From contig JAHLTZ010000008.1 in NCBI GenBank assembly GCA_025786725.1, positions 248,001-312,000 of the forward strand: 64,000 nucleotides of DNA. The letters are read 5' to 3'. Position numbers and translations under genes: made by a program. The notes beneath the pieces were generated by a model. It ran no database searches, was not told the origin of the DNA, and worked only from the letters and a program-made list of their open reading frames with translations. Of the stretch, positions 1 through 64,000 are shown piece after piece. This DNA is from Syncephalis fuscata S228. Lineage: Eukaryota > Fungi > Zoopagomycota. Positions within the stretch are counted from its first letter, which is position 1; the number at the start of each line of letters is the position of its first letter.

Positions 1-3000
1 ATGGCTTAGTCTATTAGGGATGCCTGTTTTGTGGCAATCTCAACCCATAGATGATCATTCTAGTCCATCAGATGTAGCATATCAAGCAGCTAGTCTATCG
101 TCACAAGTAGCAGTGCAACTATTGCCACTACTCTATCAATTAACAAATACACCTATTATTGCTATATTAAAGACTATGTATACAGGCGATTATGGCATCC
201 TCCAATTAAAGATCAATGGCTTGTTGAAGCGTGGTGTGTCATTATACGACTACTTGGACCTGACGATTTCTGGCGCGAATTTAATATTCTACTTTGTCGT
301 TCACTTGGTCATCAGGAAGTACGGCATTTACCAATCACTAATTGGTCATTGTTATCGGATCGTATCTCTTCTAATGATCGTGACAATTACGTCAATGGAT
401 TATTGTGGGTGCTCATTTAGAAAGATTGGCCTTTAAGAGTGAACAAGATAATTACCCTACAGCACTGCATCGTATTAAATATTATGAGCGTGATACGAAT
501 TGGACACTCTTACATTTACTTATTAAAGCAGCCATTGAGCAAGGAACACCACGTATTATTGAAGCATTATTTACGACAAGTTGGCAGTGTGTCACTTGGT
601 TTGAATGGACAGCAAGTATACCATTAATTAAACTCGCTTATCAATACTTTGATCAGCAGCAATTTATGGATAGTCAATATCCAGCCGTATTTTCATCGTT
701 TCTTGAACTGATTCGAACGAGTATAACATCGATGGTGGAACAGTAAGTATTGGCTGGATAGTATATTAACCATGTTATCTAATTATATTATAATATTCTA
801 GTATCAATACACGTAATGATGTGGATCGTACACATGAATTGCGTCTATTATCGGGTCTAGTATCGCGTCTTATTCCAACCCGTATTATAAGATTTTCTTC
901 TAATTTAAATGATCCTTCGTTATCTCGTGTATTGTCACAGCGACATGGGCAATTATACAATCATTGTATGCTTATTCTAACACTGGCCGATGCCACCTTA
1001 TCCATTATTGATAGACCATTTGCCGATTTGCTATTTCAATTTCTGCCACCAGATACTACAGATATTGCAGCCAAGCGTATCTGTCTTGATCAATGTAGTC
1101 AATTGGTGCATATCTATTATCGCCATGAACGTGTACCTATTGATGTATTGGCTGTATTGTCACATCAATTACAATTGCCTATAACGACTATAATTCATCA
1201 TCAACAGTTATAGATCAATCAAATTTGAGTACATTATGGAGGGCAAAACAGACGGCCAAGGAACAATGGATTGAATCAATACTGATGCAGTATACACGGA
1301 TATTAACGGGTATTGCACGTCAGTTTAGTAGTAATCTAAATGCTTTATCGCCATTATTACTTGATCAAGGTAAATGGTTTGTACTATTTGATTAACTAGT
1401 TAATTAACCTAATTTCCTTCTACTATGATATAGCTTGGTATCAAGTTGTTACGGCAACGAATCAAAGATTTCCAGCACAAATTCGTAAATGCGCACTTCA
1501 ATTGGCTCAAAAAATCTTAGATGCTTGGGTATCTTTACCAATAATAACCACGACTATGACTGAACCATGTAAGTTGGAATTGATAGAATAATAGTGCATA
1601 TGTAGTAATATAATTACAGATGATATAGAAATGCAAATACAAAAGGTAATTAATTAATTAATTATAGATAATAGAGTATAGAGTATAGACTAATTAAAGC
1701 TATTAAAAGACTATAGATCAGTATTTACTTGTACCATTACACCAGCTTATTCTACGCGGATCTATTCACAGTGGGTATTAATAAAACATAGAAATTAGAT
1801 ATTGATATAATATAATACTAGATTTACTACCATTAGGAGAAGAGAAAACAGTCAAGGATGCAATATTTGTACAATTCATTGAACTATTTGCTCATTGTAC
1901 ATGGGCCATGGTACGACGTCGTGCAAAGGTAATGACTATTCAAATAGTGAATATGCATAATTAAACAACCATTGCTATTATTTAGTCATGGGAAAGTTTT
2001 CTATTTGACTATAGTCGCTATTCCCTAATGATCATTGCGGATACTAAGACTCGGTGTCATAGTTTATTAATCTACTTGAATCATTTACTCGCTTTAGATA
2101 ATAGCTTATTAACCGTAAGTTATTAATGACATTTGTAAATGATACTAATAAACTATTAATAGCTATTTGAAGAGCTATTACTTGATGTGTGGTTTAAAAG
2201 TATTGTGGCACCCGACTGTTCACCACCGCTTCATCGTTATACTAATACATTATCCGCGATGGCTCGTGAGCATCAAAGATTATCGGCTTTCTACTTAGTT
2301 ACATCAAATTGGCCTATTAGTTATGAACGTTTGAGCAATTAAGAGAACCATTACTTACAGGTAATTGATAATATTGTATAAATATAAATATAAATATAAA
2401 TAGATAAATAGTCAATACTAATAGCCATTAATAAGGTGTATTAAAACAAATGGAGCGTCTCCATTGGACGGTGTCACCTTGTCCTCAACGTATACGTAAA
2501 GATACAAATTATATCAAATCAATATTAATAAGTCTACGTAATTACTATCAGGTAATGTTAATTGTACTATTACCTTCTATTTGTTAATCTATGACATACA
2601 GTCTATCAATTCTCATTTGAAATCTATTTATGCTTCATTTGTGCAACGAATGGTTACAGTTATTAGCAAACACGGTGCCGTATTCCTTACTGATCCTACC
2701 ACTCATCAAATTCATTTAAACGAACTTTTATTCTTTTCACAAGCTGAATTTAAAGTGTCTTTAACGTAAGTATATCAAATGATTCACAGTATATCATGTC
2801 TAATATTTAGATAGTGATCGATGGAGTGTGGTACAACGTATTCGCCATTTACCACCTGGACAATCATCTATATTTACAGCAATATTACAGGATCGCTTTT
2901 TATCCTATATTCACTTGGAACCAGATGGCTATGTTTCAATTACTGGCAAATCAATTCTTATTTCTGCTTTAAGAAATACACTAATAGATGATGAGAAGAA

Positions 3001-3959
3001 GTACCAAATGTATTCAATGGTAATAAACACCTATATATATATATATAATTATGTAATACTCATTCTATAACTAATACTAGGTATCATTCCATTGCCGATT
3101 TACGTATTCAATGTTAAAGCAATGCTATTGTCATTCATCAATTGAATTAGCCGGTATCATGAATGTCTCTAGTGATATACTATCAACACTGCCTGTAGAT
3201 TGGATATCCATCAAGGATAAACAAGGAACTGCACTTGATGATTACTGTCTAGAGGCAATATATAGTGTACAACTGACTATCTATACTATAGTGCATTTAA
3301 TGGTATATAGTATAATAAAAATAATAGAATAGTCTATACTTACTATTATAATAATAGCAAAATAGATCCGATACTTGGTTATGGGTCAATACACTTGATT
3401 TTATTAATAATTGGATTGAAACACATCAAGCAATGCTTATTCAATATGATATGACCGGTAATTACGTAATATTATCAACAATACTATTTATTCACAAATA
3501 ATTAGATCAACGATGCTTTCTATTAATTACAATAGGATGTAAAATCATTCATTTTATAATGGAACAAGTAAATAGTCCATCTAGTCTCAATTCTATATCA
3601 TTATCATCATCAGACTGGCTAGTTAATGAATTGATTGAATTGGAACGATTATCATGGCAACAATGGAGATGTACACGATATGACCCACCCTCATCATTTG
3701 TTATAGATTCATCTCGTACATCATTAAATCTAATTGACCCTTTATTAGTAAGTTGAATTATCATTATTATTAATAATACTAGCCTATATTAATATAAATA
3801 CTTTATAATTAGATGCAAACACGTATTCATCAAAGTATCCATCGATTATATCTTTTAGGTCAACGATGGGATCGATCTATCACTTTACCTTCTACCATTC
3901 ATTTATCTAATACTATTAGACCGCTTGATTGTTTATTCTCTACACCTTCATTATTATAA
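1..3959 (+). CDS. Mms22/Mus7-like DNA repair protein (multi-exon, 5' end outside window)
   Basis: Many short GT-AG introns. Spliced segments 'FIELFAHCTWAMVRRRAK/SWESFLFDYSRYSL', 'LLLDVWFKSIVAP...LHRYTNTL' and 'IYASFVQRMVTVISKH' resemble fungal Mus7/Mms22 C-terminal motifs (from memory, not a search). Last exon MQTRIHQS...TPSLL ends in TAA at 3957-3959. Confidence 0.5.
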
Positions 3960-4014
3960 ATCAGTATTTATTCAAAAAACATAAAGTATAGAGGAATAGA
4001 ACGAGCTAGAAAGT

Positions 4015-4060
4015 GACGGAGACGAGAGAGAGAGAGAAAGAAGGAGAGAGAGAGAGAGGT
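4015..4060 (+). repeat. (GA)n microsatellite / purine tract between convergent genes
   Basis: gagagagagagagaaagaaggagagagagagagagg seen directly. Confidence 0.9.
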
Positions 4061-4204
4061 GAATCGAATAAATAGAAATAGAGGAAAGTGCGAAGTAGTA
4101 GTAGCGACGGTATAGATAGATAGATAGTGAATAGTGAATAGATGGATAAGTGATAGGTGAATATACGCAAGAGACGCAGATAATAATCAGGCTATTGCCG
4201 CAAT

Positions 4205-7200
4205 CTAAAGATATCCTAATTGGTTAAGTGTAGCCCGTTTATCAACATCTAATGAGGCGAGTAACTTCCGTCCCATTTCACCGGCACCTTCTGAAAGCAT
4301 CTTTTTAAGCATTTCATGCATTTCTTGACAAAGTTCAGAGGGTAGGAAATCGGCAGCCAATGCATCTGTAAATACATGGCCCAAATGAAGGAAGATATGA
4401 TCCAGATTGACCGGTAGTGCTGGATGTTGTCTATACAATGATTTAATATTATATAAAATATAAATATAAATGGCTACTTACGCATTTAATAGAGATAGTA
4501 AGAATGTATAGGTCATTGGTGCTTCTTCATAATCCTCTAGAATAGGTAGAGCCGAGAACCAAATAGGAAGAATAGTATTTAGATCTAATTTCTCAGGGGC
4601 AAATTTGCATATTTTAGTCAATGCAGCTATGGCACTTTCTGTAGCAAATAGATTTTCTTCATCTCGAGCATTAGGTGCTTGAATAACCTTGATCAATTGA
4701 GGAACAGCCGCTATACATAATAGATGAGCCTATAATAGTAGTTGTAGTATATTAGACTATTTACCTGTGGTGGCTTCATAATAATGTGGTCCTCCAAATT
4801 GAGCACATACACCAATACCATAGGCGCCAGCTTGACGTATATTCTCGTCTAATAAATATAAATATAAATATAAATAATTGAATAAATACTATATTATTAT
4901 ATTTACTTACTTTCATCTGTAATGGCTTGTAGTAGTTGAGTAAGGAAATGTGATTGGTAGTGCCATGAAGCAGGACCGGTAAATTCAATGATATCATCCA
5001 CTAGACAAAGAACCCATTGACGGGAAGATGGATTGGAATTGGTCTAAATAAATAAATAAATACGTAAATACGTAAATACGTAAATAGTTGACTATTAATA
5101 ACTTACTAGAAATCCATCCACAAATGGCATAAGTTGTTCAAAGTAAGAGAAAAATACATCTCGATGTGTTTTAATAATAACATGAAGTGCCTTTGACATC
5201 TATTAATAATTATAGATTAGTTACTACAATTATTACTAATAAATAGGAATGTGTCAATTACCTCTGCCAACATGGCATCATCTTCTTCCTCTTCTAAAGT
5301 AAAAGCATCTTCATCTTCATTTTCATAGCCTTGAGCTTCTCGTTCCTCTATATAGTTTATTAAACATAAGTACTATTCATTGGCCTATTTACTAATATAC
5401 CTTGTCGATTCTTTAATCGTTGACAGTATTCTTTCAATTGGGATTCTACCGCTTTGATGAAGAACTCGAGTTGTTCTGGCGACATACAACTGTCACCCAA
5501 CTCCTCAATACACTATATTATAACAATAAATACACCAATTGGTAATTTAATACTTTAACAGTCTGACTACTTACATCAGTATAAGAGGCAAACAATTGCT
5601 GAAGGAAGCTAGGATCAGCTTCACTAAAGGTGACCTCATTCAATCGTTGACATATAACTGACCACATTTGTTTCACAGCCGGTATATCCTCTAATCACTC
5701 ATTGGTATCATGTGTATATGTGTTATACATATTCTATACGTACTTGGTTCACTTTGAGAGACACAATATAAAAGCATAGGAATAACCGTTGCTGCCGCAA
5801 ATCGTACGCCTTCATGGAAGTAGAATTTAAGTAAAGGCAATACAATATTAAGCACTTGTTCAACATATGGACGGAATACTGGTCCAAGTTCTCGTGCGTA
5901 ACAAACAAACATCTCTACCGCGGCACACTTCTCGTCCAAAACGGTCGTCTTTATACCAAATTGCTGCCCATCAATACCCACAAACTCCCATCCATCCTCC
6001 GGTGAAAATTTCTTCTCGGCATCTTCTTCCCCTGTAAGTAGATTATATGTAAATTACTTGTTGCTATAAACTAAATAGACCATTCAAGGTATTGTCGCCT
6101 ACCATCGACAATTGTAAAATCCGGCTTTAATTGGGCCGATCTCATAAGTGGCGGTAATACAACTTGTAAATACGGGGCAAAGTCAGCTCCTAACACTTTA
6201 CAAATACGAGCCCATGATTGTAACAGATAATAAGACTGTGGATCATCTGAATCAACAATGGTGCCTAAATGTCATATTCATTAATTGACGTTGATTACTT
6301 AATTGCCATAATAAATACCTTGCATTTGAATCATTAAATCAATTAACTGTTGAGCATGTTCAGCAAATACTTTTTTGCCAACTGCCAATGCTAATAGTAT
6401 AGTAATATATTAGTAATATATTAGTATAGTAATAGTTGATTAATATTCAATACTTGCCAATTAGTGTGGCACATTCCAATGCTTTACCACGTAATGTACG
6501 ATATTCTCGAGTAGCCGCTTGAGCCAGTACATTCATCAACATAGGCATAATAGTATTGTAGAACTAGTATTGAATGTCATATAAATATTAACTCAATTGC
6601 ATTAGCATGCCTAAATACCTTGACAAATCGATCTTGAGCACTATCAGCCATAGTGGCTATCGTAGTGATGGCTTGTTCTTGCATATACATTTTATTTGTA
6701 TTTAGTAATGCTACCAACTTTTCTAGAATAGCATCCATATATGGTTCAAGTATTTCTTTATCGGCTGCTTCACAGAAGTTGACCAATGCAGCTGCTGCAT
6801 GAGTTTGAACTCTAGTAGGTATTTTTTAGTTAATATTTCTATTAGTAAATTGCAATATTACCTGGGCTGTGCTGTATCATCCATGGCAGGTATTAATTTC
6901 TGTAATACAGGCTGGTGGAAATGGCGTTGTAAAACACCCTACATAGTATATTAGTATCAATATATCAATATCAATATATCAGTGTATCAATATAGAATAG
7001 CACTTACTGCAAAATCTGTTGACATTTGTCCAATAGCATTACAGGCAGCATATCGGACACGAGGATGAACATCTTGGAAAGATGGCAGTACTAGTCTATA
7101 GTTTATATTTATTAATAATAAAACCTAAATAACTATAATGCTCCACTTACTCAATTACTTTTCCAAGTTCCTTTTCCATAATCTTTGCACAACCTTCAGC

Positions 7201-8927
7201 AATTGAAGAAATGGCCATTAATGCCGCATGACGCTGAGACCATGAACTTGATCGTAGCATATCCGGAATATATTGGAATGATACCGGCAGTATATGTGTG
7301 CCACCTAACAAGCTATTTAGTCTCTAATAATAACAACAACAACAACAATATACCGAGTATAATGGTAGCTTACCTAATGCACGAGCCAATCGATCCATGG
7401 CTTGTTCGCAAATAATATAGTTCTCATCGCTATCATCTTGTGCCGGCTATATAATACATAATAGATATATTAATAAATACTTTATAGTAGCAATAATATA
7501 TATATATTCTATTTACATCATCGGTAGTGTACCAAGTCTCGTCATCTTCTAGTTCGGCCATCATCATTAAACAAAGTGGAACAAGTGTAACAGCAAAGTT
7601 GGGAACTTCTTCATCATAGAAGGCGATGCTTCACACAGTGTTAACAATAGTTCTAGTGCTGATTGACGTGTGCCTATCATTTATATAGTAACAAATAGTT
7701 AAATTAAAGATATAGTATATATATATATTAAACCATTAACCATCTAAAGGATACGTTCTTCAAACTTTGATTCTGCCGATATAATCTTAATACAAGTGCC
7801 TACAAGATCAACGAGAATGGTGCGGAATAGCTTTGGTAGCCGTTCGGCCAATTCAATAAATGCCGATAAAGCTTCATTAATTGCCAATCATCTTGTTTTT
7901 CTGCCAATACCACCAATACTTGTAACATTTGAGGGGTTACTGAAGCAAATCCATTACGGACACGTGCATTGGCTTCCATCAAAAATGCTACACAAGCACG
8001 CATAGCTGATAGGCGTACCTATTAATAAGTTACACATTAATAGCCGTATACTATTAAGTGTTATCATCGATCATTTACCGTAATATCTTCATCACGTAGA
8101 CGTTCCGAGAATGCATTGAGTATATGCTCAGGTGGCTGACTTTCAAGAATTGATGGAATAACTGAAAAGATACGGAATGCACAATCACGTCGATCGGCTA
8201 CTGGTGCACTGCAAAGCTCAAATAATAAGGTTTGTAAGGCTGGCCATGGTTCTATTAATACATATTGTATACATATTATATATACATATTATATATATAC
8301 TTAGTCATTATAATTATTTAATATTGATGTTCTAATACTTACGACCTCGATTAATAACATTTTTATATACTTCGGCAATAGTATCGCTTAATTTGTGAAG
8401 AACACTGCTAGTTGGCTCGTCTTTTAAGCTTAGTAGCAATTCTTGCATACAGCGTATACGGGTCTCATTGGATACGGCATCCCATGTGGCAACAGCAAGT
8501 GTATCACCTGCCTCTACTGCTGTCTTGGGTGGACTTTTGAAGGCCAAACGACGGAATAGCACAGCCGAGAATGAGCGTATCTACGTCACAAATGCACACA
8601 CACACACACACACAGTATATAGTAGTACACATACACAGGCATGCATACCATAGATTGTAGCATATAGGTTAGTATTTACTTTTCTCTTATACATTCTACA
8701 AATATCTACACGCCACCAATCAACGCTGATCAAGCACTTACATCGGCTGCCGAATCATGTCGACACAAATGCGTAAGACCAAGTAGGAGTGCATCCGCTT
8801 GCTGAGCCATCCAGAACTGATCGAGCTGCTGTTCTGCCTGCGATCGTTGTATATTATCAACAGATACCAGGTGACCCAGCAACTGGCGGAGCTGTGCCAC
8901 CGATTCCTGAGTAAAGTAGCTGTCCAT
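4205..8927 (-). CDS. PSE1: Importin-5 / karyopherin beta-3 (Pse1/Kap121/Sal3), HEAT repeats, many exons
   Basis: ATG at 8927 ([17 protein letters not shown]...[11 protein letters not shown]). Motifs [85 protein letters not shown] at 4205-4207. One apparent -1 homopolymer deletion near 7607. Confidence 0.95.
7674..7754 (-). other. Candidate U12-type (minor) GT-AG intron in importin-5
   Basis: Donor GTATCCTTT; splicing gives KFEER|TRQSALELL in frame. The U12 branch site is only degenerate (TCTTTAAT/ATTTAAC). Confidence 0.6.
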
Positions 8928-9400
8928 AATAATAATAATAATATACTAGTTGTAATAGTGAGGTATCAACGCGAATCAGCTGCTGTTGAACAAGCGTGTA
9001 ATCAAATGGTAGAAGGATTGGCCTCAAAGCCACAGCGTCGACAACAACAACGACAGTAACAGCAGCAACCACTGGAACAGTCGTGGGGAAGCGTCGGCAC
9101 GTACAGGCACACGTACAGGCACACACACACCAGTGGCAGTGTAAAATGATAACAAAAAAGAAAGCAAAGCGTAGAACAGCTAAGAGAAGTAAGCAGCACC
9201 CATATAAAAAATAATAATTACATACTTCCAGGGGGTGGTAATCACATCACCTAATGACCATTAATGATCGGTGGATATTAAATAAATGACTATTACATTG
9301 TTCACAGTACATGATCATAATGATAACAATTTTATATAATTAAAGGCTTATACCGTTACTAAAGTAAGAGTGGGATTCTGTTGTTACTTATAGTGGTATT

Positions 9401-10079
9401 TCAAAGAGGGGTTGACGGTTGTTCTGTAGCCATGATCTCGGCCAGTACTTTACCGTCGTCGTCATAGACAAGTGCACCACCCTTCCAGGCATTAAATGAC
9501 AGGCCAATCGATTTATTGCGTTCATATTCACGCTGAATAGCCGCTGCATCTCCTCGCCAATCGCGGTACAGTTGCAGATTCTGCCGTCCAATAAGTCGGA
9601 TGCATTTCAGACGTAAATCATTGCCCGACTATAATGTTTTATATTTTATAGATATACAAATATTAATAACACGTCGTTTATTTATTAAACGCTACCATAG
9701 GCAATCAGTTACACTTACCCATTCACTAAGAAGTTCCTCGGATATTTCGCGGAAATGACCAATACCATGCTTTTCTATGCCCTTAATTAATAAGGCGCGT
9801 TCTTTGTCCGTCCATCGACGCTCACTTGCTGGTTGGAAAAGCGATGGATCAGGTCGAAAGTAACTGGCAGATAATAGAGGAAATAGCTAAATTAGACAAT
9901 TTACTATCTGGTGTACTACAATCTACATACGCTTGGTTTAATGTACCGTCTTCATGAATAACTCTACACGGCAAGTCAAACTCTTCTCGAACACAGAATT
10001 GCAGGCGCATATGCTTGACCCATTCTTGTCGCTCTGTTAGCGTAGTAAAAGTATGGATTGGTGGTGATTCAGTAGTCAT
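9401..10079 (-). CDS. Myb/HTH-like protein, homologue of the p2 (or p1) accessory subunit of the MTA1c DNA N6-adenine methyltransferase complex
   Basis: Three exons (10079-9931, 9863-9719, 9628-9401) splice to MTTESPP...WVKHMRLQFCVREEF...IHEDGTLNQAYF...RWTDKERALLIKGIEKHGIGHFREISEELLSEWSGNDLRLKCIRLIGRQNLQLYRDWRG...YERNKSIG...WKGGALVYDDDG. The MR..EDG.LN..YF + W...GIE..G.G + LR...LG pattern matches ciliate p2 as I recall it. Confidence 0.72.
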
Positions 10080-11994
10080 GATAGTAATAGTAACAGTAAT
10101 AATACTAAAAGTAATAGGATAGAAATAAAGTTAATTTTTTAATTTGCATAAATCCACAGTTTTATTCTTGTTCATTCTTTTATGGTTAACATTTACTTTG
10201 CACCCAAAGCAAAACTTATTTCAATTAAAGTCATGTTATTATATAGGACATATTGTTATAGCTTTCAATTACATATAGCCTATTAGATGAATGAAGTAAA
10301 GAAGTTGAGCTATTAATAATAGCTCTAAAACCAAAAGAATAACTGCAATAACTAGCGCTATTTACTAGATAATAAAATACTATACAATTGTATGAATATA
10401 CGAATTTATGCGACGATTAGCTTTGTTAAAGTTATTGAGCATATGCATGATCAATGGCCAACATTAGTCGACATTTATTAATAATAAAACTAGAAAAAAA
10501 TAAAAAGTTTTGGATAGAAGAAGACTAGACGAGTATAGAATGATATATAAAATCATAAATATACGGTAAGAAAGCACATAAAACAATGTTAAAGTTATAG
10601 TGCATATAGCGTAATGAGTGGAGTGAGTAAAGTATATTAAAGCCTGTAATAAATAAAATGCGTCTAGTATATCATAGAATGATGTATAGTGATGTGGAAT
10701 GAAATAGAAATGATATAGGTAAATGGTGGATATATGCGTACTGGATAACGAATCTATGATGACGAGTATTTGATGAGTGATGTCACTCACCACCCAGCAT
10801 CATGTTCAATAGATTGGGCGTTATTAGCTGTTAGCCATTTAACCACAAATTATACTAATTATTAATAAATTGTTTGATGATTGCAAAAAAAGAATTATTT
10901 TATTTAATTGATAAATGATATGATAGATTTAATATGCCAATAAAAACTATGAATAAATGTCACTGTACATAGAAAGACTATAAATAAATTGAAGTACTGA
11001 CGATGAGATGTTTAAATAGTAGAGTAAAATATAAAAAGTGATTAGCAAAAGGTAGTATATAGTCACCACAGCCATTGTATTAGCAACTGTAAATACACAA
11101 CAGTAGTGATGACTTTACTGCTAATATGATGTTGAACAATTTCGTAGTGTTAGCACATAAATGCAGTTTATTACTATGGAATTGAACAAACATATGTTAA
11201 CACGACATGTAATGTTGATTTATAGCAATTCAAGCCAATCGGTATATTTGCAATATATGTAAAGCGTAGAAAAGCATTAATGAATAAATATCATGAAGTG
11301 TAAATGAAATGAACAAAAGTATGATGACATAGATTATAAATTGTGTAATTAACAGAGTATATTTATGAAGACATGAAGCATAAATATTAATGGCAAAGTA
11401 ATAATTATAATACAAATACTAAAAGTCAATCAATCTAAAGTGACGGTACAATATAAAACACATTAGTAGTAAAGTAACAAATACAGTAAAGATAAATGGC
11501 ATTGAACATCAAGGGCCAGTATTATAGAACAAATAATCAGCAAAATGATTAGTATAATAGGAATGATAAATAACAAAGAATAGCAATCAATTGCATAAAT
11601 GCAAATATAATTATAGAATATGCCATTGATAAAACAGTGAGTGTAATACAGAAAATAGATAGCAAACAATAATGACAGTAGTGACAAAAAGCATTCTAAA
11701 TAAACTACTATCTAGAAATTACCATCGTATAATACTTCTGAGCCAATCTACGTAAAAATGTGGTGCGGCAACATATTTAGAAAGGCAAAGCAATGGATTA
11801 CTAGCAATATAAATAAATAAAATGGATTGAAATGAGCTTTGAGTTTCATATCTTTTATTTCCAAAAAAGTATGGGTCGCAAAATAAAACGGCTTCTCTCT
11901 CTCAATCTCTTTATTAGCCTTCCGTGTTTCCTTTCTCTTCCCCTTTAACAACAGCTACTTTACTGTCTTTCCTTTGATCATCATAAGATTGAAC

Positions 11995-12552
11995 ATGTCG
12001 TTTGCCGCTTTGCGCCAATTTAGCCGTAGTCAGGCTGCACGTCGTTTCTACTCTAGTGCCGCGGCAACAAGCTATGCCGCTGAACGTGAGGCCGTTCGTG
12101 AACACGCCCAACGTAGGCTACAACAATGACGCGTTTATACTATATAGCCTGATGACTGTGGTATTTCTTATAGATGCGTCTGCGCTTTGGTTTAAGGTGT
12201 CTATTGCGGCTATCCCCGCCTTGATTGTTGCTAGCTACAACGCCTATCGTTTGATGGTAGAGCACGAAGAGCATATGAAGCATCATCATGAAGAGAATAT
12301 CAAGTATCCATATCTTATGATTCGTAAGAAGGCAAGTATTTATAATTGATAAATTTAATTAATACATTATTAATTACAACATATTTATAAAATATATAAC
12401 TTATAATTCTTACTATTATTATAGCCATTCCCATTCGGTGATGGTAAGTTGTTGTCAACATTATAGGATGTCATATCAATAATTTATATTTATTCTTAGG
12501 TAACCACACTCTCTTCTACAACGCAGAGCTCAATGATAAATACGAGGAATAA
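11995..12552 (+). CDS. COX13: Cytochrome c oxidase subunit 6A (Cox13), 4 exons
   Basis: Mitochondrial presequence MSFAALRQFSRSQAARRFYSS, then EREAVREHA...LWFKVS, YPYLMIRKK/PFPFGDG/NHTLFYN. Contains a GC-AG intron (donor 12332) and a 19-nt exon at 12425-12443. Confidence 0.93.
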
Positions 12553-12877
12553 TTGCTGTCTATGCATAGGCGTGCTTGTTGCATGGATTATTCTTAACAA
12601 TAAATCTATGCCATTTATCTTAATTGATATGTTGTATAACAGTACTATATATATATTGATATTAATATTATATAAATAATAGTGAATTGATGATAGATAT
12701 GATTGTAGAGAATGGTTAAATGTTAATCGACAGTATATAATATAGTTTTATTATAGCTATATAAATGATAGTACGCTATTTAATATCAACATTATTTGAT
12801 TGAACACAATAATGTCATATATATATATATAAATAAAAGCTATTCCACGCTTTTATTTGTTCTAGAAAGTCTATGGT

Positions 12878-13015
12878 TTATCAGATGGATGGTATGATCA
12901 GTGGAGTGCTATAAAGCCTTCGGCTTATTAATCCAATAGCCTTCATTTGCTATCTGATAAGTACTTTCCTTTTGTGAATCCACGGGAAATCTGATACCGA
13001 CCGGTATGACGATAA
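12878..13015. promoter_or_regulatory. Cluster of iron-responsive GATA-factor sites (ATCWGATAA type) upstream of ISU1
   Basis: ATCTGATAA on the minus strand at 12878-12886, ATCTGATAA at 12952-12960, ATCTGATAC at 12989-12997, GATAA at 13011-13015; CCAAT at 12933-12937. Confidence 0.65.
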
Positions 13016-13162
13016 CCGCATTTACTCACTCGTTTATTCGCTTGTATTGGTCCATTCAGTTCTGATCTTCGTTATTAATAAAAGATAGAATTGCCACATT
13101 TTCCCTTTTCTTTTCTTCTTTAGTTGTATGCTATTTCTTTCTTTTGATACTTGTTATACACT

Positions 13163-13895
13163 ATGTTGCGCAACACTTTCTCTTCGCCCAACGATCAGTA
13201 CAGCGTGGCCTTTTGGCACAGACGGCAGGTATAACTCGTCCCTTGTTGCCATTAGGTGCCGTGGCCGTACGTAGTTACCATGAAAAGGTGAGCAATTATT
13301 CAAGGTGGCGACAGTAGAGGAGCAGTAGGCGGAAGAGGATGGCTGCAATACAGTCTATAAACATGTCGCTATTAGTGATAGTCGAGCATAGACATAGCTA
13401 TTGATACGTAATAACAGATCAGCTAACCTATTGATTGTCATTTAGGTGATTGATCACTATGAACGACCAAGAAATGTAGGCTCTCTACCAAAGTCTGATC
13501 CTGATGTGGGCACTGGTCTTGTTGGTGCTCCAGCCTGCGGCGATGTTATGAAGCTACAGATCCGCGTGGACGAGACGACGGGCAAGATTGTCGACGTTAA
13601 ATTCAAAACATTTGGCTGTGGTTCTGCCATTGCCTCATCCTCGTATATGACAGAGCGAGTACGGGGACTTCATTTGGACGAGGCAGTCAAGATTAAGAAT
13701 ACCGAGATTGCCAAGGAGCTTTGCTTGCCACCCGTCAAGTTGCATTGCTCAAGTAAGTGATTGTCCATGGTGACAGTGATTAGATACTGATATTGTATTG
13801 TTGCTATAATAGTGCTTGCCGAGGATGCTATCATGTCGGCAGTGAACGACTATAAGCGAAAGCGTGGTGGTACTAAGCAGCAAGCTACCGCTTAA
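13163..13895 (+). CDS. ISU1: Mitochondrial Fe-S cluster scaffold IscU/Isu1, 3 exons
   Basis: RSYHEK/VIDHYERPRNVGS...GLVGAPACGDVMKLQI...FKTFGCGSAIASSS...LCLPPVKLHCS/VLAEDAI. The presequence needs one extra T in the T-run at about 13177-13179 to join the ATG at 13163 (likely consensus error). Confidence 0.97.
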
Positions 13896-14357
13896 GTTTT
13901 AGTTCTCTTTTCCTTTCTATGAATTTACTCTTCCCATCTCACCTCAATCCTATTGGGCTATGGGCTCATTTATCATGATTATTTCTATTTTTTGTGGATA
14001 CGTTAGGCGTAGTGTACATTCAATAACAACAATGATAATAATGGATTGATATTATTTTTACTAGTATGCTATTAAATATTAATGAATCAAAGCTTATTTG
14101 TATGAATTTGGTCAGAAAATGAAATGTATTTAATGTTGGTCCAACTAATAATATTCGATCATGAATTTGTTTGTAAATGCGGTATTATAAATGTGCAGTT
14201 TGATTATATTTGAATCAAATATGGTTGTAGATTATATGAAAACTAATTAGTGACCAAGGTAACAAATAAGCAATATTGATTAGTAGCGGCTTTGTTAACC
14301 GATCAATCATTTCAAAAACGTTGGTGCTCCAATTTCTTGTTTACTTGACTATTTATC

Positions 14358-16045
14358 ATGGCAACAGACAAGTCGCTTCAAGCCGATGACTTGGAGATTC
14401 CACTTAGGGACTTGGATTTCTGGGAAAATTCAATATCTGGCGATTGCAAAGAACAGCATCATCTGACCAACAGTGTGATCCGAAAGATGAAATATTTGTT
14501 GAAATAGATGATAAAGAGGCAGCATCAATATTCAGCGCAACTTATGAGCAAAATGCACCAATCGATTATGTACAGTCGCAATGCCCCTATTTAATTTGGA
14601 ATAGACCTCAAATATCCATTTATAGTTGGCATGGTATTATAAAACGAGCTAAAAGAATAGGTGTTGCAGCAGCCATTCGACTATGCTATATATTAGCATT
14701 GTTATTGGTTGCCGTTATAGTAGCTATATTGATAAAGAAGTGGATTGAGCCTAGTCAATATAACTATAAATTACTGCATTTTGATTGGAATGCTGGGCCG
14801 GAAAATAGTCTTATACCCATCGGGATAGCCGATTCAGCAAATAATACTTACAATGTTCGACTTGACGGCCATGCACATACCACTGTATCGGATGGTCAGC
14901 TAAGTCCGAGTCAATTAGTAGATTGGGCAGTTGGTAAGTCGATACATATTTTATTTTATGTGCATTAGTATTTATAAAAACATAAAAAGCGCATGGATAC
15001 AATGCCTTAGTTGTAAGTGATCATAATACGGTAGAAGGTGGACTACAAGCCCGTTCGTATGCTGAAACCGAATATCCTGGAAAAATACTAATTATTCCAG
15101 GTCAAGAATATAGGTAAATTAGTACAGTACATTTGATTTGTCATGCCAACAACCTAGAATAGCTGTTGTCGCATTCATATGAATTTTCTTAATATCAATC
15201 ATACTGTGCCAGTCGGTCCGCCGGAACCAACGAATGAAGACTTAAGACATGCTATTGATGAGGTGCATCGTCAGGGTGGATTAGTAGGCTTAAAATACAA
15301 CAGCTGTATAGTTATATAACCAATATATTGATTATTTAGGCTGTTGTCAATCATATTCCATGGTCCAATAGAACTTCTCGCTACTACCAATTGGCAACAT
15401 TACCTAATCATCCATCACGCGAGGAATTACTAGACATGGGCGTTGATGGTAAGTAAACAGCTACCTTTATTTATATGCTAACAATTAGTATCTTTATTAT
15501 TAGGCTTTGAGCTAATTAATGGCGACACTTTTGATTATCCTAGTTTTCAATTTCTTCGACAAAGACTTGTTGCAAATCCTAATAGTCGTCCAGTTTTTGC
15601 TATTACTGGTAGCGATTTGCATCAGCCAGATGGTGCCTATGCCTGGACCGTACTGCAAACATCCAATTTTAGCGTTAGCGCTATTATGGATGAGCTACGT
15701 GCCGGAAGAACAAAGTTTCTTTTTAATCCAGCAGGAACGCGTCTACGTAGTTATCCCGAAAATAACAAGAGATGGGAAATGCTTGCGCCATTTATTTATT
15801 TAAATGATTATCTTGCTTCTATGTATCAGATATTTCTAGGTATGCCTTCTTTCCAAGGAGGATTCTGTCAAACTACTAGCCCACAATTCCATTTCAGAAT
15901 GTTATTTAGCCTGTTTATATGCTTTCTAGTTATTTGGGTTTGTTTCAAAGCGATAAGAACATGTATAATGCGCGGATGGAATAGTCTTTTGTCCGTATAT
16001 AGAAAATCACGACTACAAACCAAAAGATCTAATAGGCTGAATTAA
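14358..16045 (+). CDS. PHP-family (polymerase/histidinol phosphatase-like) metallo-phosphoesterase flanked by two transmembrane helices
   Basis: Motifs DGHAHTTVSDG, ALVVSDHNT, IPGQEY...IHMN, NHIPWS, VDGFELING and GSDLHQP; hydrophobic helices YILALLLVAVIVAILI and MLFSLFICFLVIWVCF. Probable -1 error near 14418; the start codon is inferred. Confidence 0.8.
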
Positions 16046-16530
16046 TGACCAGTATTGCATTTTAGTATTCTTTTATTGTTTTTCAATGTATATAAAATAA
16101 AACAGCAGGTTATGCCATTAATCAAACCAGATGTTACAATTTTGTAGCCAGTTTAATTGAACGTCGCTGTTTTCAAATCGGTGATTCTATCAATGTCCAT
16201 AAAATCCTTGTAAACTACTGTGCAGCAAAACGCTTATTGATTTAAACATTAATACTAGTAGTTAGCACGTTGCACGGTTAATTATTTAACTGATAACTAA
16301 TTATAGCAATTCCTCTATTTAGTCTAACATATTAACACTTATAAACTGTAAATCTCTAGCCAATCAGGTATACAATAGTCAATTTTATTTGCAAATGGTG
16401 TAACATAAATTTATTGTAAAGCTTTTTGGTATATTATAATAAAGTAATTGGTACATAATGCTCAAGGTATATTATTCTTTCTGGATAATTAATAGTCGTA
16501 GCAACAAGTATTGGATAAAAATAAGTATAA

Positions 16531-18776
16531 TTAAAGAATGCATCGACATAGAGGACAGGCCTGATTGTGCTTAAGCCATTGTTGAAGACAAATATCGTGA
16601 AATCTAATGCCATGTAAGCTCAGTGTTTTTAATTATTGTAATAACTTACACATGATTACAGGTAGGAAATACATTTACTATTTCCTTTGGCATGTATCCT
16701 CCAAACAAATGGTACATCTAATAGAATATTGTATTAGCTAAAATGTTTGGATTGATTTTCTACATACCGATATAGATTTGCATGGCCAGATGGCTCAAGC
16801 GTATTTCCTTTATGTTCTTCGACTGTAATTTGTTTTAACAGTGCAAGCTGATACTCGGATGCACCACGCGATCTTACTTCACCAATAATATTGGACAGAG
16901 CAAGCAAATCCTAGAAATAACACACTCTTATTAAAATAGTTTTTATAAGCGCTAAATAATTACCTCATAATCCAAGCCAGTCTCTTCATCAGCAATTAGC
17001 ATTCTTTCTAAAGAGTTCCAAAACTCTACATTGGATCTTTGATCTTCTTCATTCATTTGTGCATTATTCTGTCAATTTAATTGAATTAGTACTATTTAAT
17101 AGCCATCAAGTATAACTTACATTGAAAAATGAGGTTTGAACATCAAAATTACTATAATCTGGATCATCATGATCGTTTTGCCTAAATAATCCTAACTGCT
17201 GTCGCGATAGTTGTCGTACTGTCATAAAACATTAAACATTTGATAAAATAAAATAATCAACGCCAACAATTCTTACCTAATGAAGAGTGCATTGAAGCTA
17301 AATCAGCAAAGCTTGGCGATCGCTGCTCTAAACGACTGGCATTGGTTGCTTGTTGCCGTTGTGTCTGGGCAGCCACACGCATCGATGATACAAATGTCTC
17401 CGGCGATTGAAGCTGTCGGTATTGACCACGACTAACCAATGTTTGCGATAGCCCTGTACTTAAAGTATGATCATTGTCATTTGCATCAATACTACTCGTA
17501 CTTTCTCGTCGATTATTAGTATTTGACATAAACGGAGACGAGGGTGATGTAGACGTGGCTGCCCAATAAGAATAAGGGGTCAGCGAAGCCATTAATCGAC
17601 CCGGCTGTCCCGTCTCCGTTAATTCTTCGTGAAAACTGTGTCGAGACAATATCATACCCCATCTGCGACGACGTCGTGTGTCTCGGACCGATTCCGTTTG
17701 TTGTCCATGCAATGTCGGTGGATGTGCATAAGGTGAATGCACATCCAACGCTGTTCGTCTACTTCTTATACCCCTCAAGAATCGTAAATGATTTTGCAGT
17801 GATCGAATAACCCGTTGCGCCGGTGAATTAACTGGAGGATGTGACTCTAATTGGTGATGATAATCTGTATAAACACTTTCTTGTGATACATGTGATTCAT
17901 CTATCGGTGCTGCCGGGTCATCCTGCCCAGTACGTAAAAAGTACCGTTGGTATGTTTGATTAAATTGAACCTCCATTTCGTTGGCAAAGCTTTGGTGGGC
18001 ACGACGTAATCCTAGACGTGATCGACGTCGCTGTCGACTATACGATCTTCTCATCTGCTGAAAAGGTTCTTGTGCTAACTCATACGTACTTTCCAGCTGT
18101 GATGTGGGAATGATCACATCAGAAGTTATTACGCCATTTGACTCCATAGCCTGTCTGTCATTTACTGGTTCCAGTAGCGTTTCCGTCTCTTCTACATCGT
18201 TGATTGTTTCCATGGGTGGTGAAAGTCCATCAAAATCTGTCATCACTGCGGCAATAGCCATCAGTTCACATACTTGATCTTCTGTGGCATTAATGCCCAG
18301 TAGCGCGGCCAGTACAGGAAAGTGATTTGAATAACTGCCACTCTCACTCGCTATACTGTCGCCAACATGTCGATGGGACACTGGCGTTGTTATACCCATC
18401 GCCGAATGGTTACTCTCCGTGGATGATGTGACGGTTATTCGTTGGGTATCTTCCACTAATAATGCACAAACACAATAAAGTAAGAAACTATAATTGACTG
18501 ATGCAGCCTTCATTCAAAACAGGCCCCTATCATATATGGGGAAATAGATATAGAACAGTACACATCTGATCGAAGTACTATACAACTAGAAATGACATCA
18601 TTGATCACATTGAACTATCACATGATGTGCCAATACTTTGCAGATGATGTGCACATTACTTAATATGACCGTCTATACAAAAATACCAATACAATAATAA
18701 AAGAGTGTAGCTTACCAGCAATATTCTCGTTTGAAAAAGTAGCTGATATTGCTGAATGACAATTCTGCGTAAACAT
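16531..18776 (-). CDS. RING-H2 E3 ubiquitin ligase with long disordered N-terminus
   Basis: Spliced C-terminus DYEDLLALSNIIGEVRSRGA...RCTICLED...CNHVFHDICLQQWLKHNQACPLCRCIL*; large exon about 17278-18455. The 5' exons and start codon are uncertain. Confidence 0.85.
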
Positions 18777-19414
18777 TTTTGTTGCAGTAAAGATAAAGTC
18801 GGCTCTTTTTGCTTGTAACAATCTGGTACTAGTGTTATTTAGGTAAATGGACAATAAAGAATCAATAGAAATTTAATATGAAATAATGGAATAGAATAAA
18901 CAATTAATAAGCTATATTTGTATAGCTATAAATAAAACAAGTTAATAAGTCATAAAGCTTGATATTCATCATACTTACTGGCAATGTATCATATCTTATT
19001 CACCTACAATGATGCGGATCAGAGGTTACTTAAAATAGCGTTAACTAAACAAGATGGTTAGCCAGCGAGAGAGTAGGCACACAGTGCAATGTATGTCGGC
19101 TTGGTTGCGACAGCTGAAAGGGGAAGGAGTATACGTACTGGGATTGTTTAAATCTATTGTTGACCAAAGTAAACAGCATTTTTGTTATTGCTTGCCAACG
19201 GGCTTTTTTTCGGCTTGGTATTATGATTATGAACGTGGAGAATGTTATTGTATTTTTGTTTGTTAGCATTACTATTAATTACAATAAATTAAAAATACAT
19301 TAATATAGAATAGCATTTAATAAATTAATAAACATTAATGTCATTTAATTAACAGATTTGCACGTTGATTTGTATATAAATTCCATTCTATTCGTTGTTA
19401 TATACTTGTAATCA

Positions 19415-21089
19415 TTATTCACGAGGCAAAATGGGCTCAGTTTCCTCTAGATGTTCGGCGTCACTGGAACGACGTAGCATCTTGGGTGGTTCTATCACGC
19501 CATTGTACAAGAATGTGCCATAGACCAGCATAACAAATCCAAGTACTTGTAGCCATTTGAAATGTTCCCATCCAAGTGATAGACTGACCATCCAAATAAA
19601 AATGTACTAAAATACGATTCATTAGTCTATTATTAACATATATATATAATATCTATACTTACCGGCAAGTATCAATGGTGGCACGAGACACTGAACTCAA
19701 GTGACGTGTTACCGATAAACCAAACCAATTGAAAAGAGAAATACTAAGAGCGAATGCAATGCCAATCTTCCAGACCATCTCATTATCCCAAAATTGATGC
19801 CACCCAGCATAGATGTCAAAGAAGCCACCCGGGTTTAGAATACCAAGTGTAAAATAGAGTAGTGGCATGGCCGTAATAATGGTAATACAGCCCCAGAAAC
19901 CTTCCAAGCCAACGGCCATTAATGGTTCGACTGCATAATGCTTTAGAATCTTTTCTTCAACGACAAATTGGATGGCTGTAAACATTTGGGCAAACAAGAC
20001 CATGAAAATACCCAATGCAGCACGAGCAAATTCTTCAATTTCCGACTCCGTATCTGAAGCATTGTCGGTTGGTTTTGGATCGGATGTGGCGCCAATAAGA
20101 CCGCTAAGACCCACCACACTTACACCAAGCATGACGGTCATTAGGCCAAACCATTGGAATAGTGCAATACGATGACGCAAAAAGATAACACTAAGAATGG
20201 CCGAAAAGATAACAACGGCGCCACGTAGCATTTGGTAAATTGAAGCCGTTGTATAAATTAGACCAACATTCATTAACTAAAAAGAGCATTTAGTCGTTTC
20301 CATTATACGTATCAAACAACTTACTGTAGTACCGCAAATATCACACATGGTAGGAATCCAGAAAAGAAATCGGGCAAAGTTGTTCATAGGCTTTAATCCA
20401 GCCATGGTATTCTCAACTTCAATGCGAATCGACTCCGAAATAGTATCGCTTAGTGTGTCGATGGCATCATGCTTGACTTTTAAACGACCTTCTATTTCTT
20501 TCCCCTTGTTCGTTAGCTTATCCTTGGCCTTTTTAGCCGATTCTTTAATCTTTTCACGGCCTTCCTCCCATTCTTCTTTTGCTTTCTTTAAAAAATCGGA
20601 TGGCTTTCTATGTTTTTTTTGTGATCCGGAGGCACCTTCATCATCACTACTGCTACTACTGCTACTGTTGCTATTTCTTCGAAGTCTGTCTATAATTGAG
20701 GTACTGGCTTTTTCAGACGACGAAGTAAGTACTCTGACACTACGCCAGGCCCGGAATCCGGTGGCAGCCATACTGAAATAAACTACAAATAAACATATTA
20801 ATTCACCAACAAACTAAAAGTCACAATTAGCACATATATAGCCATTAAATAATATATAACTTACCATGTTTAATGTTTGATAAATTGGTTGTTCAAAGTA
20901 TTTGCGCTTTGAATGATCGGGATCATCGCAGTTCTCCACGCACTGCATATCCTGGACTTTGTTAAGGATTGTGTTGCAGGTACCAGTAAACAGCATACCG
21001 ACAACAAGCAACGTTGTATACGTGCTAAGCGAGCTACGTCGACGAAGCAGAAGGCCTCGCGACCTTTCTCCTGACTCGACCGACGACAT
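19415..21089 (-). CDS. SLC35F6-like nucleotide-sugar/drug-metabolite (DMT) transporter
   Basis: MLFTGTCNTILNKVQD, FEQPIYQTLNM/FVGELICL, FWIPTMCDICGTT/LMNVGL, SIYQMLRGAVVIF, QFVVEEKIL, VGLEGFWG, FNWFGLSVT, RATIDTCR, GWEHFKWLQVLGF. Confidence 0.9.
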
Positions 21090-21414
21090 GATTTTATTAT
21101 TTCTACTGCAGTCAGTGGATTTAGACAGGCGTAGCAATCAAAGCGACGAGTTAAGATATTCGATAAGAGATAAAGCAAACAGTAATCGAATGAAAAGTAT
21201 AATAAAAATATTCAAGCAAACAGTAGTTGAATGAAATGATGGAAGCAAAGGATACAAGTTAAGATGAAGTAGCTAGAGAAAAAAGTTAACGAGCCCCTTT
21301 TGAAGTCATGGCCCTTGTTACATGGCGCGAGTTAATGCGTGGATATATCATATGATGCATTCCTTTTTGCCGCAATTCAGATTACTGCAAACAGGATTTA
21401 TCTAAATAGCTTTT

Positions 21415-24400
21415 ATTAAATGTTGCAAGCAGCATCTTTCATTTATAAAATAAATGTTTCATATATTTGACTTCCATTCACGCCAAATCGGCTAATAGAG
21501 AAATTTGATATTCTATATTCGGGCGATTTCCACGACTTCTCTTTTCTTGATGCTTTTAGATCTGATACTTCGATGAGGCCTAAAGACTCAGCTTCATTGT
21601 TGTCTTCAGTTTTTCTGATAGTAAGACAAGCTGGTGGCTTGTAAATTCGGCCAGTGCGCATATCAATAAACCAGTTCTTTTTGTATCTTCTACTAAATAT
21701 GTTGCATAAAGACCCAATAAACGGAGTAAGCTCAACATTAAATGGCACAGTAATCGAGCGTAGTAAATCCCCATTTCTAGCATCCAGTACATCAATTGTT
21801 TTACCACTATGAACAATAATTATTTTTTCACTGTATAATCCAGTAATAGTATTTTCAATTATAGGTCGCCTCCATAATATATATCCTTGATCGGAATTAT
21901 CAATTGGTTGTAATTGGCCGTAATCTCTAGCATCGAATAGTGATTGCGGTGAGGTATTCGATGCATCTTTTCCAAATACAAAGAAAAAAAGCAAGGTATC
22001 AAATGGATCGTCGCAATTGCTGCTTGAATCATAGTATGGATTAGCTACAGTGATTAGGCACATCTTTTCTGTGTATGTCCCTGCACCAACTATAGCGTCT
22101 GGCCAATATGGAATAGTAATTTGGCCCGATAATATTTCCTTACTCTTAGACCAACCCTTATGAGCATCAAGTAGCTTCCATTGAATGTAGAGTAATGGAT
22201 TATCATTGCCAGCTATTTGCGAGTCTTCATTAGCAATAAATGTGGAAGCAAGGTCAAATGCTCCAACGTCGTGTACTATTGCGCATGTTAGAAATTGACA
22301 CTTATCGTGAGAGGCAAACTGAATACAAGATGATGTTTCATCATTGTATAGTTTTACTCCTTCTATCCATTGGCCTTCATCTAAATTAATTAAATCAAAT
22401 CGTCGGTATGAATATTGTGCATAGTAAATACAAAAGAGTGCCCATTCATTACAAGTATCAGAAAAATGGCTAAACTCTTCTCTTCCCCTGTTGTCATATC
22501 CATGTCCAAGATAAATAACATTAGGTAATGAGCTGCCAGCATTGGGCCATACTAGAATGGCTGTTCGCTGGCTACTTTTTCGTTCATTCGAAGCTGCAAT
22601 GGTTGCTGATGCAGTAGAGTGCTCATCTAACGTATTAAAAACTTTAGATGCACTTTCTTTAATGTGTTGTGCTTTTAATTCATTTATGTTTACTAGTTTT
22701 AACGACATTAGTAAATATTAATATAATTATTGGTATTAATAATGACTAGTCACCTATTGGGTCTCCAATATCCACAAGCCTGACATCATTATACGTCATT
22801 ATATTAACATAAGCCATGACAAACTGATGTTGTTCACTGGCAGAAAAGACTACATGACTACAATCAAATAATGCCGGTGGTATAGGTATTGCCAATTCTT
22901 TCCACCCTGGTTCCTCACCACCGTACTCATTCTTTTTGCTGAATAAATTGTGTTGAATTGACCAAGTTTTATATCCTCTTTTGTCTGATACCAATGTATA
23001 CCAAGGGTTTACGTCGGCTAGCTCCATTTGAATGTTTCCATCAGCCGGTAATTGATATATCTGCTTTTTGAATCGACCCGCCATAAAATTGCGCTCAATT
23101 TGTCGACGTCGCTGATAAGCGTAAAACCATTGAGTAGCATCAAAACTAGAAACGGATTTTAAATAGCTAGCAAGCAATGCATATTCATTATTGACATTAC
23201 TAACATTTGTACCGATAGGTGCTACTAAATGTTCCTGTTTTGTCTGATTTACATCAAGCGTAGACTCTTTTACTTCTGTTGTAGCATTGATGTGCCAATT
23301 ATACCACATAAGCCATTCTTGTTCGCGCCAATCGCCCAATGAAAATATTTTCTTGTATTGTCGTTCCCAATAATCTGGCCTATCAACTATTGTCTTGTAA
23401 ATAAATCGACAACTGGCGGCAAAGAGTACTAGTTCTTGGCCATCCACAAATCGACACAAATACAGTAAAATGTCATGGCTTTGCCATAGGCGTTCATTAT
23501 TCATAGTTGAAGACATGGCTAGCTAGAAATAACTGTACTAAAATTAATACACGATAGAGAGAACGAATAGTGTTGGATGCAAGTAAAACAAAAAGGTCTT
23601 GCACGACTTTGAGTTGCTTTATTCTATCCATAGTGCAGTGGTTACACAGCTATGTGATTGTTGACGAATGGATATTGTTATTATTTATTTACAAGTAAAA
23701 CAAATACATTGAGATTACATAAAGTCGCGGTAGGCTGTCTGGAAATTAAGCAGCATTACGTCATTGTGTATCGATTGCTATAATATTAAATGATTCACAG
23801 TATTTTATGTAATCAACAAATGCTATTCAACTTAGTAATAAATATAAGAATCCATGTACTTTTAAAATTAAACTAGAAATGAAATGAAGCATAGCGCACG
23901 CATATTAATGTAATAGCATTAGCATAATTAAATACGACAATTAACTAAATAAATCACTAAATTATTATTAAAACAGATGGTGTGACTGTGATTGTATTGC
24001 ATATACGTGGTCAGTATATTAAGATATTATAAAAAGGAACGTATTCAACTAATAAAAGAAATTATATATATATAACATTATAACGCAAAGCAACATATTA
24101 TGATAGATAGAGCGTATGCGTATGATGATTGTATTGTAAGTGAGCCGTCATTTCAAAGTTCAAGGCCTTTGAAGGTTGCACGATATATGTAAATCAAATA
24201 CACGTCTAGCTTACGTTCATTGTAACTACGCATTATGATCATCTATCTTTTAGCAACGTATTATTGATATGAGTAGTTCTTGACAATCTAGCTATTGTCC
24301 TTTTCTTGTCTTATTTACTTATACACAATGATTCATATCCCTATACTTGTTATTGGACGTGTTGCCGCATTTGCCGACAGCGACTCACTTGTTCTGCTTT

Positions 24401-24696
24401 CATGCTGCAGTAAATGGCTGCGGTATTGCGTTAGCCAACATAACAATATCTGGCATCAGCGATATAGGCAGTATTACAATCTTGCTGACGGCAACGAAAT
24501 AAAATGGCTAGCCTGGTATGTGAAGACAGTGCGTGCATCGAAACTGTTGGCATTACAAACCAAGAAAACAGCTAGCATTACTCAATTGAGCAATCAGCAT
24601 ATCGAATGGTTTCATGCATTTTGCTATCGGCGTGCCACTGACGCAAACTGGCTTAAAAGCGCACCATATCCAGTTAAGGATTTAACGGAAGAAGAA
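21415..24696. repeat. Left arm of a ~3.3-kb near-perfect inverted repeat (partner 39740-43020)
   Basis: Identical translations of gene A and the gene B N-terminus, and matching intergenic sequence on opposite strands. Coordinate sums stay at 64435/64436, i.e. one net 1-bp indel. Confidence 0.97.
21443..23516 (-). CDS. Lineage-specific F-box protein, type A copy 1 (2 exons, intron 22693-22753)
   Basis: N-terminal F-box-like HDILLYLCRFVDGQELVLFAASCRFIY...YWERQY. A GT-AG intron with a TACTAAT branch point joins the 256-aa and 421-aa ORFs in frame. The beta-rich C-terminus (TIDVLDARNGDLLRSI) suggests a degenerate propeller. Confidence 0.8.
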
Positions 24697-25977
24697 CCAG
24701 ATAATACACGTTCTATTATATTGCAACGAATTGTTTATCATCATACTGACATGCAGAAATGTTTCATTGCTGAGCAGTGTCAGCCAATAGGAGAGACATT
24801 TACCAAACGATTTTGGCGTTTGTGCAGATTATTTTACGATAATGTAGACTATGTATCATACGCAGAACGATGCCTGATATCAGACAGATTTGTGGTAACT
24901 ATTAGTAGACAAAGAAATAGTGCAAATCTTATTCGTGGAAAAACATGCACTATTTCTATCTGGCCAGTAAATCGAATTTCAATCATGCGACCGCGTCAAT
25001 TCTCCTGTTTATGCGACATTGTAAGCATTAGTGGCCGATGGATGATAATTAATTATTCAGAATTAGCAGACGGGAAAACAAGTGAATCTAATATAATAAC
25101 AACAACTCGCGTTTTTGATCTTGCTAATGGTCAAATGTGCATGGGTACTATTACGAATTATCAAGGAAAAGTTTTTTTACTGAGAGTTACTGAAGAATCA
25201 GTAATTATATTTAGCAGATCGTTGCATTACTTAAATACTAATACCACACTTAAATGGAAGGTGTGGGAGTTTTCAAATTGCCATCTAGGATATGGTCCGC
25301 GCTGTCTAATGCAAGGAGAAATTCGCTTTGAAAGACTTGGAGGTTTTAAAACTACTGTCAAAAAACTAGATAATAGTCGGGTTTTAATTGAAAATCACTT
25401 AAGATTAGGTGGTAATACGTTAAACAAAAATAGACAAGGTGAAATAAGTTTGGCAATGATTTCAACAGAATGCGGCTATTCGAATGCTTGCATTAAAGAT
25501 GTAAAGCCCATCTGGACACGTAGCGATTGTCTTTATGGCACGATACCACTATTTGGTTCTAACCGCATTCTTGTTATATCTGAAAGTGGATGGACGATTT
25601 GCAGCTCAATTGATGGCACTATAATAGCACGCATAGATGTAGAAAATTTAGCTTCGGTGCTTGAAGATTCTCATTTGCTAGATACAAGCATGTATACCAA
25701 TTTTTTTTCATTATATATGGGAAGATTCGTTCTTTATAAGTCTACGCACAATAACACATTTGTAGCCGTGGATTTAATTAATACAAATCGTACTAGAAAT
25801 TTGGGCATGACAAATTCAAAGTACTTGTACGAAAAGTTATATATACATCCGGATATTATTACAAGATTCGACCGTCTAATTGAGAATCGTTTATTACTAA
25901 ATGATAAATTTAGCACGAGAAATGCAATGTTGATAGTAGATAACGAAGATTATAAAATAATAGATTTGTCGCTTTAA
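24328..25977 (+). CDS. Lineage-specific F-box protein, type B copy 1 (intronless, ~549 aa)
   Basis: ATG at 24328: MIHIPILVIGRVAAFADSDSLVLLSCCSKWLRYCV...IWHQRY (F-box-like); beta-rich C-terminal region. Confidence 0.8.
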   Translation: MIHIPILVIGRVAAFADSDSLVLLSCCSKWLRYCVSQHNNIWHQRYRQYYNLADGNEIKWLAWYVKTVRASKLLALQTKKTASITQLSNQHIEWFHAFCYRRATDANWLKSAPYPVKDLTEEEPDNTRSIILQRIVYHHTDMQKCFIAEQCQPIGETFTKRFWRLCRLFYDNVDYVSYAERCLISDRFVVTISRQRNSANLIRGKTCTISIWPVNRISIMRPRQFSCLCDIVSISGRWMIINYSELADGKTSESNIITTTRVFDLANGQMCMGTITNYQGKVFLLRVTEESVIIFSRSLHYLNTNTTLKWKVWEFSNCHLGYGPRCLMQGEIRFERLGGFKTTVKKLDNSRVLIENHLRLGGNTLNKNRQGEISLAMISTECGYSNACIKDVKPIWTRSDCLYGTIPLFGSNRILVISESGWTICSSIDGTIIARIDVENLASVLEDSHLLDTSMYTNFFSLYMGRFVLYKSTHNNTFVAVDLINTNRTRNLGMTNSKYLYEKLYIHPDIITRFDRLIENRLLLNDKFSTRNAMLIVDNEDYKIIDLSL

Positions 25978-27088
25978 TTGCTATAAAATTATTGTATTTT
26001 TATTATTCATTAAATTACTTGTACAATTATTTCATATTGTAGATTGCAATCATCAATGCTATACAACATGACAATGATTAATTAATTACCACCATTAAAT
26101 ATTAATACAGTATAATTTATTATGCTGCTGTTATTGTTTAAGCTGAAAAGCAAAGTATATATTTATTATAACTACAAAAATAAATAACAAAATGAGATAT
26201 TACGACAATAAAATAAGCACGTATGCAATATTATAATTTAAATTTATTTAATATTGTTAGTAATATGCTATGTATTGTTACAACACCAGTGGTGCGTTGA
26301 TGTAACATTAATCAAGCAACCAAGAAATGAGAGAAAATATAAGAGATAGCTTAATTAGATGTTTTAGTATTAATTCAATAATGCTTATCAATATTAAATA
26401 GTGTACAAATATAGCTTGAATTAGCAGACTTTTAAGTCGCAGCTGTATAAATTCTCACAATAGGCTAATGAAAATTGGTGTAAGAAAAGTGTATATTTAT
26501 TATTGCTTGGGCTACATTATTAAGTAATCATAATATTGTTGAAACTATAATAAATATATATAGCATCCAATATGTGATGGAAAATTCTAAACACAATAAA
26601 TGCAACAAAACTTAATTAAAACTTTGTTTATTAATGTGATTTAGTGAATTGTAACAATATAACAACAAAAGAGTAATACAATGCTATATTGGTGTATGAT
26701 AGTTATAAATACATTCTAAGCTTCTTCTTAACCGCAATTAAGAAATAAACAAATAGCTTTTATTAATAATATATAATCAGTAGATGGTATACTGATAAAC
26801 AATATAATAAACAAATAATACCTACTTGAAGAGTAAAAATATATTATAGAGCAACATATTATGATAGATAGAGCGTATGCGTATGATGATTGTATTGTAA
26901 GTGAGCCGTCATTTCAAAGTCCAAGGCCTTTGAAGGTTGCACGATATATATAAATCAAATACACGTCTAGCTTACGTTCATTGTAACTACGCATTATGAT
27001 CATCTATCTTTTAGCAACGTATTATTGATATGAGTAGTTCTTGACAATCTAGCTATTGTCCTTTTCTTGTCTTATTTACTTATACACA

Positions 27089-28735
27089 ATGATTCATATC
27101 CCTATACTTGTTATTGGACGTGTTGCCGCATTTGCCGACAGCGACTCACTTGTTCTGCTTTCATGCTGCAGTAAATGGCTGCGGTATTGCGTTAGCCAAC
27201 ATAACAATATCTGGCATCAGCGATATAGGCAGTATTACAATCTTGCTGACGGCAACGAAATAAAATGGCTAGCCTGGTATGTGAAGACAGTGCGTGCATC
27301 GAAACTGTTGGCATTACAAACCAAGAAAACAGCTAGCATTACTCAATTGAGCAATCAGCATATCGAATGGTTTCATGCATTTTGCTATCGGCGTGCCACT
27401 GACGCAAACTGGCTTAAAAGCGCACCATATCCAGTTAAGGATTTAACGGAAGAAGAACCAGATAATACACGTTCTATTATATTGCAACGAATTGTTTATC
27501 ATCATACTGACATGCAGAAATGTTTCATTGCTGAGCAGTGTCAGCCAATAGGAGAGACATTTACCAAACGATTTTGGCGTTTGTGCAGATTATTTCACGA
27601 TAATGTAGACTATGTATCATACGCAGAACGATGCCTGATATCAGACAGATTTGTGGTAACTATTAGTAGACAAAAAAATAGCGTAACCTTTGTTCGTGGA
27701 AAAACATGTATTATTTCTATCTGGCCAGCGCATCTAGTTTCGGTCATGCGACCGCGTCAGTTTTCCTGTTCATGTGATAATGCAAGCATTCGTGGCCGCT
27801 GGATGATAGTTAATCATTTTGAGATTGCAGACAAAGTTATAGATAAATACATTGTATCAGAAAGGACGCGTGTTTTCGATCTTGCTAACGGTCAACAATG
27901 TATGGGTACTATTGCAACTTACGAAGGAGAGACTTTTTTATTGAGAGTTACTGAAAAAGCAGCAACTACACTTAGTAGAACATTATATCACTCAAACACC
28001 GCTACCACACTCAAATGGAAGGTATGGGAGTTTTCGAATTGTCATCTAGAATATGGTCCGCGCTGTCTAATGCAAGGAGAGATCCGCTTTAAGAAATCTG
28101 ATGACTCTGCAATTTTTGTTAGAAAACTAGATGATAATCGAGTTTTAATTGGAAATAATTCGCAGCTAGTTAATATATTGAGCGAAAATAGGGCAGATGA
28201 AATAAGCCTAGCCATGATTTCAACAGAATATAAATACTCAAACGTTTGCATTAAAAATGTAAAGCCCATCTGGACACGTAACGACCGTCTTTATGGCACG
28301 ATACCACTATTTGGTTCTAATCACATTCTTGTTAAATCTGAAAGTAGATTGGTGATTCACAGCATAATCGATGGTACTATAATAGCACGCATAGATGTAG
28401 AAACTTTAAGTTCGGCGCTTAATGTACAGCATCTGCTAGATATAGATAGTTATAATAACCTTCTTTCATTATATATGGGAAGATTCGTTCTTTTTGAATC
28501 TATGCACGACAAAACATTTATAGCAGTGGATTTAATTAATCCAAATCGTACTAGAAATTTAGGTATAGCAAATTCAGAGTATTTGTACAAAAAATCATTT
28601 ATACATCCAAATGTTGTTATAAGCTTTGATCACTTGCTTAGTAATATTTTATTACTAAATGATAATTTTAGCACAAGAAATGCGATGTTAATGGTAGACG
28701 GTGAAGACTATAAAATAATAGATTTGTCCTTTTGA
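27089..28735 (+). CDS. Lineage-specific F-box protein, type B copy 2 (tandem paralogue)
   Basis: Near-identical to B1 from about 240 bp upstream to about codon 195 (24089-24913 vs 26850-27674), and clearly divergent afterwards. Confidence 0.8.
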   Translation: MIHIPILVIGRVAAFADSDSLVLLSCCSKWLRYCVSQHNNIWHQRYRQYYNLADGNEIKWLAWYVKTVRASKLLALQTKKTASITQLSNQHIEWFHAFCYRRATDANWLKSAPYPVKDLTEEEPDNTRSIILQRIVYHHTDMQKCFIAEQCQPIGETFTKRFWRLCRLFHDNVDYVSYAERCLISDRFVVTISRQKNSVTFVRGKTCIISIWPAHLVSVMRPRQFSCSCDNASIRGRWMIVNHFEIADKVIDKYIVSERTRVFDLANGQQCMGTIATYEGETFLLRVTEKAATTLSRTLYHSNTATTLKWKVWEFSNCHLEYGPRCLMQGEIRFKKSDDSAIFVRKLDDNRVLIGNNSQLVNILSENRADEISLAMISTEYKYSNVCIKNVKPIWTRNDRLYGTIPLFGSNHILVKSESRLVIHSIIDGTIIARIDVETLSSALNVQHLLDIDSYNNLLSLYMGRFVLFESMHDKTFIAVDLINPNRTRNLGIANSEYLYKKSFIHPNVVISFDHLLSNILLLNDNFSTRNAMLMVDGEDYKIIDLSF

Positions 28736-28908
28736 TTGCTATTGCTTAAATTGATAAACACAACGTATACTTATTGTAACTACAAAAATAATTAACTAAA
28801 TGGTTACAACGACAATATAGTAAATGTTTACTTAGTATTCTGTTTTGTATTATAAATGCAAATCTATTTAATATTACAAGTAATAGACTGTGTGTAATTA
28901 AAGATGGA
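28648..28908. repeat. Inner inverted repeat (~260 bp; B2 3' end plus downstream), partner 38290-38551
   Basis: The coding end LLLNDNFSTRNAMLMVDGEDYKIIDLSF* and about 170 bp of 3' flank are near-identical to the reverse complement of 38290-38551. Confidence 0.93.
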
Positions 28909-29110
28909 CACCAGGCAAACTGATAATGGTTTATTTTGGTGGTTAAATAAATCCCTGTTATAATTTTACTTGAATGATTCAGTGACATCAACCAATGATC
29001 GTGTTATTTCGTCAGTTTGTTTACTTTCTTATTCACTCGTCGCTTTCTTATTCTTTCTCTTTCTTTTACTACTTATTAGGCGCGGTTTGATTGCCGCTAC
29101 TACAATCAAC

Positions 29111-30468
29111 ATGAATTATACATCAAATCTAGCGAAACATTTTACCAATACACCGCATCAGCGGCGAACACGCCTATCATTGGCCGCGCGTACATTTCAA
29201 CAACAAGATCAGCAAGAACAAGATCTAGCTGAAAATACATTAGCACCGCGACCTTCTTATGGACGTCCGAATAAACGTGCACGTCAAACAAATTTTACGG
29301 GCGATAAGGCGCTGGCCCGACAATCTGACTATAATAAGCTTAGTAGTGATCCGTTGTCAATCTTTGCACCTCAACTAGAACAATTATCGCGATCAGTAAT
29401 AGCGCTAGAAAGTAATTTCCAACATTTAGGTGGTATTAATGAAGCACTTACTACATTTAATGATGCATTTGATACTTTTCTTCGAGCAATGTCAATCAAT
29501 GCTCAGTGTGTTATATTCCCTGAAGTAAGTAGTTGCTATAATGCAGTGTAGATTTATTAATAGCTATCAGGCTCCCAATCCTTTATCATTTAAGCGACAG
29601 CCACAAGAACAGCCAGGTGTGTGGAATATGTTTATTCTGTAGAACTATTTAGTAATACAATATATAGAAGATGCAAATATGCTAGGCGCTAGTATTTATC
29701 CATCAACAGCGCAAACAGTCTTGTCATCTAGTGCTGAACCTGTTAATAATGATGAGGCTCATATTTGGCTAATTTAAGTTATGCACAGGATATTTCAACT
29801 GGAACATTTCTTGATAATACATTTGCATCGACTGAAGAAAGTGTAAAGTCAAAAATACCAGTTAGAAAGAAGCGTGCTGCTAAAGCTGCTCCGCCCGTAA
29901 GTCATTAATTTACATTAAAAAATGATCAAATATGTATATTAACTATAGATGATAGCCTAAACCATTCCCTATGAAAAAGCTTATTGAGGGATTACCGCTA
30001 CGTTATCGTGATAGTGTAAGTCTAGCTATTATTTGATACAGTCGTTGCTATAAAATAACAATAACAATAACAATGATATTAGCCACATCGCGATACAATT
30101 GAAATTATTGTAAAGGCACTTCATAGTGATACCGAGGGACTGTATCCTTTATTAATGAGCTATAGATGTGCACCATACAACATTTGTAGTTTATACTTGA
30201 CCATTTTTGTTATAGTTACATCCACCAGATTGTCAAGCTAGCAGACGTGGCTCGGCATCGATGTATAGAATATATGAACGCACTTGTACACAGTAAGAAT
30301 GTATTGAAGATATCGCGCAAGGTGCGACTTATTTATTAGCGCATACATCATGTGTGCCTTACACTACACTGTATGTGACCTGGCTAACACTGACGGATAT
30401 TGCAATAGGGTTTTCTTTACCAACTCGATCCGGTCAAGTATCCGCCTAACAAGATGCACCGTCGCTAG
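29111..30468 (+). CDS. DAM1: DASH complex subunit Dam1 with additional C-terminal globular domain
   Basis: PQLEQLSRSVIALESNFQHLGGINEALTTFNDAFDTFLRAMSINAQCVIFPE/AP matches the Dam1 core. Multi-exon, TAG at 30466-30468; one intron near 29757-29788 is unclear. Confidence 0.85.
30142..30215 (+). other. U12-type (minor) GT-AG intron in DAM1
   Basis: Donor GTATCCTTT, branch-like TACTTGAC at 30194-30201 about 15 nt before the AG; splicing is in frame (DTEGL|YIHQIV). Confidence 0.75.
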
Positions 30469-31216
30469 CTACCCTCCACAAATGATGGGCCGTTTTTATA
30501 GATTTCCGGCTGTATGATTATTGTATGGGTATATTGAGCGTGTTTGTAATAAAAACAAAGACTCGCATATAAGAGAAAAAGGCCAGCGTGTGGTAATGAG
30601 AAGGAAGGAGAGAAGGAAAATACTGATACAGAAACGAAAACACAAAAAAAAGAATGAAAGAATGAAAACGCCAACGAAACGATATATGTTTGTATGGTGA
30701 AGATGATATAGGTGGTAATAGTAGAGCGAGTGGGAAAACAAAGAAGTATGGCGAAATTAGATTGGCACAAAAGGGCAATCCAGTCCAGTGCGTACCGCCA
30801 TAAGAACGAAGAACAGCAATACCAAAGTAGTAGACTATTGCGACGTGATCGGCACGCAGTGGGCCTTAATAGCGCTTTAGTGGAAAACACTCAAAATTAA
30901 ATAAAATATAGAGCGCTCATGTACACAAGGAGAAGGAGTGAAGAGAGTATAGTAATGATACTAGAGAGAAGTTGTGAAAAATAAATGATAGGATTTAAGC
31001 GTTTATGCTGTGTATATATGATGTGCATATATAGTGTAAATAAAAAAGTACTTTAGCAATTCAACGTGTCGATGATGGAAGAATAAAGAATAGTTGAGGT
31101 AGGAAAGTACAATTTTATACTATACATATACAGCCATACAAAACAAGCATAAATACTATTGTTTTTGTATAATTGCTGAAAGCTAACGAGGTGCATTGAT
31201 TGTACCGCCACCCCGC

Positions 31217-33733
31217 TTAAAATTCAAGCTTCATTTGCATTTGACCGCTGACGACGTCAAGTTGAATAGAGACGCGCATAATTTGCTCGTCGCTCATTTG
31301 GGTGATGGTTGAATCCTCGACGCGAATGACAATACCGCTTTCTGTCTTGCGAACGACATCATGTACCGATTCCGGTTGGATGTTTAGCTTTTCGCACAAA
31401 CTTAAACGCAGACTCTCTTCGGTTAATTCGTCGAGGTAGCAGGCACGGTAGAATACATCGCCAGGAATAAGTGCGTAAATACAGAGTGCTAATAAATAAT
31501 AAATGTTAATTAAATCGTCTAATAGTAACAAGTGCAATATAACTACTTACCAGCTGGTTTTGTACGAGGACGTGGTGTGTAGCTTGGATCGACATCGAGA
31601 GCAGTGCGCATAATCGATTGACGATCTTCAGGTGTAGCAGCCATGGTGGGCGAAGCAGCACCAACACTGCTGCTGCTAACACCGCTGTTGCCGTTGTTAC
31701 TGCTGCTCGTAGCACCGCCACCTAGAACATCAGTGCGTTGCAAATGAGCATCCGGCTCAACGTGCAACAATGCGTGACGTGCATTGACTGCATTTGGATA
31801 GACTTGTTCAAGCTCGGCCTGTTCAAATGGCTGAACGTCACGGGCAAACACTGTGACAGGGAAGGTAGGCGGCAATGTGTCAATGCTTGGCCCACCGCGT
31901 TGACCGTTGCTGACGCTGGCCTTGCCACGCATGCGAATCATTAACTTTTCGCGATGGCGCATATCATCCTTGTTCTTGCGCTCGGCACCTTTATCACGGA
32001 ACAATTTAACAGCAGCAAAGGCACGTTCGGAAGCAGAAGCATCCTCATTTGAATGATGATGGCTGCTGCCGCCATGGCTATTGCCACTACCTTCGCCTGT
32101 ATAGATATGGGTTTCAGCGTGGATACGCATTGGAATACCTTTTACACCTTTAACACGCGTAAATTCGGTAGATAAGCAGTTAAGGCGAATCTGAACTGTT
32201 GCACCCTTTTGGCCATACCAGCGAACACGTACACGATCAAATTCGTATACGCCCATAGGCTGGCCATTTTCGTTGGAAAGAGCAGCGCTATTGACTTGCT
32301 CGGTACGTTTCGTATCAGAGCTGGCTCCAGTTGCACTCACCACACCATTGCTACCGGAAACGTTAATTTCAATAGCGCGGGCGTGATTTGGCGATGATTG
32401 TTGGCCAAGCCAATGGCTCCAGTAGGTACTGGCCAATCGGCGATGTGCTTTCTCATGGAACATAATACGTACAACAGTTTCCATAAGACAATCCTCCTTG
32501 ATCGTGTCAGTCAGTGCTAGGTTATAGTACTGGCCTTTGTTAATATACGTAAGGAAGCCTTGTTCAACACGTTGAGCTGCAGCTGTGGGTGCATCAAGTA
32601 CAACAGTATAACGCATTTGTGGATCCGGCTATAATAGTGGTGTAATAATAATTAATAAAAATATTAATAAAATAGTATTAAATAATTAAATAATTAATGT
32701 TCCACACTTACCACTGGCATATTCATGTGATGTGACACCGAGTTCGACATGTCCATTTGCGTACCGCGTGGATCCATTGGGCTTCCCATGAAACTACTAG
32801 AGTTGCTCATAGATGGCGAATCGCTCATCAATGGCACGGGCGATCCTTGACTAAGACACGGACGGGAAAAATCCAGACGCTGCTGCATATTTGGTGTAAA
32901 TGACGGAACGACCGTCGAGTAAGTAGGAATAGAAAGATTTGGACTGCCTTCAGGCGTGGGCGGCTGTACCATATAGGGTGGTGTTACCACAGAGGAACCG
33001 AAGGCATCAAAGGCATGTACAATCGAATTGGGCGCGCAGTTGGTCGTAGAAATTGCTCGATATGAGGGAAGCATGGCCGCCGACATAGCACGCTCGTCAA
33101 CCTCGGCGGCGGCAGCGGCAGCGGCAGCAGCAGTTGCAGCGGCTTCATTTTCCGATCCTGGATATCTATCATCCCGGAAAGCAATATTAGTAAAGTGTAA
33201 AAAGCATTTTTGGTGTGTACAAAAATAGCAATTGTCACTGATGTAAATTCAGACTCCGTCCAATCCTTTGCTTATTCTTTCCTTCCTTTCTTTGTTCTCA
33301 GCAAACCTACCTTGATTCCATCTCTTCTAGATACTGGCGAACATAGTCGGGCTGGCTATCCCACCCCATGGCCGAATGAGGACCCGACATGGATGGCTCC
33401 ATGTGGCCAGCATGTTCGGGGCGCACCATGTAGCCGCTGTTATGTTGAAGATAAGGCGGAGTAGTGCGATTGCAGTCGTCGACTGAGCCGTTTACTGAAC
33501 CGTAGTGCGAGCTAGGCAGTAAATGGTTAAGCTGTTTTAATGTATATTGCGGCTCGACGTCAGAGAAAACAGAGTGTTGTCTAGAATAAATGAAATATTG
33601 ATATGAATACACAAAGGATAGAAATGGTTGATCGGTTGGTTAGATAACCGGATAGACTAAGACGAAGTGCACTTCACACCCATACAAAAGTGTCTATAGC
33701 TACTTACGTGAACTCGCGTGGCGAAGAAGCCAT
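31217..33733 (-). CDS. Grainyhead/CP2 (LSF) family transcription factor, 5 coding exons
   Basis: RYTVVLDAPTAAAQ...LTYINKGQYY, CLSTEFTRVKGVKGIPMRI, VKLFRDKGAERKNKDD; C-terminal FYRACYLDELT...LCEKLNI domain typical of GRH. ATG at 33733. Confidence 0.93.
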
Positions 33734-36104
33734 TGAAATAAACTAATAGATACTACTACGCAATAAAACGAGGGACAATAATATTAAAGAATAAAAGCAA
33801 GGTTGCTCTTACAGACTTAATAGTGTAGGCGAGAGTAAAAAAGGTGTGAATATGTGTGGATGTGTGGATGATGTATTTGCAGCACTAAAGTTCTGATCTG
33901 TGTGGGTGCGGCAAATGTGTGTGTAGTTTATACGAAAAGTGGTCAACGGAACCGAAGAAGGTTACACATGAATGGTGTGTATAGAATGTGTCGATAATGG
34001 CAATAAGAATGGCAAGGCGTTCTGGACCAATGTCGACTCACCAAACAATCAATGACGAAAATGGGAAAATGGTTTAGAAAGCAAACGAATCTTCCTGCCC
34101 AATCGAACAGCGTGCTACCATGCGTAGGCGATGAAGCGAATCAGAATGATGGATTCAACACAGACAGATAGACAGACAGATAGGTAGAGAAAGAGACAGG
34201 CAAAAGACAACAAGGAATTAGCACACACACAGAAGCGGACAGAAAGAGTAATAGTAAGATGGTAGATAGTGGTAGAGAAATGCACGCACGTACAACTGCA
34301 CGCAGTATTGCACCCGATGCAGATAGAAAGGGGGAAGTGAGAGAAAGAGCGAATAGGCACACGCACACGCACACACACGTCGAGATATACCAAGTATATC
34401 TATAGAATCAATAGGAGAAAAGAAACTAGATACGGTTACCAACAAGTAGTATAACGAGATACAAAGTGTTTTTATAGGCTATCTAGACAAGGCACGTGGA
34501 TTCAGGGAATGAAATGGTGTTATAACGAACACAAACACGGAGAAACTAATAATAACGACGGTGATAATAGAGTGGTGAGACGTGGAGAAATAGTTGCTAT
34601 CTTGGCAGGGACAACATGCTTTTAAACCTGCCGCAGATATCCCCACCGACCACGGGATGGATTGTACGAGGAAGGTGTTAAGGAAGTGCTCTGGCACTAC
34701 GCATTACTGAGTATGGGTTAAGGAGGCAGCAACAGCAGGCACTACCAATGGCGATGATGATGCTGCTACTGAAGGGTGGAATACATCAATGCCTGGGCTT
34801 ATTTTCACCTTGCGTGTGGTAGCCCATCCATCGCTGTCGCTGAAGCCACACCCCGCAGTTCCGTATTGCCGTGCGGTCGCCTACATTCTGCTACTATTGC
34901 CACTATCGCTACCGCGATAATGATGTCTAACATGGCAATTATGGTTGAATTGAGGAGCGCGTGACTTGCTGTAGACAGCGTGAAACGCCACGGCTACTTG
35001 CACCGAAAATTTGCAACAACGACGCGTGGGTTTACCTTTTTTGTCCATCTCTTTCAACCATTCGGTAGGAATTCATCAAACAAAGCAGTGATGATGCTGG
35101 TAACAGGACCATGTTGCAACGGCACCATTTCTTTCAAGTAAGTTTCTGGTCATGCTTCATTAACGGCGCCGCCAGTGTACCTAGTTGGGTTTCACTATAA
35201 CCATGCTAATAACAAACACATTTACAAGCATGTCTCGGTTAGTGGTGGAGGCACATGGCCGTACAAGTTTGCTTGATTAGCTTTTTGTTTGATCCAATAG
35301 TAGTTTGCTACTAAAAGAATAAACCAACATCTTCTATCAAATTATTCCAAGGCCTTTAAACTGGCCCATCCGCACTGTAAAGTGCAAAGTGCTTTAATCC
35401 AAAACTCTACCAAGCCTGTACATATCCCGTGTATCAGCATGTTAATAGAATGGTTTTGAAACATGATTCGGTTTATTTCAATGTTTCCTTGGTTCATCTA
35501 TTTAGAATACATAAACTATATTAAAAATAAACATGCTAATAGCGATACTAATATTAACCAGCGCTGCTTTGTTATTCTTTGTTTTTCCATACTATTACCG
35601 ACCTCAAAGGTACTTTTCTGTACACCTTCCATGCAAGATACGTCATTTACAGGCAAACGAAATGTTCCACGTGTAAGGTCATTCATTCGTCTTGAATTGT
35701 TGTTGTTATGCTTTAGTGATCGTGCACCGTGCTATCGCTCCTTGAATTGGCTCAATAGCAATGAGGGCGACTAGTCGACTGATGGTCGGACTGTTACGCG
35801 ATTACACCAAAAATTGCTACAATAACAATGATCATAATCATAGTAATAATAACAAACAATAGTACATGTATTCAATCATTTGATCAACATTTGGCCTTGA
35901 CGCATGACACGTGTTCATTGGTAAAATTCAATGAACAATGTAATGCCGGTCCTGTGTCTACAAAAGTATCAGTTGGCCACGCAGCTACTCTATAACATCA
36001 TTTTATGACATCATTTTATTAGTTTGTATTCATAGCATGATCAATTTATTTCAAACAAATGCAGCATTACCATCATATGATTATGTTTACGCAGGGTATG
36101 CTAT

Positions 36105-36116
36105 ATGTGCGTGTGT

Positions 36117-36155
<39 letters not shown>

Positions 36156-36162
36156 TGTATGT
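36105..36162 (+). repeat. (TG)n microsatellite
   Basis: Imperfect run of more than 20 TG units, seen directly. Confidence 0.95.
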
Positions 36163-38289
36163 ACAGCCTTGAACGACCTTGTCGCATGTTTCAACGGCTG
36201 CATAAGCACTCCATGTTTCATTTTGCTCAGTCGCAGTTACAGTTTTTGTCCATCTGTTCACGACTGGGGACCACGATCATTGGACAACACTGTTCCTGGG
36301 ACAATGAGAAAAGCAAGCGAGATCTCCATCTATGACCGAGTAGATGGACATGTGGACACGAAAAAGCCCTTTTGCACTCTTTGTCTTTCTTGCTTATCGC
36401 TTGTTCAATAAAGACAGACGACGCGGAATACATCGTCACAAAAGGTTAGCCATTGGCTAAAAGGTTCTTTTGACCGGGTGGCAAAGCACCAATCAATTAT
36501 CATTTACTACTAGCGTGTTTGATCGATCACACTTTTACGAGTTCCTTATTTGGTAGTTTTAATTCATTTGCTTTTACTTCGCGCCGCGACAACAATTATT
36601 CCAACCACGCAGAAAATGGATTCATCGCTGATGAACAGACAGACGGAATAGCCAACCAACGAGAAGCCGAGGCCCCACGAGAGACAGCACGAGCAGCATT
36701 AGGTGTGTTCCATGCAAACGGCCATGGGGTGTTCATCGCAAAAAACCTGTTTTGTGGTACAACGTCTGGCATGCGGAATTGATCGAATGAAGAATTTTGA
36801 TGAATGAATAAATGTTGTTCATATTAGTTAGTTATGATGCTACTAATGGCAATACTGGTGCGATAAAATCAGTGCAATGCTGACCACATGCTTAATGATG
36901 CGATTTGCCCCACTAAACTTGTTACTTGTAGCGATTCCACGCAGTTGCATCGTGTGCAGTCAAACTAGAATAGAGACTACCGCATGGATGGAATGGTAAA
37001 GCGTATGCAAGGCGCCATTTTCGATCAGTTTCAAAAATTGGCCATACCTATCCACTCGTACTCATAACCACACCGGTTATATGGCTACTAAAAGTTGGCA
37101 GATGTTATTATAGGAAAAAGATAAACAATCCCAAAGTACGCAATACAGGACTAGACAAGTGGCAAAGGCATAACCGGCTATTTTGCGATTAATTAGTTTT
37201 TGGTGCTGCAAAGCTGTTGTGGTGCTGCTTGCGAGGAAAGGCGGACTGCCATTGATGACAGAGATGGACTATTGATATCGAGTCGTGGGCGTGCGAGCGT
37301 TCGACAATGCACGACCAATGCTTGTGCAGAGGCTGTGATAGCTGTGTTCCTTAGCACAATCGTACTTGACTTATCGGGTGCTACTATGGACAATAAAAAT
37401 TTATGATCATATTTGTGGAGTTTACTGATATGAAAAGTGGACAATAAGCACCTTCCCAGCTACAACAAAGAATGCTGCAGCAAGGCAGCCGCACAAGGCG
37501 AGTGTCACCATTGCTGGTGCCCGCGTCACATTATTATTTCGGATGGAGAACAGGACTCTGCTATCGGCGTTGATGCCTAGCCGTGCGTGCAAAAAAGTTG
37601 CTTCCGCTAAACACCGATGAAGTTTTTCAAAGATATCAAAGCCAATGCAATGTTTTCCAAGAGAAAGAATGCTCAACCTTCGAAGGAATTGCAATTAGCC
37701 TTATGGGGTGGATAAATGGCAGCTTTTGCGTTTGAAATCAGCAGAACATTCATCACAATTTGTTGATTTGTACGTAAAAATATAGTATAGATTTCTGAAA
37801 TCCATCACATTGCGATTTCATATTTTATTGCAAGTTTGGAACTTGATTACAGTGTACATTTTAATCTGATAGTTCTCATATTGTTCAGTGTTCTAATTTT
37901 ATACTTGCTAAACTTTTGACTAGTTAAATATCTGTCAGCATAAATAACATCGTTACAATTATTAGCTATTCTGTAATTAGTAAATTAAGCTATTTTTCAT
38001 TCAACAAAACAATTATTTGTTTATTAGCAAAAAACAGTATAATTACACATACACCGTATTGCCTCAAGTCTGAATAGTCATATGCAAGCCTGTATTTATT
38101 CAATGTACAGTAAGATTACATTTTTATACACATTTAATGTATGCAATAACTAGATTGAGCTGTTCATGATAATATACTGCATCATATTGCACTCCATGTT
38201 AGCCAAATAAAATATTTTTGATATTTAATTATTGTCATATTATTCGCCTTTAAAGTTTACTTTATACTAAATAAATGATGCTAGCCACA

Positions 38290-38551
38290 TCCATCTTTAA
38301 TTATACACAGCCTATTACTTGTAATATTAAATAGATTTCGCATTTATAATACAAAACAGAATACTAAGTAAACATTTACTATATTGTCGTTGTAACCATT
38401 TAGTTAATTATTTTTGTAGTTACAATAAGTATACGTTGTGTTTATCAATTTAAGCAATAGCAATCAAAAGGACAAATCTATTATTTTATAGTCTTCACCG
38501 TCTACCATTAACATCGCATTTCTTGTGCTAAAATTATCATTTAGTAATAAA
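38290..38551. repeat. Inner inverted repeat, right copy (partner 28648-28908)
   Basis: Reverse complement of the B2 3' end and flank, with a few substitutions at the distal end. Confidence 0.93.
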
Positions 38552-40108
38552 TGATCTTTAATCATATAGTTAAATCTTGTAACAATATATGGATGTTCAA
38601 ACGATTTTTTGTACAAATACTCTGAATTTGTTATGCCTAAATTCCTAGTACGGGTTGGATGCATCGGATCTATTGCTATAAATGTATTGTCGTATTTAGA
38701 GCTATAAATAACAAATCCTGCAATATATAATGAAAAAAGATTAGCATATTTATCTATATCTAGCAGATATTGTACTTTAAGCATTGAGCTTAAAGTATCT
38801 ACATTGGTGTGTGCTAGTATAGTGCCATCGATTGAGTTGTAAATCGTCCATCCACTTTCAGATATAACAAGAATGCGGTTAGAACCAAATAGTGGTATCG
38901 TGCCATAAAGACAATCGCTACGTGTCCAGATGGGCTTTACATCTTTAATGCAAGCATTCGAATAGCCGCATTCTGTTGAAATCATTGCCAAACTTATTTC
39001 ATATTCTCTATTTTCGTTTAACGTATTAACATTAAACGGGGAATTATGTTCGACTAAAACCCAATTGCCATTAAGTTTTTTAACAAGAATTTAAAGTCTT
39101 TGGACGTTTTAAAGCGGATTTTTCCTTGCATTAGACAGCGCGGACCATATCCTAAATAGCGATTTGAAAACTTCCATACATTCCATTTGAGTGTGGTAAT
39201 GGTATCTGAGCGATGCAACGATTTGCTAAATATAATTGCTGATTCTTCAGTAACTCTCAATAAAAAAAGTTCGCTTTGACAAGTTGTAATAGTACCCATG
39301 CACATTTGACCATTAGCAAGATCAAAAACGCGAGTTGTTGTTATTATATTAGATTCATTGTTTCCGTCTGCTATTCTGAATAATTAACTACCATCCAGCG
39401 GCCACTAATGCTTGCAATGTCGCATAAACAGGAGAATTGACGTGGCCGTGTGATTGAGATTCGATTTACTGGCCAGATAGAAATAGTGCATGTTTTTCCA
39501 CGAATATGATTTGTACTATTTCTTTGTCTACTAATAGTTACCACAAATCTGTCTGATATCAGACATTGTTTTATCTGAGATTTACAGTTTATATCATTGT
39601 GAAATAATTTACGCAAGTACCAAAATCGTTTAGTAAATGTATCTCCTATTGGCTGACATTGCTCAGCAATGAAACATTTATGTATGTCAGTATGATGATA
39701 AACAATTCGTTGCAATATAATAGAACGTGTGTTATCTGATTCTTCTTCCGTTAAATCCTTAACTGGATATGGTGCGCTTTTAAGCCAGTTTGCGTCAGTG
39801 GCACGCCGATAGCAAAATGCATGAAACCATTCGATATGCTGATTGCTCAATTGAGTAATGCTAGCTGTTTTCTTGGTTTGTAATGCCAACAGTTTCGATG
39901 CACGCACTGTCTTCACATACCAGGCTAGCCATTTTATTTCGTTGCCGTCAGCAAGATTGTAATACTGCCTATATCGCTGATGCCAGATATTGTTATGTTG
40001 GCTAACGCAATACCGCAGCCATTTACTGCAGCATGAAAGCAGAACAAGTGAGTCGCTGTCGGCAAATGCGGCAACACGTCCAATAACAAGTATAGGGATA
40101 TGAATCAT
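38464..40108 (-). CDS. Lineage-specific F-box protein, type B copy 3 (mosaic; apparent frameshifts at ~39085 and ~39357-39373)
   Basis: Three consecutive ORF fragments (256, 83 and 175 aa) are colinear with B1/B2. All breaks are missing bases in short homopolymers, so the gene is probably intact, although a recent pseudogene cannot be excluded. Confidence 0.72.
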
Positions 40109-43020
40109 TGTGTATAAGTAAATAAGACAAGAAAAGGACAATAGCTAGATTGTCAAGAACTACTCATATCAATAATACGTTGCTAAAAGATAGATGATCA
40201 TAATGCGTAGTTACAATGAACGTAAGCTAGACGTGTATTTGATTTACATATATCGTGCAACCTTCAAAGGCCTTGAACTTTGAAATGACGGCTCACTTAC
40301 AATACAATCATCATACGCATACGCTCTATCTATCATAATATGTTGCTTTGCGTTATAATGTTATATATATATAATTTCTTTTATTAGTTGAATACGTTCC
40401 TTTTTATAATATCTTAATATACTGACCACGTATATGCAATACAATCACAGTCACACCATCTGTTTTAATAATAATTTAGTGATTTATTTAGTTAATTGTC
40501 GTATTTAATTATGCTAATGCTATTACATTAATATGCGTGCGCTATGCTTCATTTCATTTCTAGTTTAATTTTAAAAGTACATGGATTCTTATATTTATTA
40601 CTAAGTTGAATAGCATTTGTTGATTACATAAAATACTGTGAATCATTTAATATTATAGCAATCGATACACAATGACGTAATGCTGCTTAATTTCCAGACA
40701 GCCTACCGCGACTTTATGTAATCTCAATGTATTTGTTTTACTTGTAAATAAATAATAACAATATCCATTCGTCAACAATCACATAGCTGTGTAACCACTG
40801 CACTATGGATAGAATAAAGCAACTCAAAGTCGTGCAAGACCTTTTTGTTTTACTTGCATCCAACACTATTCGTTCTCTCTATCGTGTATTAATTTTAGTA
40901 CAGTTATTTCTAGCTAGCCATGTCTTCAACTATGAATAATGAACGCCTATGGCAAAGCCATGACATTTTACTGTATTTGTGTCGATTTGTGGATGGCCAA
41001 GAACTAGTACTCTTTGCCGCCAGTTGTCGATTTATTTACAAGACAATAGTTGATAGGCCAGATTATTGGGAACGACAATACAAGAAAATATTTTCATTGG
41101 CGATTGGCGCGAACAAGAATGGCTTATGTGGTATAATTGGCACATCAATGCTACAACAGAAGTAAAAGAGTCTACGCTTGATGTAAATCAGACAAAACAG
41201 GAACATTTAGTAGCACCTATCGGTACAAATGTTAGTAATGTCAATAATGAATATGCATTGCTTGCTAGCTATTTAAAATCCGTTTCTAGTTTTGATGCTA
41301 CTCAATGGTTTTACGCTTATCAGCGACGTCGACAAATTGAGCGCAATTTTATGGCGGGTCGATTCAAAAAGCAGATATATCAATTACCGGCTGATGGAAA
41401 CATTCAAATGGAGCTAGCCGACGTAAACCCTTGGTATACATTGGTATCAGACAAAAGAGGATATAAAACTTGGTCAATTCAACACAATTTATTCAGCAAA
41501 AAGAATGAGTACGGTGGTGAGGAACCAGGGTGGAAAGAATTGGCAATACCTATACCACCGGCATTATTTGATTGTAGTCATGTAGTCTTTTCTGCCAGTG
41601 AACAACATCAGTTTGTCATGGCTTATGTTAATATAATGACGTATAATGATGTCAGGCTTGTGGATATTGGAGACCCAATAGGTGACTAGTCATTATTAAT
41701 ACCAATAATTATATTAATATTTACTAATGTCGTTAAAACTAGTAAACATAAATGAATTAAAAGCACAACACATTAAAGAAAGTGCATCTAAAGTTTTTAA
41801 TACGTTAGATGAGCACTCTACTGCATCAGCAACCATTGCAGCTTCGAATGAACGAAAAAGTAGCCAGCGAACAGCCATTCTAGTATGGCCCAATGCTGGC
41901 AGCTCATTACCTAATGTTATTTATCTTGGACATGGATATGACAACAGGGGAAGAGAAGAGTTTAGCCATTTTTCTGATACTTGTAATGAATGGGCACTCT
42001 TTTGTATTTACTATGCACAATATTCATACCGACGATTTGATTTAATTAATTTAGATGAAGGCCAATGGATAGAAGGAGTAAAACTATACAATGATGAAAC
42101 ATCATCTTGTATTCAGTTTGCCTCTCACGATAAGTGTCAATTTCTAACATGCGCAATAGTACACGACGTTGGAGCATTTGACCTTGCTTCCACATTTATT
42201 GCTAATGAAGACTCGCAAATAGCTGGCAATGATAATCCATTACTCTACATTCAATGGAAGCTACTTGATGCTCATAAGGGTTGGTCTAAGAGTAAGGAAA
42301 TATTATCGGGCCAAATTACTATTCCATATTGGCCAGACGCTATAGTTGGTGCAGGGACATACACAGAAAAGATGTGCCTAATCACTGTAGCTAATCCATA
42401 CTATGATTCAAGCAGCAATTGCGACGATCCATTTGATACCTTGCTTTTTTTCTTTGTATTTGGAAAAGATGCATCGAATACCTCACCGCAATCACTATTC
42501 GATGCTAGAGATTACGGCCAATTACAACCAATTGATAATTCCGATCAAGGATATATATTATGGAGGCGACCTATAATTGAAAATACTATTACTGGATTAT
42601 ACAGTGAAAAAATAATTATTGTTCATAGTGGTAAAACAATTGATGTACTGGATGCTAGAAATGGGGATTTACTACGCTCGATTACTGTGCCATTTAATGT
42701 TGAGCTTACTCCGTTTATTGGGTCTTTATGCAACATATTTAGTAGAAGATACAAAAAGAACTGGTTTATTGATATGCGCACTGGCCGAATTTACAAGCCA
42801 CCAGCTTGTCTTACTATCAGAAAAACTGAAGACAACAATGAAGCTGAGTCTTTAGGCCTCATCGAAGTATCAGATCTAAAAGCATCAAGAAAAGAGAAGT
42901 CGTGGAAATCGCCCGAATATAGAATATCAAATTTCTCTATTAGCCGATTTGGCGTGAATGGAAGTCAAATATATGAAACATTTATTTTATAAATGAAAGA
43001 TGCTGCTTGCAACATTTAAT
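39740..43020. repeat. Right arm of the ~3.3-kb inverted repeat (partner 21415-24696)
   Basis: See left arm; identity ends at ...gcaacatttaat|ctattg. Confidence 0.97.
40920..42992 (+). CDS. F-box protein type A copy 2 (intron 41682-41742; GGG>GG deletion at ~41099)
   Basis: Translation identical to A1 apart from a single missing G (TCATTGGGCG vs TCATTGGCG). Confidence 0.78.
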
Positions 43021-43651
43021 CTATTGAACATTATGATGGATGGTGAATGACATCAGTCATCAAATACTCATTATCATAGATTTATTATCCAGTATGCATA
43101 TATCATTCTCACTATATGCTCATATTGTTATATATTACTATATTACTGAAGAGATAACAGCAAGTAAATTTAATACAATTATCATGCTGGCAATCGTATA
43201 CATAAAGTAGTACGACCTACTACTATTGAGATTACACGCACTGTTGCCAGTATAACTTTTAATGGTATTCATAGCAGAAGTATGGCATATAAATGATATT
43301 TGCAGTGTATGTTTAAATGACATAAAAACAGACTAAAAATGCATTTACTATGTCAATACCAAAGACCGTAGTAATGAAGGTAGTTAAAAAAGCAATGCAA
43401 GGAGGTTATATAAGTAGTGTTTGTATCTAACTAGTAGTCAGTCAACTATTGACACTATCTAAGTAGTATCTATTGTATATACTTGTACATGCTATAGATA
43501 TATACTGTCATATAAAGAACGTGTGATGACGTAGATTGTATGTTGTTAATATGAGTGAATTAAATACTGATGTCAGTTAATACCAAAACTACTCATTATT
43601 ATTATTACTATTACCGTTATTACTATTATCATTCTACTTTATTCCAACATC

Positions 43652-46600
43652 ATGGCCGATACTGATATTGACCATAATCTACCACGTCCCATCTCTTTTT
43701 TATTCGATGAAGAAAAGTACAATGCGGCTCAGTCTCCAGAAAAGCGATCTTTACTGACTTTCCGCTGGTTAAGTGCGTTGGAGAAGGATTTGCAAACCGT
43801 ACCAAGGGTCAGTCACAGTGGCGTCTTTATCGTCTATTCTCTCTATTTATACCATAGACGACGCAACATGTATATATATATGTTACGGCATTGCCATCTA
43901 TAGGATATACTTAAAGCATCTCAAGAGGAATTGGAAAAGATATTACTGCGACTATTGTCGGATGGAGCACCGTCGCCGGGTCGACCTGTACGTATACTAC
44001 TACGTCGTTGTTGTGTTCTACTATTTGAACGAGGCAATGCGCGGTCCTTAGTACCTTGGCTACTAGCAGCTCAGAATATACTAGGCGCGCCTAAAGATCA
44101 AAAGCCAACAGGCTGTCGAATGTAAGTAACAATTAGACCATAACACCTCCATAGCCAATATCAATTTATCTAGTGCAGCTGCGGGCTGTATCGGTTCATT
44201 ATTGCAAACACTAGGCTTTCAAGTAAGTAAAGACCATTAATAGGCGAATAGTTTAGTGTATATATATTTATATATGTATATGTATAGGTATTCTCTCATA
44301 TTGCTGATTTTATTACCACCAGTATAAAATTGGTCAAATCAGTATCCGTGGTAACTATTTGGATAATTGATAGTGAATATCAAATTAAACTATTTATTAG
44401 GATCATGAATTACGAGTTAGCGTTGTTCTTTCTGTATCTCGTGCACTTCAAGGTGCTGGTAAAGGATGTCCTGATGTATTGGGACGTGATTTATTAAAGA
44501 TGCTAAAGACAATGCTTGCCGATGAAGGTACTCAATTAAGACTAGCAGCATTAAAAGTACGTATTTACATTGTAAAGATAATACATTCAATTAATCAACT
44601 ACTAACTTTATAATAATTAGTGTATTGAAGCATTGGTGGCATGTACATCTTTTTCAAAGACCCTTCGAGAGCAGGATATGGATGCATTACTCGATTTAGT
44701 ATTAAAAGCAATTTCAAGCGGAGACGTTGAAAGTAGTAAGACCGCTGCCTCAACTATTGCCGCTTTACTTCTTTGTCGCCAAGTTTCACAACTAACCGCA
44801 TTACAAAAAGCTAAAGCTAAAGATGCCGAAGCAAACGGAGATGCCAAAGAAATATCTGCAGCATCGGTAGTTCTAGAAGCAGCGGATTTATTCTCTAAAT
44901 TGCCCCGGCTTATCGAACGCTATATTGATCAATCAACGGCACTTGATGCACTATTTATGACTTATGGCTCACTGTGTACACGTCTAGGTCCGGTATGGAC
45001 TCAAGGACAACTACATCAACTATTGAATCACTTGTTTATTCATAGTATTGAGCCATTACGTCTATCAAGTTTACCTCGTCAACAAAGTCTATCTATATTA
45101 AGTGTTGTGGATAAAGTACTATTGGACACCGTAGCTAAACGATTAATGGATGAACCAGGCCGTATTGTATTTGTACGAGAACTGTTAAATGCCTGGTTAA
45201 CCGGTACACCCACCGAGTTTGGCTATGAATGGCCAGTTAGTCGTTGGATATTGGTATCGGCGCTGCGATTAACCCGTAGTTTAATTAATATACTTGGCGG
45301 TGCAGTGTCAGCAGTACAAGTAAGTTGTTAGTGATTATAGGAACTATATAATTTATTAGTTTATAGGAAGAAATGTTAGCCGTGTTAATGCCACTACTGC
45401 AACATCCACGGGCTACTGTCTATTTGGCAACATCAGCGTGTATAAGTGCATTTGCTGATGCAGTTCATGGCTGTCTACCTGTATTAATGCCCACCGTCTA
45501 TGATCTATTACAACGTGCATTGAAACAGTGTAAAGAAAGTGTATCGATAGATGATGCACAACAACAACAGTTACAACACCAAAGATTACAGAACTGTATT
45601 AGTTATGCTTATGCCGTTGGTGCACTAGCCTGTGCCGTATCACGATACCCATTAGATGCAAGTTATGAAACAAATGCTTGGATATTTTCATTGGCCTCAC
45701 AATTATTAAAAAGCGTCACTTCAGCTGCAGCAGCTAAAGAGAACCAACAAGCCGATCCACGAGTGATTTATACGAATCTCGAAGTAGGCTGGACATTATT
45801 GACGGCACTCACTTATGCCGGACCTGATTTTGTTAGTCTACACTTATCGCAATTGCTATTACTATGGAAGGCAGCTTTACCTCGACCATCAGCGCGTGAC
45901 AATGACCCAAGTACTGGTGGTGGTCGATCTGAAGCAGCTTGGTCTTATTTACTTCATGGACGGGCTCTTGCATTAACGGCGCTACTTGGCCTACTTCGTT
46001 GCAATCAATCCTTGCTTACACCGGATATTACAAAACGAGTGGCTGCTCTTCTACTTAATACATGGGCCACCCTGTGTAGTGTTCCATCAGCAGAGGCCCG
46101 CTCAGCATCAGCTGCCGATGCTGTTGGTGTTGAAGAAAATAGAAAATTACTTAAATTACGACTATTTGAATGCTTATCACTACTTGAACCCACCACACTG
46201 GTGGAGAATGCATTTAAAGAATTGACGCAAACGGCAGCTCAAGTATTTTTAGATCCAGAATATGTAGCAATGGATTTTGAACGTACAAGTCATCAACATC
46301 AACAGCAACAGCAACAGCAGCAACAAGGCTTGCTATTTTCATCCTATGCCATTTATTTAGACGAATATAATGTTCAGCCCATTGACGAGGTAATTAATAT
46401 TACTTTTTTATTAACATGAATAGACGTGTTAATGTCATACTTAGATGCCACCACGTCCTTTGAGTGCACTTGAATATGACCCAGCCGTATTATTCCGTGG
46501 CTCTTCGTTTGCGCCGCCTTTATCATTTTCACTTGTCACTGCGTCTGTGTGTACTTTTGGTCAAATATTTGTCCATTTACCGGAAAAGGAACAGGCGCGG

Positions 46601-49600
46601 TTTATTGGTACGATGATTGCCGCACAAAGTAGTCCACAACTTGAACATGATATTGAAAAGCGTATGGCAGTTCGATATAATGTTATTTCAAGTTTACTTT
46701 ACTGTTTTATTGCGGCAAGAAATACACCCAGTTCTGGAGAAGCGTCATTTTTCAGCGATGATATTGCTTTTAAACTACAGAAAATACTTCAAGTAAGCCA
46801 TAGTGTAGATAATGAATATAGATAAATACTAATGTATATTATTAGGATGTTGTCAGTTTACCAGATCCAATTCTTCGTCGTTTAGCAAGTAATGCACTGG
46901 GTCGTCTATCTTATCTAGTAGGCAATAAGTTTGTCGTTAATCAGTTACAGCTTAATTTAAATCATGCAATCCAATTTCGAGATCCAGAAGTTAGAGCAGG
47001 ATGTACCTTTGTTATTGCCAGTATTTGTAGTCGACTTGGCAGTATACAGGCCAGTGTTCATCTGGAAACAGTTGTAGGCATTATGCACACACTATGCAAC
47101 GATCCACATCCTACTGTACATACATGGGCGCTTGAAGCACTGGGACTTGTAGTTGAATCGTCAGGTGTCATGTTTACACCGTATATATCAAGTACGATTG
47201 GTCTTATGGCCAAGCTATTTCTTAGCGATAGTCATACACCGGCACCGCGTGTTGTACAACAACTAGGACGTATTCTATGCTCACTTTTAGGTACACTGGG
47301 ACCAGAATTGCAGGCCAACTACAAATTACGTGAAGTGATTCAATCACTGGTACAAGAGCTGGCTATGGATACACGCAGTGAAGTGGCCGTTGAAGGTATG
47401 CGCTGTTTATTACGATTACAAATGTTTTCGCCATCCGATGTCGATCTACGCTGGCTACTTATTCGATTGCGTCAACGACTTGTATCGGAGGATGAAGCGG
47501 TTCTTTGTGCAGTAGTAGCCTGCCTCTATCAAATTATACAGACTGTACCGCGATCCGAGTATGCGGAACAGTTATCGGGAATTGAGCACCAGCTATTTAA
47601 TCTACTTGACGATGATCCACAACTTGAAGATACGAAAAATGCTATTAGTGCACTAGTACAACATACAACATCAGATGAAACGGCTGCCACTTGGATTACA
47701 CTATGCAGCCGTATGTTTGTTAAGGATAATGAGAAGGATTCAACAAGTCGGGTTGGTAGAGCTGCTTATGGCTGGCAAGCATGTCAATTTGCCATTAACT
47801 GTGTTTGCAACGTGGTGATTCAACAACGATCATTGCCTGTAAATGAACATCAAGTACCGGTGAAATTTTTAATGGATCGATTAGTTGAATTAGTTAAACT
47901 TGCTTTTCTTGCTTCAACGGCCAATGTTGAAACAGTACGCATTGGTGGATTAAAATTATTGGCTGAGCTTGTCAAGGTAAATAAAAGCATATTTATTAGC
48001 GAGCGGCTTATTGATGGACCAATTAGACCTTTGGCGATATGGATGATCCTGAATTCCCTGGCTCTTCGTTATTAGAACAATATCAAGTAAGAACGATGAT
48101 TTACAGTGTTATAGTGTTAACGGTGTGGATGATTTATATAGGCCCAGATTGTATCAGCATTGACACCGGCACTAGATGTTCAAGCACCGCCACAAGTCAT
48201 GGCTACAGCAATGCAAGTGTGTGGGCTTTATGTTGGTAGTGCTTGTGGGGCAATGCAAGGTGCACAAGGACGTGTATTAAGACTTATGGTCAGCATGTTA
48301 TCACAGTTAGATGGTAATTAAAAGCATAGATTATTAAGAATAACCATAATAACCATGATAATAGAAGAGGATGCTACTGTACATGCCAATACAAGTCCAC
48401 CGGCCAAAGTGATGATCAGACTTGCCATATTAACAGCATGGGCTGATATTTTACACGCTGGTCAGACTGTAACTGAATTAGCTCAAGTAGTTCGACCGTA
48501 TCCTTTAAACATTTATACATTTATCAATGGCATCATAGTTACTGCTTAACCTTTTCATAGTTATACGGATTCATTACTGGAATGGTGGCTCATTGCAGTG
48601 GGTGATTATGCTCGCTTAAAAATAGAAGAGAGCGGTACAAGTAATACACGATCAAATACACAAGAGCTACGTTTAGCTACAGGACTTGATGCAGTATATG
48701 CTAGTTCAATGAGGCGTATTGTATATCCGGTAATGTAAACCATTAAATTAATTAAATTAGTCTATTAATATACAGTCAATTATAGTACTATAAATTAGCA
48801 TGGCCACATATTAGTCGATCATTGGGCATTCTATTACAACAAGCACAAACACCTATTGATGATGACGATGATGATGATACAGCATTGCTCAATAGTTTAA
48901 ATCCTAGTATGTCTCAATTATTATACGGTCTTTGTGTTTGGGAATTGACCGATGAAGCAAATGAGATGTCCGTCATTGTATCGTGTATTCAAATGATTGA
49001 GGGCATTCTTAAACGACAATTGTTACATCAAGCAGTATTAACTGATACATTATTCTACGAATTGGTTTCAGCTCTATATCGTGCCTCGAGAGCTTTTCGA
49101 TCTGTTAGTGTTGATAGTGAATTGTGTCGATTACTGCAATGGCTTATTTGTCATGGCCCATCCACCGTTCGTGAACCAATTATTAAGATTCTTGCTACTA
49201 TGACGCAGACAACACAACAAATGACTACTGGTAGCTATATCTTTTAGTATTTAACTTTATACTAATCAATATAAATAGTTGTACAAGTTTCTCTAGTTAT
49301 TGATGCTTTTCTTGTATTGGCTGAACAAGCTACATCGACATCAACTATAACAGTTATATTGCTATTCCGCTTTATTAATGGCAAGTAATTAGTAGAACTA
49401 TTGTGTATTTTTATATACATATTAACACAAATCATATTATATTATTAGATATATTTAATAATGCATCGATGACTTCAGAACAAAACTTTGGACAAATACT
49501 TGCTATTGTTAAAAAATGTTTACAACGAATTGAGCCACTTGTTATCAAAACAGATACACCATCACTAAAGGCGAGTGCGGTATTTTTACAACAAAGAATA

Positions 49601-50414
49601 CACGCCACTACACAAACAGAAAGGTAAATGAATTTATTAAAAGAATATAGCCAGCTAAATTATTTGTAATATTGTATAGTGAAACTAGTTTAACTCTACT
49701 TACACTATCCATTGCTTCATTGCCTCGTCTAATTGAAAATCAAACTATTCAAAAAGATTTGCAAAAGGCATATGAAACAATTCTTGGTCCAGGTACCGAA
49801 GAAAAGGTTAGAAACACTATTTATATGGTTAATACTGATGTACTAACACTATTATTATAATAATAACAATTAGAAACTATTACAAGCTTTACGTAGTCTA
49901 CGCACTTTATGTCAATTATTGTCTACAGAACGTGTCTCATTACTTGCTATGATGACGGTCCAGCCAATTGTTTTACTTATTCAACGACTACGTGGATCTG
50001 ACTGTCTTACTATTAATCAACTTGATATTATGGTAGAAGAAGCACTACGTGCCTGTTGTACACTACTCGTTTCCCTACCCAGTATTAATGGTAGGTCAAA
50101 TAGCTATATAGAATATATAGTATAATACTAATACTTTGATAATCAATATAGGTCTATCGGTGGCGCTTGTGGCGGCCATTCCCTGGCTTGACTACATCGA
50201 TGCAAGTGTTCGCCATGCTGTTGCCAAATTACTATTAACTATGGCGGCTGAACAAGCACCTGCTTTCCGACAAGCATTAACTAATTTGCCATCAGAACAA
50301 GCAAGTCAACTTGAAACGGCATTGCGTCAGTTTGCTATTGAACAACAAACGGCAGCGACAAATAATCAACCAACTCAGTCCAAGATTGAATTAAAGAGTG
50401 CATTCTCATTTTAA
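43652..50414 (+). CDS. LAA1: HEATR5A/B (Laa1/Sip1) AP-1 accessory HEAT-repeat protein
   Basis: LLTFRWLSALEKDL, PSPGRPVRILLRRC, GPDFVSLHLSQLLLLWKAALPR, DPEVRAGC, LCNDPHPTVHTWALEAL, DDPEFPGSSLLEQYQ/AQIVSALTPA, W...GDYARL; ends KIELKSAFSF*. Confidence 0.93.
48498..48560 (+). other. U12-type (minor) GT-AG intron in HEATR5/LAA1
   Basis: Donor GTATCCTTT, branch TGCTTAAC at 48543-48550 ending 10 nt before the 3' splice site; splicing is in frame (VVRP|YTDSLLEWW). Confidence 0.85.
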
Positions 50415-50469
50415 TATAAATATATATATATAAAAGTAATCATTTATTATTTGTATTTGTCTATTTATA

Positions 50470-53400
50470 CTAAGCTGCTTTACTTTGTTCATTTAACGTT
50501 GCTTGTTTCTTTCGTGACGCTAATGAATCAACGGATAATGCACCTCGTTTACCGTTTTGTTGTTCTGATGAGTCTCCCAAATCTAATTTGATTATTAATA
50601 ATACAAATGTATTAAGTATAATCAACCTACCACGTCTAATAAGATCAAGTAGATTAATGATCCATCTTTTGGTTGATCACCGTTATTTGGTGTCATATTA
50701 CTTGCTGGTGCTATTATAATATTAATATAACCAATATAAAGTGTTAAAATAAACTTACATAAAAACGAATTATTATTATTTAAAACGGATCCATTTTGTA
50801 TAGTTGAACCATTGGTCGTATCTATTTAAACAGTATAAGCGGTAATATTTAATTATATAAATGTCATACTTACTTGGATAGTTATTGGGGAAATAGTCTG
50901 GAACTAGATCTTTTTGAAGCATGACCTATTGATATATTTACATTAATACTTATGGTTGCTATTAATGATAAGCAGTAATGGTTACTTACCTCTTTAAGTA
51001 AAAGCATACGTTCCACAAGGGTCGACATACGATGATAATTAGCGATTTTACACGCTGCATCATAAGCAGCCGGTAAATGAAGCATACTACAAAGCTCCAA
51101 TGCTCTCTAAAATAATGGAGCAAGTAATAGTAAAATATACATTAGTATATACGTAGATCAGTCTATATTTATATACCTGAGTCTTTTCCGCTTTACATGC
51201 CGACTATAAACGAATGTATCAATATGACCATTCTTTAGTATGGTGCTGCACTTACTTGAATCATCATCAACGCCGTTTTATCTAATTCAGCCTGAAGCCG
51301 TGTTTGTCTAGTTGGATTTGCTTCATGGTCGCCCGTAGTTAACAATGTACGTAAACGCAAAAGTCTAAAATAAAATATTAATTCATTGATATATAAATCA
51401 TTCTTGTTACATATTAGCATTTTACTTACTTTTCCTCTTGTATCAATTCATTTGTCACTTCACTATTAAGAACCGGTAATTTCAAGTCAAGTTCATGAAT
51501 TATTGGTCGACTAAAACTAGGTATTGGACGATCACGCTACATGTATATAGATAGATAGATAGATATATTAGCTAAAGACATTATCTATTAATACTGCAAT
51601 AATACAACTTACTGGACATAGAATACAACTAAATTGTTGATCACTTAATCCTATAGGGAAATAGTACAATTGATCATTGCGTGTATCGGTTCGTTGATAG
51701 ACTGGCGTCCATCGCCCTTGTCCTAACTGATGATGGTGTACGAGTATGTAAATTGTATCCATATTGTCCATAACTGATGGTGCCTATAATTATAGGTTAC
51801 TTGTAAATATATTTACTAGTTGGGTAATTACTTACACCAACTTCACTAAAACCAATCCATTTTAGCCCTGTTTTTAATAATGGCAGATCGCCTGTTTGTA
51901 CAAACTGTGAATCACTTAGACGAACAATGGTGTATTTATGGATATCTATTCAACAATGTTAATTCAATAAGTTGTTTCATTCTATTTAAATAGCTATATT
52001 ACCCGATTGTGATGATGTCGCTACTATTAACGCATAGTCTCCGTAAGCAGCACAGGCAATGACATTGGGCAGTACAAATATTTCACGTTCAATTCCGGTC
52101 TTAGTAACTATATGAACCCAGTCATTTGAAAGACATAGTACAACATAGTGTTCGCTTGATGTCATAGCTAGTAAATGACCAATAAAGATTATTGATCATA
52201 TAGTAGATTGTACTTCACTGTTACCTTTTACATCAACTTCATCGGGTAGCGTTTTGGTCCATTCGTTGCTCGTTAAATGATCAAATGGACGATAATATAC
52301 AGATGCCAATTCATTATCTTTCGTATTATTAGCAAATAAACAAGCTTGTTCGCCTATTTCCCTTTTAATTAAACAATAATTTGTTATTAGCCATTTATTT
52401 GCTTACCCAAAACACCTAGTGTAAAATTACGATAATCAGTAAAATGAAATCCTCGAAAGGCGCCTTTATCATTGAATTCAACCCGTATCACTACATGATC
52501 ATCTTGTCGTACGCCAACAATATTGCCAATTGTATTATAGGCTATAAAATAGACAATATTTATATATTATATAGTTATCAGTTAATTGGTCAATTAATAT
52601 ATAACTCTAATGACTATTTACCAAAATAACGTCGACTATTAACCCATGATGTAGCGCCCAATTGTAATGGTGTAATCGCTAATTAAATATATTTGTAAGT
52701 CATTTATACTCTATTGTAATCAATATTTAATAATAAATACCTGTTTTCTGTTGATTTATATACTTGGTAGTTGATAAAGAAGGAACTGGAAACTTTTGTT
52801 TAACTACTGTTTCATTTAACGGTTCTTCTACTGAATTTGTATTCATTGTTATATCTTTCCGTTCCGTCTGTTCTGTATCCATCCAGTCATCTTCTTCCAT
52901 CATAGGTATATCAGCGACTAAATCAGCGGTATTTATATGCTGATTATCAAAAACATCTACAATATCGTTCGAATACAGCAATTGACCACGACGATCTGTC
53001 TAATGTATCTAAAAATGTTAGAATAACAAATAACTCATTGTCATGCTTATTACCAATGCTATTGAACCACGACTAGGATGCCATGAAAGATGTACAATTT
53101 TTGTACTATGATCGTATCTATAGTATTATAAAGCATTAATAAATAAATGAACATATTATTGCAGATTAAATCCTACTTGTGGCATACTCGGGCTTCTTCT
53201 GTATCATTTTGTAATATAAGTAATTTACAATCTTGATTATAAATGGCAATATGTCCTGAATGAGACCAAACTACACCAGCAATTGGCTAGTATGACAATT
53301 AACATTAATAGTCTTTTTATAACGATAACCTACTTTATCAAGATAAGCATTTGAACGTAATCTTTGTAATTCACTCGTTAAAGGCACAATCATAATTCCT

Positions 53401-54434
53401 AAATACCATTCTAATTAATTATATCTACCAATATTATTTAAGTAATAGTACCAGATGCACCAGATGCAGCAAATCTATCACCACTAGGTGCCCAACTAAT
53501 TGACTGGGATCCACCATGATTTCTATATATACATATACATATACATATATACACATATATTTATGAATATTAGTATTACAATTGATATAGTTATAGTATA
53601 ATATAATAAATAAAAATCACTTACGCAAATATACCAGTATGAACAAGACTTGTCCATTGTTTAACACAAGTAAAAATGTCATTTTCTTCCCTCCAAAGAC
53701 GTACTTCACCCGAGGTATCAACCGATAACTATAATATAGTATAATATAAATAATATAATATATTAATACTCTATAGTAATATATTCTATTCTCCTACCAA
53801 CTCATTAGTATTAGGGGCAAATTTAACACAACTAATCGGTTTAGTATGACCACGTAATTTGGTCACTTCTCTTGATTCTTCAATATGTTTAATAGAAATA
53901 CTTGGATCTCTATTCATTCAACCACCATTAACTATAATACTACAATAAACTATATTAATACATACTCTGTGGCTATAGCAATTAGCTGTCCATCATGACT
54001 AGTTGAAATATCTTTGACAGATAGATTACAGCGTGCAAGTAATTTAACAAATTCAAGACTAGGATAAGCAAAACAAGTAACTGTTCTATCCTCGGATCCA
54101 ACGATAAGTAGTTCTTTCTATAAATAGTCGCTATTGTTAGTTATACAATTGGCGCCTATATTGTATATAACTTACTGTTGTAGTAATACAGGTGATTTGA
54201 CTTGTATGATACTCTAGTGTGCGTGCTTCTTCATCCCGTTCCTCATCAGACGTAGCGAACATACGCACCAGCATATCTTCGCCAGCCGTAAATACATGTC
54301 TATAATAAAGATACGTTTAAATAGTGCCATTTTAACAAGATACCAACTTACCGGCCAGATAATGCATGTGTCGCTATAGTAAATCCCTCTGAATGAGCAA
54401 ACCGAGGCTGTGTTTTGTCCATTTGATCACTCAT
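50470..54434 (-). CDS. CTF4: Ctf4/Mcl1/AND-1 (WDHD1) replisome hub, WD40 + SepB domain
   Basis: MSDQMDKTQPRFAHSEG...VFTAGEDMLVR; LRGHTKPISCVKFAP; QLGATSWVNSRRYF; VEFNDKGAFRGFHFTD; LKWIGFSE; ELDKTALMMIQ/SACK...RALELCSMLH. Stop at 50470-50472 is inferred. Confidence 0.93.
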
Positions 54435-54937
54435 AATGATAGTATTCAACTATACTTGATCCAATTGAAAAAAGCTAAAATAAAAAGTAGCGTACTTGAA
54501 TAGAGAAGAGGAATAGTAAACGCATTATTTTATCTTTTGTCTTTGTTAATTATCGACGTGTCTTCACGCGCCTTTTCATCGCGTCTCCAATTGGATATTC
54601 ATTCAAACCGAACTGGTTCAATCACTTTAAAAGTTAAAACCGTCACCATCAATTTGTCATTACACCACTTGTCATCATTCATTATAGTAGAGTGATTGAT
54701 TGATTAATTGATTGGTACAGTGAGAGAATAGATAAAAGTCTATACGACTCACTTACTCACTCATCTGTATACATAAAGCTGCCACCCTTATTCATTCTTG
54801 TGTTTATCGTGGTTCATTACGGTCATTACCTTAAATTGACTAATAACGACCACGGACAAGGTCATTATCTACACTTCATTCCGCATCGGTACTTATCGGT
54901 ACGCGCTACGGCGTGTTTTTAACCGCCTTATACTACG

Positions 54938-57900
54938 ATGATTGTTACCGAAGGGTTTGATGAAGTACTTGATTTAGGGAGAGTTTATGCGAATGGCTTG
55001 CATTCACTGCGATTATTTCGAATTCGTAATCGGCAGTCGTACGCGGTTGAAGTACGGCTTCAATCTGATCTAGACGGACAGATTGCGTTCCAAACGTCGA
55101 ATGAAAACTTAAATTTACTACTTTCTGCATTACGGGAACATGTTACGCTAAATAGCAGCCAAGTACTTAATTGGACGACCAATACAGTCGATGCAACTGA
55201 AAAATCAATTAATATACTTGGAGATGATGCGGCAGAACGACAATTTAACTTGTTATTCAATTATGTCAATACGGTTAAGAATATCGTACTGGCTCCCTAT
55301 GAATGTCGCGACTTGGTACTTTCATTCTTACCCGCAGATGTACCCGATAAAATACCCACTATTCATCGACATGTAGAAGAGGATACAGATGATTTACGTC
55401 GCGATAAACTTGATACGCGCCATGATCAACTATCGGATGATTTAATGGCCTCAAGTGATCAACAGCAGAGTCGCTATCAAATGCCACGTAAAGATAATTA
55501 TGATAGTGATCACACAGGATCAGGTACGGCTACTGATGTACCCAATATAAATGGTCATTTCCATGATAATAAGCATCACCGTACTAATCGTACTTTTACC
55601 AATACAACTTCACCACCTGAAGCACAAACATTCGACCAAGAAGAGTCGTTTTTCTATCATGATGTGCAAGGTTCTATCTATTTTCTTGTTTATCCACTCG
55701 AACAGAATGGTATTACACGCTCTGTTGACGCGGTATCAACTCAAATGGACCGTCGTATTTCAGTGGCCCCACCGGCGTTTGTTAAATCAGTTCACGTGTC
55801 GGCCCGTGTTTGTCGATCTTTTCTATGGTCGGATATTAGCGGTACTGTGCTTAGTCTACCCGATGGTATACCTGGCGAAACCCATGTTAAAGACTTTACC
55901 GTATGGAATCGATCGGAAATTGATTTGTATTATCGATTGGATGCCACACAAATTGGTGCCACTTCTCGTCGCGCCACCGATGAACTGTCATTTATCGATG
56001 CTGATACGGGCGATCCAGTAGGACAGCGGCCCATTCCTGGGTTTGGTCATCGTCGTTTACGGGCCACTTTCTGCCCCAATAATGTTGGCACATTTGCCTT
56101 TGATATTCGTTTAGAGAATGAAAATGATGCCTATAACTCTGAAGAGGCGCGTATTCAAGCAGTGGTCAAGTCATTGGCCGGCAGTGCATCGCTGGTCGTT
56201 AACGAAGAAGCACTCGATTTTGGTGTTTGTTATAGTGGACATGGATATAGCCGTACTTTTGTAGTGAAGAATGTAAGTGAACTACCGGTTGAAGTTCATT
56301 TACAGGCTCAGGATGCCAATATACGCTTTTATCCTGTGGTAAAAGAAGCCATGTCCGATGAATCAACCACTGGCCACGACAATAGATCGACCAATATAAT
56401 GGCAGTAACGGTGGCAGTGGAGGACAACGGGATACAACGAGTAATTTACACGGTGATATGGATTTAATGGGTGGTTCAACACTACCCCATAGTCATACCA
56501 GCAATAGTAACACTATGAACACGACTATGACAACGAGTAATACGATGAATACTTCAACCGTTAATAACAGTATTTCAAGTGGTAAAGGTAATACGGGAAA
56601 TACTATACGTTCACCACCACCTATGGAACCAATTGAAGAGTTGTTAGTAAAGCCTGGCGTGGAACGTACTATTATGGCCACGTATACACCACGACTTGAT
56701 GCATCTTCAACTGACTATCAAGCAGGTCGATTACTACGACGTACTTTCCGTATCCAATTATCAATATCGTCATCTGCACCTGGCTTTTCCGTACCTAAAG
56801 CGTATAAAGTTATTCAATGTCGTGCCAAAGCATGTACTTCATTTATCGGCACTAGTACATCGATTGTTAATTTCGGTGATACAGATGTGGGTGTGCTCAA
56901 GTCACTACCTTTGATTATTACCAATTATTCTGAATTGCCGGCCCAAGTCCAAATTCGTTTTGCTTCTAAGATTCTTACTTGTGATCGTCAACAAATTTCT
57001 ATTCCACCAAAACAATCACAAGAAGTAAAGTTTGAAATTTATCCACGTAAAGTAAATCCAGAATATCGTAAACAAATCGAGTAAGTGAATTAATAATATT
57101 AATATTATTAATACTAATACTAATTTGATTAACTTTATTAATAGAATTGTTAATTTGAATCATCGTCAAGATAATCAAATTGTTGAAGTTAAAAGTACTA
57201 ATGTCGACCGTAAAGGTGTTAGTTTCCATTCTTTATTCTATCGTGTCATTACTGCACCTGGTATTAATTACCTTGACTTTGGTACTGTTATTGGTGGTGC
57301 ATCAGCTGTACGTACTATGATGATTGACAATATTAGTGGTGAAGAACTTGTTTTAAATCTATCAACATCAGATTCAGAACACATTCAAGTGTTTACAGTA
57401 GCTGATGATATGCCGGATCAGTTTCAATCATTAATAGATACGCTAGAACCATCATTATTACCTCAATCAACAAATGCACTTGTTCGTACTAGTTCTCCTA
57501 CTTCATTGGATGTATCATCTACTGTTTATTTGCAACAACAACAACAACAAGCATACAGCAAATACAGCAACAGCAACAACCACAGCAACAACTACAGCAG
57601 CAACCACAGCAGCAACAACAACACAACAACAACATTCATCAGTATCAGAATTCCGTTCTACTATTGCTGCTTTACGTAATCATTCTACATTACCTGTTCC
57701 ACAACCTATTATGACATCTGCATCGTCAACGGCTGAAGATACACGAAGAAGTACACGTTTGGACTACCAACCTGTAGAAACATTGGATTTCCTTGATTTA
57801 GCACTACCAGTTATACTTGGTCGTAAATCACAACGGCGTCTTCGTCGTCGTATGGCTGATCAAGGTCGTCGTATTGCCGGTGTTCGACCACAGAATCAAG

Positions 57901-60900
57901 GTATATCAACGACATTTAATGATATGATATTGAACAGTACAGCATTTACATCCACTGCCACTGCTAATGCAGCAACACGTCATCGTACTAGAGAAGAAAG
58001 ACCCATGACTACTACAGTTGCATCTAATATTGATCAAAATGCATCATCTACACCTTTATTAGCATCAGCCATTGTGGCTCAAACGATAGCTTCTACGACC
58101 ATGCCTACTACTACTGGTAGTACTGCTACTACTACTACTGGTACTGCTACTGGTAGTACTGCTACTAGTAATACTGGTAATACGATTGGTAATATAGAAG
58201 CAAATACCACATCCAATACCACTTTAGATTATGCCAATGAATCCAGTATAAACCAACGGCGTAATGAACAAGCAGATATTATATGGAATAAGGTATTACT
58301 GCTGAACGAGAACTTAATGCAGCAGCACCACCTGTATTCCCCTCTCAATTAGCAGAAGAATCCTTTGTACAAGAACAAATGGCTTTACGGTCACAACTCC
58401 GTAAATATATAGATGACCATCGACTTGTATCCATAACCGCCAATCTTATCGTTAATGCCAGTAGCAAACGACGACTTATGGTTCTTTATGAACCAATTGC
58501 TCCATCATCTAGAAACGATACTACGACATTGAATAATCCACGTGTCGATATACTCGAGCATGTTAATATTCGGCTTGTTAAATTCAATAAGGATACTGTA
58601 GAACCATGCAACGAGTCAATCAAAGGATTAAACGACGAAGACTTTGCCATTCCTGTCCGTCAAGTATCATTAAAGGCTAGACTACGACAAATTCATTGGG
58701 AAATTGGTCAACGTAGTATTAATCTAGGCCCTATTGGTAAAGAAGAACGCCGTACCAACGTCATTACTATTCGAAATAGAGGCGAAGTACCTTTATTATA
58801 TACGTTAAAGAAATCAGGCTCCGTTCTATCGAGTGATATATCATTCCGTAGTGGTGGTCAATCCGGTGTAGTACGTGGATTCAGTATACGAGAAGTCGAA
58901 TTTGTGTATCAACCCAGTTTAAGTGGTGACTTTTCTGAAAAGATTATTGTGGAAAATGTACTTGATCCAAGTAATAATGGTGCGGTGTTGGTTAAAGCAT
59001 TTGTACGTAAACCAACCCACTTTTACGTAAAACCGACGGAAATTGATCTGGGTCCTTGTCTATTGGGTGGTGAGACGGCATCTATTTGCAGTGCATTAAT
59101 GATCACCAATACCGACTACCAAACGCGTACTTTTGTGGCCAAAGTTGAAAGAATCCGCTATAAAGAATTTACCGGAGAGATTAAATTCCGTATTGAGCGT
59201 AGTGATGGCAGTCTAGATGGTACCGGTGCTTTACTAAGCGAAGATGCCCAAGAAAAGATTGAATCATTGGAGCAAAAGATGAAAATTGCTCGTCGTAAGG
59301 GTAGATCGGACAAAGTAAAGAAACTTGAAGATAAACTGGATCGATTACGTCGTGGCACACCCGATGAACCAGACGTCGGTCAAGATTTGGAAGAAGATGA
59401 ACTTGACGGTGAAGAGGAAGTAGACACGACACCTACTACCAACAAATTGAACACCAATGACTCTAACGATGTAGACACCGATACGCCAATAACTGATATT
59501 ATCGATGAAGCACCAATTAAAGTTATTAAAGTCGCACCTGAAAGTATTACCTTCTCGTTAAATGGTCGTACTACAGAAAAACTGTGGATTACGCTAAGTA
59601 CCACACCATTAGTAGATACAGTTACTGATGATGAATCCGTTCAAGATACACCAACCAATACATTGGAGATGGAACAAAAGGTTACGGGTATGATTACTGT
59701 TCATGAGCATAAGAATGCCGATGTATCACAACAAATCACTTTTATGGCTCAAGTATTTAGACAATTAAGTGACTATCAAGTAGCATTAACCGCATGGCGT
59801 ATGATGTATCCACGGGCCATCGATGATATTCTATCCGATACTGATTCTATTTCAACTGCCCTATCACAACCACAATTACTAGAGAATACATCGAATGTTA
59901 TTAGTAATAACCATATGAATATGAATATGAACAGTATTGGGCCATTGGTTGATACTACATCGAATACGAATACGAATACGAATACAGCCACTACTTCTAT
60001 TAGTAACACACCCACTACTACTCATCCATCTAAATCACCTTTACTTGTAGATGGTATGAATACAACGACATATTCAACTCATATTCTAGTTCATCCCACC
60101 AAATTACTATCAGCTATTAAGTGTGGCGATACTACAGCTTATACCATCTATTTAACCAATTCAACCGATTCTGTTAAATCTATTAGTATTCAATGGCCTT
60201 CATCAACATCCGCTATGACTATTACACCACTATTAGAAGTAGATGATCCATCGACGGTTCAACTAGATATTAATGAAAAGCGATCTATTACATTCAATGT
60301 ACATGTATCCACACTTGGATGGCATATCTCAACGATTACGCTATTCGATCAAGAGGATCAATGGACAGAATCGATTGGCGTTCAATGTTATGCGCATATG
60401 GAACGATTACTTTATTTCCCTTCATTGGCGTCAACCCACACATCGAATGATACGATGAATGATGGTCAATCTAGTCAGAGTCAAGATAAAGAAGACAACA
60501 TACTACGGGCAATACTAATATTGTTGGCAAGGAGGATGCATTGTCACTTGATCTTGGTTTCTGTTATGTTGATGGTAACAAATATGCACAAATTGTTCCA
60601 TTAATGGTGGCCAGCCACGCCAACGATGAATTACTACTGAGTTGTCAAAGTAATTTATCCCAAGTATTGGTGTTTCTAGATAGTCATGGCACACGTCCGG
60701 CCACTCAAGTGCCTATTAAAGCCAATGGAGTTATTACACTATGGATAGCCGTACAACCCACACTTACGACAACCAATCGAGGTGAATCACGTGATCGAGA
60801 TGGTGATATCCGTCGATTAATTGGTGGATTACGCTTTACACTAACCACTAATTGTATGTTAAATGAGGATGATGATGAGGATGGTGGTGGTGGTGAAGAA

Positions 60901-63900
60901 GAACAGTCATTGTCACTTGGATCACAAATACTACGATTTACCGCGTCAATTGGTCGATCGATGTTAAAACTATCACATCGTATTATTTATCTCGGATGGA
61001 CCTCTGTATTAGATGAACACTTTTACGGTCATTTATCGGTCATTAATGCATCGGCACGGGTACCTGCTGCTTATCGGTTGGACTGTTCAGGTGGCAGTTT
61101 ATCATTGGATCGTAGTTCAGGTACACTGGCCGTTGAAGGCAGTAATAGTCCATCTGAAGCCATGATTCATTTTCGTATGAATAGTTCACGTTATGGATTA
61201 TTAACTGAAATGATATCTGTTACTAATGTTCATAATCCACAACAAGTATTAGAGGCTAAAGTACAGCTACTCGTCGATGATGAACGATTAATGATGCGAC
61301 TCGATCAACATGAATCATCCACTGAAATGAACGATCAAAGTGATAATGATCGATTATATACATTACCTCAATTAACCTGGGATTGTATGCCAGTCATTGT
61401 ATCTGAAGTCGCCACTTCAATTGACGGTGTCACTAAGAAGCGTGTCCAATGGATACTTAAAGAGAAAGAAGGAGAAGGAGAAGGAGAAGGAGATGAAGAA
61501 GAAGAAAGAAAAGATAATGACCATACTGGAATAAGAGATCAAAAGATTCAATTAGAGAATATGACCGATCAACCTATTGTATTCACGGCGACCAGTGATC
61601 TTAATCAAGCTATTCGATGGACTGGATCTGTTGTATCTAATAACCATAATGGTGATGGTGAAGAGGTTGACGGTGACTATTGGTTATTACCACCTAGACG
61701 TGTATCAACTCTAGTGGTGAGTTGTGTTGATCCAAGTCGATGGATCGATTCAACCAAGAATTTGGAACGAGGTGAACAAGTAACAGTAACGGGTCTACTT
61801 CAAATACGGGATATTGAACATAATAGAGTATTGAAGGCATTGACGGTACATATGCCATTTGGTGTATCGAGAGGACAGATTAAAGAACCGGAAATCGATT
61901 TGGGTCAAGTTGGTTATGTGAATTCATGGCAATCAGTTAGAGCCAGTGGTCAATTGACTAATTTGTCACCACTACCACTACGCTACGCCATTGAATCACC
62001 ACCATTTATTACACCTATTAACGATGGCGATACAGACGAGGTGATCGATCCATTTGGTCATCGTGAATTGGTGTTTGAATTGCAGCCTGATCAGTTAAAG
62101 GACAGTTTGGCGGGTGAAGCACGATATGAAATACGTATCCACAATTTACAGAATCCAGCCAACACCATGTCGATTTGGATACGTGTTGATATGACCACCT
62201 TTGATCTACGCTTTGAACGACTACATAATAACGATGAATTGCTATTGCCCAGTCTACAATATCCGACGATTACCGCATCCGTACCGTGTGATGCATGGTT
62301 TAAGGTCATTAATACATCGGCTCAAGATATTCGATTTGATATTGGTACGGAAAAGTCTACGCAAGTGGATGATTTTGTTAGACTCGATGTATTATCGCGC
62401 TTCTCAAACTCTCCTCTAAAAGGTGGCGTCTCTTTATCGCCTAATGGATCGATTGAAGTACGTGTTGTCGCATCATTAAGACCTGGTGTTCGATTACCGA
62501 GTGAAATGCGCTCTATTATTGTACGACAAACGCCAATTATTTTGGGTAAAATATGGGTCACAACACAACCTGCTTCATCCGATACAACAACCACTCGACT
62601 AACTGAAGATATTACTGTAAGAGGCAGTATTACCGAAACATGTGCTTTTAGTATCGTAGAGAAAGTGACACAACTATCGTTACTTATGAGTGATGATCCA
62701 TCGTCGCGATTAAATGAAACAACCTCGGCCCAATTTGCTATTCATAATTTGTCTAAAGATTTAGACTTTTCATTTAGAATGGTATTAGAGAATCCACCGG
62801 GTATTCCATTATCGCAGTTACTACTTATTGATCCACCATTACTGGAAGAAGAAGATGTTGGTAGTGTTCGACCGGAAGAACAATTAACATTTCGATGTTG
62901 GTTAAGATCGAGTACAAAACATCGATTACCCGATGCTATTCGTATTTGTATTGTTGATATGCACGCATTAACAGAACAGTCTTTGATATTAACTTTACGA
63001 GTACCGGCTATGGCTAAACGATCAGTGCCTAATACTGCTGCTAATACTACTACTACTACACCTGCTTCACCTTCTGTAGCATCTTCATCATCATCGATGA
63101 CCAATATCGCTACTAGTAATTCTACTATTAACAATACAAGTGGTATTAGTAGTACATTAAGTGGTAGTTTTAGAACATCGCCATTATTGCCACCACCATC
63201 TACACCGGCACCTCCTGTGCTTACCTCATCTGTTACTTCTTCGTTAATTATACCTAGTACAAGTAGTGTATCGACTACAACAACTAGTGCGGCCATTGCT
63301 ATAGCTACTGCATCTACACGTTCAACTAGTTCAATACCTCCTATGTTATCGGCATCAACATCGCCCACCTCACCTCTACTACTATTGTCGTCTTCACCGT
63401 CATCGTCACCGTCACTATCATCAACACCATTAACAACACCAATTCCATTCTATGCCAATTCACCATTAATACGCGATGAAGAGTCGCCTAGTGAACAGCA
63501 ACAACAACAAGCAGAGTCGCGTCATATGCCTGCTTATTTAACGATACGTGGATGTCGTCGGATTGATGAAGATCCAAATCGATTTGAACTTGATTTGGGT
63601 CAACTAAATGTCGGATCACCGGCCGTGGTAAAATCAATGGTATTAACACGTAGTACGGCATCGATGTCGACGGGACAGCCTTTTTTTACCGATGGTATTC
63701 CATATACACTATGTATTATACCGGCCAGTAGTGCTTCATGGTTATCGGTGAATAGAACACGTGGTAGATTAGGTGCTAGTAGTCATTACTACGACGCATC
63801 AACGAGTACTAGTCACGATGAAGAGAACAACGAGCAAACACTAACTATTACGGCTATTCCAGGTGAAATTAGTGTATTCACTGCGCATATTGTTATTGAA

Positions 63901-64000
63901 TCATCGCGTGATCCTACGCACCGTATTATGATTCGTGTTAATATGGAAGTAAGTAATTATTGCTATTTATATTATTATTACTATTTATATTAATAATATA
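54938..64000 (+). CDS. Giant uncharacterised protein with tandem Ig-like (ASH/MSP/PapD-like) domains and Thr/Ser/Asn-rich linkers; continues beyond the window
   Basis: About 9 kb of nearly continuous coding sequence (intron 57081-57144; donor at 63949). Recurrent [LI]-[DN]-[FL]-G...x-N motifs (VLDLG, ALDFG, VNFGD, YLDFG, INLGP, IDLGP, LDLGF, IDLGQ, LDLGQ). Four frame breaks (~56395, ~57520, ~58290, ~60500) lack obvious introns. Confidence 0.8.

Follow-up and report, generated by a model that had tools for sequence, protein, structure and literature searches.

The closest known counterpart of the locus analyzed here is the flip/flop (FF) region on chromosome XIV of Saccharomyces cerevisiae, which comprises 24 kb and is flanked by a homogenised 4-kb inverted repeat (IR) composed of gene pairs from the Centroid family (Salzberg et al. 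2022, PMC9731477). The mating-type flip/flop of Ogataea polymorpha and Komagataella inverts a 19-kb region via homologous recombination between IRs (PMC5720833). In the Drosophila melanogaster group, staggered breaks have left inverted duplications at inversion breakpoints (PMC1885836).

We analyzed a window of 64,000 nt from the mould-parasitising fungus Syncephalis fuscata S228 (contig JAHLTZ010000008.1, positions 248,001 to 312,000), for which the first-pass annotation had proposed a layout of A1(-) B1(+) B2(+), a core, and B3(-) A2(+). Self-comparison of the sequence bore out this layout. The features are, in window coordinates:

19396-21090, minus strand: left flank, gene for an SLC35F6-like transporter of the nucleotide-sugar/DMT type (Pfam matches Nuc_sug_transp/UAA/EamA in ORF 19662-20273; tblastx matches to L039, L042, L043 and L044)
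21415-24696: outer part of the left arm, differing from 43020-39740 by a single 1-bp indel only
21443-23516, minus strand: A1, encoding about 670 aa with an F-box-like module at the N-terminus and interrupted by a single GT..AG intron of 61 nt (22693-22753)
23517-24327: divergent A-B intergenic region of 811 bp between the gene coordinates, inside the identical arm
24328-25977, plus strand: B1, 549 aa, intact, F-box-like N-terminus and beta-propeller-like C-terminus, present in the public annotation
27089-28735, plus strand: B2, 548 aa, frame intact, repeating B1 in tandem (period 2761 bp)
28648-28908: inner IR, left copy, 3' end of B2 and 173 bp of 3' flank, adjoining the core
28909-38289: unique core, oriented the other way round in Thamnocephalis, S. 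plumigaleata and the metagenome contig L039
about 28970-30468, plus strand: DAM1, in the core
about 31150-33650, minus strand: Grainyhead/CP2 (GRH), in the core
38290-38551: inner IR, right copy, 3' end of B3 and flank
38464-40108, minus strand: B3, mosaic of B1-like, B2-like and private tracts, frame broken by two 1-bp deletions
39740-43020: right arm, outer part, matching the left arm
40920-42992, plus strand: A2, copy of A1 (coordinates mirrored from A1), 1-bp deletion near 41100 (CC, not CCC)
43011-43108, plus strand: piece resembling a solo terminal repeat of an abundant MITE-like element, immediately next to the outer end of the right arm
43670-46419, plus strand: right flank, start of a LAA1/HEATR5-like gene (tblastx matches to L039 and L044), collinear in relatives

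As proposed, the outer arms 21415-24696 and 43020-39740 are reverse-complement identical with the sole exception of one 1-bp indel, which is CCC at 23335-23337 on the left and CC near 41100 on the right. The complete IR extends over 21415-25984 and 43020-38457 and has an identity of 95.6% over 4577 nt (4.6 kb). The full arms are spaced 12.5 kb apart, 9.4 kb of which are the unique core. The suggested inner IR is also real: 28648-28859 and 38551-38340 match perfectly over 212 nt, and onward to 28908/38290 the identity is about 97%. B1 (24089-25984) and B2 (26850-28742) are tandem copies with 87.6% identity, and the alignment of B2 and B3 (26850-28908 and 40347-38290) gave a value of 87.7%. The outer edge of the arms lies only about 20-28 bp beyond the stop codon of A, where the homology of the gene family stops. 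No tRNA genes were found close to the arms. The unique segment bracketed by these two near-identical inverted repeats carries genes, and the assignments of both DAM1 (Pfam DASH_Dam1, E=1.8e-13) and Grainyhead (CP2, E=2.9e-41; GRHL1_C, E=1.7e-14) were confirmed. The core also includes a stretch with few genes, in which a single small element is conserved (36107-36163).

The first-pass annotation had counted five F-box genes. Five genes are indeed present, but their frames are intact in only three cases in this assembly, and neither A nor B has a direct Pfam F-box match. The reading frame of A2 is shifted in the assembly by its 1-bp deletion; the two deletions in B3 are located near 39374 and 39092, and B3 is otherwise devoid of in-frame stops. 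Apparently, only a 245-aa N-terminal piece of B3 was modelled in the public annotation. B3-type bases are present in RNA and DNA contig sets (Logan contigs), and the RNA contigs indicate strong transcription across the N-terminal region of B, B3-type bases included. For annotation, the frameshifts of the right arm are defects that need to be checked before pseudogenes are called. A is transcribed and spliced: an RNA contig (run X1) skips 22693-22753, and the frame is open across the splice. The N-terminus of A1 is homologous to B (E=1e-8). The head-to-head pairing of A and B, with the 811-bp intergenic region as a presumed shared promoter, recurs on contig C79 and, judging from match positions, on C24 and C279.

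A and B are members of a large gene family that is confined to Syncephalis and a few relatives. This family is rapidly expanding, fast evolving, and F-box-like/beta-propeller-like in character, and the F-box label is based on transitive profile evidence instead of a direct Pfam match. The Pfam scan of A and B revealed no F-box at E<0.01; the best direct match was F-box-like with E=0.15 for A, and there was none for B. A profile built from the N-termini of A and B retrieved 123 representative proteins, 71 of which were scanned with Pfam, and F-box-like was found in 32 of these (best E=5.5e-10) and F-box in 12. The nearest language-model clusters of A and B were all F-box (0.88-0.89), which was counted as a lead only. 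The B-family profile had no match to PDB sequences at E<=10. The AlphaFold model of B1 had a mean pLDDT of 58.8, and its usable part was the beta-rich C-terminal portion only; with this model, Foldseek retrieved beta-propellers at E~1e-6 with low TM-scores, FBXW11 and beta-TrCP among them. The N-terminal module modelled alone (pLDDT 45) was too poor for a structure search. Like FBXW-type proteins (Cdc4/Fbw7/beta-TrCP class), the A and B proteins have N-terminal F-box-like helices, followed by a linker motif (WF.AY..R....NW/F..G) and a beta-rich propeller-like domain. Unlike them, A and B themselves have no Pfam F-box or WD40 match, and the propeller is not recognisable as WD40 from sequence. 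A and B might thus be annotated as divergent F-box-like putative receptors that are missed by Pfam.

The mosaic nature of B3, also claimed before, was confirmed. B3 is the same as B1 up to 24696 and then again in the tracts 25083-25154 and 25440-25600, whereas its 3' end is that of B2. Perfect tracts of 645, 708, 507, 212, and 161 nt are embedded in copies that are otherwise 64-85% identical, and for every pair the longest concordant runs exceed those of 10,000 permutations (p<=1e-4). The promoter and the first 123 codons (24328-24696) are identical across B1, B2, and B3. Between B1 and B2, dS is 0 across the first 180 codons and 0.49 in the remainder. The tracts, the permutations, and the dS values indicate that the arms were homogenised by gene conversion and are not merely young, and they clearly point to homologous recombination being active at the locus. 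The C-terminal half of B3 has values of 0.84 and 0.81 to B1 and B2, respectively, and of 0.79-0.81 to dispersed paralogues. It is thus about equally far from both, which points to B3 being an old paralogue with an outer part that was homogenised later. RIP-like mutation was considered and rejected, as ts/tv is about 3 in both B1-B3 and B1-B2 and the G>A excess is only mild. Likewise, the variable half of B has a dN/dS of 0.41, and positive selection acting on it overall was rejected. A seemingly mixed B1/B3 contig was not taken as a recombinant, because merging in the k=31 graph can account for it.

The synteny of SLC35F6, DAM1, GRH, and LAA1 was compared with the loci of Thamnocephalis sphaerospora, S. 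plumigaleata, and the related metagenome contig L039. In all three, the flanks (NifU to the SLC35F6-like gene, plus LAA1 where covered) are collinear, whereas the DAM1-Grainyhead core is reversed. In L039, positions 214-5252 and 12684-14900 correspond to window positions 13437-21044 and 43670-45914 in the same orientation, whereas 8014-12383 correspond to 36163-29348 in the opposite orientation. The gene order is LAA1-DAM1-GRH-SLC35 in Thamnocephalis, where the neighbour is annotated Laa1_Sip1_HTR5, and DAM1-GRH-SLC35 in S. plumigaleata, the closest relative compared (75% identity in the GRH CP2 domain). The loci of the three relatives contain neither A/B homologues nor an IR flanking the core, and both inversion breakpoints fall inside the intervals that are occupied by the arms in S. 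fuscata. Collinear flanks and an oppositely oriented core in three relatives show, at the level of the assembled sequences, a lineage-specific inversion of the DAM1-Grainyhead core in S. fuscata. The orientation in S. fuscata is that placed by the assembler in the one available assembly, and the read data consisted of Logan contigs, which are too short to bridge an arm. The contig of S. pseudoplumigaleata stops at SLC35F6, Piptocephalis has no synteny with the locus, and metagenome scans with DAM1 and LAA1 pieces yielded no matches.

On balance, we consider it probable that the locus is a repeat-bounded, lineage-specific inversion of the flip/flop type, with arms homogenised by gene conversion, as in the chromosome XIV FF region of S. 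cerevisiae. The conserved DAM1-Grainyhead block lies between two head-to-head A-B units that face in opposite directions. Ectopic homologous recombination between them would keep overwriting the units, leaving the homogenised tract of 3.28 kb and the shorter tracts in B1, B2, and B3, and at least one crossover-type resolution would have inverted the core from the ancestral order SLC35F6-GRH-DAM1-LAA1, later than the split of S. fuscata and S. plumigaleata. A/B genes are lacking from both breakpoints in the relatives, so the order of events is an inference: the units would have come first, and the arms would predate the inversion and have mediated it. The earlier proposal that crossover in the repeats can flip the interior is supported by the inverted core, the breakpoints in the arm intervals, and the conversion tracts, and the region may invert again on an evolutionary time scale. 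Most likely, the inversion is a neutral by-product of family expansion and concerted evolution and not a generator of diversity. Counting against the flip/flop reading, arms with 100% identity would be equally expected from an inverted duplication that arose very recently in one step, and no sign of re-inversion or of an orientation polymorphism was seen. An RNA contig departs from both arms at three sites, the indel site included, so the assembled arm sequences may be slightly over-homogenised.

The similarities to the yeast region are a unique multi-gene segment between near-identical IRs of about 4 kb, IRs that consist of two genes of a fast-evolving, often-duplicating family, concerted evolution of the arms through gene conversion, and, probably, changes of orientation on evolutionary time without a dedicated recombinase. 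In contrast, yeast has both orientations on record, within species as well as between them, and its IR is conserved in the genus, whereas one orientation in one assembly is available here, and the three relatives with the opposite orientation are entirely without the IR. In addition, the families are unrelated, F-box-like/beta-propeller here and Centroid sporulation genes in yeast, and two arm genes are frameshifted in S. fuscata. Repeat-bounded inversions are already known from yeast, and the new aspect is the comparative result, which ties a polarised inversion in an early-diverging fungus to converted inverted copies of a lineage-specific expanding family. The locus would be an independent case of the Saccharomyces chromosome XIV flip/flop mechanism beyond budding yeasts, and it offers a directly testable setting for whether flip/flop regions go on re-inverting. 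A stronger version, in which both orientations coexist among S. fuscata isolates or among the nuclei of one coenocytic mycelium and the expanding A-B family repeatedly seeds kilobase IRs, seems fairly unlikely. If true, the family would be driving structural rearrangement, and suppressing recombination locally, in the genome of a zoopagalean fungus.

We regard it as rather improbable that inversion and inverted duplication arose together in one step, by staggered breaks or replication template switching, with an A-B unit from one breakpoint copied to both ends and the IR as the scar and not the cause. Such an origin would agree with the lack of A/B genes at both breakpoints in relatives and with the identity of the outer 3.28 kb, as expected for a young duplication, and the Drosophila inversions document that staggered breaks can have this outcome. 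As in Drosophila, a fixed inversion is bounded by inverted duplicates of sequence that is single-copy or absent in relatives. However, the Drosophila duplicates are usually short, arbitrary, and of the same age, whereas the arms here consist of whole gene units of the family, in which old tracts and recently converted ones are interspersed. The arms end at the limit of the gene-family homology and not at an arbitrary point. Moreover, in its C-terminal half, B3 has diverged from B1 and B2 to the same degree as from paralogues located on other contigs, so a fresh copy would need several later conversions from outside. The frequent conversion at the locus is in itself sufficient to account for the identical tracts.

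An assembly artefact is highly unlikely. The orientation of the core might have been mis-resolved over the 3.28 kb of identity, or the outer part of one arm might have been copied by the assembler, and the true locus would then be static and uninverted or contain a single A-B unit. The perfect arm identity would be in line with this, as would the three defects of the right arm, all of which are 1-bp deletions at short homopolymers and thus typical consensus errors of long reads, the RNA contig that has CCT where the arms have CCC and CC, and the many small contigs of the assembly that duplicate portions of large ones. However, bases specific to B3 were found in RNA and DNA contig sets that are independent of the assembly, and therefore, a distinct right-hand B copy exists. 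In addition, the 820-kb contig extends beyond the two arms on both sides, where the flanks are conserved and collinear, each arm is anchored by the 1.3 kb of diverged inner sequence and by the unique B2, and the assembly has no alternative contig for the region. No part of the window was found in run X5, which has the same species label.

In a shufflon, a constant segment that is expressed becomes linked to one or another of several silent C-termini, and the first-pass annotation had suggested that the C-termini of the F-box proteins are varied in a similar way. This analogy is not supported. As in bacterial shufflons and invertases (Rci, Hin/Gin), IRs bound a segment that adjoins variable C-terminal coding parts. 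Unlike in these systems, the repeats comprise kilobases instead of tens of bp, short crossover sites and a recombinase are lacking, and instead of one constant 5' segment from which expression starts, every B copy comes with a promoter and an N-terminus of its own. The promoter and the N-terminus are identical in each B copy, so a crossover within the 3.28 kb of identity yields unchanged F-box gene products, and DAM1 and GRH are intact either way round. Crossover or conversion within the B coding sequence can generate chimeras only in the diverged C-terminal half, and this is ordinary ectopic gene conversion. In accordance with the earlier presumption of homologous recombination as the engine, no site-specific recombinase was found on the contig; Phage_integrase matched only on other contigs, and Resolvase had no matches. 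Ogataea and Komagataella share with S. fuscata an IR-bounded fungal region without a site-specific recombinase, but their inversion is regulated, being induced by nitrogen starvation, and it is read out by silencing of one MAT copy near the centromere, whereas neither regulation, nor a read-out, nor MAT genes are evident at the S. fuscata locus. Programmed or high-frequency switching, in which regular inversion of the core or swapping of the B C-termini would serve to diversify the F-box substrate receptors or to control DAM1/GRH, is barely credible. The IR geometry would allow it, the B N-terminal region is strongly transcribed, and the family is large and fast-evolving. However, the contig encodes neither a tyrosine nor a serine recombinase, inversion makes no new product, the assembled B3 and A2 have frameshifts, and the variable half is not diversifying overall. 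The Logan contigs gave no signal of mixed orientations, although contigs of this kind could not have revealed one.

A second IR of 2.1 kb with 99% identity, which carries a B-like gene, is present on the same contig at a distance of 100 kb.

The key new result is that the unique core of the locus, judged from gene order, is inverted in S. fuscata in comparison with its relatives. The neighbourhoods of the Grainyhead (GRH) and SLC35F6-like orthologues in the relatives were compared with the window by tblastx, with the following results:

Metagenome contig L039, flanks: 214-5252 corresponds to window 13437-21044 and 12684-14900 to 43670-45914, same orientation
Metagenome contig L039, core: 8014-12383 corresponds to window 36163-29348, opposite orientation
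Thamnocephalis sphaerospora: flanks collinear, gene order LAA1-DAM1-GRH-SLC35F6...NifU, core opposite
S. plumigaleata: left flank SLC35F6...NifU collinear, locus ending before LAA1, gene order DAM1-GRH-(6 kb)-SLC35F6...NifU, core opposite

S. plumigaleata is the nearest relative available (75% identity in the CP2 domain of GRH). Because the core has the opposite orientation in all three relatives, the ancestral order is taken to be SLC35F6-GRH-DAM1-LAA1, which in S. fuscata has become SLC35F6-[A1 B1 B2]-DAM1-GRH-[B3 A2]-LAA1. Thamnocephalis belongs to a different family of the Zoopagales, and by parsimony the inversion is thus assigned to the lineage of S. fuscata. The first-pass annotation had proposed a core that can flip and had called for a synteny comparison of this kind, and the opposite orientation between collinear flanks is in agreement with that proposal. 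The breakpoint intervals (left 21090-29342, right 36163-43670) are exactly those occupied by the arms. No homologues of A or B were found in the relatives' loci (local tblastn, E<0.01, with the exons of A1 joined for this search and for the reading-frame check), and no flanking inverted repeat was found there either. The metagenome contig carries a tandem pair of SLC35F6-like genes (2267-3709 and 4005-5252), where S. fuscata has a single copy.

Self-comparison of the window reproduced the nested layout that had been described, with A1, B1 and B2 to the left of the core and B3 and A2 to the right. Region 21415-25984 is an inverted repeat of 43020-38457 (4577 nt, 95.6% identity). Base-by-base comparison of 21415-24696 with 43020-39740 revealed a single indel as the sole difference (CCC at 23335-23337 versus CC near 41100), exactly as had been reported for the outer arms, and the identity falls steeply inward of 24697. 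The outer limit of the arm lies 28 bp beyond the stop codon of gene A, roughly where the homology within the family stops. B1 and B2 form a tandem pair with a period of 2761 bp and 87.6% identity. The second repeat said to border the core was also recovered, as a perfect 212-nt tract common to B2 and B3 (28648-28859 = 38551-38340). This tract spans the 3′ ends of both genes and extends into the 3′ flank, and therefore this inner inverted repeat directly adjoins the unique core. An element of about 95 nt is present at 43011-43108 and 10729-10815 of the window and in hundreds of genomic copies with 80-94% identity. It frequently occurs in inverted pairs spaced 500-700 bp apart on many contigs, which is the terminal-repeat pattern of a MITE-like transposon, and a solo copy directly adjoins the right arm on its outer side.

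The genes of the left arm and the adjoining tandem copy have the following structures:

A1: 21443-23516, minus strand, single 61-nt GT..AG intron
B1: intronless open reading frame, 549 aa, included in the public annotation
B2: intronless open reading frame, 548 aa

The intron is corroborated by a 2082-nt RNA contig of sequencing run X1, which omits exactly 22693-22753. A and B are each members of a large family in the S. fuscata genome (assembly of 29.4 Mb in 371 contigs, with the window at C350:248001-312000), with at least about 15 A-like and at least about 30 B-like copies of 66-90% nucleotide identity, and the head-to-head A-B arrangement is repeated on other contigs. Beyond S. fuscata, the full-length B query matched just two proteins, one of S. 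plumigaleata (30% identity) and one from a metagenome; gene A was searched against the databases one exon at a time.

The annotation of five F-box genes could be upheld in part. A Pfam scan of A and B yielded no F-box call, the top match being F-box-like at the N-terminus of A (E=0.15), and frameshifts interrupt two of the five genes as assembled. A and B have an N-terminal module in common (BLASTP E=1e-8), and a profile of this module matched 123 representative proteins; among the 71 matches scanned, Pfam detected F-box-like in 32 (best E=5.5e-10) and F-box in 12. The nearest protein-language-model clusters were F-box throughout (0.88-0.89), which is a lead only. In the B1 model, the last two thirds of the chain are beta-rich and match beta-propellers, beta-TrCP and FBXW11 among them, at E~1e-6 but with low TM-scores. 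On the basis of the module profile, the clusters and the model, A and B are probably F-box-like receptors with a propeller-like domain, which may bind Skp1. The alignment of the wider family of the N-terminal module, many members of which are missed by Pfam, contains a conserved linker past the F-box-like helices (D..E..WL..Y ... WF.AY..R...E..WR.G), which resembles the F-box-to-propeller linker of Fbw7/Cdc4-type proteins.

The three B copies turned out to be a mosaic of perfect tracts within sequences that are otherwise 64-85% identical. The tracts comprise 645 nt for B1=B2, 708, 161 and 72 nt for B1=B3, and 507 and 212 nt for B2=B3. B3 indeed matches B1 at its outer end and B2 at its inner, 3′ end (212 nt). 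For every pair, the longest concordant run exceeded all 10,000 permutations. B1 and B2 have no synonymous differences over the first 180 codons, whereas dS is 0.49 in the remainder (dN/dS 0.41 in the variable part), which indicates that the locally constant N-terminus results from recent conversion and not from constraint alone. These results agree with the proposed engine, homologous recombination or gene conversion. One paralogue located about 90 kb from here on the contig also has some of these patches (96-98% identical). Past the common N-terminus, the identity of B3 is 0.84 to B1 and 0.81 to B2, compared with 0.79-0.81 to dispersed paralogues. As B1 and B2 are about as distant as these paralogues, B3 looks like an old family member, the outer part of which was homogenised later.

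The best-supported explanation is ectopic recombination between two A-B units in inverted orientation: non-crossover outcomes would have homogenised the units, and at least one crossover would have turned the core around. Its principal competitor is a single-step rearrangement in which inversion and arm duplication arose at once, modelled on breakpoint duplications in Drosophila (PMC1885836). It would account for the absence of A and B from the relatives and for the perfect identity of the arms, but the aged appearance of the B3 interior and the end of the arm at the boundary of a family unit are harder to reconcile with it. An assembly error behind the configuration is unlikely, as the 820-kb contig continues into collinear flanks, each arm contains diverged anchors, and B3-specific bases are present in independent data. 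The shufflon-like variation of F-box C-termini had to be rejected, because all B copies have identical promoters and N-termini, and thus inversion within the identical tract would change no product; in addition, frameshifts disrupt two of the five genes, A2 and B3, in the assembly and, as had been stated for the window, no tyrosine or serine recombinase was found, here on the whole contig.

RNA and DNA runs were evaluated as Logan contigs. B3-type bases were present in both the RNA and the DNA contig sets, so the right-hand B is a real, separate copy, and its transcription is probable. The assembled right arm contains three 1-bp deletions, one in A2 and two in B3, all at short homopolymers; B3 is otherwise free of in-frame stops over about 549 codons. 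The two frameshifts of B3, which lie in diverged sequence, are more likely to be genuine than that of A2. The spliced A transcript contig of run X1 has CCT at the indel site (23337), where the arms have CCC and CC, and it also departs from both arms at 21529 and 21602. These mismatches could stem from errors in the contig, from a different allele or strain, or from copy-specific SNPs that assembly polishing removed. In run X5, which dates from 2019, comprises 33 million letters and bears the same species label, essentially nothing of a 5.9-kb stretch was present; either the run comes from a different organism or strain despite that label, or its source lacks the locus.

The nearest analogue is the flip/flop region on chromosome XIV of S. 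cerevisiae, in which 24 kb lie between continually homogenised 4-kb inverted repeat copies that consist of two gene pairs of a fast-evolving, often duplicating family, and which has inverted repeatedly over evolutionary time (PMC9731477). Orientation polymorphism makes the yeast case a flip/flop, whereas the S. fuscata locus is known from one assembly. The MAT flip/flop of Ogataea likewise inverts at inverted repeats without a recombinase, but is regulated (PMC5720833). By analogy, the S. fuscata locus may be filed as a further case of a known kind, nearest to the yeast flip/flop.

Six tyrosine-recombinase (Phage_integrase) domains were detected in open frames of 540-991 aa on other contigs, possibly belonging to Crypton- or DIRS-like elements:

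C34:6043-6534, Phage_integrase match
C201:365965-366456, Phage_integrase match
C344:44838-45329, Phage_integrase match
C90:125599-126096, Phage_integrase match
C312:60572-61069, Phage_integrase match
C314:27597-28094, Phage_integrase match

The contig of the window carries a second inverted repeat (C350:150762-152897, minus, versus 167303-169442, plus; 2.1 kb, 99%, about 14.4 kb between) with one B-like gene in each arm. Direct segmental duplications of 92-96% identity lie nearby (C350:163000-165768 versus 137329-140121, 75717-78508 and 85246-87546), as does a sequence of about 570 bp (C350:165936-166512, or 2936-3512 of L025). The latter has more than 40 copies of 86-94% identity on many contigs and represents a dispersed repeat or, alternatively, a conserved segment of a gene family. 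Equal or near-equal match scores were obtained for C17, C18, C59, C355, C353, C41 and C16 versus C168, C112, C310, C361, C46, C201 and C223, which suggests that many small contigs duplicate portions of large ones and may be haplotigs or redundant assembly.
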